Below are positions 1-33,127 of a stretch of 33,127 bases of DNA, one piece after another. The stretch is from Leptolyngbyaceae cyanobacterium (GTDB taxonomy: Bacteria > Cyanobacteriota > Cyanobacteriia > CAKZMO01). Where the stretch lies: positions 1 through 33,127 of the forward strand of contig JAYKIC010000635.1 of assembly GCA_035284985.1 (NCBI GenBank). The letters are read 5' to 3'. The position numbers and the translations under genes were made by a program. How positions within the stretch are numbered: the stretch's first letter is position 1; each line of letters starts with the position of its first letter. Under the pieces are notes generated by a model, which saw only the letters and a program-made list of their open reading frames with translations, was not told the DNA's origin and ran no database searches.

Positions 1-308
1 ACAAAATCTCACGAAATTTTTGTGGATAACCAATGAAATTGCAAAAAATTTACGAAAATTTAGCTTAAATCAAAATAGGAGAGGGTGGAACTGCGACGTT
101 AACCGGGCAAAGGCTCGAACCTCAGCCCACCGCACCGTAAAAATCCATCCCCTCCAAGTCCCCAGACGTATAGGGGAGTGGTTGCCATTCAAGTTGATCC
201 CAAGGTTAGCCTCAGCCTCATCCAGCCCAGCGAGGCAGTCCCCCTGAGACTGACGATTCCTTCAATGGCAACTTTGCAACCAAAACCCCTATTTGGAGAC
301 GAATCATC

Positions 309-2060
309 ATGAGTTCCACTGATTTTGTATTGCTACAAGACCTGTCTGGATCATTTGCAGATGACTTACCCGTTTTACAATCCCTTGCTGAACCCTTGGT
401 TGAAACCTTGCTGAGTGAAGATGATACAGCCCAGGTGGCGGTTGCCTCATTCATCGATAAGCCCCTAAGTCCCTTTGGTTCCCCTGGTGATTTTGTTTAC
501 ACCACAAATCAATCCTTAACGGATTCCGCTGATGATGTGCTGTCTTCCCTCAATGGATTGTCCACGGCTAGCGGGTCCGACATTCCCGAAGCCCAACTGG
601 AAGCCTTACTCCAAGCGTCATTGCGGGGAGAAGAACTAGGCTATCGGGATGACTCTACTCGCTTTATTCTGCTATCCACCGATGCCCCGTTTCATGAAGT
701 GGGCGATGGCCTGTTGGGCTTGCCACCCATTACCTCGCCGAATAATGGTGACGCGATCGTTGATGCCGATGAGGACTATCCTTCCTTTGCCTTGTTGAGT
801 ACGGTGTTGGCAGAAAACAATATCATTCCCATTTTTGCGGTGACTCCCGATGTTCGGGACGACTACGAGATTCTGGTGGATATTCTAGGCCGGGGGACCG
901 TTGTTACCCTGACGGAAGATAGCACCAACTTAACCGATGCTACCCGTCTAGGGTTTGCGGTGGTTCGCAATGAGGTGACGATTCTTGGCTCCATTTTTAT
1001 CGATATTCTGGTGGGTACCAGAGGAGCCGACGGCATTTTTGGTGATTTAGGGGATGATTTCCTCTTTGGTCGGGGTCGGGCCGATTTAATGGATGGTGGT
1101 GCTGGAGACGATGTACTCCGGGGTCAAACTGGAGAGGATACCCTCCGAGGGGGCACCGATGATGATCGCGTGTTCGGTGGTGGTGGTGGTGATGACCTGG
1201 ATGGTGGGTTGGATCGCGATCGCCTCCGGGGTGAAGGGGGTGACGATACCCTCGATGGCGACGACGACAATGATAATCTCTGGGGTGGGAATGGCGATGA
1301 CCGTCTAGATGGCGGTGATGGCAATGATCGGCTCAATGGCGATCGCGGCGATGATCGGGTGATTGGGGCTGATGGCAGCGATCGCCTCCGGGGTGATGAT
1401 GGCGAGGATCGGCTCAGTGGGGGCGATGGCAGCGATCGCCTCCGCAGTGATGATGACGATGATATCCTGCTTGGTGGCAATGGCCGCGACCTGTTGATTG
1501 GAGGAGAAGGAGACGATACCCTCAGGGCCGGACAAGGCAACGACATTTTAGTCGGCGCAAACCCCACCGCCACCCATCCTGGCCGGGGTGAATTTGATCT
1601 GCTGCTATCCGGTAGTGGTAGAGATTTATACGTTTTAGGTAATCGACGGGGCGTATTCTATGATGACGGCCTGATGGACGAAACGATCACGGATGACAGC
1701 AGCGGTGATGACGGTAGCGACGACAGCGGTGACGACAGCGGTGACGACAGCGGTGACGATACTGATTCCACCACCGATAGCCCCATTGATGACACCGATG
1801 ACACCGATGATGGCACAACGCCCATTCCCGGTATCAATGACTATGCTTACCTGGGAGACTTTAGCGCCAGCCAGGATACCGTCCAATTGTTTGGTGAGGC
1901 CAGCGACTATATTTTGCAGGAAATCACCATTGACCTAAATGATGGTGTGGGGTTGTTCTGGACTGGAGAGGGCAGTTCTGAATTAATCGGTTTCTTTGAA
2001 GCGGCCAGTATAGCCGCCCTGTCCCTAGCGGATACGAGCCAATTTCAATATGTTGGTTAA
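309..2060 (+). CDS. Large secreted-type protein: integrin-beta-like vWA domain, RTX (hemolysin-type) Ca-binding repeats and an acidic D/S/T tract
   Basis: 583-aa ORF. MIDAS-like DLSGSF lies near the N-terminus and FILLSTDAPFH follows later. About 180 residues are back-to-back GGxGxD nonapeptides (GGAGDDVLRG, GGNGDDRLDG, GGDGNDRLNG ...). The GDDSGDDSGDDS tract is encoded by a perfect 3x12-nt tandem repeat at 1719-1754. Confidence 0.8.
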   Translation: MSSTDFVLLQDLSGSFADDLPVLQSLAEPLVETLLSEDDTAQVAVASFIDKPLSPFGSPGDFVYTTNQSLTDSADDVLSSLNGLSTASGSDIPEAQLEALLQASLRGEELGYRDDSTRFILLSTDAPFHEVGDGLLGLPPITSPNNGDAIVDADEDYPSFALLSTVLAENNIIPIFAVTPDVRDDYEILVDILGRGTVVTLTEDSTNLTDATRLGFAVVRNEVTILGSIFIDILVGTRGADGIFGDLGDDFLFGRGRADLMDGGAGDDVLRGQTGEDTLRGGTDDDRVFGGGGGDDLDGGLDRDRLRGEGGDDTLDGDDDNDNLWGGNGDDRLDGGDGNDRLNGDRGDDRVIGADGSDRLRGDDGEDRLSGGDGSDRLRSDDDDDILLGGNGRDLLIGGEGDDTLRAGQGNDILVGANPTATHPGRGEFDLLLSGSGRDLYVLGNRRGVFYDDGLMDETITDDSSGDDGSDDSGDDSGDDSGDDTDSTTDSPIDDTDDTDDGTTPIPGINDYAYLGDFSASQDTVQLFGEASDYILQEITIDLNDGVGLFWTGEGSSELIGFFEAASIAALSLADTSQFQYVG

Positions 2061-2148
2061 TCGTGAGCGCTGCGACTAGGGGTGTAGGATACATCAGCTT
2101 GGGTTGCATCCTGATGCCCACGGCTGTATTTGTCAAAAGGTAACGGTG

Positions 2149-2203
2149 CAGCAGGGCGATCGCCATCCGGGGGCATCCTCAATCTATGGGCGATCGCCCT
2201 GCT
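2149..2203. repeat. 15-bp inverted repeat built on two HIP1 sites (stem-loop between gene 1 and gene 2)
   Basis: CAGCAGGGCGATCGCC at 2149-2164 pairs with GGCGATCGCCCTGCT at 2189-2203. No T-run follows, so I do not call it a terminator. It covers the upstream alternative start at 2186 of the next ORF. Confidence 0.4.
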
Positions 2204-2254
2204 AGCTATCCCCAGCAACGACGCAACGCGAAAATCTACCCTATTTCTAGAGCC

Positions 2255-3754
2255 ATGAGCCAAACCTCAGAGTCTGCCGTTACCAAAGTCCTACAGCCAG
2301 TGGGGTGTTGCCTGGGTTGTGCCGGACTCCTTGTAGGCATTCCGATTTTCCTTGCGATCGCGGTCTATGGCATTATTTTCCATACCTCGCTGCCATTGCG
2401 CTTAGTCCTCAACCTGGCGGAAACGGATGCGACCATGAAATTTCGGGGGGTGCATGGCTCTATCACTAAAGGATTTACGATTAAGGAATGGGTGATCAAG
2501 GGCCAAAACGGGGTGGAGGATTCACGGGTTGAAAACCTGACATTTCGCTACAACGGCGTGATGGATGCAGTCCAGCATCAGCGATTGATTATTGACGAAA
2601 TTTCCGTGGCTAAGGCCGATTTCGTGCTGGGTCCAGATTTTTTTACCCCTTCTGATTCCACTGCTGAGGAGGCCCCTTCTACGCCAGAAGAGGATACTGG
2701 AGAAAATCCAGACGATGCAGCCACAGATGAGAACTCGGATTCTGCCCCACCATCAGGGGAAACGGTGGAGTTAGATTTTGAGTTTCAGCTTAAAACTCTC
2801 AATCTGCAAAATATGCGGATTCGCTCCAGTGATGGTCAGTTTGAGTTAGCCATTCCCCAGGTCACTCTGGATACGATGCAATTCAAAGACCAGGCATTTT
2901 CGCTGAAGTCCCTAGATATCAATGATTTTCAATTGCGCTTGCCTAATGTGGGGCCAGCCCTAACCGCAGAGAACCTCGATGCAGTGGATCTCGCTATTCC
3001 TCAGATTCACTTGGCGGGTTTGGGAATTACGGGCGATCGCTTCGACTTAGCCGAACTGGATGTCACCAGCAACGTTGTCAGCTTTTCTTTGGCAGAAGCC
3101 CAACCCCAAACCATCAACGGTGAAGTGATTCCCTATTCTCGTCGCATCCGGGGACAAATTGCGCCAACCGTCAACGAAGTGATCTTGCGTCCGTTTGACT
3201 TTACCCTCGATTTTGCCACGATCAACGATGGGAAAACTCCCCCCCAAGAATACCGCATTATTCACCGCTTCGTGGGATTTGGGGGCGCTGTGGAGCAGGT
3301 AACATTTCCCTCCGGTGGAGCCTTTATCCGCACCAAAACCTTCAGCCCCGCCGATTACTTTGCCCTGCAATCCGAATTGGTGCCGGAACGCTGTTCGCTA
3401 TTATCAATCAGTAAACCTGATCCTGCCAACTCGTCCAGTGACCCTAATCCAGCATCTACTATCCAAGGCGATTGCTATTGGGGAGCCACCCAATTTACCC
3501 TATCACCCCAATCCGATGAAACGTTAGTGGCCACGGCTCAGGTCCAAGACCATGGCATTACTCTGAGAATGCAGAGCAATGACCAAACCTGGGTACCGAT
3601 GATGGAAGTCACCGCTGAGCCGCCGCTACCTGTCCCGAATATTTTGGCGCTGGTCTACTTCGGCCAAGCCTATGACCAATTAAATGAGGGGGAGCGATCG
3701 CGCATCAATGCCATGGAAGCCGAATTGCAAGGTCTAATGCCTGTGCCAGAGTAG
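2255..3754 (+). CDS. Hypothetical N-terminally membrane-anchored protein with an acidic low-complexity linker
   Basis: Long ORF (track 2186-3754). I prefer the ATG at 2255 (MSQTSE...), which lies just before a hydrophobic helix (CCLGCAGLLVGIPIFLAIAVYGIIF). I recognised no family. Confidence 0.55.
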   Translation: MSQTSESAVTKVLQPVGCCLGCAGLLVGIPIFLAIAVYGIIFHTSLPLRLVLNLAETDATMKFRGVHGSITKGFTIKEWVIKGQNGVEDSRVENLTFRYNGVMDAVQHQRLIIDEISVAKADFVLGPDFFTPSDSTAEEAPSTPEEDTGENPDDAATDENSDSAPPSGETVELDFEFQLKTLNLQNMRIRSSDGQFELAIPQVTLDTMQFKDQAFSLKSLDINDFQLRLPNVGPALTAENLDAVDLAIPQIHLAGLGITGDRFDLAELDVTSNVVSFSLAEAQPQTINGEVIPYSRRIRGQIAPTVNEVILRPFDFTLDFATINDGKTPPQEYRIIHRFVGFGGAVEQVTFPSGGAFIRTKTFSPADYFALQSELVPERCSLLSISKPDPANSSSDPNPASTIQGDCYWGATQFTLSPQSDETLVATAQVQDHGITLRMQSNDQTWVPMMEVTAEPPLPVPNILALVYFGQAYDQLNEGERSRINAMEAELQGLMPVPE

Positions 3755-3784
3755 GGGCTGCTACTCCCTTTCCCCTGCAAGGAT

Positions 3785-3822
3785 GCAAATGCAGGGTGCA
3801 TTGTCACGCACTCTGCATTTGC
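3785..3822. repeat. 15-bp-stem hairpin between convergent genes; its core belongs to a small GGGTGCGTTGTCACGCACC palindromic repeat family
   Basis: GCAAATGCAGGGTGC at 3785-3799 pairs with GCACTCTGCATTTGC at 3808-3822, with one G-T wobble. Related cores occur at 3845-3863 (followed by TTTTTT at 3868-3873) and, inverted, at 10949-10966. Confidence 0.55.
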
Positions 3823-3897
3823 TACATTTGCTGCAAAATAACTAGCTGCGTTGTCACGCACCCTAGATTTTTTACCCTATTACCGTTATCGCAACGC

Positions 3898-4200
3898 TTA
3901 CCAACTGGATTTTACCACTCCAGGCAATAGTCCTTGGTGTGCCATATCCCGTAGGGCAACCCGGCACAAGCCAAAGTCACGGTAGTACGCACGGGGGCGA
4001 CCCGTCAACCAACAGCGGTTCCGAACACGGTTAGGCGAACTATTTCGGGGAAGTTGCTGAAGCTGACGGTGAATTTCTAGCCGCTCCATCTGAGTTTCAG
4101 CGGTTCTGAACGCTTCTTTGAGTTCTGCACGCTTCGCTGCGTACTTTTCGGCCATCCGTTTGCGCTTCTCGTCCCGCGCCACCATGCTCTTCTTTGCCAT
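3898..4200 (-). CDS. rpsN: 30S ribosomal protein S14
   Basis: 100 aa. [28 protein letters not shown] ... [21 protein letters not shown] ... LPGVVKSSW is the canonical long-form S14 sequence. Confidence 0.95.
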
Positions 4201-4306
4201 AATGCCTGTGTCTAAGGTGTCCTGCTTATAAAAATGCCGTATATCATTTTATCAAATCTTTTCTGTTTTTGGAAGGGGTTGGGGGCGCACCCTGGGACAA
4301 TAGTTG

Positions 4307-5275
4307 TTAATCACCTCGATAATGGGCGAGAACAAAGCGCTGAATGCCTGCCAAGTCTGGGTGACAGGCAATGTCGTCATATTGTTGGCAGCGGGTGAGC
4401 AGGGCAACCACGGCCTCCGCTTGACCCGCCATCATTTCTATCAGGAGAATCCCCCCCGCAACGAGATGGGATGGCGCACGGGCAATTAAGTGCCGAATGC
4501 AATCCAAGCCATCGGCACCACCGTCTAGGGCTAAATGGGGTTCATGGCGGGTGACTTCCGGTTGTAAGTCCAACACCATGGTGCTGGGGATGTAGGGAGG
4601 ATTGGAGACGATGCCGCTGAAGCGATTGGGGGGGCGGGGGAGTGGGGGAGTGGGGAGTGGGGATCTTCGCTTTTGGAAGGGATCGAGCCAGTGTCCGTGG
4701 TGAAAATGAATGCGATCGAGACTGTGCTCACGGGCGTTTTGTTGGGCGATCGCCAACGCCTCGGCACTACAGTCCACCGCATGGATAGTGGCCTGGGATA
4801 GGGCATCCGCCAAACCAAGGGCGATCGCTCCACTTCCGGTCCCCAAGTCAACCCAATGACCTTGACCGAGATGGGGATATTTTTGGGTGGTGGCGATCGC
4901 CAAATCAATGATTAATTCGGTCTCTGGCCGGGGAATGAGCACCGCCGGGGAAACGGTTAAATTAAACTGTCGCCACTGGGTGCGTCCCACTAAATATTGC
5001 AGGGGCGATCGCGTCTCAAGCCGCTGTTGCCACCGTTGCTGCAACTCGCCAAAAGCAATATTTAAGGGGATGGTCGGATGAGTCTGAAAGGATTCTAACC
5101 GTAAGGTGAGGCGATCCAGATCACTGATAGCTTGGAGGAGCCAGTCTACTTCACTGGGAGAAATATCGTGGGCGATGGCCTGTTGCAGGGCTTGCTGCCG
5201 CCATTGATGCAGCCTGGTCCCAGATACGGTGTATCCGGGACCAGGTGAAGACCATTGCGTCGTCTGTTGTGCCAT
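4307..5275 (-). CDS. prmC: Release-factor glutamine N5-methyltransferase (PrmC/HemK family)
   Basis: SAM-binding loop VDLGTGSGAIAL and catalytic IVSNPPYIP (NPPY) are present, with a HemK-like N-terminal helical domain. The exact start is uncertain. Confidence 0.88.
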   Translation of the reverse strand: MAQQTTQWSSPGPGYTVSGTRLHQWRQQALQQAIAHDISPSEVDWLLQAISDLDRLTLRLESFQTHPTIPLNIAFGELQQRWQQRLETRSPLQYLVGRTQWRQFNLTVSPAVLIPRPETELIIDLAIATTQKYPHLGQGHWVDLGTGSGAIALGLADALSQATIHAVDCSAEALAIAQQNAREHSLDRIHFHHGHWLDPFQKRRSPLPTPPLPRPPNRFSGIVSNPPYIPSTMVLDLQPEVTRHEPHLALDGGADGLDCIRHLIARAPSHLVAGGILLIEMMAGQAEAVVALLTRCQQYDDIACHPDLAGIQRFVLAHYRGD

Positions 5276-5296
5276 GACCCACGACCCCGGCTCTAG

Positions 5297-6163
5297 CTAT
5301 TCAGCCGGAGTGTCCGGAGTAGGGGCGGCGGGAGCAGGCTCAGTTGCATTGGTAGGCGCGGGCGTTGCGGACGTTGGATTGGGTTGGAATGACTCGACGT
5401 AATCAATCGAATCCGCCAGAGGAATCATGCGGTACTGTTCAATATTGCCACTTTCGGCCAGCTCTAAGCCACGAATGTAATCTCCCAGCCAAATCACCTC
5501 TACTTGCAGATTTTCCCGAAACGCAGGATTTGCCCCATCAATTGCTGACAGCGCCGTTTCATATTGTTCTTGGGTAAAGAATAAAGGAATAATTTCATCT
5601 TCCCCATTTTGCAAGGTTAACAGGGTCACACTGATCTGGTCCTCGGTAGTGGCGGCGGTAGCGGGATCGATGGAACTCAGCATAAACAAGGGGACTCCAG
5701 GAGATGCTTGGGCATCTTCTGGCAGCAGCGACACTGCATGGGCGACTTCCTCAACCATGGGGACAAAGTAAAATTGGAGTTGATCCTCAGCGGTTCGTGC
5801 TTCTAAAGCGGCTTTATAAATCCGCGCGAGGGATACGGGGGTCACTTGGGCATTGCTGCCTAACTCTGGATTGGCCTCTTGAAAAGCAGCCAAGGAGGCT
5901 TCGGCATCATCGGCACTGATAAAGACCTCAGTGATCACCGTATTGGGACCAGTTGGCTCACCGTTTTCGTTACGGGTAGGAATGACGGCGACAAAAGGAT
6001 TCCCCGCTGGATCAGTAATCGTAAAAACGGGAATGCCTCTCAACTGGGCCTCAATTTCTGCTTGAGTGAGGCCGAATGCCCGCAGCCCCGGTGCGATCCA
6101 TGAACCGACAACGGCTCCACTAACGGCTAGGACGGTTGCACCCCAACGTAAAAATGATTTCAT
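5297..6163 (-). CDS. Tic22-like periplasmic protein with signal peptide and Pro/Ala/Thr-rich tail
   Basis: 288 aa. N-terminal signal-like MKSFLRWGATVLAVSGAVVG is followed by LRGIPVFTITDPAGNPFV and a repeated FYFVPM / IPLFFTQEQ pattern that I recall from cyanobacterial Tic22 homologues. The call rests on recall only. Confidence 0.55.
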   Translation of the reverse strand: MKSFLRWGATVLAVSGAVVGSWIAPGLRAFGLTQAEIEAQLRGIPVFTITDPAGNPFVAVIPTRNENGEPTGPNTVITEVFISADDAEASLAAFQEANPELGSNAQVTPVSLARIYKAALEARTAEDQLQFYFVPMVEEVAHAVSLLPEDAQASPGVPLFMLSSIDPATAATTEDQISVTLLTLQNGEDEIIPLFFTQEQYETALSAIDGANPAFRENLQVEVIWLGDYIRGLELAESGNIEQYRMIPLADSIDYVESFQPNPTSATPAPTNATEPAPAAPTPDTPAE

Positions 6164-6290
6164 ATAGACCTCCTCAAAACAGATTTGACAATTAGATTAC
6201 TACAACTTCAAGGACAGGTGAGTCATGTTTCAGGCTCGCTAGGCAGGGAAAAATGCTCCAATGTGGGTGGACATCGTTGCCCTTGTTGAT

Positions 6291-6332
6291 GGCGTTTGCG
6301 ATCCGGCATTTGCGATCCGGCATTTGCGATCG
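6291..6332. repeat. 3 x 14-nt tandem repeat (GGCATTTGCGATCC) upstream of the Tic22-like gene
   Basis: GGCGTTTGCGATCC, GGCATTTGCGATCC and GGCATTTGCGATCG are read directly at 6291-6332. Confidence 0.8.
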
Positions 6333-6505
6333 ATCACTAAAGGTTTGCGTCCTAACGTTTGCTAGCTAACACTAGCATTTGTTCCAAGGAGCCGTTCCCT
6401 TTTTCAGGATGGTTCCGGGGAATTTCAACCTTAAGACTCCTTTGCATACTAGCAATGAATTTTGGAAATAGGGGGCTAGTGGTTGGGCCACTTTGGGGCG
6501 GTTGA

Positions 6506-6545
6506 ACCAAATAACAAACCCCCTAGCTCCCGTTGAGCTAAGGGG
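6506..6545 (-). terminator. Rho-independent terminator candidate downstream of the Zn-peptidase gene
   Basis: On the minus strand an 11-bp stem (CCCCTTAGCTC / GAGCTAGGGGG, one G-T) with a 5-nt loop is followed by TTTGTTATTTGG. It lies about 100 nt after the stop at 6647. Confidence 0.6.
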
Positions 6546-6646
6546 TTTGAAGGTTTCAAGGGGAATTACCCCGGTTGAGGGTGTCACATGGGTTGACGGG
6601 TCAACTTAGTTTCGCTGTCCAGTCGTGCTGAACTAGTCACATTGAA

Positions 6647-7321
6647 CTAGTCGCGCTGGCTAACGAGGAAAAGCTGAATAAAGTTGAGGACTGCATACAA
6701 GGCAGTGGCTACATAGGTCCAAGCGGCGGCTTGTAATACGGCCCGTGCGCCCCGGTTTTCCTCACCTTGCAAAATCCCCAGTTCGTCGATTAGCTTGAGG
6801 GCGCGGTTCGAGGCATCAAACTCTACGGGTAGGGTGATCACATGGAAGGCGATCGCCGCTCCGAATAAAATCAGACCCACGGTTGCCAATTGGGAAAAGG
6901 CGGCGAAAAATAAACTCGCCATCACCAAGATTGGTCCCAGTTGCGATCCTAAATTGGCTACTGGGACTAAACTGGCCCGTAGGTTCATAAACTTATAGTC
7001 TTGTACGTCCTGGAGAACGTGGCCACATTCGTGGGCAGCTACGGCGGCGGCGGCCAGGGACGTAGAGTGATAAATCCCTTCCGAGAGTCGCACCGCCTTG
7101 GCGGCAGGATCATAATGATCCGTCAATTCTCCGGCGACAGGCTCTACCTTCACATCATAGACTCCCATTTTATCTAAGATGGTTTTCGCCACCTGCGCCC
7201 CGGTCATCCCCATGGTAGAAGGAACCTGGGAATAACGTCGGTAGGTACCTTTCACCTGGCTCTGTGCCCAAAACATTAGCAACATACCAGGGATGACAAT
7301 CCAAAAGTAGGGAAGAAACAT
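6647..7321 (-). CDS. Membrane zinc metallopeptidase, YugP / Zn_peptidase_2 family
   Basis: 224 aa with an N-terminal TM helix, an HExxH site (AHECGHVLQ) and C-terminal hydrophobic helices. Size and layout match YugP-type peptidases. Confidence 0.85.
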   Translation of the reverse strand: MFLPYFWIVIPGMLLMFWAQSQVKGTYRRYSQVPSTMGMTGAQVAKTILDKMGVYDVKVEPVAGELTDHYDPAAKAVRLSEGIYHSTSLAAAAVAAHECGHVLQDVQDYKFMNLRASLVPVANLGSQLGPILVMASLFFAAFSQLATVGLILFGAAIAFHVITLPVEFDASNRALKLIDELGILQGEENRGARAVLQAAAWTYVATALYAVLNFIQLFLVSQRD

Positions 7322-7780
7322 TTTGCCTCCAATCCAATCAATCGTAAAGGTTGAAGCTAAAACTGCGATCGCAGTTGGCTATGCAAAGTATGGCGTGCCG
7401 AAGGCACCATAGTACAGGACCGTAGCAATGTTGCTCCAACAAATCTAACCGTTAACCTGACGGCTAAACCTGACAGCCCTGTCTCAGGGGATAACCTAGT
7501 GTTACCTGACCTGCTTTCCCCTATTCTAAGGGATTCTTTCTGGGCGTTAAGGCAGGAACGCCATCGGGTTTCTTGCCTTGACAATTTAGAACTAGGTTGA
7601 AAAGACCGTACCAAGAGGGACGGGGCGGATATCACTCGCTGTTCCCTTGCCCTAATAGCGTTTGATGGCCCCATCCTCCACCGCGAAATGTTAATTGTTG
7701 CAACAAAGGTATTTGTCTGGGTCAAGGATTGCGAAATGATAAGGGCATAAAAACTTGGATTAAATTACCGAGGAGAACTA

Positions 7781-8041
7781 ATGACCCATCTGATGTTATT
7801 GGCCATTGCTCCCACATCTGTTGTGTGGAGTCCTAAGGTTGCTGTTGTTATGATTATTTGCAATATTGTAGCGATCGCCTTTGGCAAATTCACCATTGCC
7901 CAACAAGACGTAGGTCCAGCCATGCCTTCCCCTAATATGTTTGGTGGCATGGGCTTGGGTGCTGTATTGGGCACCACTAGCCTGGGCCATATTCTAGGTG
8001 CAGGCATGATTTTGGGACTTGCCAGTGCAGGTGTGCTGTAG
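7781..8041 (+). CDS. psaK: Photosystem I reaction-centre subunit PsaK
   Basis: 86 aa with two TM helices. SPKVAVVMIICNIVAIAFGK ... GGMGLGAVLGTTSLGHILGAGMILGL is typical of PsaK. Confidence 0.9.
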   Translation: MTHLMLLAIAPTSVVWSPKVAVVMIICNIVAIAFGKFTIAQQDVGPAMPSPNMFGGMGLGAVLGTTSLGHILGAGMILGLASAGVL

Positions 8042-8118
8042 AATTCCTCAAATTGTCTATTGTTCTATTGTGTTTATGGGGGTTTTCCCTCTAACCGAGG
8101 AGAACTATACTTTCCGTT

Positions 8119-8151
8119 GCAGGAGCATGGTCAATCGTGCTCCTTTTTTTT
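8119..8151 (+). terminator. Rho-independent terminator after psaK
   Basis: AGGAGCA at 8121-8127 pairs with TGCTCCT at 8138-8144, and TTTTTTT follows directly at 8145-8151. Confidence 0.75.
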
Positions 8152-8404
8152 GACAGGGGGCTGGAAAACTTAAGATCTTGAGATCTTGGCCCTGAAAACG
8201 TGCTAATGTACTAGAATCGGCACTGTGGAACGGTATAGAATCTGCAAAGGGGAGGCGAGAGGGGATCCCCATGGATGATGCATCCCCTATGAAAATAACA
8301 CTTCAAATTACGCTAGAAGCGTCACCAAGCCTTTTGTGCTAGAATTTTGAGGTAATATGGTCTCCGGAATCGTTTCGGACCCTAGACCTCGTGAATAGGA
8401 GTAA

Positions 8405-10357
<1,953 letters not shown>

Positions 10358-10372
10358 CATTGGAATGGACCC

Positions 10373-10843
10373 ATGGATCAATGGTTTCAGGTTGACGGGG
10401 TAATTATCCAGGGGCATCGGGTGGCCTCTGGACAAAATCAGAATCCTCGCTTTCCGGGGGGAACGTTGCGGATGCAAACGGCAGCTTTTGCTGAACGAGG
10501 GCTGGATTTGACCGTTTATTTTCCTGGCACCCTCAATATCTCGATTGCGCCTCTGGTTTATGGAGTGAGGCGATCGCTCTACACCCTCCGCCAGGTAAAA
10601 TGGGCTGAACATTGCCCTGCGGAGGATTTTTCCTTTTTCAACTGTCGATTGAGACGGGGCACTGGACCGATGGCCGCTAACCCCATAGACGGTCTCATTT
10701 ATTATCCCCACCCTGAAACTAAACCAGAGCATTTTCAGGAGGCGGGAATTTTGGAGGTGTTAGCGCCACTGGTGGAGAATGTGAGTTATGGCGATCGCGT
10801 CATTTTAGACCTTGATCCCCAGCAAATTGAAATTCTAGACTAA
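10373..10843 (+). CDS. Conserved hypothetical protein; weak resemblance to archaeal CTP-dependent riboflavin kinase (DUF120) beta-barrel
   Basis: 156-aa ORF starting 16 nt after gyrB. GHRVASG ... YFPGTLNISI resembles the GxVxSG ... GTLN pattern of RibK/DUF120. The product label is tentative. Confidence 0.5.
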   Translation: MDQWFQVDGVIIQGHRVASGQNQNPRFPGGTLRMQTAAFAERGLDLTVYFPGTLNISIAPLVYGVRRSLYTLRQVKWAEHCPAEDFSFFNCRLRRGTGPMAANPIDGLIYYPHPETKPEHFQEAGILEVLAPLVENVSYGDRVILDLDPQQIEILD

Positions 10844-10979
10844 CGGCCCAGACAAAGGGTAAGCCCCTTGTCTAGGGTATCTATCTTCACATCAGCAATG
10901 ATACAAGTTCGTAATTGACTCCCTTTCCACGGCAAGAATACAGAGCCAGGTGCGTGACAACGCACCCTACACTTGTCGA

Positions 10980-11882
10980 TTAGATTGCCTCAACCGTCAT
11001 CGTAATCACCGTTTCCACCGTATCCTGGGGCGCTACGGTCAACAAATGGGTGCCCGTATTCATCGAGTTACGCGGACCCGTCCATGGCTCCAAGCAGTAG
11101 AAGTCCTTACCTTTCACGGCCCAAAAGACTAGGGTGGAATAGTGTTCATCAAACTCAATGGTCAATTTAGATTGCCGTGCCGGATCAGTGACCTGAGCCG
11201 TATTGCCTGTTAGGTTGATGAAGGCAAAATCAATTTCATCTTGGCTAAAATCAAACTGCCCCGGAAACGCTTGCACCTCTGGTGCCCCTTTTATTTGATA
11301 TTCAGTGGAGGGCAATGTGATGCCCAGTTGAGGCTTAACCGTTTCGTCCACGGCAAAGTAGGGATGAATTCCCGTGGAAAAGGGCATGGGCTTGTCGGAC
11401 AAATTGGTGTGACGCTGCCGTAGTTCCAGGGTATTGCCCCGCAGTGTGTAAATGTAGTTCAACTCAAACTCAAAGGGGTAGACCGCTAGGGTTTCGGCAC
11501 TACTTTTCAACGTGACCGTCACACTGGCCCCGCCATCGGTCGATTGTTGCGTGACCGCCCAACTAGACGTGCGGCCAAATCCATGTTGCACTAATTGGTA
11601 GGGCTGACCATCGACCGTGTACGTATCATCAATCAAATTACCGCAGATGGGAAACAGAAGGGGAATACCGCCCCGAATTGACAATGCGGGATCTTTGAAC
11701 CGCTCCCCATCTAAGTAGAACACTTCCTGGCCAGCCAGTTGCCAACTGATGATAATGCCACCCCGTTCTGGCACCACTTCCACCTGCGCCTGGGTGGTCG
11801 AATCGGAAAGAACGTAGGTTTTGTACTGACGCTGCTCAACTGCGATCGCAAACATAAACGGTTCACCAAAAACAACTGACAT
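10980..11882 (-). CDS. Aldose 1-epimerase (galactose mutarotase-like) family protein
   Basis: GIPLLFPICGN, HGFGRTSSW, TGIHPYFAV and CLEPWTGP match mutarotase-fold motifs. I chose the ATG at 11882 (MSVVFGEP...) over the track start at 11954, which overlaps the upstream gene. Confidence 0.8.
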   Translation of the reverse strand: MSVVFGEPFMFAIAVEQRQYKTYVLSDSTTQAQVEVVPERGGIIISWQLAGQEVFYLDGERFKDPALSIRGGIPLLFPICGNLIDDTYTVDGQPYQLVQHGFGRTSSWAVTQQSTDGGASVTVTLKSSAETLAVYPFEFELNYIYTLRGNTLELRQRHTNLSDKPMPFSTGIHPYFAVDETVKPQLGITLPSTEYQIKGAPEVQAFPGQFDFSQDEIDFAFINLTGNTAQVTDPARQSKLTIEFDEHYSTLVFWAVKGKDFYCLEPWTGPRNSMNTGTHLLTVAPQDTVETVITMTVEAI

Positions 11883-11943
11883 TACCGTCTCACAAAACGG
11901 AGAAAATTTGCGCTCGAATCCTGGTTTTTCTGTCGATGAAACA

Positions 11944-14157
11944 CTAGGCCACAATACTGATGGAGTGGCCCGATCGCAATTGGATATTATTCCAAGAACA
12001 GATTAACCCCTGTGGGCCTGGATCAATGATTCCGGTGGGCATGGGGGTCCGAATCCAATCAACGCCTTGGCGACGCAGTTCAAACAGGGAAATCGCACCC
12101 AAGTGGTTAATGCCCCCCACCGTTTGCAGCAGGGAAACAATATTGGAGGTGTAGACCGGGTTGCCAAATCTCCACCCTTTCCCATCCGTGCCGCCATTAA
12201 TCGGATTTAAAAAGCGGTAGAGGCGGATCAGGAGCGATCGCTCAATTTCCTCCTGGGCCTGTTGGTTGGCATAGTCGGGGTCCAAGCCCACCTCAATTTT
12301 GACCGATACCCCCACATAATTAGGCTCCTGAATCCGCACCTGGATGCCCAACATGCGCCGCTCATCGAGGAACTCCAGCACATTTTGGCGCAATTCATCG
12401 GAGAGGGTGAACCGCTCAGGACTGAGGCCCATGGCTTGGTCGATGGGAGCCGTATCCACACGGGGCACCACCAGCAAATCAACCGTCCCTTGGCGACCAT
12501 TGCCGGATGACTCCCTCGGACACTGGACCCGGGCAACGGCATGGCTGGACTGGAGGGCCAAGGCTTCAAAATCCTCAGCGGTGATGGCGCGATCGCGGGT
12601 TCGCAGCAAACGCGGCACTCGAATCACGGCATCTTCAAGGGATTCAGCATCAGCCCCATCCCGCGCCGCCTGATGATTGGTGACTTGAGCCACATAGGGC
12701 ACCGCCGACTTAAGAATCCGTAAGGTGCCTGTTTGGACATTGCCCCGATTGCCCCCACCGGATCGATAGGTAGACATCCGAATGATGGCCCCCTTGGGTG
12801 GCACCGCTCCATACTGCCGCTCCATCAACTTCACCGCAGCGGGTTCTAATCCAGTGGCTTCACTGGCAGTCCGTTCGGTGGTTTGGCCTGGGGGCGCTTG
12901 AATTCTGGCCCGTAAACGGGTGTCATCCCGGAGCATGGCAGGTTCGCGCACCAGTGGCCCAAACTGAATCTCTCCGGTGATGGAGTCCAGGGTGTAGTGG
13001 CGATCATCAGGACCAGAGTTGGCAAAATCACTGACTTCTTGCCAATTTTGGGGCAATCCATTGGGTGGGGTGAGAACCAAGTGTTCCGCTTCAGCCTCGC
13101 GGGGGAGGATCTTGCCACTTTGCAATTGGAACCGTTGCCCCGGATTGCCATCGCTTTCGCCCACAATCTCATCGCGGATAATGGCACATTGATGGGCATG
13201 GGCCATGCCGCCAATGGCACGGGCGCTGATCCCCACTAATGTCGGAGAACGGCTGTAGGCGGATTGGTTTTGGGTTTGGTCATAAACGCAGCGCAGCCAG
13301 CGCCCGGTATAGCTGCCGAAGTAGGTGGCAGGCCAAGCCATGGGCAAATGCAAGCGCACGTCTGCGGTTTGAATGCCATTGCCTTCGTTGTTACCCGTGG
13401 TGTCAAAACTAAAGCCACGGGTGCCATCGTCTGCTTCCACTCGCAAAATCGGTTGCCACTGCTGCCCGTTCCACGCTTCCCAGCGGCGGGGCGGGGAGTC
13501 TGGATTGATCCCGGTGGATTCGGCGGGTTCTCCCTGGAGGGTGACGGCAATCACATTGCCGTCTAGGGGTTCGTTTGGATCAAAGACGAGATAGAAACAG
13601 TTGCCGGGTTGGGGGCGATCGCTAAAAATCGTTTGTTCCCGGCCACTCCAGATGCCATCGCTTTCGGACCAGATTGAGGAGAAGCGATCGCGCAAATCCT
13701 GGGGCCGATCCTCTGCCCGTTCCGCCGTCAAAAAATGCCGCACCACCGGAACCCCAATGACCAACGGATGAGTGGTACTAAAAATCACCGCTTCATCCGT
13801 TTCCGTCCGCTCCGTCGCCACCTCCACCCCCGCCGGGATGGTATAGCGCTCGGCACGGGCTGCGGCCAGATAGAAAGTAATATCGGTCTGAGCCGGAGTC
13901 GCCGCCTGTAAGCGAATCCCCAACATTTCCAAAAACGCCACATAGTTACGCCGGGGCACTTGGTTGAACCGTAGCAACATCTGGTCGGTCAGCCAAGCGA
14001 ACATTTCAATCAGGGTAACGCCCGGATCAGCGGCATTGTAGTTAGTCCACTCTGGACAGTAACGGGGAATTCGCAACAAACACTCGTCCACCAAGTCGTT
14101 AAAGGTGCGATCGTCGAGGTCGGATTTGGGTAGTTTGGGGAGAAAATCAAAGTCCAT
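11944..14157 (-). CDS. CIS/phage-tail baseplate protein, Baseplate_J (gp6/gpJ, Afp11/Cis11-like)
   Basis: The N-terminus MDFDFLPKLPKSDLDDRTFNDLVDECLLRIPRYCPEWTNYNAADPGVTLIEMFAWL matches the usual start of putative baseplate assembly proteins in eCIS loci. It sits next to a gp25 gene. The track start at 14256 is a GTG inside a repeat element and is rejected. Confidence 0.85.
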   Translation of the reverse strand: MDFDFLPKLPKSDLDDRTFNDLVDECLLRIPRYCPEWTNYNAADPGVTLIEMFAWLTDQMLLRFNQVPRRNYVAFLEMLGIRLQAATPAQTDITFYLAAARAERYTIPAGVEVATERTETDEAVIFSTTHPLVIGVPVVRHFLTAERAEDRPQDLRDRFSSIWSESDGIWSGREQTIFSDRPQPGNCFYLVFDPNEPLDGNVIAVTLQGEPAESTGINPDSPPRRWEAWNGQQWQPILRVEADDGTRGFSFDTTGNNEGNGIQTADVRLHLPMAWPATYFGSYTGRWLRCVYDQTQNQSAYSRSPTLVGISARAIGGMAHAHQCAIIRDEIVGESDGNPGQRFQLQSGKILPREAEAEHLVLTPPNGLPQNWQEVSDFANSGPDDRHYTLDSITGEIQFGPLVREPAMLRDDTRLRARIQAPPGQTTERTASEATGLEPAAVKLMERQYGAVPPKGAIIRMSTYRSGGGNRGNVQTGTLRILKSAVPYVAQVTNHQAARDGADAESLEDAVIRVPRLLRTRDRAITAEDFEALALQSSHAVARVQCPRESSGNGRQGTVDLLVVPRVDTAPIDQAMGLSPERFTLSDELRQNVLEFLDERRMLGIQVRIQEPNYVGVSVKIEVGLDPDYANQQAQEEIERSLLIRLYRFLNPINGGTDGKGWRFGNPVYTSNIVSLLQTVGGINHLGAISLFELRRQGVDWIRTPMPTGIIDPGPQGLICSWNNIQLRSGHSISIVA

Positions 14158-14161
14158 AGGG

Positions 14162-14203
14162 GTGAGTGGGTGAGTGAGTGGGTGAGTGAGTGAGTGAGTG
14201 AGT
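14162..14203. repeat. Tetranucleotide microsatellite (GTGA/GTGG, about 10.5 units) 5 nt upstream of the baseplate-J start codon
   Basis: GTGAGTGGGTGAGTGAGTGGGTGAGTGAGTGAGTGAGTGAGT is read directly; on the mRNA strand it is (CACT/CACC)n. Confidence 0.9.
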
Positions 14204-14227
14204 TCCTGATTCTCAGCATCTTGCTGG

Positions 14228-14348
14228 TACCTGTTTACTGGAGCCGAAAGACCCACCCCTAGCCCCTCCTTGGAGGGGAATAGACTCTAGTCTAGGTTGT
14301 CCATCAACTGCTATCTCCTCTCTAGAGAGGGGTTGGGGGTGTGTTAAT
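14228..14348. repeat. MITE-like dispersed element, copy 1 (about 120 bp, two internal hairpins)
   Basis: TACCTGTTTA...GACCCACCCCTAGCCCCTCCTTGGAGGGG...ATCAACTGCTA...CTCTAGAGAGGGGTTGGGGGTGTGTTAAT aligns along its length with 18041-18160 and, inverted, with 26481-26596. Confidence 0.8.
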
Positions 14349-14351
14349 GTG

Positions 14352-14376
14352 GGTGCCCAGTCTCTGGCTGGGCACC
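14352..14376. repeat. Perfect hairpin GGTGCCCAG-TCTCTGG-CTGGGCACC (same family as 16431-16486)
   Basis: The 9-bp stem is read directly. A near-identical unit occurs at 16431-16455. Confidence 0.8.
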
Positions 14377-14431
14377 AGTTACCAGTTATTGTTTACTCCC
14401 TAATGTCCTAACTCCAAAACGCCCCAATGCT

Positions 14432-14857
14432 TTAACTCTGGGTGGCATTGAGATAAAACGGATAAACGAGACTCCTGATATCATGACTATCCTTGGGATG
14501 GTAACGAATCACAATGTTGACTAATCCTCGTAGGGGGTCTGGTTCTGTTGCTACTTCATCTAAGACTATCCGAGGCTCCCACTTTTCTAGCGCTTCCTGC
14601 ACACAGAGCCGAATCATCAGTAGGGTCTGTCCATTCATCGGCGCGAAGACTAAATCGGATAACCGACAGCCAAAATTAGGCCGATAAACCCGTTCCCCCA
14701 CCCGCGTTTTCAAGATAATCCGAATTGATTCATCCAGATTATGGCCTCCAGCGGTTAGCTGAAAATTGCCCTGCACACTGAGGCGGACGGGAAATCCCAC
14801 TCCTTGACCCAGGGGACCGTGGTTCCCATTAGCAGCATTGGACAGCGGTTCTGGCAT
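14432..14857 (-). CDS. GPW/gp25-family baseplate wedge protein (Afp9/Cis9-like)
   Basis: 141 aa. SIRIILKTRVGERVYRPNFGCRLSDLVFAPMN is the hallmark gp25 core. Confidence 0.9.
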   Translation of the reverse strand: MPEPLSNAANGNHGPLGQGVGFPVRLSVQGNFQLTAGGHNLDESIRIILKTRVGERVYRPNFGCRLSDLVFAPMNGQTLLMIRLCVQEALEKWEPRIVLDEVATEPDPLRGLVNIVIRYHPKDSHDIRSLVYPFYLNATQS

Positions 14858-15061
14858 TGAATCATCTCCTTAGGCTATCGGGCGATCGGCGCGATGCCCT
14901 ACAGTTTACCGCTTTCCTCTGTATTTCTGGCGGAGAGCAAGAGTCTGTAATGTTGCTGTTACCGTTGTCGTTATCGTTTGCTTTGAGGTAAGGGGCGATC
15001 GCAAAAGACAGCCCTACTTAATGAGGACTATCCTTGCGGTTGGGGACGGGGGAGAGGAGTC

Positions 15062-16312
15062 TCAAGCCGCCTCTGTTACATCTTGTGATGGTTCCCCACG
15101 CCGATATTCATCCAAGCCTTGAGCTTCAATGGTTTTCCAGGTAGCGATCGCCTGCCCAAACTGAGCGTGAAGGAGTTCGAGATCATTGTGGAGGGCCGCT
15201 TCCAATTTTTGCGTTTCCATTGCAATCCAGTTTTCGATCCACTGCTTTTTCAACTGATCGGCTTGGGGTTTGCTCAATCCTTGGACATCAACATCAGGTT
15301 CGGGGCAACGGTCAGGTAAGCTTTCTAGCTCTGCTTGAAAGTGTTGTTTGCGTCCCGCGATCGCCTTGACCCCCAAGTCCTCAAAATCCGCAACTCTCTC
15401 CTGGGCGAAGTGGGCTTGAGTGAGACCCTGCGCCTGTTCTACGCTGCGGATATGGCGCGGAGGCCGGGGGTTAGCCACATACTGAAGACAGGCATCCAAT
15501 CGAACAAGGAGGAGGGCATCGAGAGCTGGGATGGTGTCACCAGGGATGTGAACCTCATAGCCAGGAATGAGTTCACCACAGGCTTCGGGAATCTCGAAGC
15601 GATCGCTTTGGACCTTTGCCACCAAGAGGTTGATGACAATGGGTATGGCCGCACTCGCCAAAGCCAGGGGAATGCCAGCGGGGAAGGAGACAATGAGCGC
15701 AATGATGCCTTCCGCAGTGATGGCAGCGATCGCCATAGCTTTTTCGGACTTGGGTTCTTCGGCCCAATATTGCGCCTCGACTTGCTGCACCAACTCCTTT
15801 TGACACTGATACTGATAGCGTTGGAAAACGGTAGGCTGCTCTAATTCATTGCATTCAGCCCGGAGTTGGGCAAGGGTCTGAAGGACGTTGTAGCGCATCC
15901 GTCGCCGCATGAGATAGCGGGTGGCATAGATATCGGTGAGGACGGCTGAGGCACCCCCGGCGATCGCCCCACCCGCAGCGGCAATGGGTCCGCGCCCGGT
16001 GGCCGAGACGAGGCCCATCGCACTACTGCCGACCACCAGTGCCCCAAAAATTCCCACGGCGGCGGTAATCAAGTGCTGGAGGGGGGCAGGCCAAGCGGAA
16101 CGCTCCACAATACCGAGTTGTTCGCATTGCTGGAGAGCAATGTGTGTGTGACTCATTTCTTCGATATAACCCTTGACCTTGCCGCGATCGTTTTCGCCGA
16201 GGCGCTGCTGGGTGACATCATCTGACAGTAGGAGCCACGCTCGAATCAAGCGAATGAACGTCTGATAGGGTAGGGGGAGATTATGAAATTTTTCTTGCAA
16301 TTTGTCGGACAT
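15062..16312 (-). CDS. Hypothetical membrane protein with glycine-zipper helices and a C-terminal coiled-coil region
   Basis: 416 aa. Two hydrophobic blocks are present: AAVGIFGALVVGSSAMGLVSATGRGPIAAAGGAIAGGASAV (Gly/Ala-zipper-like) and AIAAITAEGIIALIVSFPAGIPLALASAAIPIVINLLV. I recognised no family. Confidence 0.6.
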   Translation of the reverse strand: MSDKLQEKFHNLPLPYQTFIRLIRAWLLLSDDVTQQRLGENDRGKVKGYIEEMSHTHIALQQCEQLGIVERSAWPAPLQHLITAAVGIFGALVVGSSAMGLVSATGRGPIAAAGGAIAGGASAVLTDIYATRYLMRRRMRYNVLQTLAQLRAECNELEQPTVFQRYQYQCQKELVQQVEAQYWAEEPKSEKAMAIAAITAEGIIALIVSFPAGIPLALASAAIPIVINLLVAKVQSDRFEIPEACGELIPGYEVHIPGDTIPALDALLLVRLDACLQYVANPRPPRHIRSVEQAQGLTQAHFAQERVADFEDLGVKAIAGRKQHFQAELESLPDRCPEPDVDVQGLSKPQADQLKKQWIENWIAMETQKLEAALHNDLELLHAQFGQAIATWKTIEAQGLDEYRRGEPSQDVTEAA

Positions 16313-16360
16313 GGTTATTGTCTATCCTGTAGTGAATGTTGGTTAATCCGATTCCCTGTG

Positions 16361-16486
16361 TCCCAGCGTCTCGCTGGGATACTCCCAGAGGCTCTGCCTC
16401 AGAATTGTCTGGAGCCAGAGGCTCTGTTGGGGTGCCCAGTCTCCGGCTGGGCACCAGAGGCAAGTCTCCGGCTGGGCACCAGAGGC
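16361..16486. repeat. Array of GC-rich hairpins and short direct repeats in the intergenic space of the minus-strand cluster
   Basis: Hairpin CCCAGCG-TC-TCGCTGGG lies at 16361-16379. CCAGAGGC occurs four times. Hairpin GGTGCCCAGTCTCCGGCTGGGCACC lies at 16431-16455. GTCTCCGGCTGGGCACCAGAGGC is tandemly duplicated with a 25-nt period (16439-16461 and 16464-16486). Confidence 0.85.
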
Positions 16487-16501
16487 TAGACGGGAGCGGG
16501 A

Positions 16502-17260
16502 CTAGGATTGGGTTTGTCGGGCACGTTCAAAGGTTTGGCGGATGCAGCTTTGATGTTCGGCGACACTGCATATCCGGAGGTTGGGGTTCTGGGCACTGAG
16601 ATCATCTAACTCTTGGCGCAACGTTCCGGTAGGGCCAATGATTGTAACGTGTCCCTTCTGTTTGGTGATTTGGTTGATTTGGCTGCCCAGGATGGTGAAA
16701 TCAAGGGCAGGAAGACCGGGGCCAGGTTCAGCGGCTTGCAGCCAAATGATGGCAGCGATCGGGTAATCGTTTCCGGCGGTGCGTTGGATATCTATTTGGC
16801 AGAGAATGCGGTCCATTAAGACGATGGGAGAGGTTCCGGTGCCTTGGCCGACGGTATTGGGATGGGGCTGATTACTTTTAAAGACGTTACAGCGGGCGAA
16901 CAGTTGGGTAACGTTTTCCACTGCGCTGCTCCGGGTTGGTTCGGTGGTATCGGCAAAGAACAGGTCGATGGCGATGTCGTTGGGTTTGAGGCTCTGGGTC
17001 TGGTTGCGGCAGATGTGGTAGCCGATGGTGGGGTCAGCTAAGGCGGATTGGGAGACATCGCTGGCGAGGATGGCAATCACTTGCACGGTGCGGTACCACT
17101 CGATAATCGGGATGGCTCCAATGATGATGATCAAAGCAATGCCGAGCCAGAGTAGGGGCGATCGCCACAGTGGAGTCTGCTGGTTGGGGGTGGTTTGCCG
17201 TTGGGTGATTCGGCGGCGGCGGGAGCGGGAGCCAGGTGGAGCGAGGGTGGATTGACGCAT
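16502..17260 (-). CDS. Hypothetical N-terminally TM-anchored protein with a degenerate vWA-like alpha/beta domain
   Basis: 252 aa. An Arg-rich N-terminus and a TM helix (LLWLGIALIIIIGAIPII) come first. VIAILASDVSQS (DxSxS-like), GTGTS and AAIIWLQAAEPG follow in the order of vWA strands. The fold call is tentative. Confidence 0.5.
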   Translation of the reverse strand: MRQSTLAPPGSRSRRRRITQRQTTPNQQTPLWRSPLLWLGIALIIIIGAIPIIEWYRTVQVIAILASDVSQSALADPTIGYHICRNQTQSLKPNDIAIDLFFADTTEPTRSSAVENVTQLFARCNVFKSNQPHPNTVGQGTGTSPIVLMDRILCQIDIQRTAGNDYPIAAIIWLQAAEPGPGLPALDFTILGSQINQITKQKGHVTIIGPTGTLRQELDDLSAQNPNLRICSVAEHQSCIRQTFERARQTQS

Positions 17261-17276
17261 AAATTAAGTGTCCTGA

Positions 17277-17462
17277 TTAATTAGAAATGATAGGAGAGGG
17301 ATATTGCTGGTGGGTTGCTGGGGGGTGACTGAGCAGCAGTCCGAGACCGATGCCGAGGATGATTCCGGTGGTGCATCCTATCAGAAATAGGGAGAGGGGA
17401 GGGTGATGGGTGGCTGGAGGCGATCGCTCTTTCCTGGGATAACGATAATGTTGGCGGGTCAT
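17277..17462 (-). CDS. Small single-pass membrane peptide (61 aa)
   Basis: It is packed tightly between neighbours (16-nt and 30-nt gaps) on the same strand and has a central hydrophobic helix LSLFLIGCTTGIILGIGLGLLL. It could still be a spurious ORF. Confidence 0.4.
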   Translation of the reverse strand: MTRQHYRYPRKERSPPATHHPPLSLFLIGCTTGIILGIGLGLLLSHPPATHQQYPSPIISN

Positions 17463-17492
17463 GATGGTTGTGCTAAGTGTTGGGTCTATGGA

Positions 17493-17930
17493 TTAGTCGA
17501 GTTTGGATTGGAGGATGTGCTGGTGGGTGAGGCCAGGGGGCAAGTCCCGTCCGCCTTGGAGGTTGAGTAAGGGGTCCATGCTCTGAATCCGGGCACGTTC
17601 GATAATCTTGTGTTCCTTAGTAGGAAAGCAGGTGACGTAGAGGGCGCTGAGGGGGTTGCTGGAGATGGCCTGCTTTTGGGCCAGCAGTGCTTTAATTTGC
17701 TTGCTGCCGTTGCTGTGCTGGCGTAGGTGATTCTTCAGTCGATCGCGCATACTGCGTTTGGTGCGTCCGACATAGTGGATGTGGTAGCTATTGCTCCAAA
17801 ATCCGCTGGTGTAAGTGGCGATCGCATATACCCCCGATGTATCCAATGTCCTCGGTAGGTTGCTGGTATCGACTTCACCACGGGAGTTGACGGGGCATTT
17901 AATATACTTAGTCCAAGCCATTGGAGTCAT
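17493..17930 (-). CDS. GIY-YIG-like nuclease-domain protein
   Basis: 145 aa. GVYAI ... HYVGRTKRSMRDRLKNH ... KEHKIIERARI ... LLNLQGG follows the GIY-(10-11 aa)-YxG ... R ... E ... N order of the GIY-YIG superfamily. Confidence 0.6.
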   Translation of the reverse strand: MTPMAWTKYIKCPVNSRGEVDTSNLPRTLDTSGVYAIATYTSGFWSNSYHIHYVGRTKRSMRDRLKNHLRQHSNGSKQIKALLAQKQAISSNPLSALYVTCFPTKEHKIIERARIQSMDPLLNLQGGRDLPPGLTHQHILQSKLD

Positions 17931-18040
17931 TCCTTATTTTTGAAGGGATTAAACGATTAATAAAAAAGACAGCGCACAGCGTTTACGCCAGAGCGATCTT
18001 CAGAAAGATGGTGTTGTCCCCATTCCAGCGTTCAAAAGCG

Positions 18041-18182
18041 TACCTGTTTAGCGAGGCCGAAAGACCCACCCCTAGCCCCTCCTAGGAGGGGAAAAATGCT
18101 AGTCTAAATTGTTTATCAACTGCTAGCTCCCCTCTTGAGAGGGGTCGGGGGTGTGTTAATCACGTTGACGCTAAACACGTAC
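18041..18182. repeat. MITE-like dispersed element, copy 2 (longest copy)
   Basis: It is in the same orientation as copy 1. Its extension CACGTTGACGCTAAACACGTAC is shared only with inverted copy 3. Confidence 0.8.
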
Positions 18183-18207
18183 TCAAAAGCTGTATGTGTT
18201 TAGGCGT

Positions 18208-18432
18208 TTAGTCAGCGGTTTCCTCTTCTATCAGGCCATTGACGCTTTTACCCTTCTCGGTAACAAGGGGCAGTGGCATCGAATTGCCACTGGGTGCAAC
18301 GATCACTGGGAGAGGGGTATTGGGAAGGAACAATGCAGTCGTGCTCGATAACGCCCCGACCAGGTTAATCACGGTGATGATGGGTCCAGAGCGTTTGGCG
18401 ATCGCGTTCAAATGATTGCGAAGTAAGGACAT
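18208..18432 (-). CDS. Hypothetical small protein (74 aa), divergent from the VMAP-MoxR-vWA operon
   Basis: A strong Shine-Dalgarno sequence (AAGGAGG) lies 5 nt upstream of the ATG on the minus strand. I recognised no family. Confidence 0.5.
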   Translation of the reverse strand: MSLLRNHLNAIAKRSGPIITVINLVGALSSTTALFLPNTPLPVIVAPSGNSMPLPLVTEKGKSVNGLIEEETAD

Positions 18433-18591
18433 AGTGCCTCCTTAATGTCAGTAGGTTGTAATTAGGCCAATGGGATCACTTTCGCTTCGGTTACATCAGG
18501 AGATGTTGACCTCTCGTGTAACGTCTTTTGTGGAATGGTTTCCCGTTGCTCTATGTCAACTATCATGGAGGTTACAGGTGGGTGAAGTCAT

Positions 18592-18713
18592 CTGAGAATG
18601 GGGCAAAACCTCATGATCTTTTCTCAGGTATTTTCCTGAGTTTTGAATACTCCCCTGAGAACTCAGCCTCGTATAGAGGGATGACTGAGAATTGTGAGAA
18701 ACAGCCTGAGAAT
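18592..18713 (+). promoter_or_regulatory. Iterated CTGAGAA(T/C) octamers (candidate operator or iteron array) upstream of the VMAP-type gene
   Basis: CTGAGAAT occurs at 18592, 18685 and 18706, and CTGAGAAC at 18655. An inverted TTCTCAG lies at 18621, with partial CTGAG at 18636 and GTGAGAA at 18694. Spacings of 63, 30 and 21 nt approximate whole helical turns. Confidence 0.45.
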
Positions 18714-18751
18714 TTCCAGGTCGATGGTCATTGTGAGGCGGATTGAAGTGT

Positions 18752-20359
18752 ATGGGTTGCAACAGGCAGATGAATGTTCAGTCTTCTGAAATAAATAAGG
18801 AAGAAGCCCTAGAGATCCTTAAAAATTTGCTGGGAAATGAATGGAAAGATATTTATAACATAATTTTTGATGGAACTTGGGAGAACCTGATATATGAAGA
18901 CATAGCGAAGAAATATAATAGTTCTAGCAGCTATCTTGAGAATGAAGGTCCGGAATTTTTCAAGAAAGTTTCCGAGAAACTAAGAAAATGTGGTGTTGTT
19001 AGTGCGGAAAACGTAGATAGGAAGGTTAGGTTTTCCAAAAATATAGTTTCTTGCCTATGCCATTTACAGGCTATACGGGAACAGTCAAGCCAGGATAGTG
19101 TGCTGGGATGTAGAACTCAGGTTGAGCAACGAGTTGATGAGTTCTCTAGAGCGATCGCCACGAACCAGCACCAACGTAGCCAATCTGAAGCATTAAACGA
19201 CATAGGGATCTTGCTCCATGAGCCGGAGGTGGAGCAAATGTGTGGACTGGCATATCGCTTAGTGTTGATGAAGAAAGGAACCATCCGAACCCTGCCCAGT
19301 GTTCAGTTGAAGGCCGCAGAATGGGTAAGCCAGATTAGTCAGCTTGCTCTCGGCACCTCAAACTATAGTCCATTGGAACTGTTTGCGGGTTTTTTGCGGG
19401 TTGTGCTGAGGTTGCAAAATCAAGGGGAACGAGTTGTTGCCTTTGATCAGTGGGGGGAAACCCACTATCACGACACTTGGGTGACGATGACATCAGAATT
19501 AAATGATTACTATGTCCAATATTCGGAGCAGATACAGTCCGCGTTGTTGATTGTGTTGAGTGCTATCAACCAGCAATATGGTGTACGCGGATGGTTGATC
19601 TATGACATGGACAGATATCGGAAGTATCACGAATCGGCTCAACAGTTGATGGTAGAGGGGGTATCAATCGACAAAAGTTATCCTTTGGATGAAGCCTTAG
19701 CATTTGTGCCACGTTATCTGACGGAAGCGCTTAGGTGGTGTGTGGAGACCCCAGAGATTCATGTATTTGTCCCTGGACGTTTGGTGAATCATGCTTTTGA
19801 ACAATGTTCATTGCCAGAAGAACTACGATTGCTGTCAGAAATTGATGAGATTGTCGGGCATGATTATCCAGTTTTGGTGCGTATTGGCGATCGCTTGAAC
19901 AAAAATTATCGTTACTCAACCCAATGGCGCATCAAGGGAGAGGCTTATTTAGCAGAATGTAAAAATGGTAATACGTCTGGAAGCAGGCCAGTTTTTTTGA
20001 GGATGACACCCGATGCAACCCTGGATCGTCAGGCTGCCCAAAACGCGCTAGGTATAGAATTGCAGGGATTGTCTCAAACAGGTAGCACTGATAATTTCGT
20101 GTTTACATTAATGAAAAAAGGGCTACCCTTTGCGATCTGGGAGCGGGGAGCGATCGCCTCAGAAACCGCGACAGCCGAGATTGACTATCTGCTACAGCAG
20201 TGTTGTTTGCCACACCTGCCTAGAACAGTTCAGGAAGTACGGTGTGGTGCTGCTGTTCAACGAGATGGAGAACCGTATCAAATTCGGGATAGTGTGTCGT
20301 TGTTATGGGATGATCCATTTTTGGTGCCACCGAACGTATGGGAGAAGCCAGGACCATGA
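18752..20359 (+). CDS. VMAP-type (vWA-MoxR-associated) protein with an N-terminal HTH-like module
   Basis: The track ORF starts at a TTG (18743); ATGs at 18752 and 18770 are alternatives. The N-terminal segment WKDIYNIIFDGTWENLIYEDIAKKYNSSSSYLENEGPEFFKKVSEKL resembles the module found at the N-termini of cyanobacterial STAND and vWA-MoxR partner proteins. Its stop overlaps the MoxR start (ATGA). The family assignment is by recall and gene context. Confidence 0.6.
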   Translation: MGCNRQMNVQSSEINKEEALEILKNLLGNEWKDIYNIIFDGTWENLIYEDIAKKYNSSSSYLENEGPEFFKKVSEKLRKCGVVSAENVDRKVRFSKNIVSCLCHLQAIREQSSQDSVLGCRTQVEQRVDEFSRAIATNQHQRSQSEALNDIGILLHEPEVEQMCGLAYRLVLMKKGTIRTLPSVQLKAAEWVSQISQLALGTSNYSPLELFAGFLRVVLRLQNQGERVVAFDQWGETHYHDTWVTMTSELNDYYVQYSEQIQSALLIVLSAINQQYGVRGWLIYDMDRYRKYHESAQQLMVEGVSIDKSYPLDEALAFVPRYLTEALRWCVETPEIHVFVPGRLVNHAFEQCSLPEELRLLSEIDEIVGHDYPVLVRIGDRLNKNYRYSTQWRIKGEAYLAECKNGNTSGSRPVFLRMTPDATLDRQAAQNALGIELQGLSQTGSTDNFVFTLMKKGLPFAIWERGAIASETATAEIDYLLQQCCLPHLPRTVQEVRCGAAVQRDGEPYQIRDSVSLLWDDPFLVPPNVWEKPGP

Positions 20360-21441
20360 CAAATTCACAAGGTGACTGGAGAGTCTTTCATGGGGATAAT
20401 CGTGCGCCTCACGACGAGGTGACAGCGTTACCCTCTTCACCCAGTTGGCGACCGTTTGGTCGGGATATTCGTCCGGGAGTGAGTCGGAGAAAGCGGCGCG
20501 GGGAAACCTTTCAGGCCCGTGATGAAGAAATTTCAATGGTGAATGCGGCGCTGTATTTGCGGCGACCGTTGCTGATTACGGGAAAGCCCGGAACGGGAAA
20601 ATCATCCTTGGCGTATGCCGTAGCACGGGAGTTAAATCTAGGAGAAGTTTTATACTGGCCGATTACGACACGCACCACATTGCAGGATGGTTTGTACCGC
20701 TATGATGCGATTGGTCGGTTGCAGGCAGTGAAACAGCAGGAAGGTCAGCCGCCCATTCAGCCAGGGTCGGAAACGCAGAAAAGCCAGCCGCCCATTCAGC
20801 CAGAGTCGGAAACCATCGGTAAATACTTGACCCTGGGACCATTGGGAACGGCATTGTTGCCATCGGCGCGACCCCGTGTGCTGTTAGTAGACGAGATCGA
20901 TAAGAGCGACATTGATTTGCCCAATGATTTGCTGTCGATTTTTGAAGAAGGTCGGTTTGAGATTCCAGAGTTGGTGCGCTTGGAACCGGATGAAGCCTCT
21001 GATGCAGTGCCGATGTCGGTACGAGTCCGAACGGCTTATACCGATGAAGAAGAGGTGACAGCAGTGGAACGCTACACTAACATTCAAGGCGGGCGGGTCG
21101 CTTGCCAATCTTTTCCGCTGGTGATCTTAACCAGCAATGGCGAACGGGAATTTCCTCCCCCGTTTCTCCGCCGTTGCTTGCGACTGCAAATTCGGGAACC
21201 AGATAAGGACGATTTGGAACGAATTATTACGGCTCATTTGGGGGATGATGATGTGTCTATCGATGATGCGTCGGTTCAAACCTTAATTACTCGGTTTATT
21301 GAGGCACGGAAAAAAGGCGAGTTGGCCACAGATCAGTTGCTCAATGCGCTGTTTATGGTGACTCGTGGGCGGGAGTTGGTGGGGGATGATCGAGAACAAC
21401 TCATCCAACGGCTATTATCCTCTTTGGAAAGTGAGGGTTAG
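20356..21441 (+). CDS. MoxR-like AAA+ ATPase
   Basis: Walker A is LLITGKPGTGKSSLAYAVA and Walker B is VLLVDEIDKSDIDLPNDLL. LILTSNGEREFPPPFLRRC is the sensor and Arg region. I prefer the ATG at 20356 (4-nt ATGA overlap with the upstream stop) over 20338. Confidence 0.88.
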   Translation: MTNSQGDWRVFHGDNRAPHDEVTALPSSPSWRPFGRDIRPGVSRRKRRGETFQARDEEISMVNAALYLRRPLLITGKPGTGKSSLAYAVARELNLGEVLYWPITTRTTLQDGLYRYDAIGRLQAVKQQEGQPPIQPGSETQKSQPPIQPESETIGKYLTLGPLGTALLPSARPRVLLVDEIDKSDIDLPNDLLSIFEEGRFEIPELVRLEPDEASDAVPMSVRVRTAYTDEEEVTAVERYTNIQGGRVACQSFPLVILTSNGEREFPPPFLRRCLRLQIREPDKDDLERIITAHLGDDDVSIDDASVQTLITRFIEARKKGELATDQLLNALFMVTRGRELVGDDREQLIQRLLSSLESEG

Positions 21442-21444
21442 CCC

Positions 21445-24171
21445 ATGCTGGCGGATTTGCTGGCTATCTTCAAAGCCTCTGGTCTCCTGGGTGATGATGT
21501 TGGCGAGGAGGGGCAGCCTCAGACAATTCCCTTGTTGAATGACGAGGATATTTTGGATGCGTTGTGGTTGGCTTTGCAGTTGCCGTCTGGTCAGGCTGAT
21601 CTCCTGCAATCGCTGCCCACTCTGGCTCCAGAGACTGATGCTAGAAAAGTGTCTGAGGGACCAGAACCGATACCGTCTGGCTTTGATGACGCGAGTGACG
21701 TAGGATTGCCCGCCGCTAATGCATATTTAGAGTCTGGCCCAACAAAGTCTGATGGGGTCGATCCTGAATCGCTCAAGGACGAAGGCTTGCCGATCAAAGT
21801 ACAGGAGGCTCCGGCGTTGCGTGAGGCTCGTGATATTGGTCGGGCATTGCGGCCATTGCGTCGGAAGGTGCCGTCGCCCTCGCGTCAGATGATTGATGAG
21901 GCGGCGACGGTGGATCAGATTGCTCGACAAGATATTTGGGTACCCGTACTTCAACCTGCCTTGGAGCGATGGTTGGACCTAGAACTGGTGATTGAAGCAT
22001 CCCCCTTTAGTTTTATTTGGCAGTCTACCCTAAAGGACTTTCGTCACATTCTGGAGCGTCAAGGGGCGTTTCGCACCGTGCGGAGTTGGACCTTAAAACA
22101 GGGAAACGATGGTCCGCGCATCTGGCCTCGACATCAAGATTGGCAGTCTGGGTCGGGTCGGAGCTTGGATGAGCTGATCTCAGCCTCTGGGCGTAGTGTG
22201 ATTATGGTGGTGAGTGACTGTCGATCGCCCTTATGGTCAGGGGAAGTGTGGGAATCGACAGATACGGCATCGCCCCCTATGGACTGGTATGGGTGGTTAC
22301 ATCGTTTGAGTCACAAAATGCCGACAGCCGTTGTGCAGTTGTTGCCGGAGTGGTTGTGGCCGGAGAGTGCGCTTGATCTGGGCTATGGGCTGAGCGTTCA
22401 TGCTCGATCCCGTGGTGTGCCCAATTCCCGGTTGGTGATGGATGATGTGCCCCTTTGGGAGCGGGTTGAGGCTCCCCATGCCTTGTTACTCCCGGTGATG
22501 CCGTTGTTGGCCTCGGCGTTAAAACAGTGGGCACAGGTGATTGCCGGACGGAGTGACTATCAAGCCTCGGCCCGGTTATTTGATCGTGCCTGGGTGGGCG
22601 ATCCTCATCGGCCTCGGCGGTCGGGGTCTCGCTTTGGAGTGGAAGCGTCGGCAGCAGAACGGGTGGAGTACTTTTTTGCGACGGCTTCTCCCTTGGCCCA
22701 ACGATTAGCGATGATGATGGCGGTGGTTCCGGTGGACTTGTCTGTGGTGCATTTGATTCAAGAGACTCTGTTGCCAGAATCTAATTATGTCCATGTGGCC
22801 GAGGTTTACAGTAGTGGGCTGTTGGCTTCAATGGCTTCGTCTGATAGACCTGTCCGAAAATTGGGGTGGAGTACCGCAGCGGGTACTCCACCCCAATTTT
22901 CGGACGACTCTGATGGGGATCGGGATGGGGGAGAGGATGGGAGGCATTATGCTTTTGTGCCCGGAGTGAGAGAGATATTAAATCAGTTAACCTCCGTGGA
23001 GGATGCGAAGGCGGTATTACATGAGTTATCCCAGGCCATTGCTGCTCGTTTGGGTTTGCCCCCGATCAAGCATTTTTCCGCGTTGTTGTTGCCTCAAAAG
23101 GAGTGGGACCAAGCTCAACAGGATGCCATTCTACCGTTTGCTCGGATTACGACTGGAGTGTTGTACCAGTTGGGGGGGGATTTTGCGGCATTAGCAGATG
23201 TGGTAGTAGAAGGGGTGAATGAGTGGGTGATGGACTCTGATCTGTTTGCAAGATTTCCACCGTTGCAACCTTTGGAGTTTGACACGGTTCAGCTACAGAT
23301 CCAAATCCCCACTACAGATATTGGTGCGGCTACACCAGCGGTTCAAACGATTGACTTTGAATATGTCACCTTGGAGCAGCAGCAACAGCGTTGGGTTGCT
23401 GTGCGTCATCCCGCTCAAGCCCGACGGTACGTGGAACCCCTGACCAATAATGTGGGTTTAGAGATGGTGTTGATTCCGGCTGGTACCTTCATCATGGGTG
23501 AAGGAAGTCAGGAGCATGAAGTGTCCGTGTCAGCGTTTTACATGGGCAAATACACGATTACCCAATCTCAATGGAAAGTGGTAGCAGCAATGGATGCGGT
23601 GAATCAAAAGTTGGACGCTGATCCCTCCCGCTTCAAAGGCGATAATTTACCCGTAGAGAGCGTGTCTTGGAATGATGCCGTAGAATTCTGCCAGCGGTTG
23701 TCTCGCTATACGGAGCACGAATATCGTCTCCCTAGTGAAGCCGAATGGGAATATGCCTGTCGAGCCGGAACCACGACGGCCTTTCATTTTGGTGAAACGG
23801 TTACAACGGATGTGGCTAACTACAATGGCAATTACACCTATAACAATGGACCTAAAGGTAGATATCGAGAAAAGACGATCGCTGTCGGTAGCTTAAATGC
23901 TCCTAATGCATTTGGGTTGCACGATATGCACGGAAACGTGTGGGAGTGGTGTGAGGATGACGATCATGCTAGTTATGCCAATCCCCCAACCGATGGCAGT
24001 GCTTGGGTCGATACTCCTCGTGGAAGCTCCCGTATCCTACGCGGCGGGTCTTGGGGCTTCGATCCTGATTATTGTCGTTCCGCGTATCGTGACGATCGAA
24101 CTCCCGGCAATCGCAACCTCAACATTGGTTTTCGTGTTGTTGTCTCCGCCCCAGGACTCAGTAGCTCTTAG
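21445..24171 (+). CDS. Multidomain protein: N-terminal helical module, vWA-like domain and C-terminal FGE-sulfatase (FGS, C-type-lectin fold) domain
   Basis: 908 aa, starting 3 nt after the MoxR stop. The vWA-like strands WLDLELVIEASPFSFIW (MIDAS Asp replaced by Glu) and SVIMVVSDCRSPLW are present. The C-terminal domain shows MVLIPAGTFIMG ... RLPSEAEWEYACRAG ... LHDMHGNVWEWC ... LRGGSW ... CRSAYR ... IGFRVV, the FGE-sulfatase signature. Confidence 0.85.
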   Translation: MLADLLAIFKASGLLGDDVGEEGQPQTIPLLNDEDILDALWLALQLPSGQADLLQSLPTLAPETDARKVSEGPEPIPSGFDDASDVGLPAANAYLESGPTKSDGVDPESLKDEGLPIKVQEAPALREARDIGRALRPLRRKVPSPSRQMIDEAATVDQIARQDIWVPVLQPALERWLDLELVIEASPFSFIWQSTLKDFRHILERQGAFRTVRSWTLKQGNDGPRIWPRHQDWQSGSGRSLDELISASGRSVIMVVSDCRSPLWSGEVWESTDTASPPMDWYGWLHRLSHKMPTAVVQLLPEWLWPESALDLGYGLSVHARSRGVPNSRLVMDDVPLWERVEAPHALLLPVMPLLASALKQWAQVIAGRSDYQASARLFDRAWVGDPHRPRRSGSRFGVEASAAERVEYFFATASPLAQRLAMMMAVVPVDLSVVHLIQETLLPESNYVHVAEVYSSGLLASMASSDRPVRKLGWSTAAGTPPQFSDDSDGDRDGGEDGRHYAFVPGVREILNQLTSVEDAKAVLHELSQAIAARLGLPPIKHFSALLLPQKEWDQAQQDAILPFARITTGVLYQLGGDFAALADVVVEGVNEWVMDSDLFARFPPLQPLEFDTVQLQIQIPTTDIGAATPAVQTIDFEYVTLEQQQQRWVAVRHPAQARRYVEPLTNNVGLEMVLIPAGTFIMGEGSQEHEVSVSAFYMGKYTITQSQWKVVAAMDAVNQKLDADPSRFKGDNLPVESVSWNDAVEFCQRLSRYTEHEYRLPSEAEWEYACRAGTTTAFHFGETVTTDVANYNGNYTYNNGPKGRYREKTIAVGSLNAPNAFGLHDMHGNVWEWCEDDDHASYANPPTDGSAWVDTPRGSSRILRGGSWGFDPDYCRSAYRDDRTPGNRNLNIGFRVVVSAPGLSSS

Positions 24172-24211
24172 TACTCTTGTTCTCTTTCTTTCCGTCTATC
24201 TGCCTCTTGTC

Positions 24212-24282
24212 CCCCTCCTCGGAGGGGTTAGGGGTGGGTCACAATCGTCCCCCCACCGCTCGTGTGTCCCCCCTGCTTTTGG
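24212..24282. repeat. 71-bp direct repeat, left copy, flanking the DUF559 gene
   Basis: It matches 24783-24853 at 70 of 71 positions (a single A/C difference) and contains the CCCCTCC-TCG-GAGGGG hairpin. Confidence 0.9.
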
Positions 24283-24317
24283 GAACACTAGAGCAGCACC
24301 TATTCACTCTTTTTTCT

Positions 24318-24740
24318 ATGCCTTATCCCATCATTCCCTACAATCCAAAGCTGAAAGAACGTGCCCGACAACTGCGTAAAAACATGACCGCAGGGGAGCG
24401 AAAACTATGGCAACATCTCAAGGGCAAGCAAATGATGGGCTATGATTTCGATCGCCAACGCCCCATTGACCAATTTATTGTGGATTTCTATTGCAAATCT
24501 CTCATGCTGGCGATCGAGATTGATGGTTCCTCCCATGATAGTGCTGAAGCTCAAGAGCGCGATCGTATCCGTCAATCCCGAATTGAGTCTTTTGGTGTAC
24601 AGTTTTTAAGATTCCAAGATCGGGAGGTGCTCCATCAAACGGATCAGGTGCTCACGGCGATTCAGCAATGGATTGAGTCTCGATGTTCAAAGGTGGAGCA
24701 GAACCCACCCCCTGCCCCTCCCCAGAGGGGTGTTGATTGA
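24318..24740 (+). CDS. DUF559 (Vsr-like endonuclease fold) domain protein
   Basis: MPYPIIPYNPKLKERARQLRKNMTAGERKLWQHLKGKQMMGYDFDRQRPIDQFIVDFYC ... LAIEIDGSSHD ... RDRIRQSRIESFGVQFLRF is a classic DUF559 sequence. I chose the ATG at 24318 because the upstream part of the track ORF lies in repeat DNA. The C-terminal tail reads into a repeat unit. Confidence 0.85.
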   Translation: MPYPIIPYNPKLKERARQLRKNMTAGERKLWQHLKGKQMMGYDFDRQRPIDQFIVDFYCKSLMLAIEIDGSSHDSAEAQERDRIRQSRIESFGVQFLRFQDREVLHQTDQVLTAIQQWIESRCSKVEQNPPPAPPQRGVD

Positions 24741-25035
24741 TTTGTAGGTGTTGGAAGTTGTGTGTATGGTCAGTCTCCGGTTCCCCTCCTCGGAGGGGTT
24801 AGGGGTGGGTCACAATCGTCCCCCCCCCGCTCGTGTGTCCCCCCTGCTTTTGGTGTGGCATTTGACCCACCCCCTGCCCCTCCAAGGAGGGGTGTTGGTT
24901 GATTTGTGGGTGTTGGAAGTTGTGTGTATGGTCAGTCTCCGGTTCCCCTCCTTGGAGGGGCTAGGGGTGGGTCATCTTTCGTGTGTTGAGCAAGCAGAAC
25001 CCACCCCCTGCCCCTCCCCAGAGGGGTGTTTTGGT
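24700..25035. repeat. Tandem array of about 130-165-bp composite repeat units (includes the right 71-bp direct repeat at 24783-24853)
   Basis: ACCCACCCCCTGCCCCTCC..GAGGGGTGTTG.TTGATTTGT.GGTGTTGGAAGTTGTGTGTATGGTCAGTCTCCGGTTCCCCTCCT.GGAGGGG.TAGGGGTGGGTCA starts at 24703 and 24866, and partially again at 24999. Confidence 0.85.
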
Positions 25036-25104
25036 CAACCCCGAAAACTTTCCGTATTTTTCTGAGATAGGGGAGGTGATGTTTTACCGTAAATGATGGG
25101 ATAG

Positions 25105-25269
25105 GCAGATAAACGCGGCGGGTCTTGGAACAACAATCCTGATAATTGTCGTTCCGCGTATCGTAACAATCAAACTCCCGACAATCGCAACAACAACATT
25201 GGTTTTCGTGTTGTTGTCTCCGCCCCTTCGCGTCAGCGTCTCCGGCAGGAGAAACACTCTTCCGTTTAA
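25105..25269 (+). pseudogene. Orphan 3' fragment of an FGE-sulfatase (FGS) domain gene
   Basis: A frame opening just after a TAG at 25102-25104 reads [39 protein letters not shown]. That is the last approximately 39 codons of the FGS domain as found at the ends of 21445-24171 and 25501-26316. It has no start codon and no upstream domain. Confidence 0.8.
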
Positions 25270-25500
25270 GGTGAAGAGCCTTTGGCCAGAACTGGCAGGT
25301 GGGAATCTGTCAGGCGTGCAAGTGAAGAGTCCAGCCCTATTCCAGTGATGACATGACTTTACCCACCTCTGACTCCTCCCAGGAGGAGAATAAGTGGGGA
25401 GAGGATGTGTGATCCAAATATCAACCGGAGCCAGGGGTCTTGGTAGGATTATCCGAAGAGTTGTCTGGCTCCACCCCTTATTTAAGCGAACGCACCCCTC

Positions 25501-26316
25501 ATGGCTGAACTCACGCTGGTTCCCGAACGGAAACGGACTCAATACTATGTGGAAGACCTGGGCGGAGGCATCACGATGGATATGGTGTTGATTCCGGCTG
25601 GGACGTTTATGATGGGGTCTCCAGAGGATGAGCGAGACCAATCCGATGAAGGTCCACAGCATGAAGTTACTCTCCCGCAATTCTTTATGGGCCGCTACCC
25701 CGTGACGCAGGCCCAATGGAAACAGGTTGCTGGGATGCCAGAGGTGAATCAACGCTTAGAGGCTGATCCCTCTGAGTTTAAGGGTGATACCCATCCGGTT
25801 GAGCGAGTCAGTTGGCATGATGCAGTGGAGTTTTGTGCCCGTCTCTACCAGCATACGAATCGAAACTATCGTTTGCCGAGTGAGGCTGAGTGGGAATATG
25901 CCTGCCGAGCTGGAACCGAAACCCCATTTTATTTTGGTCCGACCATCTCTACTGACTTAGCCAATTACGATGGTGACTACACGTATGGGGATGGCCCCAA
26001 AGGTGAATATCGAAAGCGAACCACCCCTGTAGACCATTTTCGCTATGCCAATGCCTTTGGCTTGCATGATATGCATGGCAACGTCTGGGAGTGGTGTGCG
26101 GATCACTGGCATTCAAATTATGAAGAGGCACCGACAGATGGAAGTGCCTGGATCGAAGGCAGAGACAGCGATCGGACAGTTATACGCGGCGGGTCTTGGC
26201 TCTTCAATCCGGCTGCTTGTCGTTCCGCGTATCGTAACGATCGTATTCCCGCCCATCGCTACTACGACATCGGTTTCCGTGTTGTTGTCTCCGCCCCAGG
26301 ACTCCGTAGCCCTTAG
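25501..26316 (+). CDS. Stand-alone FGE-sulfatase (FGS) domain protein
   Basis: 271 aa. MVLIPAGTFMMGSPEDE ... RLPSEAEWEYACRAG ... LHDMHGNVWEWC ... IRGGSW ... CRSAYRNDR ... [12 protein letters not shown]. It aligns along its whole length (many identical blocks, roughly two thirds by eye) with the C-terminal domain of the 908-aa protein. Confidence 0.88.
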   Translation: MAELTLVPERKRTQYYVEDLGGGITMDMVLIPAGTFMMGSPEDERDQSDEGPQHEVTLPQFFMGRYPVTQAQWKQVAGMPEVNQRLEADPSEFKGDTHPVERVSWHDAVEFCARLYQHTNRNYRLPSEAEWEYACRAGTETPFYFGPTISTDLANYDGDYTYGDGPKGEYRKRTTPVDHFRYANAFGLHDMHGNVWEWCADHWHSNYEEAPTDGSAWIEGRDSDRTVIRGGSWLFNPAACRSAYRNDRIPAHRYYDIGFRVVVSAPGLRSP

Positions 26317-26384
26317 TACTCTTGTTCTTTTTCTTTCCGCCTTCCGCCTCTTTATTATTTTTCTGTAGAAATTTAGAGTTGGGG

Positions 26385-26660
26385 GTTGGGGATTGTGACC
26401 CACCCCTAGCCCCTCCCAGGAGGGGAAGTGGGAGTGGGGAAGTGGGGAGTGGGGATTGTGACCCACCCCTAGCCCTCCTTGTATGTGTTTAGCGTCAACA
26501 TTAGTAACACACCCCCGACCCCTCTCAAGAGGGGAGCTAGCAGTTGATAAATACCTCAAACTAGAATTTATCCCCCTCCTGGGAGGGGAAATGGGAGTGG
26601 GGAAGTGGGGATTGTGACCCACCCCTAGCCCCTCCCAGGAGGGGAAGTGGGAGGGGCTAG
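26385..26660. repeat. Composite repeat cluster: 46-bp direct repeats bracketing an inverted MITE-like copy 3
   Basis: GGGGATTGTGACCCACCCCTAGCCCCTCCCAGGAGGGGAAGTGGGAG occurs at 26388-26433 and 26607-26652, with a truncated copy at 26449-26478. Positions 26481-26596 are the reverse complement of 18080-18182. GGGGA(A)GT heptamer runs are also present. Confidence 0.85.
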
Positions 26661-26783
26661 GGGCGCGATCGCCCCTCTGCCTTAGCGATTATCCCCCCGA
26701 AAAGATAGGTCAGTGTGGGGGAAAGAAGAGGGCGATCGCCTTTTCCTTACACGATTTTAGGGGGCGATCGCCATCACAAACCC

Positions 26784-27209
26784 CTATCCTTCTTGCTCTT
26801 TTTTCTGTTTTTCCTCTAACTCTTTCTGCTTTTCCTCCGATTCCTTCTTCATCGCATCCATCTGAGCCTGTACCGCTGGCGGCGGCGGCACCGGAGTGCC
26901 CATATCGCCAACCAAAACATTGGGCTGTCCCTTCACAATCGTTGTGGCGACGGGGATCGGTACTCCTAGGGGACCAATGGTCAGACCATTAACCATCGAT
27001 GTGATCCGTGCGGCGGGTCGTCCACCAATCAAAACCGTAAATGCGCCCGTGGAGATAATGCCAGGGGCGTAGTTGATCACTGGACCGTAGACCATATCCC
27101 CAACACAGGCAGCGGGCATTCCCCCAATTAACACATTGGGTGTACCGGGTGGCAAGACATTATCTCCGGTAGCGGTGATATCAGTGACTCGTGCGGCTGG
27201 AAACGTCAT
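26784..27209 (-). CDS. PAAR-domain spike-tip protein with a charged K/E-rich C-terminal tail
   Basis: 141 aa with three PAAR-type motifs (FPAARVTD, GGMPAACVGD, GGRPAARITS). It lies immediately downstream of the VgrG-like gene. Confidence 0.9.
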   Translation of the reverse strand: MTFPAARVTDITATGDNVLPPGTPNVLIGGMPAACVGDMVYGPVINYAPGIISTGAFTVLIGGRPAARITSMVNGLTIGPLGVPIPVATTIVKGQPNVLVGDMGTPVPPPPAVQAQMDAMKKESEEKQKELEEKQKKEQEG

Positions 27210-27304
27210 CGATCGCTCTTCCTTTCAATCACACCTAGTTTCATAGTTCTATCGTACTTCTAGCTTAATTCTGGTCTGGGGTTCCGTTCTGTGTAAAAGT
27301 AGGC

Positions 27305-29200
27305 TTAATTCAGCTTAATCAATCCCCCTTGCACTTGGACGATTCCCCCTTTCACCTCGGTCATCGCCCCCCCTTGAATTTTAACGGTCGTACCTGCCTG
27401 AATCGTAATACCACTCATAGACAGTTCTACCTTGTTGGCCCCAACAGTGAGAGTAATTTTCTGAGTCCCAGTGAGGCTGATCTCTCCCGCATTGAGGCTA
27501 ATTTTATTGCTGGTTCCCGTCCCCCCTGCTTTGATAGTGATATCTCCGGTGGACGTGAGGCTAATAGTTTTGTTGGCATCGTCATTTCTAAGGGTATGGC
27601 CACCATTGGTTTTTAATTCCACAAACTTATCACTATCGTTGAGAGAAAAATGATGGTTTCCGGTGGTGTCTAAATACACGCCTTTTTTAGAACCACCTTT
27701 GTCTTCTTCCCTGAATTGCAGGGTGTGACCTGTGCGAGTTCTGAAGGTGCGGAGGCGGACTTTGCCATCGGCGACAGAATCCTGGACTGCTTCTGGAGGC
27801 TTGTCCTTGCCGTTCCAGACAGCCCCAATGATATAAGGGCGGCGAATGTCCCCATGTTCAAACGCCACTAAAACTTCATCATCCACTTCAGGCAAACAAT
27901 CAAAGCCTCGGTTAAGACCAGCTCCGGGGGCGACAATCCTAGCCCAATTACTTTCATGCTCTTCGGTGAGGGTGGGAAATTTCACCCGGACACGGCCCCA
28001 GCCTTGGGGATCATTGTTATTAGTGACTCTGCCTACGAGGAGGGTCTGTCCCGGTTGGGGGCGGTTGGGTGGTGTGAGGAGTGACAATAAATCGCCCCCC
28101 CGCAATCCTCGGACGCTAAATTCGGTGGTGTAAACCCGCTCGATGAATAGGTGACGGGTTTCGGTGATGTAATAGTCGCCGCTGTATTTGCCCATGCCGT
28201 CGAGGGTGATGACTTTGCCGGGGCGGATGTCGGGGTTGCCTTGGGCGATCGCATCCGCATGGATAAACTCACTGCCCAGCTCATCAATCAGGGCTTGGGC
28301 GATCGTGTCCGCTTCTTTTTGGCTAAATACAGGCTGATCGACTACCACCAGCGTGGGTGAGGAAGGCTTTCCCCCAAAGGCGCTACTACTTTCTTTTCCC
28401 CGGCCCTGATCCGTCTCAGTTAGAACGTTGGCAGAGTTCCGGGTGGCGACAAAGGGCTGCTTTTTAGTGTAATCCCAACCGCGCACTTCCACACTACCCA
28501 CCTGCTCAGCACTGTTAACCTGAACTTGAAAACTACTGATTTCTTTAAGCCAACGTAGATTGAGTGTGCTATTCACATTGGGTTTACGGAAACTGAGCTT
28601 GCCATTTTCCACAAATAGCTCGAATCCATTCCGCGCTGCCCGGTCCCGCAAAAACTCCATATTGGTTTGGTTGGATTGGAAGACATAATCATGGGGGGCA
28701 CCGCTGTTATCCACCGTACCCAGGGGAATCCCATTTTCCTGGACCACTTCCGAAACAATGTCGCTGTCAGTATAATTTTGAAAGGAGCGATTGTGGCGAC
28801 CGCGATGCAACCGATGGGAGACATCATAGCCCCGAATAATCAGGGGTGCTTGGGCACCGGAGGTAAAGTGGGTTTCCATGGCGGTGATCTCCCCTTCAAT
28901 CACCGTACCCTCAATTTGGTCGTCAAATTCGACTGACTCGGTGGTGCTGGACTTAAAGCCAATTTTGACCACTTGACCAATCTTGAAAAAACTCTCGTAT
29001 TTATCCCGTAGGTTTGATTCTTCTGCCTGTCCAGGGAAATAGGGCGATCGCACCACCAACGTGAACATGCCCGGTCGATGTAGACTCTCCTCCACCGACA
29101 GTTGCAGCAAATCTTCCAGTAACGCCGCCATGATTTCGTCGGGGGGCGTTCTACCATCAATCTGGATAATGGGTTCGGAAATATAGCGGCTAGGGCACAT
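27305..29200 (-). CDS. VgrG-like spike protein (gpD plus gp5 OB-fold plus beta-helix; Afp8/Cis8-like)
   Basis: 631 aa with a gpD-like N-terminal half. GRVTNNNDPQGWGRVRVKFPTL ... WARIVAPGAGLNRGFDCLPEVDDEVLVAFEHGDIRRPYIIGAVWNG is the gp5/gpV OB-fold core. A repetitive beta-helix-like C-terminus follows. Confidence 0.9.
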   Translation of the reverse strand: MCPSRYISEPIIQIDGRTPPDEIMAALLEDLLQLSVEESLHRPGMFTLVVRSPYFPGQAEESNLRDKYESFFKIGQVVKIGFKSSTTESVEFDDQIEGTVIEGEITAMETHFTSGAQAPLIIRGYDVSHRLHRGRHNRSFQNYTDSDIVSEVVQENGIPLGTVDNSGAPHDYVFQSNQTNMEFLRDRAARNGFELFVENGKLSFRKPNVNSTLNLRWLKEISSFQVQVNSAEQVGSVEVRGWDYTKKQPFVATRNSANVLTETDQGRGKESSSAFGGKPSSPTLVVVDQPVFSQKEADTIAQALIDELGSEFIHADAIAQGNPDIRPGKVITLDGMGKYSGDYYITETRHLFIERVYTTEFSVRGLRGGDLLSLLTPPNRPQPGQTLLVGRVTNNNDPQGWGRVRVKFPTLTEEHESNWARIVAPGAGLNRGFDCLPEVDDEVLVAFEHGDIRRPYIIGAVWNGKDKPPEAVQDSVADGKVRLRTFRTRTGHTLQFREEDKGGSKKGVYLDTTGNHHFSLNDSDKFVELKTNGGHTLRNDDANKTISLTSTGDITIKAGGTGTSNKISLNAGEISLTGTQKITLTVGANKVELSMSGITIQAGTTVKIQGGAMTEVKGGIVQVQGGLIKLN

Positions 29201-29217
29201 CGCAACACTGACTCCAT

Positions 29218-29754
29218 TTATATAAACCGTTCTCGCCCGGAAGCCGCCCGTTGAGCGGCACTGAGGGCCGGAGCAGACTGTCCGGGACGCGGGGTGGGTT
29301 CATCCACCTGCTCTAGGGTCAAATCCACGAGGGCACGAACGGGGGTACCGTCCGGCAAAAATAGGGTGAGCTTGAAACTCAGGGTCTTGACGAAACAACG
29401 CAAATACTCATTTGCACCCCAAGTAAAAAGATAAATGGGAGGCCGTTTGTTGGCTTCCTCGCCATCCTGCATAAATTCCACCCCACGGGCAAATTTGCGA
29501 ATATAGGGACGCACACTCACCTGATCTTCGTAGGTGTCTAGCACAATGTTACTAATGGTGAGCGAGTAGGGGTTGGGGTGCTTAAAGCTGGTTTTGGGTT
29601 CTCCAGTATTAGTGCTAGCCCCTTGGGGTTGTTCCAAACTAATGGAGCGGCTAAAGCTCAATTCATTTGGATTAAACATAAAATCAATATGATTTTCGTG
29701 GTTTTCGCTGGACTGATATTCCACATCAATTAACTTGGCCTTGGCTAGTGTCAT
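29218..29754 (-). CDS. CIS tube-protein-fold / tube-initiator-like protein (Afp7/Cis7-like, no LysM seen)
   Basis: 178 aa. IDFMFNPNELSFSRS ... PPIYLFTWGANEYLRCFVKTLSFKLTLFLPDGTPVRALVDLTLEQ matches the pattern of CIS tube N-terminal domain proteins found just upstream of VgrG in eCIS loci. The call is by recall. Confidence 0.7.
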   Translation of the reverse strand: MTLAKAKLIDVEYQSSENHENHIDFMFNPNELSFSRSISLEQPQGASTNTGEPKTSFKHPNPYSLTISNIVLDTYEDQVSVRPYIRKFARGVEFMQDGEEANKRPPIYLFTWGANEYLRCFVKTLSFKLTLFLPDGTPVRALVDLTLEQVDEPTPRPGQSAPALSAAQRAASGRERFI

Positions 29755-29856
29755 GGCGTTGGTCCTATTTTCCCTTCCTAACCCCGTTTTAATTTTAGAG
29801 GGGATTTTTGCCCCTTGCCCCCAACCCTAGAAAAAATTAATAGGGACTCATTGGCG

Positions 29857-30516
29857 CTACTCATTGGCGCTAGAGTTATCCTCTGATTCTAACGGGATCT
29901 CTGGTTCTAAGGGGGTGAAATCAGGCTGCAACAGGTCAGGGTCAAGCTCATTCGTACTGTCCACCCCATTGCCGTTACTGGGATCATTCAAATCATTAAA
30001 ATCAAAATTTTCATCTACGCCAGGGAAGGGGGGCACCGTATTGTCTAACCCATTGGGGTCACTACCCGGAAACAGGGGGAGGGTATTATCTGGGCTGGGG
30101 GGGTCATTGGTTTCCGGGAGGGTAGCGAGGGCAACGCGATCGCTACCCACCTCCTGCCGCAGTAAATCTAGCACATCCACCACATCATCGTACCGGGCTG
30201 ACCGGGAGGCATACAGCACCACGAGCTTGCGAGGATTGGTCAGCCGTTCCTGAATCAGCAACTCGGTCAACTGCTCCCGACTCACCGGACTTTGTTCAAG
30301 ATAAAGTTGACCGATGGGGTCAAGGCTAACCAATAGGGTTTCCCGCATCTGGGGCGCTCCGGTGGCTGCGCTAGGTAAATCGACCCCGATGGCAGATTGG
30401 CGGGTTAGGCTAACTGCGCCCAAAATAAAGAAGGTCAGAATACAGAAAATCACATCAATGAGGGGCAGGATTTCAATCCGGGCATCATCATTGGGGGTGT
30501 CGAAATTAAGTTTCAT
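29857..30516 (-). CDS. exbD: Biopolymer transport protein ExbD/TolR family with an acidic/Pro-rich C-terminal extension
   Basis: ARIEILPLIDVIFCILTFFIL (TM helix) and the periplasmic core LLVSLDPIGQLYLEQ ... VVLYASRSARYDDVVDVLDLL are present. It lies downstream of an exbB-type gene. Confidence 0.88.
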   Translation of the reverse strand: MKLNFDTPNDDARIEILPLIDVIFCILTFFILGAVSLTRQSAIGVDLPSAATGAPQMRETLLVSLDPIGQLYLEQSPVSREQLTELLIQERLTNPRKLVVLYASRSARYDDVVDVLDLLRQEVGSDRVALATLPETNDPPSPDNTLPLFPGSDPNGLDNTVPPFPGVDENFDFNDLNDPSNGNGVDSTNELDPDLLQPDFTPLEPEIPLESEDNSSANE

Positions 30517-30587
30517 TGCCGCTTTTACTACTTATTTCGTAGGTGGATGGGTCAAGGATTGTCAATAAGGCTGGGGAATTTGGATCA

Positions 30588-31496
30588 TCAAGATTGGGTT
30601 TCGGCATCGGATGATGGGGCCGGGGTAGCTGGAGCATCAGGGGTCGGGGTCGGGGGGGCGGTCGTCGGGCTGACGGTTGGGCTAGGGGTGTCCGCCAATG
30701 TGCCCTCGGTCGCTGGTGGCGTTGATGTAGCTTTGCTAGAGAGGGGTGACGGATACCCGATCGGGCGGCTCGTTTCCGGGCTGGGAGAGGGGGCGGATTG
30801 GGGGAAGCGATCGCCCCCTCCTCTTCCCGTCAACTCTGAGCCAGTGTGTCCCTGCTGCTTTTGGTAAGCCCAATCCTTGCGATAGAGAAGCTCCAATTCA
30901 TTCCCGGCTTGGCGAAAAATTTTGACTTGGCTCAATACCAAACTTTGGAAAATCCGATAAAAAGCCAGACTAAGGATAGCGATGATCAGACCTGCTGCCG
31001 TGGTCCCCAAGGCATCGGAAATCCCCAATGTTACCCCTTCGGTGGAGGTGGTGCCCAAGTCGCCCAAACGAATGGACCCCAGGGACCGAATTAGCCCCAA
31101 TACGGTGCCTAACAAGCCCAAGAGTGGGGCGATCGCAATCACCGCTTCCAAAATTTTTTCGCCCCGACGCATGGCGGCTAATTCCTCATCAGCAGAGGCT
31201 TGTAGGGCCAATTGAAAGATTTCCGGTTCCGGGTTGTGTAATTCCAAGGCGGCATAGAGAAACCGTCCGATAGGCTGATCGAGGGACCGTCGGGCAATTT
31301 CCCGGGCCGCCTCCCATTCCCGCCGTGCTGATTCCAATACCCGCCCGACAATTTCCCGCTCACGGGTCAGGATCTTAGACCAAAACCATATGCGCTCGAT
31401 AATAGTGGTCAGGGCTAAAAATGACAGCAGTACAAACAAAAAAACGAGTAGCCAAATGGATGGCCCACCATTTCTCAACACTTCAACAATATTCAC
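30588..31496 (-). CDS. exbB: MotA/TolQ/ExbB proton-channel family protein with a Pro/Thr/Ser-rich C-terminal tail
   Basis: It has three TM helices. The signature region AIAPLLGLLGTVLGLIRSLG ... ALGTTAAGLIIAI is present. It is paired with exbD. Confidence 0.88.
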   Translation of the reverse strand: MNIVEVLRNGGPSIWLLVFLFVLLSFLALTTIIERIWFWSKILTREREIVGRVLESARREWEAAREIARRSLDQPIGRFLYAALELHNPEPEIFQLALQASADEELAAMRRGEKILEAVIAIAPLLGLLGTVLGLIRSLGSIRLGDLGTTSTEGVTLGISDALGTTAAGLIIAILSLAFYRIFQSLVLSQVKIFRQAGNELELLYRKDWAYQKQQGHTGSELTGRGGGDRFPQSAPSPSPETSRPIGYPSPLSSKATSTPPATEGTLADTPSPTVSPTTAPPTPTPDAPATPAPSSDAETQS

Positions 31497-31672
31497 CGGG
31501 TCTTTTCCTCCTCACAGGTTCCCTCTGTGGCCTACCCTATCTCATTTCAGTGCTAACTGTGAGAGTCGGGCTTGGGTTGTTAGCCCAAGACAATGCATTG
31601 CGATGGCGCAACGCCACTCCATCCGGAGTATCGCACCCTTTATTGTAAGTACAGAACTGCACCAACTTGCGA

Positions 31673-32320
31673 TTAGGGTGACGGTTTCTCGCTTAAATAA
31701 TTGGGCGACTCGTCAGTGGCAATAATACCTAGGAGAATTCGGGCAATGGGGTCTAGTTCTTCAGGAATGCGGTAGAGGGTCAAATCTTCCGTGAGATGTT
31801 TGCGGTGGCGTTGGAATTGGCCAAATTGCCAAATCTGACCCGTGCTGACTGCGCCGTATAGCATGGATGCATCACTGTCGATCCACTGATCGAGGGCGAT
31901 TAATTCAGCCCCTAGCTGGGTAAATCCGGTATAAATATTTTCGCGTTTTGCTTCAATTATGAGAAAGTTACTGGCTTGGAAATAGTAATCTAGGGAGCCT
32001 TTGAGCCAGTTATTTACCACTAAGGTGTACTCCACTCTCACTTTTTGGTGGGTATACTGACAAATTTCACTCAATAAGGGCGCAATCAAAAATTCTCGAC
32101 GGGCTTGCTCACTGCTGATGGTGGTAAATTGGAAGGCGGCATTGAGGCGATCGCGCAAATTCCTCAAATCCAGATTCCCAGAATAGCTGGGCCACGATAA
32201 ATGATCGCTGGAAATCGTGCCGCCCAAATCCGCCAATATCTCATCCCGTTCGTAGGGTAGTTCGGCATAACGGGAAAAGGTATAGCTTTCATCGGGCCGC
32301 AGAATTTTGGGACGATTCAC
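31673..32320 (-). CDS. Hypothetical protein, possible PD-(D/E)xK (HsdR_N-like) nuclease fold
   Basis: 215-aa ORF. GSLDYYFQASNFLIIEAKRE gives a D ... ExK arrangement typical of restriction-endonuclease-like folds. The call is tentative. Confidence 0.45.
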   Translation of the reverse strand: MNRPKILRPDESYTFSRYAELPYERDEILADLGGTISSDHLSWPSYSGNLDLRNLRDRLNAAFQFTTISSEQARREFLIAPLLSEICQYTHQKVRVEYTLVVNNWLKGSLDYYFQASNFLIIEAKRENIYTGFTQLGAELIALDQWIDSDASMLYGAVSTGQIWQFGQFQRHRKHLTEDLTLYRIPEELDPIARILLGIIATDESPNYLSEKPSP

Positions 32321-32354
32321 TTTTGTATGCCTCAGTTGCTATGAGAACGGAAAT

Positions 32355-32849
32355 TCACAATGGATTTTGAGTGTAGGGCGCAAAGAGTTGGCAGTTGCCC
32401 TTGCAAACGGTGATCACGGTTTTCACGCCGCCGCGTCGGGTGTAGTCCCCAATTACCCGCAAGCCCACGGGTGCCAGTTCAATCCAAAGGCGATCGCACA
32501 CCTCGTTCGTGACTGTCTCATGGCTGATGCGGCGATCGCGAAAGGAATTAATGTATAACTTAAACGCCTTCAGTTCTACCACCCAATCCTTGGGGTAATA
32601 ATCTACTACGATGGTGCCAAAATCGGGATAACCGGAGCGGGGGCACAGGGCCGTAAACTCTGGATGCTCCAGATGAATCACGTAGGGATTGGTGCTGGGA
32701 TTGGGCCACTTTTCCAAGGGTTCTTCGGCGGCTTGGCGGATGGCGCGATCGCCATAGCGATGATCGGTAGATTGGGCCGGGGCAACCGATGGGGTGGTGG
32801 TATCTAATGGTGCGGGAGAGGGTGAAGGGTCAGGGTTAATCACGGACAA
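32355..32849 (-). CDS. queF: NADPH-dependent 7-cyano-7-deazaguanine (preQ0) reductase QueF, type I
   Basis: LEHPEFTALCPRSGYPDFGTIVVDYYP ... VELKAFKLYINSFRDRRISHE carries the catalytic Cys and the QueF motif. The start is non-ATG (TTG at 32849 or GTG at 32843) and uncertain. Confidence 0.88.
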   Translation of the reverse strand: MSVINPDPSPSPAPLDTTTPSVAPAQSTDHRYGDRAIRQAAEEPLEKWPNPSTNPYVIHLEHPEFTALCPRSGYPDFGTIVVDYYPKDWVVELKAFKLYINSFRDRRISHETVTNEVCDRLWIELAPVGLRVIGDYTRRGGVKTVITVCKGNCQLFAPYTQNPL

Positions 32850-32850
32850 T

Positions 32851-33127
32851 CAATTCCAAACGTGGGTTATCTAAATGCAAACATTGCATCCCGAAGAAAG
32901 TGGAGTTATTATAGCGCACTCCAGTTATCGGACAGGGAACCAGTGGTTTTGGCAAGAATGGTGGGGGGCGATCGCGCCTCACCTTTGTCTGGATGGCAAG
33001 GAGCGATCGCCCCCCACCATTCCTGCCAAAACCATCGGTTCCATGACCGATAACTGGAGTGCGCTATAATAGCTCCACTTTCTTCGGGATGCAATGTTTG
33101 CATTTAGATAACCCACGTTTGGAATTG
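32851..33127. repeat. 277-bp near-perfect palindrome (two 125-nt arms around a 27-nt centre), running to the window edge
   Basis: The left arm 32851-32975 equals the reverse complement of the right arm 33003-33127 apart from 6 mismatches. Each arm ends internally in a HIP1 site (32968-32975 and 33003-33010). Confidence 0.95.

Follow-up and report, generated by a model that had tools for sequence, protein, structure and literature searches.

The contractile injection system (CIS) of Streptomyces coelicolor, CIS-Sc (type IId; PDB 9GTP and 9GTR), is encoded by a contiguous run of 19 genes, SCO4242-4260 (PMC12237407), and the thylakoid-anchored CIS of Anabaena sp. PCC 7120 (all3313-all3327; PDB 7B5H) has effectors of the DUF4157/eCIS_core type encoded beside its cluster (PMC8894136). 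We analysed a stretch of 33,127 nt, one entire contig of a metagenome-assembled genome (MAG) of a Leptolyngbyaceae cyanobacterium (GCA_035284985.1, JAYKIC010000635.1) and hereafter called the window, in which five minus-strand genes are predicted to belong to a cyanobacterial CIS, known here from these five genes alone. They comprise the spike module, with a Cis7-like tube initiator, VgrG and PAAR, and the two leading genes of the baseplate module, gp25 and Baseplate_J:

29218..29754, minus strand: tube initiator, Cis7-like (CIS_tube, 178 aa; Pfam PF19266, 82.7 bits)
27305..29200, minus strand: VgrG/Cis8 spike (Pfam Phage_base_V and Phage_GPD)
26784..27209, minus strand: PAAR/Cis10, 141 aa (Pfam PAAR_motif)
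14432..14857, minus strand: gp25/Cis9 baseplate wedge protein (Pfam GPW_gp25, PF04965)
11944..14157, minus strand: Baseplate_J/Cis11, 737 aa from ATG 14157 (ORF 11944-14256; PF04865; NCBIfam TIGR02243, 622 bits)

The window has the same Cis7/8/9/11 baseplate parts as CIS-Sc, and this cytoplasmic Streptomyces particle is the nearest solved relative at the sequence level. The best solved relative of VgrG is the CIS-Sc spike 9GTR_q (E 2.5e-52), and Baseplate_J matches S. coelicolor Cis11 9GTP_1K (E 3e-116). The 178-aa CIS_tube protein has no LysM domain; its top solved-structure match is 8KEA_P, annotated 'tube initiator', followed by the Cis7-type LysM proteins 9GTP_P and 7AEB_M, so that the label tube-initiator-like is fair. 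In contrast to CIS-Sc, the window holds only five genes, split by 11.9 kb, includes a PAAR gene and has no Cis12, sheath or CisA nearby. The Anabaena system also possesses Cis7, Cis8, Cis9, Cis10 and Cis11 homologues but is only distantly related (Cis11 E 1e-4, Cis7 E 1.5e-3), its cluster being contiguous and its Cis11 a 1,231-aa protein with cage and anchor domains.

Among cyanobacteria, the window's order of tube initiator-VgrG-(PAAR)-gp25-J recurs at 52-95% amino-acid identity in relatives such as Laspinema (locus L046), Potamolinea (L090) and Cyanothece sp. SIO2G6 (L002). Unlike the window, most cyanobacterial relatives show a gp19 tube gene upstream and, downstream, a continuation into P2_I, DUF4159 and additional genes; the window and L002 lack these upstream and downstream genes, which almost all relatives have. 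The flanks of the window are not CIS genes (ExbD/ExbB upstream, aldose epimerase/gyrB downstream), and therefore no contractile sheath, gp19-type tube or Cis12/P2_I gene lies within the 33 kb. The five genes are thus only a fragment of the usual cluster, whose other members would sit elsewhere in the genome.

The PAAR stop and the gp25 start are 11,926 nt apart, with genes on both strands between them, in agreement with the split of about 11.9 kb given in a preliminary description of this DNA. Two independent metagenome contigs from other samples, L184 (Logan, SRR21894929) and L188 (JGI 3300007216), carry a compact haplotype in which PAAR is fused directly to gp25. By blastn they match the window over 27242/29799-26787 and then from 14871 onward, with flank identity above 99.7% (99.8% over 3,013 nt of tube-VgrG-PAAR), and they share one junction sequence, GAAGAAGGAGACGCTTAAAGTGCCAGAACC, with the breakpoint at an AAGGAG microhomology. 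The gp25 protein of the compact haplotype equals that of the window except for its start codon (GTG in place of ATG), and its PAAR likewise has the 39-aa Pro/Lys/Glu-rich C-terminal extension (26784-26905) that is absent from the 102-aa PAARs of L002 and L090. The nearest species-level relative, the Cyanothece MAG L002, has the order tube-VgrG-PAAR-gp25-J with a PAAR-gp25 spacing of 191 nt, and its DNA homology to the window stops at about 26906 and about 14955. The 11.9-kb segment is a strain-variable island, which one strain carries and others lack, and a leader of ~100 nt upstream of gp25 is kept in the window and L002 and deleted in the compact haplotype:

14872..26786: island proper, 11,915 nt, missing from near-identical strains (L184 and L188 compared with the window by blastn)
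14895..14953, minus strand: gp25 leader blocks common with L002, ACATTACAG ... GGTAAACTGTAG, with a -10-like TAAACT (alignment to L002)

The preliminary description had read the interruption as a large insertion or recombination hotspot and had proposed checking PAAR-gp25 adjacency in relatives; the two genes lie 191 nt apart in L002 and abut in L184 and L188, and the reading is supported both by these island-free relatives and by the absence of the intervening genes' homologues from CIS loci. It had also called for mapping breakpoints and target-site duplications: the former were placed at 14872 and 26786 (AAGGAG), and none of the latter was found at the island ends, the two junctions sharing only chance 8-9-mers. 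Pfam detected no integrase or transposase in the gap, and no tRNA gene was found as an integration target.

The VgrG/PAAR-gp25 junction is itself variable in cyanobacterial relatives; the island therefore lies where two modules meet and does not interrupt an indivisible operon. Across 45 loci, the shortest VgrG-gp25 gap measured 24 nt and the longest 9.4 kb, with a median of about 830 nt; the spike genes lay more than 9 kb from gp25 in 17 of 62 judgeable loci, and in these 17 heterogeneous non-CIS genes preceded gp25. Long gaps usually hold eCIS_core toxin genes (inside the gap in L008, L010, L014, L052, L054, L055 and L060; just upstream of gp25 in L023 and L041), not conflict systems as in the window, where Pfam, tblastn and a purpose-built HMM detected no eCIS_core domain. 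The statement of the preliminary description that the five genes are contiguous in known systems accordingly holds for Afp and PVC and fails for cyanobacterial relatives, with their variable gaps, toxin genes and split loci. Furthermore, an 18-nt element precedes gp25 in 43 fetched loci, and 101 of its 120 exact genome matches, in more than 100 genomes, lie upstream of gp25. Across cyanobacteria, PAAR|gp25 is a natural border between modules that can move separately, which would explain why the island is tolerated there, and the modules on either side are probably transcribed separately. The element, present in most other cyanobacteria, is absent from the window and L002 (the best match has 8 mismatches, chance level), so the separate-promoter argument is weaker for this lineage.

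Islands of effector genes at type VI secretion system (T6SS) vgrG/PAAR genes consist of variable genes just downstream of the spike/tip, with strain-specific content and conserved flanks. The window resembles them in its variable gene set directly downstream of the spike/tip genes, but it has no effector/immunity pair and no recognisable toxin or eCIS_core domain, and its downstream flank is a structural baseplate gene. We consider it likely that the locus shows strain variation of an ordinary sort, an island lodged where the gene cluster has a natural break, and no novel type of system.

The CIS genes themselves are under purifying selection. Pfam places all five on the minus strand where the preliminary description had put them, and their ORFs, which it had called intact, are whole in three lineages. 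Its start for J at ATG 14157 (cctATGgacttt) agrees with the relatives, nearly all of which begin to align at residue 34 of that longer ORF. Relative to L002, dN/dS of the five genes is 0.03-0.10 at dS of about 1 (tube initiator 0.03, with 95% amino-acid identity; VgrG 0.05; gp25 0.03, with 94% identity; Baseplate_J 0.095), equal to that of a housekeeping neighbour, the aldose epimerase gene (0.076). Between haplotypes, all 9 differences in tube, VgrG and gp25 are synonymous, the gp25 start codon aside. These values argue against the five genes being a stranded, functionless remnant of a broken-up cluster whose interruption has no consequence, a reading that would fit the missing gp19 tube and P2_I/DUF4159 genes of the window and L002, the lack of a sheath gene, the loss of the conserved element upstream of gp25 and the housekeeping genes directly after VgrG in locus L001, and that we regard as improbable.

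The PAAR-gp25 interval contains nine predicted genes, three on the minus strand and six on the plus strand, among them the following:

15062..16312, minus strand: 416-aa membrane protein of a very rare family (only 5 clusters among 5.8 billion)
16502..17260, minus strand: 252-aa protein, membrane-anchored at its N terminus, which partners the 416-aa protein (59% identity to the gene before the 416-aa homologue, L098-L102)
17493..17930, minus strand: small GIY-YIG nuclease-like gene (Pfam GIY_YIG_2, E 3.9e-6)
18743..20359, plus strand: VMAP protein with VMAP-C domain (Pfam PF20028, 80 bits; lowest GC of the window, 44-46%)
20338..21441, plus strand: MoxR-type AAA+ ATPase (AAA_5/bpMoxR matches)
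21445..24171, plus strand: vWA-type component (SAV_2336 N-terminal domain) fused to FGS (NCBIfam NF041121, 382 bits; FGE-sulfatase, E 3e-50)
24177..24740, plus strand: DUF559 gene (Vsr-like endonuclease fold), embedded in MITE copies (Pfam PF04480, E 3.7e-32)
25501..26316, plus strand: stand-alone FGS gene (FGE-sulfatase/C-type-lectin-like) with variable repeat VR2 (Pfam PF03781, E 4.6e-60)

The intervening genes are foreign to CIS loci, with no homologue in 96 other fetched related CIS loci; this outcome favours the preliminary description, whose refuting condition was that related genomes carry these genes as a conserved, co-transcribed part of the locus. Homologues of the minus-strand genes lie in non-CIS surroundings (L098-L102), where the 416-aa homologues end a cluster of CHAT-TPR, unknown, DUF1822, 252-aa and 416-aa genes without CIS genes; a GIY-YIG homologue (40% identical) is found upstream of the CHAT gene in L102, and the 252-aa protein gave no family match in profile searches. 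This gene neighbourhood suggests that the GIY-YIG/252-aa/416-aa set is a CHAT-less remnant of such a cassette.

The plus-strand genes correspond to the VMAP ternary conflict systems with FGS domains diversified by diversity-generating retroelements (DGRs), of which a cyanobacterial type has been described (Kaur, Burroughs, Iyer and Aravind 2020; PMC7159879). The window's system is of that type, with a VMAP-C protein, a MoxR ATPase and a vWA component with C-terminal FGS in order, together with an adenine-specific template repeat (TR)/variable repeat (VR) pair. The order VMAP-MoxR-vWA is kept in L107 and L114, where the MoxR genes preceding vWA-FGS are 57-62% identical to that of the window and full-length relatives of vWA-FGS occur at 42-44% identity; no Pfam vWA model scored for the vWA-type component. 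Stand-alone FGS genes after vWA-FGS are also present in L103, L104, L107, L114 and L138, and in these five loci the surroundings of the ternary-system homologues are again non-CIS. The repeats are as follows:

25113..25226, plus strand: template repeat (in-frame reading, 33 residues)
24039-24152, plus strand: VR1, in the vWA-FGS gene (12/12 mismatches at TR adenines)
26184-26297, plus strand: VR2, in the stand-alone FGS gene (15/19 mismatches at TR adenines)

The VRs lie at the 3' ends of their FGS target genes, with adenine specificity for VR1, and the TR is 80-81% identical to repeats lying after the reverse transcriptase (RT) genes of L114 and L107 and is followed by a conserved element of ~66 nt (25284-25351). 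The window itself has no RVT_1 or bAvd match and no YxDD ORF, nor did tblastn with the RT and Avd proteins of L114 and L107 yield a match in it. Unlike L114, which has bAvd and RT at this position, the window carries the DUF559 gene in the avd/RT position of related cassettes, together with MITE-like repeats, and its system is placed between CIS genes; the avd and reverse-transcriptase genes would have been replaced by the DUF559 gene and MITE copies. Our favoured explanation as a whole, which we hold with good confidence, is that two conflict-system cassettes, neither of which has anything to do with the CIS, make up the island as a mosaic.

The intervening genes could be genuine CIS accessory or cargo genes, the locus forming one functional unit in which the membrane proteins would be a firing adaptor of the CisA kind and the vWA-MoxR-FGS sensor would trigger CIS-mediated cell death: relatives hold eCIS_core effector genes in the PAAR-gp25 slot, the genes for the 416-aa and 252-aa membrane proteins share the CIS strand and sit immediately upstream of gp25, CIS-Sc, the closest solved relative, depends on a membrane adaptor and brings about stress-induced cell death (PMC12237407), and VMAP ternary systems have been predicted to serve conflict and cell death in multicellular bacteria (PMC7159879). 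We judge this very unlikely, given that island-gene homologues occur in 0 of the 96 other CIS loci and reside in loci of their own without CIS genes, that near-identical strains without the island keep their CIS genes under purifying selection, that most of the coding sequence in the island runs on the strand opposite to the CIS genes and that the window lacks an eCIS_core domain. A bolder proposal, to which we give equally little credence, is that PAAR|gp25 is a dedicated exchange slot of this CIS lineage, swapped between strains by recombination on the conserved structural flanks, that its occupants are wired to the machine, and that here a hypervariable vWA-MoxR-FGS sensor and the rare membrane pair, as trigger or membrane adaptor, fire a cytoplasmic CIS-Sc-like particle, killing the infected or stressed cell; if true, it would tie DGR-diversified sensing to CIS-mediated cell death.

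The gene blocks of the island are separated and flanked by MITE-like repeats:

14227..14348: MITE-like element in the gp25-J spacer, both haplotypes (full copy of ~120 nt)
18040..18182: MITE-like element separating the two divergent cassettes (86% identical to 14227-14348, 88% to inverted 26481-26588)
26481-26588: MITE-like full copy, inverted, ~120 nt (repeat alignment)
24199-24282, 24697-25030 and 26374-26660: MITE-like shorter units (repeat alignment)
26374..26660: MITE-like repeat array at the island's right edge (repeat alignment)

A 19-mer core of this family occurs 12 times, always between 14251 and 26668 and in no other part of the 33 kb (0.02 expected from shuffles), which bears out the repeats that had been noticed at the right junction and beyond gp25; the left junction (14858-15061), described as repeat-free, indeed contains no copy of the family. 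The elements are short, non-coding and dispersed and fold end to end through terminal inverted repeats (z about -2.7), and no cognate transposase is encoded in the window.

Such repeats could in principle have joined unrelated sequences into a chimeric MAG contig, making the split an assembly artefact. The window is a single MAG contig with repeat clusters at 18.0, 24.2-25.0 and 26.4-26.7 kb, where Logan contigs break; the island interior (17323-26624) and the passage through the three repeat clusters are supported by this contig alone, exact-protein look-ups of four interior island genes having found no other contig. Two independent contigs from SRR13425444 bear on the edges: L185 covers VgrG, PAAR and the right flank and ends inside the 26374..26660 repeat array, and L183 runs from the 252-aa gene through the 416-aa gene to gp25, joining them across the repeat-free junction, so that gp25 does not adjoin PAAR in that strain, whatever the interior. 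Moreover, the left breakpoint lies outside any repeat, whether it is set by comparison with L002 (about 14955) or with the compact haplotype (14872), and the order VMAP-MoxR-vWA-FGS-TR-FGS agrees with related genomes; an artefact is thus extremely unlikely.

Under the favoured explanation, the island would have accreted in an ancestor, and the compact strains would then have lost it through one 11,915-nt deletion between AAGGAG microhomologies. The same deletion would have removed the gp25 leader, coupling gp25 translationally to PAAR, whereas in the window strain the retained leader would drive transcription of gp25-J, that of tube-VgrG-PAAR starting upstream. By parsimony, an island-free ancestor with a small deletion in the compact lineage requires an equal number of events. 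It is possible, though we think it the less probable course, that compact PAAR-gp25 is ancestral for the species and that the island was gained recently and en bloc, either through recombination with a donor strain or in a transposition linked to the MITEs. Two samples show the compact form and one shows the island form, the two forms diverge by no more than about 0.2% along the spike flank, and the MITE-like repeats are limited to the island and its edge; part of the island deviates in GC, although this concerns only the VMAP region (18-20 kb, 44-46%, against about 52%), the rest being at 50-57%, like the flanks. A recent gain is however at odds with the absence of any mobility gene or target-site duplication and with the decay of the island, which implies age (loss of avd/RT, an FGS fragment, the CHAT-less cassette and several MITE insertions). 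The compact form, furthermore, lacks the gp25 leader that the window and the outgroup L002 keep, and its PAAR frame reads through the stretch that aligns to the gp25 ribosome-binding region, which argues that the compact form is itself derived by deletion.

ORF listing and Pfam searches agreed on five CIS genes, all on the minus strand of the window, where a preliminary description of this DNA had placed them:

29218-29754, minus: tube initiator (CIS_tube, 178 aa)
27305-29200, minus: VgrG
26784-27209, minus: PAAR
14432-14857, minus: gp25
11944-14157, minus (ORF open to 14256): Baseplate_J (J; NCBIfam TIGR02243, 622 bits)

The earlier label 'tube-initiator-like' was borne out by matches of the 178-aa protein to solved 'tube initiator' and Cis7-type chains, and the J start at ATG 14157 by the alignments of relatives, which begin at residue 34 of the long ORF. 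PAAR and gp25 lie 11,926 nt apart, the split of about 11.9 kb that had been described. According to a protein look-up the window is an entire contig of a Leptolyngbyaceae MAG, and its CIS genes are flanked by non-CIS genes that had been overlooked, namely ExbD/ExbB upstream and aldose epimerase and gyrB downstream (Pfam). The window also encodes an integrin-beta-type VWA protein with RTX repeats (309-2060) and, next to it, a 522-aa ORF with no family match (2186-3754). The J protein matches Cis11 of the S. coelicolor CIS-Sc (9GTP) at an E-value of 3e-116 and All3317 of the Anabaena tCIS at only 1e-4; VgrG is likewise nearer to CIS-Sc than to the Anabaena system, and the closeness of both proteins to CIS-Sc places the lineage near type IId.

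To compare the locus with those of relatives, 97 loci were fetched from species genomes with VgrG and J queries, and every window protein was mapped onto each. The nearest relative, the MAG Cyanothece sp. SIO2G6 (L002/L018; 81-95% amino-acid identity), has the gene order tube-VgrG-PAAR-gp25-J-epimerase with only 191 nt between PAAR and gp25, so that the two genes are adjacent in a related cyanobacterium, the point that the alignment proposed in the preliminary description was meant to check; DNA homology between window and L002 ends at about 26906 and restarts at about 14955. Homologues of the genes between the window PAAR and gp25 were found in none of the fetched loci, and these genes, which might have proved to be CIS accessory genes, are thus not a conserved part of CIS loci; the refuting condition set out in the preliminary description did not arise. 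The two closest species-level relatives, L002 and the equally close L001, have the same module rearranged at other points. In L002 a methyltransferase separates VgrG from PAAR (L002 11896-12959) and an RTX-repeat gene separates J from the epimerase (L002 16536-18485), and L001 carries housekeeping genes (rhodanese, creatininase, lumazine synthase) directly after VgrG (L001 3013-13010).

The accessory DNA between PAAR and gp25 (hereafter the island) contains the following features, the template repeat (TR) and variable regions (VR) being those of a DGR:

15062-16312, minus: 416-aa membrane protein
16502-17260, minus: 252-aa anchored protein
17493-17930, minus: GIY-YIG gene
18743-20359, plus: VMAP-C protein
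20338-21441, plus: MoxR ATPase
21445-24171, plus: SAV_2336-N/vWA-type protein fused to an FGS domain
24039-24152: VR1, 3' end of the vWA-FGS gene; 12/12 mismatches at TR adenines
24177-24740, plus: DUF559, followed by MITE copies
25113-25226: TR
25501-26316, plus: stand-alone FGS gene
26184-26297: VR2, 3' end of the second FGS gene; 15/19 mismatches at TR adenines

The plus-strand cassette corresponds to the VMAP ternary systems of cyanobacteria whose FGS domains are diversified by DGRs (Kaur et al., PMC7159879), and its order VMAP-MoxR-vWA-FGS-FGS recurs without CIS genes in five fetched contigs (L103, L104, L107, L114 and L138). In two of these (L114 and L107) the homologous repeat is directly preceded by genes for bAvd and/or a reverse transcriptase, and both share with the window a conserved element of ~66 nt after the TR (window 25284-25351); neither reverse transcriptase nor Avd is present in the window, where DUF559 and the MITEs occupy their place. 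On the minus strand, the 252-aa and 416-aa families are very rare and lack annotation. A protein search found the 416-aa family in 5 clusters out of 5.8 billion, with four distant relatives, and a pattern scan of species genomes found none; in four metagenome contexts a 252-aa homologue (59% identical) precedes the 416-aa homologue, and both close a CpXC-TPR-CHAT/unknown/DUF1822 cluster with no CIS genes there. The full five-gene set, conserved in L098-L102, comprises CpXC-TPR-CHAT, an unknown protein of 395-444 aa, DUF1822 and the two homologues; the CHAT gene of L102 is itself preceded by a GIY-YIG homologue. Judged by gene content, the minus-strand set of the window looks like that cluster minus its CHAT-DUF1822 core. 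PADLOC gave only weak partial matches on the island proteins. A functional coupling of the island to the CIS, which its seat between CIS genes might evoke, is very unlikely, both cassettes having counterparts in contexts without CIS genes.

Searching for exact matches to the gp25, PAAR and tube-initiator proteins led to short contigs from other assemblies, which captured two haplotypes. Two contigs of SRR13425444 are 100% identical to the window: L183 (window 17323-14252) carries the 252-aa gene, the 416-aa gene and gp25, and reproduces the repeat-free left junction in a second assembly, and L185 (window 28825-26624) carries VgrG, PAAR and the right flank and ends within the repeat array. Two further contigs, L184 (SRR21894929) and L188 (JGI metagenome 3300007216), are island-free; their junctions are identical, with the stop codon TAA of a 143-aa PAAR followed by 1 base and then the GTG start of gp25, and the missing piece corresponds to window 14872-26786 (11,915 nt). 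This compact join falls within an AAGGAG common to the PAAR end and the gp25 ribosome-binding site, and L188 is 99.8% identical to the window over tube-VgrG-PAAR (3,013 nt). Since such near-identical contigs lack the segment, very closely related strains are polymorphic for the presence of the island. The absence of island genes from the fetched loci and of the 11.9 kb from near-identical strains supports the earlier reading as an insertion or recombination hotspot; the split is plain genome plasticity, and the island, which varies between strains, is an ordinary group of conflict-system genes lodged where one CIS module ends and the next begins.

The main caveat is that the island interior comes from one MAG contig, whose path leads through three repeat clusters, and exact-protein look-ups for FGS2, GIY-YIG, vWA-FGS and MoxR matched no other contig with this interior; the look-up for the 737-aa J likewise gave no match. 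Scans of JGI metagenomes for the 416-aa gene stretch and for the compact junction gave 0 matches each, but the junction is nonetheless present in the JGI contig L188, so the scanned collection is not exhaustive and both nulls are uninformative. With the second assembly linking gp25 to the 416-aa and 252-aa genes across the repeat-free left junction, an assembly chimera is extremely improbable. We also considered a recombination breakpoint at the junction, as divergence in the compact haplotype seemed higher on the gp25 side than on the spike side (Fisher p ~1e-7); in coding sequence only, the differences were 3/426 (gp25 side) versus 6/2433 (spike side), all synonymous, and the candidate was dropped because the signal came mostly from unconstrained spacer.

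No sheath, gp19-type tube or Cis12 gene was found within the 33-kb window, and no Cis12 homologue attributable to the same MAG was found among the best 120 of 921 matches. That the five genes are a dead CIS remnant, to which such absences could point, is unlikely, since their dN/dS against L002 is 0.03-0.10 (dS ~1; 0.076 for the neighbouring epimerase) and 9 of the 10 nucleotide differences between haplotypes in tube, VgrG and gp25 are synonymous, the other being the gp25 start codon (ATG in the window, GTG in the compact form); the CIS genes are thus kept up with or without the island. The haplotype pair, ~99.8% identical apart from the island, offers a natural test of how CIS expression responds, if at all, when gp25-J is parted from the spike genes.

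The direction of the event was addressed with L002 as the outgroup. A gp25 leader of ~100 nt (ACATTACAG ... GGTAAACTGTAG ... AAGGAG) is common to window and L002 and missing from the compact form. PAAR in the window bears a 39-aa C-terminal extension (DMGTPVPPPPAVQAQMDAMKKESEEKQKELEEKQKKEQEG; window 26784-26905) not found in the 102-aa PAARs of L002 and L090; in the compact haplotype the extension is 41 aa and its frame runs through the former gp25 ribosome-binding site, in a segment that aligns to this region. The missing leader and the read-through of the PAAR frame indicate that the compact form itself was derived by deletion, and the simplest account, which we give about an even chance, is that an ancestor carrying the island lost all of it in a single deletion. 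Starting from an island-free ancestor requires an equal number of events, one lineage undergoing a small deletion and the other an insertion. The internal decay of the island suggests that it is not brand new, and we rate its recent gain as less likely than its loss. Neither an integrase or transposase nor a tRNA gene or target-site duplication was detected at the island; direct or inverted repeats common to both junctions were chance 8-9-mers only, and Rfam and tRNA scans of the window gave 0 matches.

The MITE-like repeats noted earlier are real: a 19-mer core occurs 12 times within 14251-26668 and is absent from the rest of the window (0.02 expected from shuffles), and the left junction contains no repeat of this family. 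Copies of ~120 nt, which fold via terminal inverted repeats, lie at:

14227-14348: MITE-like copy
18040-18182: MITE-like copy
26481-26588: MITE-like copy, inverted

A palindromic element of ~95 nt (22844-22936; arms 22852-22875 and 22882-22905, perfect 24-nt complements) lies in the vWA-FGS reading frame, in the SAV_2336-N/FGS linker; possibly an in-frame MITE, it shares 77% identity with a stretch of L002 in an unrelated position (5690-5787). Copies of another small repeat family, the hairpin GGGTGCCCAGTCTCYGGCTGGGCACC, were seen in the spacer between gp25 and J (14351-14378) and between the 416-aa and 252-aa genes (16430-16457 and 16455-16482), and heptamer-like CACTCAC repeats stand just upstream of the J start codon (14160-14199).

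Across cyanobacteria, complete clusters usually run gp19 tube ... tube initiator-VgrG-(PAAR)-gp25-J-P2_I-DUF4159 onward; the upstream and downstream extensions are missing from both the window and L002. In the 45 loci with both genes, the VgrG-gp25 gap ranges from 24 nt to 9.4 kb, with a median (~830 nt) that fits a PAAR gene. Proteins encoded in the long gaps combine an eCIS_core domain (formerly DUF4157) with toxin modules of the Ntox1, DUF6782 or DUF922 families (Pfam); eCIS_core is considered a typical domain of CIS effectors (PMC8894136). The eCIS_core domains were used to build an HMM, which, run on the loci and the window, found such genes, large and encoded on either strand, in the VgrG/PAAR-gp25 gap (L008, L010, L014, L052, L054, L055 and L060) or just upstream of gp25 (L023 and L041), and none in the window. 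The cargo slot of this lineage therefore lies mid-cluster and not at the cluster end, and the spike/baseplate junction is the usual seat of toxin cargo genes. Another 17 loci, whose upstream sequence extends over ~9.5 kb, had no VgrG there, and the upstream genes are heterogeneous (123 Pfam families among 68 ORFs, with UvrA, EF-G and sensor kinases as examples). The spike module (tube initiator-VgrG-PAAR) and the baseplate module (gp25-J onward) of CIS-Sc-like clusters in cyanobacteria thus act as separable units, and surveys demanding contiguous core genes will miss or truncate such loci. In the literature surveyed, we found no account of cargo slots within the cluster or of cyanobacterial CIS clusters that are split.

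In 43 fetched loci (among L003-L094), gp25 is preceded on the sense strand, at a distance of 55-270 nt, by an 18-nt element, CTCGACYTTTGGCGAATA, which also occurs 3 times upstream of VgrG; a -10-like box follows ~20 nt downstream. Among the 120 exact matches listed from 185,579 species genomes (L190-L309), 101 are <500 nt upstream of a gp25 homologue, 6 leave no room to judge, and 13 have no CIS gene <500 nt downstream, those with titles listed being non-cyanobacterial. The element has been lost from the window (none in 14858-15300) and from L002; the leader that these two have in common is another one, containing a TAAACT box. The recurrence of the element suggests that most cyanobacteria regulate gp25 as the first gene of a separate unit, which would explain why the cluster breaks between PAAR and gp25; CTCGACYTTTGGCGAATA may be a putative regulator binding site for the baseplate module and, standing before gp25 in >100 genomes, offers a handle on cyanobacterial CIS regulation. 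ExbB-ExbD lies directly upstream of the CIS module in the window (29857-31496) and in the compact strain (L186), and also directly upstream of gp25-J, with no spike genes between, in an unrelated MAG (L085, 7451-8675); this proximity could be a coincidence or a conserved neighbourhood.

Follow-up and report, generated by a model that had tools for sequence, protein, structure and literature searches.

The ternary operon

What does a closely packed cyanobacterial operon encoding a VMAP protein, a MoxR-type ATPase and a vWA-FGS fusion do, and which of its products would sense and which would act? We addressed this question for a locus on a 33-kb contig from a Leptolyngbyaceae MAG, the whole stretch of 33,127 nucleotides being hereafter called the window. 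ORF calling returned three intact genes on the plus strand, listed here with a small divergent ORF on the minus strand:

18208..18432, minus strand: small divergent ORF of the ORF list, 74 aa, one hydrophobic helix, AAGGAGG Shine-Dalgarno sequence
18743-20359, plus strand: VMAP ORF in its longest form, 538 aa from a TTG
18770..20359, plus strand: VMAP gene in its likely form, 529 aa from ATG, with a VMAP-C match
20356..21441, plus strand (ORF also from 20338): MoxR-type AAA+ ATPase, 361 aa, AAA_5, Walker A and B
21445..24171, plus strand: vWA-like (SAV_2336 N-terminal) and FGS fusion, 908 aa, first target of a diversity-generating retroelement (DGR)

The VMAP stop codon TGA (20357-20359) overlaps the MoxR ATG at 20356 in '...ccATGAca...', which yields an ATGA overlap at 20356-20359; the MoxR stop TAG (21439-21441) is followed by 'ccc' and the ATG at 21445, leaving a 3-nt gap. 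The sequence features read by the original prediction are all confirmed. Overlaps of 4 nt between genes are also present in L001, L002, L004 and L005, close packing thus being kept among relatives. The order VMAP-MoxR-vWA-FGS, with one or two FGS genes after it, is found in L001, L002, L004, L005, L006 and L020, and the trio recurs in this order in other filamentous cyanobacteria, as the original prediction required. The VMAP protein likely starts at the ATG at 18770, which is kept in the L001 homologue; the public annotation of the gene is shortened to 419 aa. Whether the divergent 74-aa ORF belongs to the VMAP system is uncertain. L001 has a small hydrophobic ORF at the equivalent position, its similarity to the 74-aa ORF not being significant.

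Profile searches agree with the proposed domain assignments. Pfam VMAP-C matches aa 278-525 of the first protein (E 2.6e-22, 80 bits against a cut-off of 27), the relationship that had been anticipated for this gene, and this match, together with the synteny, identifies the locus as a VMAP / MoxR / vWA-FGS ternary system. The second protein matches AAA_5 with 39.4 bits (cut-off 22), has a weak bpMoxR match and contains Walker A (GKPGTGKS) and Walker B (LLVDEIDK) motifs, as expected of a MoxR-like ATPase. In the third, NCBIfam SAV_2336_NTERM covers aa 33-464 (382 bits, cut-off 200). No Pfam or PDB profile matched a vWA domain; the AF2 model has a vWA-like beta-alpha topology at aa 178-320, and a vWA-like domain is suggested by this predicted topology and by the motif position only. 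The MIDAS-like motif, LELVIEASPFSFIW, was originally read as degenerate, with Glu in place of Asp. The Glu is indeed there (E184), but it is invariant in 31 family sequences and consequently does not reflect local degeneration.

The FGS domain is a target of a diversity-generating retroelement

The C-terminal part of the third protein carries a complete FGE-sulfatase domain, as first reported (Pfam, aa 673-899, E 3.1e-50). The original prediction overlooked that this domain is targeted by a DGR, the template repeat (TR) and a second variable gene of which lie nearby:

24038..24152, plus strand: VR1, DGR variable region, about 115 nt at the end of the FGS domain, codons 865-903 of the vWA-FGS gene
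24318..24740, plus strand: DUF559 endonuclease-like gene (Pfam DUF559, E 3.7e-32)
25112..25226, plus strand: TR, non-coding DGR template repeat, 1 kb downstream of VR1, with adenine-specific mismatches to both variable regions
25283..25350, plus strand: conserved segment 3' of TR, 81% identical over 69 nt to L006 and 79% to L005
25501..26316, plus strand: stand-alone FGS gene (FGS2), second DGR target, 271 aa (Pfam FGE-sulfatase, E 4.6e-60)
26183..26297, plus strand: VR2, DGR variable region inside the stand-alone FGS gene

VR1, TR and VR2 form a three-copy repeat family. VR1 differs from TR at 13 positions, all of them (13/13) TR adenines, while VR2 shows 20 mismatches, 16 of which fall at TR adenines and 4 at other bases; differences between VR1 and VR2 are scattered across all bases. 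Both variable regions share a 3' tail of about 45 nt that is absent from TR. Read in register, TR contains 10 AAY codons, and stops are impossible at its variable codons, a boundary AAA codon excepted. TR is 76-79% identical to those of L005 and L006. In L006 an intact RT lies beside a TR and a 3' flank conserved with this locus, and in L005 an equivalent TR/VR layout adjoins an internally deleted RT. The segment 3' of TR is presumably part of the DGR RNA. This sequence pattern shows 16-17 codons at the C-terminal face of the FGS domain to be rewritten from TR by adenine-specific mutagenic retrohoming, which allows about 1e15 variants, and the stand-alone FGS gene to be diversified from the same TR. 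Since VR1 departs from TR at adenines only, retrohoming is more recent than any point-mutation drift. Stand-alone FGS genes also lie 3' of the vWA-FGS gene in L002, L004, L005 and L006.

In structure, the FGS part most resembles PvdO, FGE and the DGR variable protein TvpA (PDB 2y3c). The residue aligned with FGE Cys336 is F872, a variable position, and the Cys341 equivalent alone is kept; with one of the two catalytic cysteines absent, the domain is predicted to be a binding module and no enzyme. [quoted passage not shown] The operon might otherwise encode a housekeeping MoxR-vWA chaperone pair maturing a metalloenzyme, the FGS domain being a real formylglycine-generating or sulfoxide-synthase-type enzyme. 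MoxR-vWA pairs such as RavA-ViaA are known chaperones (Kaur et al. 2020, PMC7159879), the vWA-FGS protein is publicly annotated as 'formylglycine-generating enzyme family protein', and PvdO and EgtB models match below threshold. We consider this reading highly improbable, because the lost catalytic position is hypervariable, all equivalog scores are far under their cut-offs, a DGR template is present, VMAP-C partners are confined to conflict systems (PMC7159879) and no sulfatase or pathway genes were found nearby.

Loss of the reverse transcriptase

No RT or Avd gene was detected on the contig, nor any remnant even at E<50. In relatives, as judged by comparison with the L006 layout, Avd and RT occupy the slot filled here by the DUF559 gene, which is flanked by 84-nt direct repeats and by hairpin repeats (repeat families D4 and D7), six CCCCTC-N4-GAGGGG hairpins lying between 24212 and 25026. 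Relatives form a decay series: the L005 RT carries a deletion, L004 retains an RT fragment and L002, L007, L031 and L042 are without RT. Avd and RT have thus been lost from this copy, the DUF559 gene and hairpin repeats taking their place, and diversification is now either frozen or served by an RT gene at another place in the genome.

The same observations could denote a decaying relic, on an island full of repeats and selfish endonuclease genes, whose operon is non-functional or encodes a binding protein of fixed specificity. The missing remnants, the occupied slot, the graded decay in relatives and the four non-adenine changes of VR2 all fit such a relic. Against it, the three ORFs and FGS2 are neither disrupted nor shortened compared with their homologues, catalytic and family-invariant residues are kept, the adenine-only mismatches of VR1 point to recent retrohoming, TR and its 3' flank are conserved, and remote targets served in trans are common in cyanobacteria (76/121 DGR-diversified genes). 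Decay to a relic is therefore doubtful.

The VMAP protein and its leader

An HTH-type module forms the N-terminus of the VMAP protein (about aa 1-100), followed by a helical middle region and the VMAP-C domain. Over its whole length the protein shares 45% identity with P0002, in which PF26355 HTH_VMAP-M9 and VMAP-C are both present; the HTH-type identity of the N-terminus is suggested by this precomputed Pfam label on the homologue. In an exhaustive search the module was found elsewhere only in P0002 and P0147, the latter a STAND NTPase, which bears out the suggestion of an HTH-like module of a kind shared with STAND proteins. The window holds no second copy of the module, and consequently no partner effector was found by this means. 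A PDB profile search with the VMAP protein gave nothing significant, and its predicted structure has a pLDDT of 35. VMAP output modules in most relatives are a peptidase, TIR or EAD adaptor. This rare N-terminal module, without an enzymatic effector, is one unusual trait of the locus; a conserved leader is the other:

18545..18745, plus strand: conserved non-coding leader or promoter region with CTGAGAA heptamers, aligned with the L001 leader

Five CTGAGAA heptamers occur in it (18592+, 18621-, 18655+, 18685+ and 18706+), plus a GTGAGAA at 18694. Its alignment with positions 420-640 of L001, the one other VMAP locus of the HTH type, is far better than that of the proteins of the two loci. Among 104 sequences (1.72 Mb in all), at least 4 CTGAGAA copies within 200 nt were found in these two loci only. 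The leader has no Rfam match.

An island in a contractile injection system cluster

The system is carried by an island delimited by blastn against a close relative, L087:

14916..26905, no strand assigned: 12-kb island carrying the system

The island occupies the spacer between PAAR and gp25 in a contractile injection system (CIS) cluster encoded on the minus strand. Such a location raises the question of whether the operon is a CIS accessory, encoding, for example, a targeting or tail-fibre-like protein diversified by the DGR or a factor that regulates or loads CIS cargo, in a variable slot after VgrG and PAAR. In other genomes the PAAR-gp25 slot does hold variable inserts of 1-8 kb, phage tail-fibre tips are classical DGR targets (Kaur et al. 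2020, PMC7159879), and in L066 one TIR-FGS gene is separated by about 9 kb from genes for the CIS baseplate. However, PAAR and gp25 are 170 bp apart in L087 (blastn), without the island; island genes were found in none of 17 other CIS loci and CIS genes in none of 12 ternary-system loci. The operon moreover runs on the strand opposite to the CIS genes, and FGS2-type genes accompany ternary systems with no CIS nearby. A CIS function is thus very unlikely; from these comparisons the link is not conserved and the placement appears to be an incidental insertion.

Proposed function

MoxR AAA+ ATPases classically use ATP to remodel vWA partners. We propose, with a probability slightly above one half (about 0.55), that this is a VMAP ternary conflict system diversified by a DGR and working by a sensor-relay mechanism. 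The variable FGS surface would be an antigen-receptor-like sensor of an invader-derived ligand, whose binding the vWA domain would pass on to the MoxR ATPase, which would then release or activate the VMAP protein. As only an HTH-type N-terminal module is present on this VMAP, its output would most likely be regulatory (DNA binding or partner recruitment), and not directly toxic. A sensor/relay model for such systems was put forward by Doré et al. 2024 (PMC10907252).

Kaur et al. 2020 (PMC7159879) assigned the roles in reverse: the VMAP would sense the invader, MoxR would activate the complex, and the vWA-tethered hypervariable FGS would be a non-enzymatic effector neutralizing invader molecules. 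These authors take FGS, binding invader molecules directly, to be the primary effector in cyanobacterial VMAP systems, and describe VMAP middle regions as highly variable (PMC7159879); no other candidate effector was found at the locus by profile searches or by the search of the window for the N-terminal module. A module of about 1e15 variants nevertheless suits recognition more than execution, and most related VMAPs carry classical output domains (e.g., TIR, caspase, trypsin, EAD9), which places the VMAP on the output side. Doré et al. 2024 (PMC10907252) likewise argue for the sensor role of the variable protein. The reversed assignment is possible, albeit unlikely, and we retain the sensor-relay reading.

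Comparison with known systems

The architecture has already been described by Kaur et al. 2020, Doré et al. 2024 and a 2025 Nostoc punctiforme study, and this copy is fairly ordinary. Approximately 80% of cyanobacterial VMAP systems are DGR-linked (Kaur et al. 2020, PMC7159879), and MoxR, vWA and DGR target are co-expressed, with adenine hypermutation, at the homologous N. punctiforme locus (mBio 2025, PMC12691664). The novelty first attributed to an "uncharacterised" system was accordingly overstated, but no phenotype has been reported for any member.

As in the VMAP ternary systems of Kaur et al. (vWA-MoxR subsystem 1; PMC7159879), a single operon encodes a VMAP-C-containing VMAP, a MoxR AAA+ ATPase and a vWA protein whose C-terminal module is variable, and FGS is the typical, usually DGR-linked, module of their cyanobacterial representatives (PMC7159879). 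This locus differs by its HTH-type VMAP N-terminus, instead of a peptidase, second-messenger enzyme or neighbour-paired EAD, by having no adjacent effector gene, and by the first MIDAS acidic residue, which is Glu instead of Asp throughout the family.

Multiple targets per TR are shared with Npun_F4885-F4892 (PMC12691664) and the clade 5E DGRs (PMC10907252; Vallota-Eastman et al. 2020, PMC7517822). Those loci encode Avd and RT themselves and usually have a partner of the CHAT, TIR or trypsin type, whereas the TR examined here has neither RT nor Avd within 33 kb, nor such a partner.

Thiohalocapsa DGR8-type loci (PMC10907252) also encode a MoxR ATPase upstream of a CLec DGR target, and their third component, an HTH protein standing in for the VMAP, suggests a non-peptidase output. 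There the HTH protein is a separate gene without VMAP-C and the target lacks vWA, while in this locus VMAP-C is fused to the HTH-type module and a vWA-like domain is present in the target.

Classical MoxR-vWA pairs (RavA-ViaA, CbbQ-CbbO, midasin) similarly have a MoxR/AAA_5 ATPase encoded beside a vWA partner that is presumably remodelled, but they mature or remodel specific enzymes and involve no VMAP, hypervariable domain or retroelement.

Finally, Treponema denticola TvpA (PDB 2y3c), a top match of the FGS in structure and sequence, and Bordetella phage Mtd share its FGE-type C-type-lectin fold and have their variable residues within its C-terminal segment. Whereas TvpA is a lipoprotein of the cell surface and Mtd forms the tip of a phage tail fibre, the fold is joined in this locus to a cytoplasmic vWA domain and is encoded in an ATPase-coupled operon.

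Three translationally coupled genes

Translation of the window, an entire 33,127-bp NCBI contig from a Leptolyngbyaceae MAG, yields the three ORFs of the original prediction, packed as described there. The TGA stop of the first gene (20357-20359) overlaps the ATG of the second at 20356, within ccATGAca, and the TAG of the second gene (21439-21441) is followed by 'ccc' and then by the start of the third gene at 21445. The Walker A (GKPGTGKS), Walker B (LLVDEIDK) and LELVIEASPFSFIW strand motifs were likewise all found in the translations. The public annotation starts gene 1 110-120 codons too late. Since the alignment with its homologue P0002 begins at residue 21 of the 538-aa ORF and the ATG at 18770 is kept in the homologous locus L001, the gene 1 product is most likely a 529-aa protein. 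The trio is also syntenic elsewhere: nine compared loci (L001-L007, L009 and L020) combine VMAP-C, MoxR and the vWA N-terminal domain, with gene order and 4-nt overlaps conserved among these relatives.

The VMAP identity proposed for gene 1 was borne out by Pfam PF20028 (VMAP-C), which matches aa 278-525 with full profile coverage (E 2.6e-22; 80.3 bits against a cut-off of 27). This domain is confined to VMAP ternary systems (Kaur et al. 2020, PMC7159879). An exhaustive HMMER scan of 1.84 billion representatives retrieved 216 VMAP relatives in total, of which the nearest beyond P0002 are typical VMAPs, in which an EAD9, TIR, caspase, trypsin or CHAT N-terminus precedes VMAP-M1 and VMAP-C. No relatives were found by a locus search with the VMAP alignment, and a plasmid search returned remote trypsin-type VMAPs only. 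The N-terminus of the window protein bears neither a peptidase, nor a second-messenger-generating domain, nor an EAD duplicated on an adjacent effector gene; such N-termini are typical of VMAPs but do not strictly define them, 71 architectures being listed by Kaur et al. (2020, PMC7159879).

The HTH-like nature ascribed to this N-terminus found partial support. No Pfam domain was found in aa 1-277, and in the exhaustive scan the module (residues 11-109) was found solely in P0002 and in P0147, where it precedes a STAND/NB-ARC P-loop. A Pfam family HTH_VMAP-M9 (PF26355) exists and labels P0002; the label comes from the precomputed annotation of P0002, the family being absent from the Pfam set used for the window proteins. 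The HTH assignment follows this label; a profile search of the PDB with the module gave insignificant matches only, and BLAST against the HTH-labelled region of P0111 was negative. The AlphaFold (AF2) model of the VMAP has a pLDDT of 35, and no second copy of the module was found anywhere in the window.

Gene 2 matches AAA_5 of the MoxR/dynein group (39.4 bits against a cut-off of 22) and, weakly, bpMoxR, and retains both Walker motifs; its profile matches thus indicate a MoxR-clade AAA+ ATPase of the same operon. Assignment to the 'MadB family ATPase' was rejected, the NCBIfam score being 60 bits against a cut-off of 475, with no lead in the literature. Within the gene, a tandem 39-nt duplication (20736-20813, 90% identical) gives two copies of the 13-aa segment Q-x-S-Q-P-P-I-Q-P-x-S-E-T, located between the two Walker motifs; the MoxR protein of L001 has a single, shorter copy.

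Gene 3 combines an N-terminal part matching NCBIfam SAV_2336_NTERM (382 bits), a model whose name states no fold, with an FGE-sulfatase (FGS) domain. In an AF2 model built from 31 homologues (pLDDT 68.6, core 75-90), strands and helices succeed one another across residues 178-320 as in a vWA domain: beta1 (178-184) ends in E184 and beta4 (251-257) is followed by D258, both residues being invariant in the 31 homologues. The vWA domains of VMAP systems are described as six-stranded Rossmannoid folds whose strands 1 and 4 end in acidic residues, in proteins that carry a variable C-terminal module (Kaur et al. 2020, PMC7159879). The vWA-like strands originally proposed therefore fit in predicted topology and in the positions of E184 and D258, but they are not detected by profiles: Pfam vWA models did not match gene 3 at E<=10, a PDB profile search gave no match, and comparison with a genuine vWA domain by hhalign gave a negative result. 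Modeling is thus consistent with a vWA domain in gene 3 but does not prove it. The Glu in place of Asp, first read as a degenerate MIDAS, is a family trait rather than a local defect, E184 being invariant.

The FGS domain as a retroelement target

The original prediction overlooked that the FGS domain is the target of a diversity-generating retroelement (DGR). A repeat search revealed three copies of 115-160 nt, one a template repeat (TR) and two variable regions (VRs):

24038-24152, plus strand, VR1, repeat copy at the 3' end of the vWA-FGS gene
25112-25226, plus strand, TR, intergenic repeat copy
26183-26297, plus strand, VR2, repeat copy at the 3' end of a stand-alone FGS gene (25501-26316)

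DGRs are recognized by more than 80% of TR/VR mismatches falling at template adenines and by a VR at the 3' end of the target ORF. All 13 mismatches between TR and VR1, and 16 of the 20 between TR and VR2, fall at the adenines that make up 29 of the 115 TR nucleotides, while as an internal control the differences between VR1 and VR2 are spread across all four bases. Both VRs stop 19 nt ahead of the stop codon of their target gene. By this near-repeat criterion, the three copies are a DGR template with its targets. Since VR1 differs from TR at adenines only, the latest retrohoming event there is younger than any ordinary point mutation.

Read in the VR frame, TR holds 10 AAY (Asn) codons among 16-17 mutable codons, where no stop can arise except at the boundary AAA codon, and could encode about 1e15-1e16 protein variants. 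TR/VR homology stops at ...TCTCCGCCCC, beyond which a tail of about 45 nt is common to both VRs and absent from TR, as expected of a homing boundary. No stable hairpin or cruciform structure was found 3' of the VRs.

Catalytic FGE relies on two copper-binding cysteines, Cys336 and Cys341 in the human enzyme. In our alignment to human FGE, Cys336 corresponds to F872, a DGR-variable position, and the Cys341 equivalent, C877, is the sole catalytic cysteine kept in the FGS domain. Structural comparison places TvpA (2y3c), a DGR variable protein, among the best matches of the domain. Taken together, the adenine-specific variation, the loss of Cys336 and the match to TvpA indicate that the FGS domain is a predicted hypervariable binding surface, not an enzyme.

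An incomplete diversifier

DGR-type reverse transcriptases (RTs) are defined by YxDD and [IV]GxxxSQ motifs, and neither a YxDD nor an SQ motif was found in any frame of the 33-kb contig. Searching the window by tblastn with the RT and the accessory variability determinant (Avd) of the intact relative L006 gave nothing at E<50, and no window ORF matched the bAvd Pfam family, although Avd is present in both L005 and L006. Without RT and Avd, the locus is not a complete DGR but either a TR-plus-targets remnant or a module dependent on diversification in trans. In cyanobacteria, DGRs commonly serve remote targets in trans (Vallota-Eastman et al. 2020, PMC7517822). Pattern scans of the genome contigs found no further copies of the TR or the leader, and a metagenome pattern scan gave a single match, in the compared locus L103, by chance.

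The gene order in L006 is VMAP, MoxR, vWA-FGS(VR), FGS(VR), Avd, RT, TR and FGS(VR). The interval between VR1 and TR in the window instead contains, where Avd and RT should be, a small endonuclease-like DUF559 gene (24318-24740, plus strand) bracketed by 84-nt direct repeats (24199-24282 and 24770-24853), together with six CCCCTC-N4-GAGGGG hairpins. L005 and L006 have conserved counterparts of the TR and of a 68-nt stretch 3' to it. All decay stages of the diversifier are represented among the relatives.

State of the diversifier in homologous loci
TR plus intact RT: L006, L020
TR plus internally deleted RT: L005
RT fragment only: L004
Neither RT nor TR within 10 kb: L002, L007, L031, L042

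The RT of L005 (13065-13524), a relative in a 7-Mb genome, joins residues 5-95 to 294-359 and so misses its catalytic core; this locus keeps bAvd and TR, and both of its VRs differ from TR almost solely at adenines. The window copy documents one decay state, with TR and targets kept and RT and Avd lost, and so is relevant to the question of how long a receptor of this kind remains of use after its diversification has stopped.

An island within a contractile injection cluster

The operon lies in a 12-kb island (about 14916-26905) that interrupts a minus-strand contractile injection system (CIS) cluster in the order tube, VgrG, PAAR, island, gp25, Baseplate_J. The cluster, made up of CIS_tube, VgrG, PAAR, gp25 and Baseplate_J and split by the island into two parts (11944-14857 and 26784-29754, both minus strand), is partial, and no CIS sheath gene was found on the contig. 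A functional tie between operon and CIS was rejected, and their association is incidental: in L087, a close relative without the island (80-82% nucleotide identity), PAAR and gp25 are 170 bp apart, none of 17 other CIS loci carries island genes, and none of 12 ternary-system loci carries CIS genes. Several genomes vary in what lies between VgrG/PAAR and gp25, relatives having inserts of 0.2-8 kb there. The sole other case seen of FGS near a CIS, a TIR-FGS fusion gene about 9 kb from Tail_P2_I and Baseplate_J in Adonisia turfae (L066, 9491-10690 and 19374-20681), is probably coincidental.

At 26784-26905, the PAAR ORF has a 40-aa C-terminal tail, Pro-rich then Lys/Glu-rich, which is absent from the 102-aa PAAR of L087. 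As the tail starts exactly at the island junction, the insertion would have replaced the stop codon. The CCCCTC-N4-GAGGGG hairpin occurs in 13 copies, against zero expected by chance; the copies are at 14263, 18076-18144, 24212-25026 and 26410-26644, and the 12 within the island cluster at module junctions. These repeats may have mediated rearrangements.

Besides the operon and its DGR parts, the island holds two genes without family match (15062-16312 and 16502-17260, minus strand), a small endonuclease-like GIY-YIG_2 gene (17493-17930, minus strand) and a small divergent ORF. Genes of the GIY-YIG_2 and DUF559 types are often selfish or mobile. One of the unmatched products, of 416 aa, has Gly/Ala-rich hydrophobic stretches; the other, of 252 aa, has a transmembrane helix at its N-terminus and, after it, the MIDAS-like DxSxS motif ILASDVSQS, and may therefore be vWA-like. 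Outside the island (309-2060, plus strand), a gene encodes a 583-aa protein in which RTX calcium-binding repeats come after an integrin-beta-type vWA domain (E 1.3e-30); this protein seems to have no connection with the operon.

A conserved leader

Over the 200 nt 5' of the VMAP gene, conservation with L001, the other locus with an HTH-type VMAP, is striking, though the proteins are only 45% identical. Five CTGAGAA heptamers lie within about 120 nt of the window leader and four in that of L001; among the 104 sequences scanned (1.72 Mb), no other exceeds three per 200 nt. The leader had no Rfam match, and promoter and terminator scans gave sites no more numerous than in shuffled sequence. From the two sequences compared, this region could be either a structured leader or the operator on which the HTH-type module acts. 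Across it, divergent from the VMAP operon, is an unannotated 74-aa ORF (18208-18432, minus strand) with a strong AAGGAGG Shine-Dalgarno and one hydrophobic helix; no similarity was detected to the small hydrophobic ORF at the same place in L001.

Predicted mechanism and relation to known systems

Domain identities, operon packing, synteny, the TR/VR relation and the loss of a catalytic residue are read from the sequence. Building on them, the variable FGS face would recognize an invader ligand, the vWA domain would couple this recognition to the MoxR ATPase, and MoxR would remodel the complex so that VMAP is released or activated. Such an FGS-sensing relay is the model of Doré et al. (2024, PMC10907252). 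Kaur et al. (2020, PMC7159879) proposed instead that VMAP senses and FGS executes, and reported FGS as almost exclusive to cyanobacterial VMAP systems, the primary effector there and about 80% DGR-linked. The classical output domains on related VMAPs lead us to favor FGS sensing as in Doré et al. Because the window VMAP has only an HTH-type module and no paired effector, the output of this system is probably regulatory.

A more specific version, to which we give roughly one chance in eight, is that in this rare subtype the hypervariable, retroelement-written receptor is wired to a transcription factor and not to a suicide effector. The vWA-FGS protein would capture its ligand, MoxR would release VMAP, and the HTH of the released VMAP would bind the conserved CTGAGAA array that separates the operon from the divergent gene for a small membrane protein, and so switch expression. 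If so, an antibody-like sensor would drive a transcriptional rather than an abortive response.

PADLOC 2.0 gave P-loop-level matches only to the components (e.g., IetA, E 5e-6 over about 35 residues) and none to the vWA-FGS protein. No phenotype, trigger or output of any VMAP ternary system is reported in the literature searched. MoxR/vWA/CLec DGR targets and loci with an HTH gene replacing VMAP were described by Doré et al. (2024, PMC10907252), and co-expression and adenine hypermutation were reported for a Nostoc punctiforme locus (2025, PMC12691664). The window locus is hence a member of a known, computationally defined kind, and its distinctive traits, namely a VMAP of the rare HTH type, the lack of an effector, a template without RT and insertion in a CIS cluster, are minor. 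It adds little to the catalogue but is unusually stripped down, consisting of three proteins that include an HTH-type module as output but no effector enzyme, and this trio with its conserved repeat leader, which could be an operator, makes a compact candidate for reconstitution. Among bacteria, nothing comes closer to a somatically diversified antigen receptor joined to an ATP-driven switch than the VMAP ternary systems whose lectin domains are diversified by DGRs.

Follow-up and report, generated by a model that had tools for sequence, protein, structure and literature searches.

A probable DGR with one template repeat and two variable FGS genes at a VMAP-MoxR-vWA conflict operon, on a contig lacking reverse transcriptase and Avd

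In the window, by which we mean the whole 33,127-nt stretch analysed, the operon of a ternary conflict system is followed on the same strand by the template repeat (TR) of a probable diversity-generating retroelement (DGR), the structured RNA around it and a second FGS gene. The features, with the strand in brackets, are as follows.
18743-20359 (+): VMAP (vWA-MoxR associated protein), with which the ternary conflict operon begins (Pfam VMAP-C PF20028)
20338-21441 (+): MoxR-like AAA+ ATPase (Pfam AAA_5, E = 7.7e-10; weak bpMoxR match)
21445-24171 (+): 908-aa sensor, probable DGR target gene 1, with a SAV_2336-type N-terminal part (vWA component) and a C-terminal FGS domain
24039-24152 (+): variable region VR1, 38 codons immediately preceding the putative homing element, at the 3' end of the 908-aa gene (TR comparison)
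24153-24197 (+): IMH-like 3' conserved stretch of VR1, beginning AGGACTCAGTAGCTCTTAGTACTCTTG and holding the stop codon (24169-24171)
24199-25030 (no strand): filler in the Avd-RT slot of relatives, consisting of a DUF559 gene and MITE-like repeats (Pfam, repeat analysis)
24318-24740 (+): DUF559 endonuclease-like gene (Pfam DUF559, E = 1.6e-32)
25098-25475 (+): DGR RNA gene, TR plus flanking cis-acting structure, ~380 nt (covariance model, covariation)
25098-25105 (+): upstream half of the TR-spanning duplex, GGGATAGG
25106-25226 (+): TR, the 39-codon "orphan fragment" of the original prediction, non-coding (TR/VR comparison)
25292-25313 (+): 9-bp stem with a GGGA (GNRA) tetraloop, candidate Avd-binding stem-loop (conserved stem; coordinates from the MFE fold)
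25336-25343 (+): downstream duplex partner, CCTATTCC
25428-25438 with 25460-25471 (+): long covarying 3' stem
25501-26316 (+): 271-aa stand-alone FGS protein, probable DGR target gene 2 (Pfam FGE-sulfatase, E = 4.6e-60)
26177-26297 (+): variable region VR2, at the 3' end of the 271-aa gene (TR comparison)
26298-26342 (+): IMH-like 3' conserved stretch of VR2, holding the stop codon (26314-26316)

The first gene matched VMAP-C (PF20028) over residues 278-525 (E = 2.6e-22), and no domain was recognised by Pfam or PHROGs in its N-terminal ~280 aa. The start of the MoxR-like gene overlaps the VMAP stop, and the gene order VMAP-MoxR is likewise found in relatives L001 and L002. The 908-aa protein carries NCBIfam SAV_2336_NTERM at its N-terminus (382 bits; cut-off 200) and Pfam FGE-sulfatase, a C-type-lectin fold, at residues 673-899; its full-length homologues share 36-47% identity with it and are cyanobacterial in every case with a named source organism. 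The DGR variable protein TvpA (2y3c, E = 1.6e-19) is among the PDB sequence matches of the 271-aa protein, and a short FGS gene also lies 3' of the TR in L001, L004, L005, L009, L013, L014, L018, L032, L042 and L066.

The original prediction had described three copies of the FGS 3' end on one strand, with shared identical runs and homology continuing past the stop codons, and re-examination of the sequence confirmed these observations. The run CGCGGCGGGTCTTGG starts at 24040, 25114 and 26185, TGTCGTTCCGCGTATCGT at 24073, 25147 and 26218, and CGTGTTGTTGTCTCCGCCCC at 24133, 25207 and 26278, each occurring exactly three times in the window and where it had been placed. The homology across the stop codons covers 24150-24197 and 26295-26342 (92% over 48 nt, the stretch of VR2 having 4 differences from that of VR1), and the sequences part ways beyond these 48 nt. 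When the 908-aa and 271-aa genes are compared, identity at third codon positions stays at 0.30-0.65 through most of the domain and rises to 0.85-0.90 over the final ~40 codons; amino-acid identity in that stretch is just 0.55-0.65. Since this jump occurs only inside the VR, the resemblance exceeds mere motif conservation, and third positions homogenised in this way would be expected if one template had overwritten both genes.

The differences between the shared blocks are not scattered but almost confined to the adenines of the TR. Between 25113 and 25226 the TR contains 28 adenines, most of them in AAC/AAT codons in the VR frame; it is to these codons that the variable codons of the VRs correspond. 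VR1 is 89.5% identical to the TR; all 12 of its mismatches are at TR adenines, and none of the 86 non-A sites differs (Fisher p = 5.5e-9). VR2 is 82.6% identical, and 15 of its 19 mismatches within 25113-25226 fall at TR adenines (Fisher p = 4e-8); three of the four non-A changes are synonymous and one replaces Thr by Ile. Judged from the sequences, this specificity is what error-prone reverse transcription would be expected to leave. T. erythraeum VRs with the pattern of VR2, non-adenine drift and an altered 3' stretch, are thought to have lost targeting (PMC4143802). A related strain was sought and none was found.

A covariance model (R1) of the post-TR RNA, built from 11 relatives with the window left out, gave one match only in the window, at 25274-25475 (+) (88.2 bits, E = 1.2e-21). 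RNAalifold predicted 32 pairs, 16 of which show compensatory changes, and in its alignment the GNRA-capped stem is kept with 4-5 compensatory pairs; an Avd-binding stem-loop of this type is known from cyanobacterial DGRs (bioRxiv 10.1101/2023.10.23.563531). The duplex spanning the TR has an energy of -12.2 kcal/mol, reached by 0 of 200 shuffles, and has U-A where the clade consensus has C-G, a compensatory change. The same RNA elements were given by the single-sequence MFE fold. The TR RNA also contains three lineage-specific insertions: 27 nt exactly where the TR meets the [C/T]ACTCTTC motif, 19 nt within the first stem, and ~60 nt containing a copy of a MITE-like repeat. Its R1 score of 88 bits is below the 93-162 bits of most relatives, two partial matches being lower still, and the insertions and low score may reflect decay.

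The post-stop homology is best described, from its distribution, as a ~45-nt IMH-like element that is specific to VRs, has no TR copy and probably serves in homing. In 11 related DGR loci, each VR is followed by a motif beginning GGACTCnGTAGCnCTTT, in place of which the TRs have [C/T]ACTCTTC. This element accounts for the homology between the two genes beyond their stops. An equivalent 35-bp 3' homing stretch is known in T. erythraeum (PMC4143802). A hairpin or cruciform was sought within the 45-nt post-VR stretch and none was detected.

An automated TR/VR scan of 82 related loci found the same pattern, a single TR accompanied by 2-3 VRs, in 11, Trichodesmium erythraeum IMS101 included. The syntenic order in relatives is vWA-FGS(VR1)-Avd-RT-TR-FGS(VR2), the Avd and RT between VR1 and TR being detected by RT HMM and Avd jackhmmer and identified as Pfam bAvd and RVT_1. 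In the window, this slot is filled by the DUF559 gene, flanked by GC-rich palindromic MITE-like repeats (families D1, D2, D4 and D6; inverted pairs I1-I10); the replacement took only the Avd-RT slot, and the RNA unit is intact from about 25085. Neither RT nor Avd was found on the 33-kb contig using Pfam on all ORFs of at least 120 aa, a clade-specific RT HMM and Avd jackhmmer, and tblastn at E <= 10 detected no remnant in the filler or the contig either. A defining DGR component is thus seen in relatives only, and with that segment replaced the module cannot run alone. Linkage to DGRs was reported for about 80% of the VMAP ternary systems of cyanobacteria and gammaproteobacteria (PMC7159879), and DGRs in which a long target is accompanied by a short CLec-only one are known (PMC10907252).

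We conclude that the three copies are very probably parts of a DGR attached to the VMAP-MoxR-vWA ternary conflict system. The original prediction was right about the silent partial copy as donor, about the flow of information from it to the 3' ends of two FGS genes and, in spirit, about diversification of a conflict-system sensor domain as the purpose; its cassette mechanism and the roles it gave to the stand-alone gene and the post-stop sequence did not hold. RecA-type cassette conversion, as in pilE/pilS or vlsE, would swap segments among the three FGS copies between anchors, and conserved blocks around variable ones in direct repeats, a silent copy and homology past the ORFs would all suit it. 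It is, however, contradicted by the adenine specificity (12/12 and 15/19): there is a single, invariant silent copy, the variable blocks coincide with its adenines (AAC/AAT there, varied bases in the expressed copies), and it lies within a DGR RNA scaffold, with RT and Avd encoded between VR1 and TR at the loci of syntenic relatives. Moreover, the post-stop homology is common to the two expressed copies and missing from the donor, the opposite of what an anchor requires, and the 271-aa gene is a conserved second recipient, found 3' of the TR in many relatives, rather than a cassette. Cassette conversion is therefore very improbable. We regard as practically negligible the reading of ordinary diverging paralogues with a decayed pseudogene fragment, in which the identical runs are conserved FGE motifs (RGGSW, CRSAYR, GFRVV). 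The family's most conserved motifs do lie in these runs, but synonymous sites are identical too, inside the VR and not elsewhere, the mismatch distribution is non-random (p about 1e-8 in both comparisons), and a conserved structured RNA follows the supposed pseudogene, all of which contradict it.

In the DGR that we favour, the TR (25106-25226) would be transcribed inside the structured RNA of ~380 nt (25098-25475); in T. erythraeum, the TR-RNA is an abundant 265-nt transcript (PMC4143802). A DGR reverse transcriptase and Avd would bind this RNA and copy the TR into cDNA, with random bases opposite template adenines. The cDNA would then replace the 3' ends homologous to it, VR1 in the gene of the 908-aa vWA-FGS sensor and VR2 in that of the 271-aa FGS protein, targeted through the GC-rich repeat end and the ~45-nt element present only after VRs. 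About 16 codons would be re-randomised, and homology with TvpA and Mtd would place them on the face of the C-type-lectin fold that binds the ligand. The FGS domain may act as an antigen sensor.

As for its present state, we lean slightly towards a recently disabled relic. The TR-RNA gene and its two targets could instead form a working satellite, served in trans by the RT-Avd of another DGR locus in the same genome and with both sensors still diversified, a reading to which we give a substantial chance, if somewhat short of even. The full cis-acting RNA (upstream duplex half, TR, GNRA stem-loop and 3' stem) is kept with pairing-preserving changes, only the Avd-RT slot is lost, and VR1 is free of drift at non-A sites, which speaks for trans activity; yet L001 and T. 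erythraeum IMS101 combine dead RTs with perfect RNA and clean VRs, so intactness is no proof of activity. Diversification of incomplete loci in trans has been inferred in Thiohalocapsa (PMC10907252) and Kaur et al. place TRs "elsewhere in the genome" (PMC7159879), but an RT or Avd for the source organism was not found on the contig. The insertion at the TR/priming junction and the low covariance score could mean relaxed constraint, and no consensus promoter was found 5' of the TR.

The DGR here is a known kind of system, and the RT gene missing from the contig is what sets the locus apart. The DGR of T. erythraeum IMS101 (Tery_1727-1731; Doulatov 2004; Pfreundt 2014, PMC4143802; our locus L032) has the same order and strand of vWA-FGS with VR1, TR with structured RNA and short FGS with VR2. 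Both TRs have ~120 nt with 26-28 adenines, and about 17 codons can be rewritten; the TR-to-VR2 spacing is alike (about 910 nt there and 950 nt here), and the post-VR motif (CCAGGACTC..TAGC.CTT) and the post-TR RNA domain (157 bits, against 88 in the window) are homologous. T. erythraeum retains Avd and RT between VR1 and TR, the RT of the cultured strain being pseudogenised by one stop codon, whereas the window has neither, with the DUF559 gene and repeats in their place. The proteins share only about 43% identity over the matched region, and T. erythraeum has 12 VRs genome-wide (PMC4143802), against two seen on the window contig.

The prototype, the DGR of Bordetella phage BPP-1 (mtd-avd-TR-brt), resembles the window in its adenine-specific TR-to-VR transfer into a C-terminal variable region of C-type-lectin fold, in its VR-specific 3' element (IMH) with a divergent TR counterpart (IMH*), and in a TR carried by an RNA with a downstream structured spacer, an Avd-binding stem-loop (a candidate here) and a TR-spanning duplex. 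Unlike in BPP-1, the TR of the cyanobacterial clade is downstream of the RT, not upstream, and in the window the target is an intracellular conflict-system sensor rather than a phage tail fibre, the post-VR 45-nt stretch is without a detected hairpin or cruciform, and RT and Avd are absent.

The incomplete and remote loci of Thiohalocapsa sp. PB-PSB1 and the clade 5E cyanobacterial DGRs (Dore et al. 2024, PMC10907252) likewise concern CLec sensors of VMAP/MoxR ternary systems, pair a long target with a short CLec-only one, lack an RT of their own, and are reshaped by mobile elements and MITE-like repeats. Diversification of those incomplete loci was observed in metagenomes. Unlike them, the window has retained a TR-RNA gene without RT or Avd. 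The window VMAP also differs from those of the VMAP ternary systems with an FGS effector/sensor (Kaur et al. 2020, PMC7159879) in having no N-terminal effector or EAD domain recognisable by Pfam or PHROGs, but it shares with these systems the VMAP-MoxR-vWA operon and the C-terminal FGS domain on the vWA component.

The two FGS genes flank a 120-nt copy of the 3' end of FGS, and each of the three identical nucleotide runs that the original prediction had reported for the FGS copies occurs exactly three times, where it had placed them. The third-codon-position identity of the two FGS genes is 0.30-0.65 across most of the domain and 0.85-0.90 in the last ~40 codons, where the amino-acid identity is just 0.55-0.65. 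Since the third positions are homogenised while amino-acid identity is low, the similarity exceeds conservation of a protein motif. The features concerned are as follows.

18743-20359, plus strand, VMAP gene (VMAP-C domain, Pfam E = 2.6e-22)
20338-21441, plus strand, MoxR-like AAA+ ATPase gene (Pfam AAA_5)
21445-24171, plus strand, gene of a 908-aa protein with an SAV_2336-type N-terminal region fused to a C-terminal FGE-sulfatase (FGS) domain (SAV_2336_NTERM above NCBIfam cut-off; Pfam)
24039-24152, plus strand, VR1, variable region at the 3' end of the 908-aa gene
24318-24740, DUF559 endonuclease-like gene in the former Avd-RT slot
25106-25226, plus strand, TR, template repeat (the "orphan"; 28 template adenines, about 16 codons that can be rewritten)
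25501-26316, plus strand, stand-alone 271-aa FGS gene (Pfam FGE-sulfatase)
26177-26297, plus strand, VR2, variable region at the 3' end of the 271-aa gene
14250-14280, 18063-18145, 24199-25030, 25361-25390 and 26376-26656, MITE-like GC-rich palindromic repeats

The three copies were aligned without gaps, and mismatches were counted within 25113-25226 and assessed with the Fisher test. All of the mismatches between TR and VR1 were at TR adenines (12/12), and 0 of 86 non-adenine sites had changed (p = 5.5e-9). For VR2, 15 of the 19 mismatches were at TR adenines (p = 4e-8), and an independent blast-based scan also found the adenine bias of the TR/VR mismatches. Read in the gene frame, TR carries AAC or AAT at nearly all variable codons, which in the FGS genes encode Gly, Phe, Asp, Tyr, Leu, Ala, His and others. 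The adenine-tied mismatches and the AAC/AAT codons therefore form the signature of a diversity-generating retroelement (DGR), with the orphan as TR and the gene ends as VRs, and we are highly confident that DGR mutagenic retrohoming produced it. The reading of the orphan as a decayed third FGS gene was rejected: A-rich AAC/AAT codons, mismatch direction and the surrounding DGR RNA scaffold all speak for a template. The original prediction was right to suspect a silent copy as the source of sensor-domain diversity. The cassette gene conversion that it proposed, of the pilE/pilS or vlsE type, is contradicted by the adenine specificity of the differences; in place of several divergent silent cassettes there is just one silent copy, a single invariant donor, and the post-stop homology regarded as a conversion anchor is absent from that donor. 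The repeats are thus settled by moving from a speculative recombination model to a well-understood mechanism, in which the orphan donates to both genes and the post-stop homology is a putative homing signal.

The VRs end 17-19 nt 5' of the stop codons, and across and beyond these codons the 908-aa and 271-aa genes are 92% identical for 48 nt. A stretch of ~45 nt is common to VR1 and VR2 and missing after TR, as in a VR-specific 3' element (IMH versus IMH*). In the window, the motif after VR1 and VR2 reads AGGACTC[A/C]GTAGC[T/C]CTTAGTACTCTTG..., and in 11 related loci with a detected TR every VR listed is followed by the conserved motif ...GGACTCnGTAGCnCTTTnnnCTCTTnnCCCT..., while the TRs of those loci are followed instead by [C/T]ACTCTTC and the RNA scaffold. 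From this distribution, we suggest that the post-VR element may serve as the homing signal. Folded as DNA, the stretches after the window VRs showed no hairpin or cruciform (z = +0.5 and +1.1), in contrast to the VR flanks of Trichodesmium erythraeum folded for comparison, which have a hairpin about 55 nt downstream; the GC hairpins nearest to the window VRs are part of the MITE-like repeats.

For the template RNA, we aligned the TR flanks from 12 loci. The structure 3' of TR was conserved and covarying, with compensatory changes in 16 of 32 predicted pairs. A stem ACTCTTC/GAAGAGT encloses a 9-bp stem whose loop is a GNRA tetraloop, and conserved single-stranded blocks and a long 3' stem complete the post-TR RNA. 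In addition, an 8-bp duplex pairs the block just 5' of TR with a downstream block. This TR-spanning duplex is GGGAUAGG/CCUAUUCC in the window versus GGGACAGG/CCUGUUCC in the clade consensus, a compensatory C-G to U-A change, and its pairing was equalled by 0 of 200 shuffles. TR is thus flanked by structured RNA comprising a spacer-like domain, a candidate Avd-binding stem-loop and the TR-spanning duplex. A covariance model of the post-TR RNA (R1), built from 11 relatives with the window excluded, gave a single match in the window at 25274-25475 on the plus strand (88.2 bits, E = 1.2e-21) and also picked up five loci outside its training set. The Rfam scan of the window at the gathering threshold gave no hits, and no Rfam family covers the post-TR RNA; R1, which models a strongly conserved and covarying domain of ~155 nt, finds the template RNAs of the clade without using protein genes. 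One related locus (L045) with intact Avd and RT gave no R1 match and no detectable TR, and may use a different RNA. The window RNA itself carries insertions of 27 nt, exactly where TR meets the [C/T]ACTCTTC motif, and of 19 nt, within the first stem. Scanning 24100-26500 for promoters and terminators, we found no consensus promoter for TR, and the sole terminator-like hairpin was at 25009-25028.

Upstream, three co-directional genes, the last a vWA component (so assigned from sequence families) with a C-terminal effector or sensor, make up a VMAP-MoxR-vWA ternary conflict system, and the gene order VMAP, MoxR, vWA is identical in two related loci (L001 and L002). Both VR-bearing proteins match Pfam FGE-sulfatase and, judged by family, would be DGR targets of the C-type-lectin/FGE-sulfatase kind; the 271-aa protein also matches TvpA (PDB 2y3c), a DGR variable protein, in sequence. 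Homologues of the 908-aa protein are full-length, with 36-47% identity, and are cyanobacterial wherever the source names an organism. No Pfam, NCBIfam or PHROGs family matched the N-terminal ~280 residues of the VMAP protein (window 18743-19600), and the unknown ORFs neighbouring the operon had no PHROGs or NCBIfam match. Next to the window operon, neither an EAD adaptor gene nor one for a peptidase/TIR effector was recognised, and relatives differ in this respect (EAD9-CHAT and Trypco2 in L001).

To compare relatives, we collected 82 loci, two by exact protein look-up and 80 with a profile built from the protein outside its FGS domain, and scanned them automatically for pairs of repeats whose mismatches are biased to A. 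In 11 of the 82, T. erythraeum IMS101 included, the scan detected a single TR accompanied by two or three VRs. RTs were sought with an HMM from eight RTs recognised by their GNLTSQ...YVDDF motifs, and Avd with jackhmmer seeded with the annotated bAvd of L001; Pfam confirmed RVT_1 and bAvd in relatives. The canonical order is vWA-FGS(VR1) - [FGS] - Avd - RT - TR - FGS(VR2). The short FGS gene 3' of TR is thus a second recipient, conserved among relatives, and no donor cassette. Exact-product look-ups of the 271-aa, 908-aa and GyrB proteins returned no record, neither a TR pattern with N at the adenines nor a window-specific piece of the RNA domain matched GTDB genomes or JGI metagenomes, and the genome and metagenome collections scanned contained no identical or near-identical sequence, sister strain or population.

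Full-length RT and Avd were present in 11 of 56 assessable loci, with the RT in the position of the window's slot; that of T. erythraeum is broken by a stop codon. Three loci had RT fragments, four had Avd fragments alone, and two retained the TR-associated RNA domain but neither RT nor Avd, the same state as the window; the retrieved flanks of the other 36 held no DGR part. In the window, which makes up the whole of its 33,127-nt contig, no RT was found by Pfam RVT_1 on ORFs of at least 120 aa, by the HMM of the eight relatives' RTs on ORFs of at least 40 aa or by tblastn at E <= 10, no Avd was found by jackhmmer or tblastn, and no fragment of either was detectable anywhere in it. The slot extends from the end of the VR1 3' element (about 24198) to where the TR RNA is predicted to start (about 25085), and holds the DUF559 gene and several copies of the GC-rich palindromic repeat (TGACCCACCCC..CCCCTCCnnnnGGAGGGG), a further copy of which lies within a variable loop of the TR RNA (25361-25390). 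This MITE-like family (TGACCCACCCC(T/C)..CCCCTCCnnnnGGAGGGG) is confined to intergenic DNA of the window, and its copies cluster at both borders of the VMAP/DGR island, in the slot once taken by Avd-RT and within the TR RNA loop. The window DUF559 gene sits just 3' of the vWA-FGS gene; homologues occupy the same place, on the strand opposite to the window's, in two Okeania loci without RT or TR (L035, 12900-13331, minus strand; L040, 13132-13533, minus strand), which suggests that the slot has been colonised repeatedly by a small mobile or selfish gene.

RT pseudogenes were observed in three relatives: L001 (13044-13572, model positions ~97-291 deleted internally), L066 (10915-11538, truncated after position ~170) and L042 (5002-6075, ORF split). 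All three adjoin a high-scoring TR-RNA domain, and A-specific TR/VR mismatch pairs were detected in L001 and L066. In another relative (L081, 5740-6042), the diversified VR of the vWA-FGS gene passes straight into the post-TR RNA domain (111 bits) and there is no Avd, RT or separate TR, which looks like a deletion via homologous recombination between VR1 and TR, a second route to RT loss. The related loci thus present stages of DGR loss: a stop codon in the RT, internal RT deletion, RT truncation, deletion by VR/TR recombination and replacement of the slot by mobile DNA. The window locus is the last stage of this series, and its sole unusual trait is that a complete TR-RNA unit was kept after Avd-RT had been cleanly replaced by mobile DNA.

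As to its present state, we lean towards the view that the window module is now a recent relic. VR2 carries four non-adenine changes relative to TR, three of them synonymous, and differs from VR1 at four positions within the 48-nt 3' stretch; such a drift pattern was read as loss of targeting in T. erythraeum (PMC4143802). That the module is served in trans, by an RT-Avd pair at another place in the genome, is a real though somewhat doubtful possibility, and trans service has been inferred for incomplete Thiohalocapsa loci (PMC10907252). More tentatively still, the locus could be a functional "RT-less satellite", a self-standing TR-RNA gene with two targets that is kept under selection and served in trans by a remote RT-Avd. 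Selection on the RNA scaffold would then be read from the compensatory changes that preserve it. However, relatives with a dead RT, L001 and T. erythraeum IMS101 (stop codon), also keep clean VRs and a high-scoring RNA, so intactness of the RNA cannot decide whether the system is active. If the satellite reading were true, cyanobacterial DGRs would be distributed networks, with one enzyme for several template RNAs and a separate conflict-system sensor pair for every such RNA. The locus is relevant to the question of whether a TR-RNA gene can persist after its reverse transcriptase is lost, or function separately from it.

In the wider contig, baseplate and spike genes of a contractile injection system (CIS) are split into two minus-strand blocks (11944-14857 and 26784-29754), with Baseplate_J and gp25 in one block and PAAR, a VgrG-like spike and CIS_tube in the second. 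The DNA separating the blocks holds unknown minus-strand ORFs (15062-17930), a GIY-YIG-like gene among them, and the plus-strand VMAP/DGR island (18743-26316), which has apparently been inserted into the CIS cluster or is carried by it as cargo. Window 309-2060 encodes a 583-aa protein with an integrin-beta-type VWA domain and RTX calcium-binding repeats, followed by a 522-aa ORF (2186-3754) with no family match.

Kaur et al. (PMC7159879) reported a DGR association for about 80% of the VMAP ternary systems of cyanobacteria and gammaproteobacteria, in which the vWA component carries the fused FGS and TR lies nearby or elsewhere, and a long target paired with a short CLec-only target was described by Dore et al. 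(PMC10907252), who argue that such target proteins are antigen sensors. Since both the VMAP/DGR association and the long/short pairing are published, the window locus belongs to a known kind of system, of which it is a further clean example, a VMAP-MoxR-vWA sensor pair diversified by a DGR. For cyanobacterial DGRs, an Avd-binding stem-loop and a "stop duplex" that spans TR have been reported (bioRxiv 10.1101/2023.10.23.563531); elements of the window RNA match both, and also fit the 265-nt TR-RNA of T. erythraeum (PMC4143802). The VR-only 3' motif corresponds to the IMH/IMH* distinction of phage BPP-1 and to the 35-bp 3' conserved stretch of T. erythraeum, considered necessary for homing by Pfreundt et al. 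(PMC4143802). With 28 template adenines and about 16 codons, the window closely resembles the T. erythraeum DGR, where the numbers are 26 and 17 (PMC4143802).
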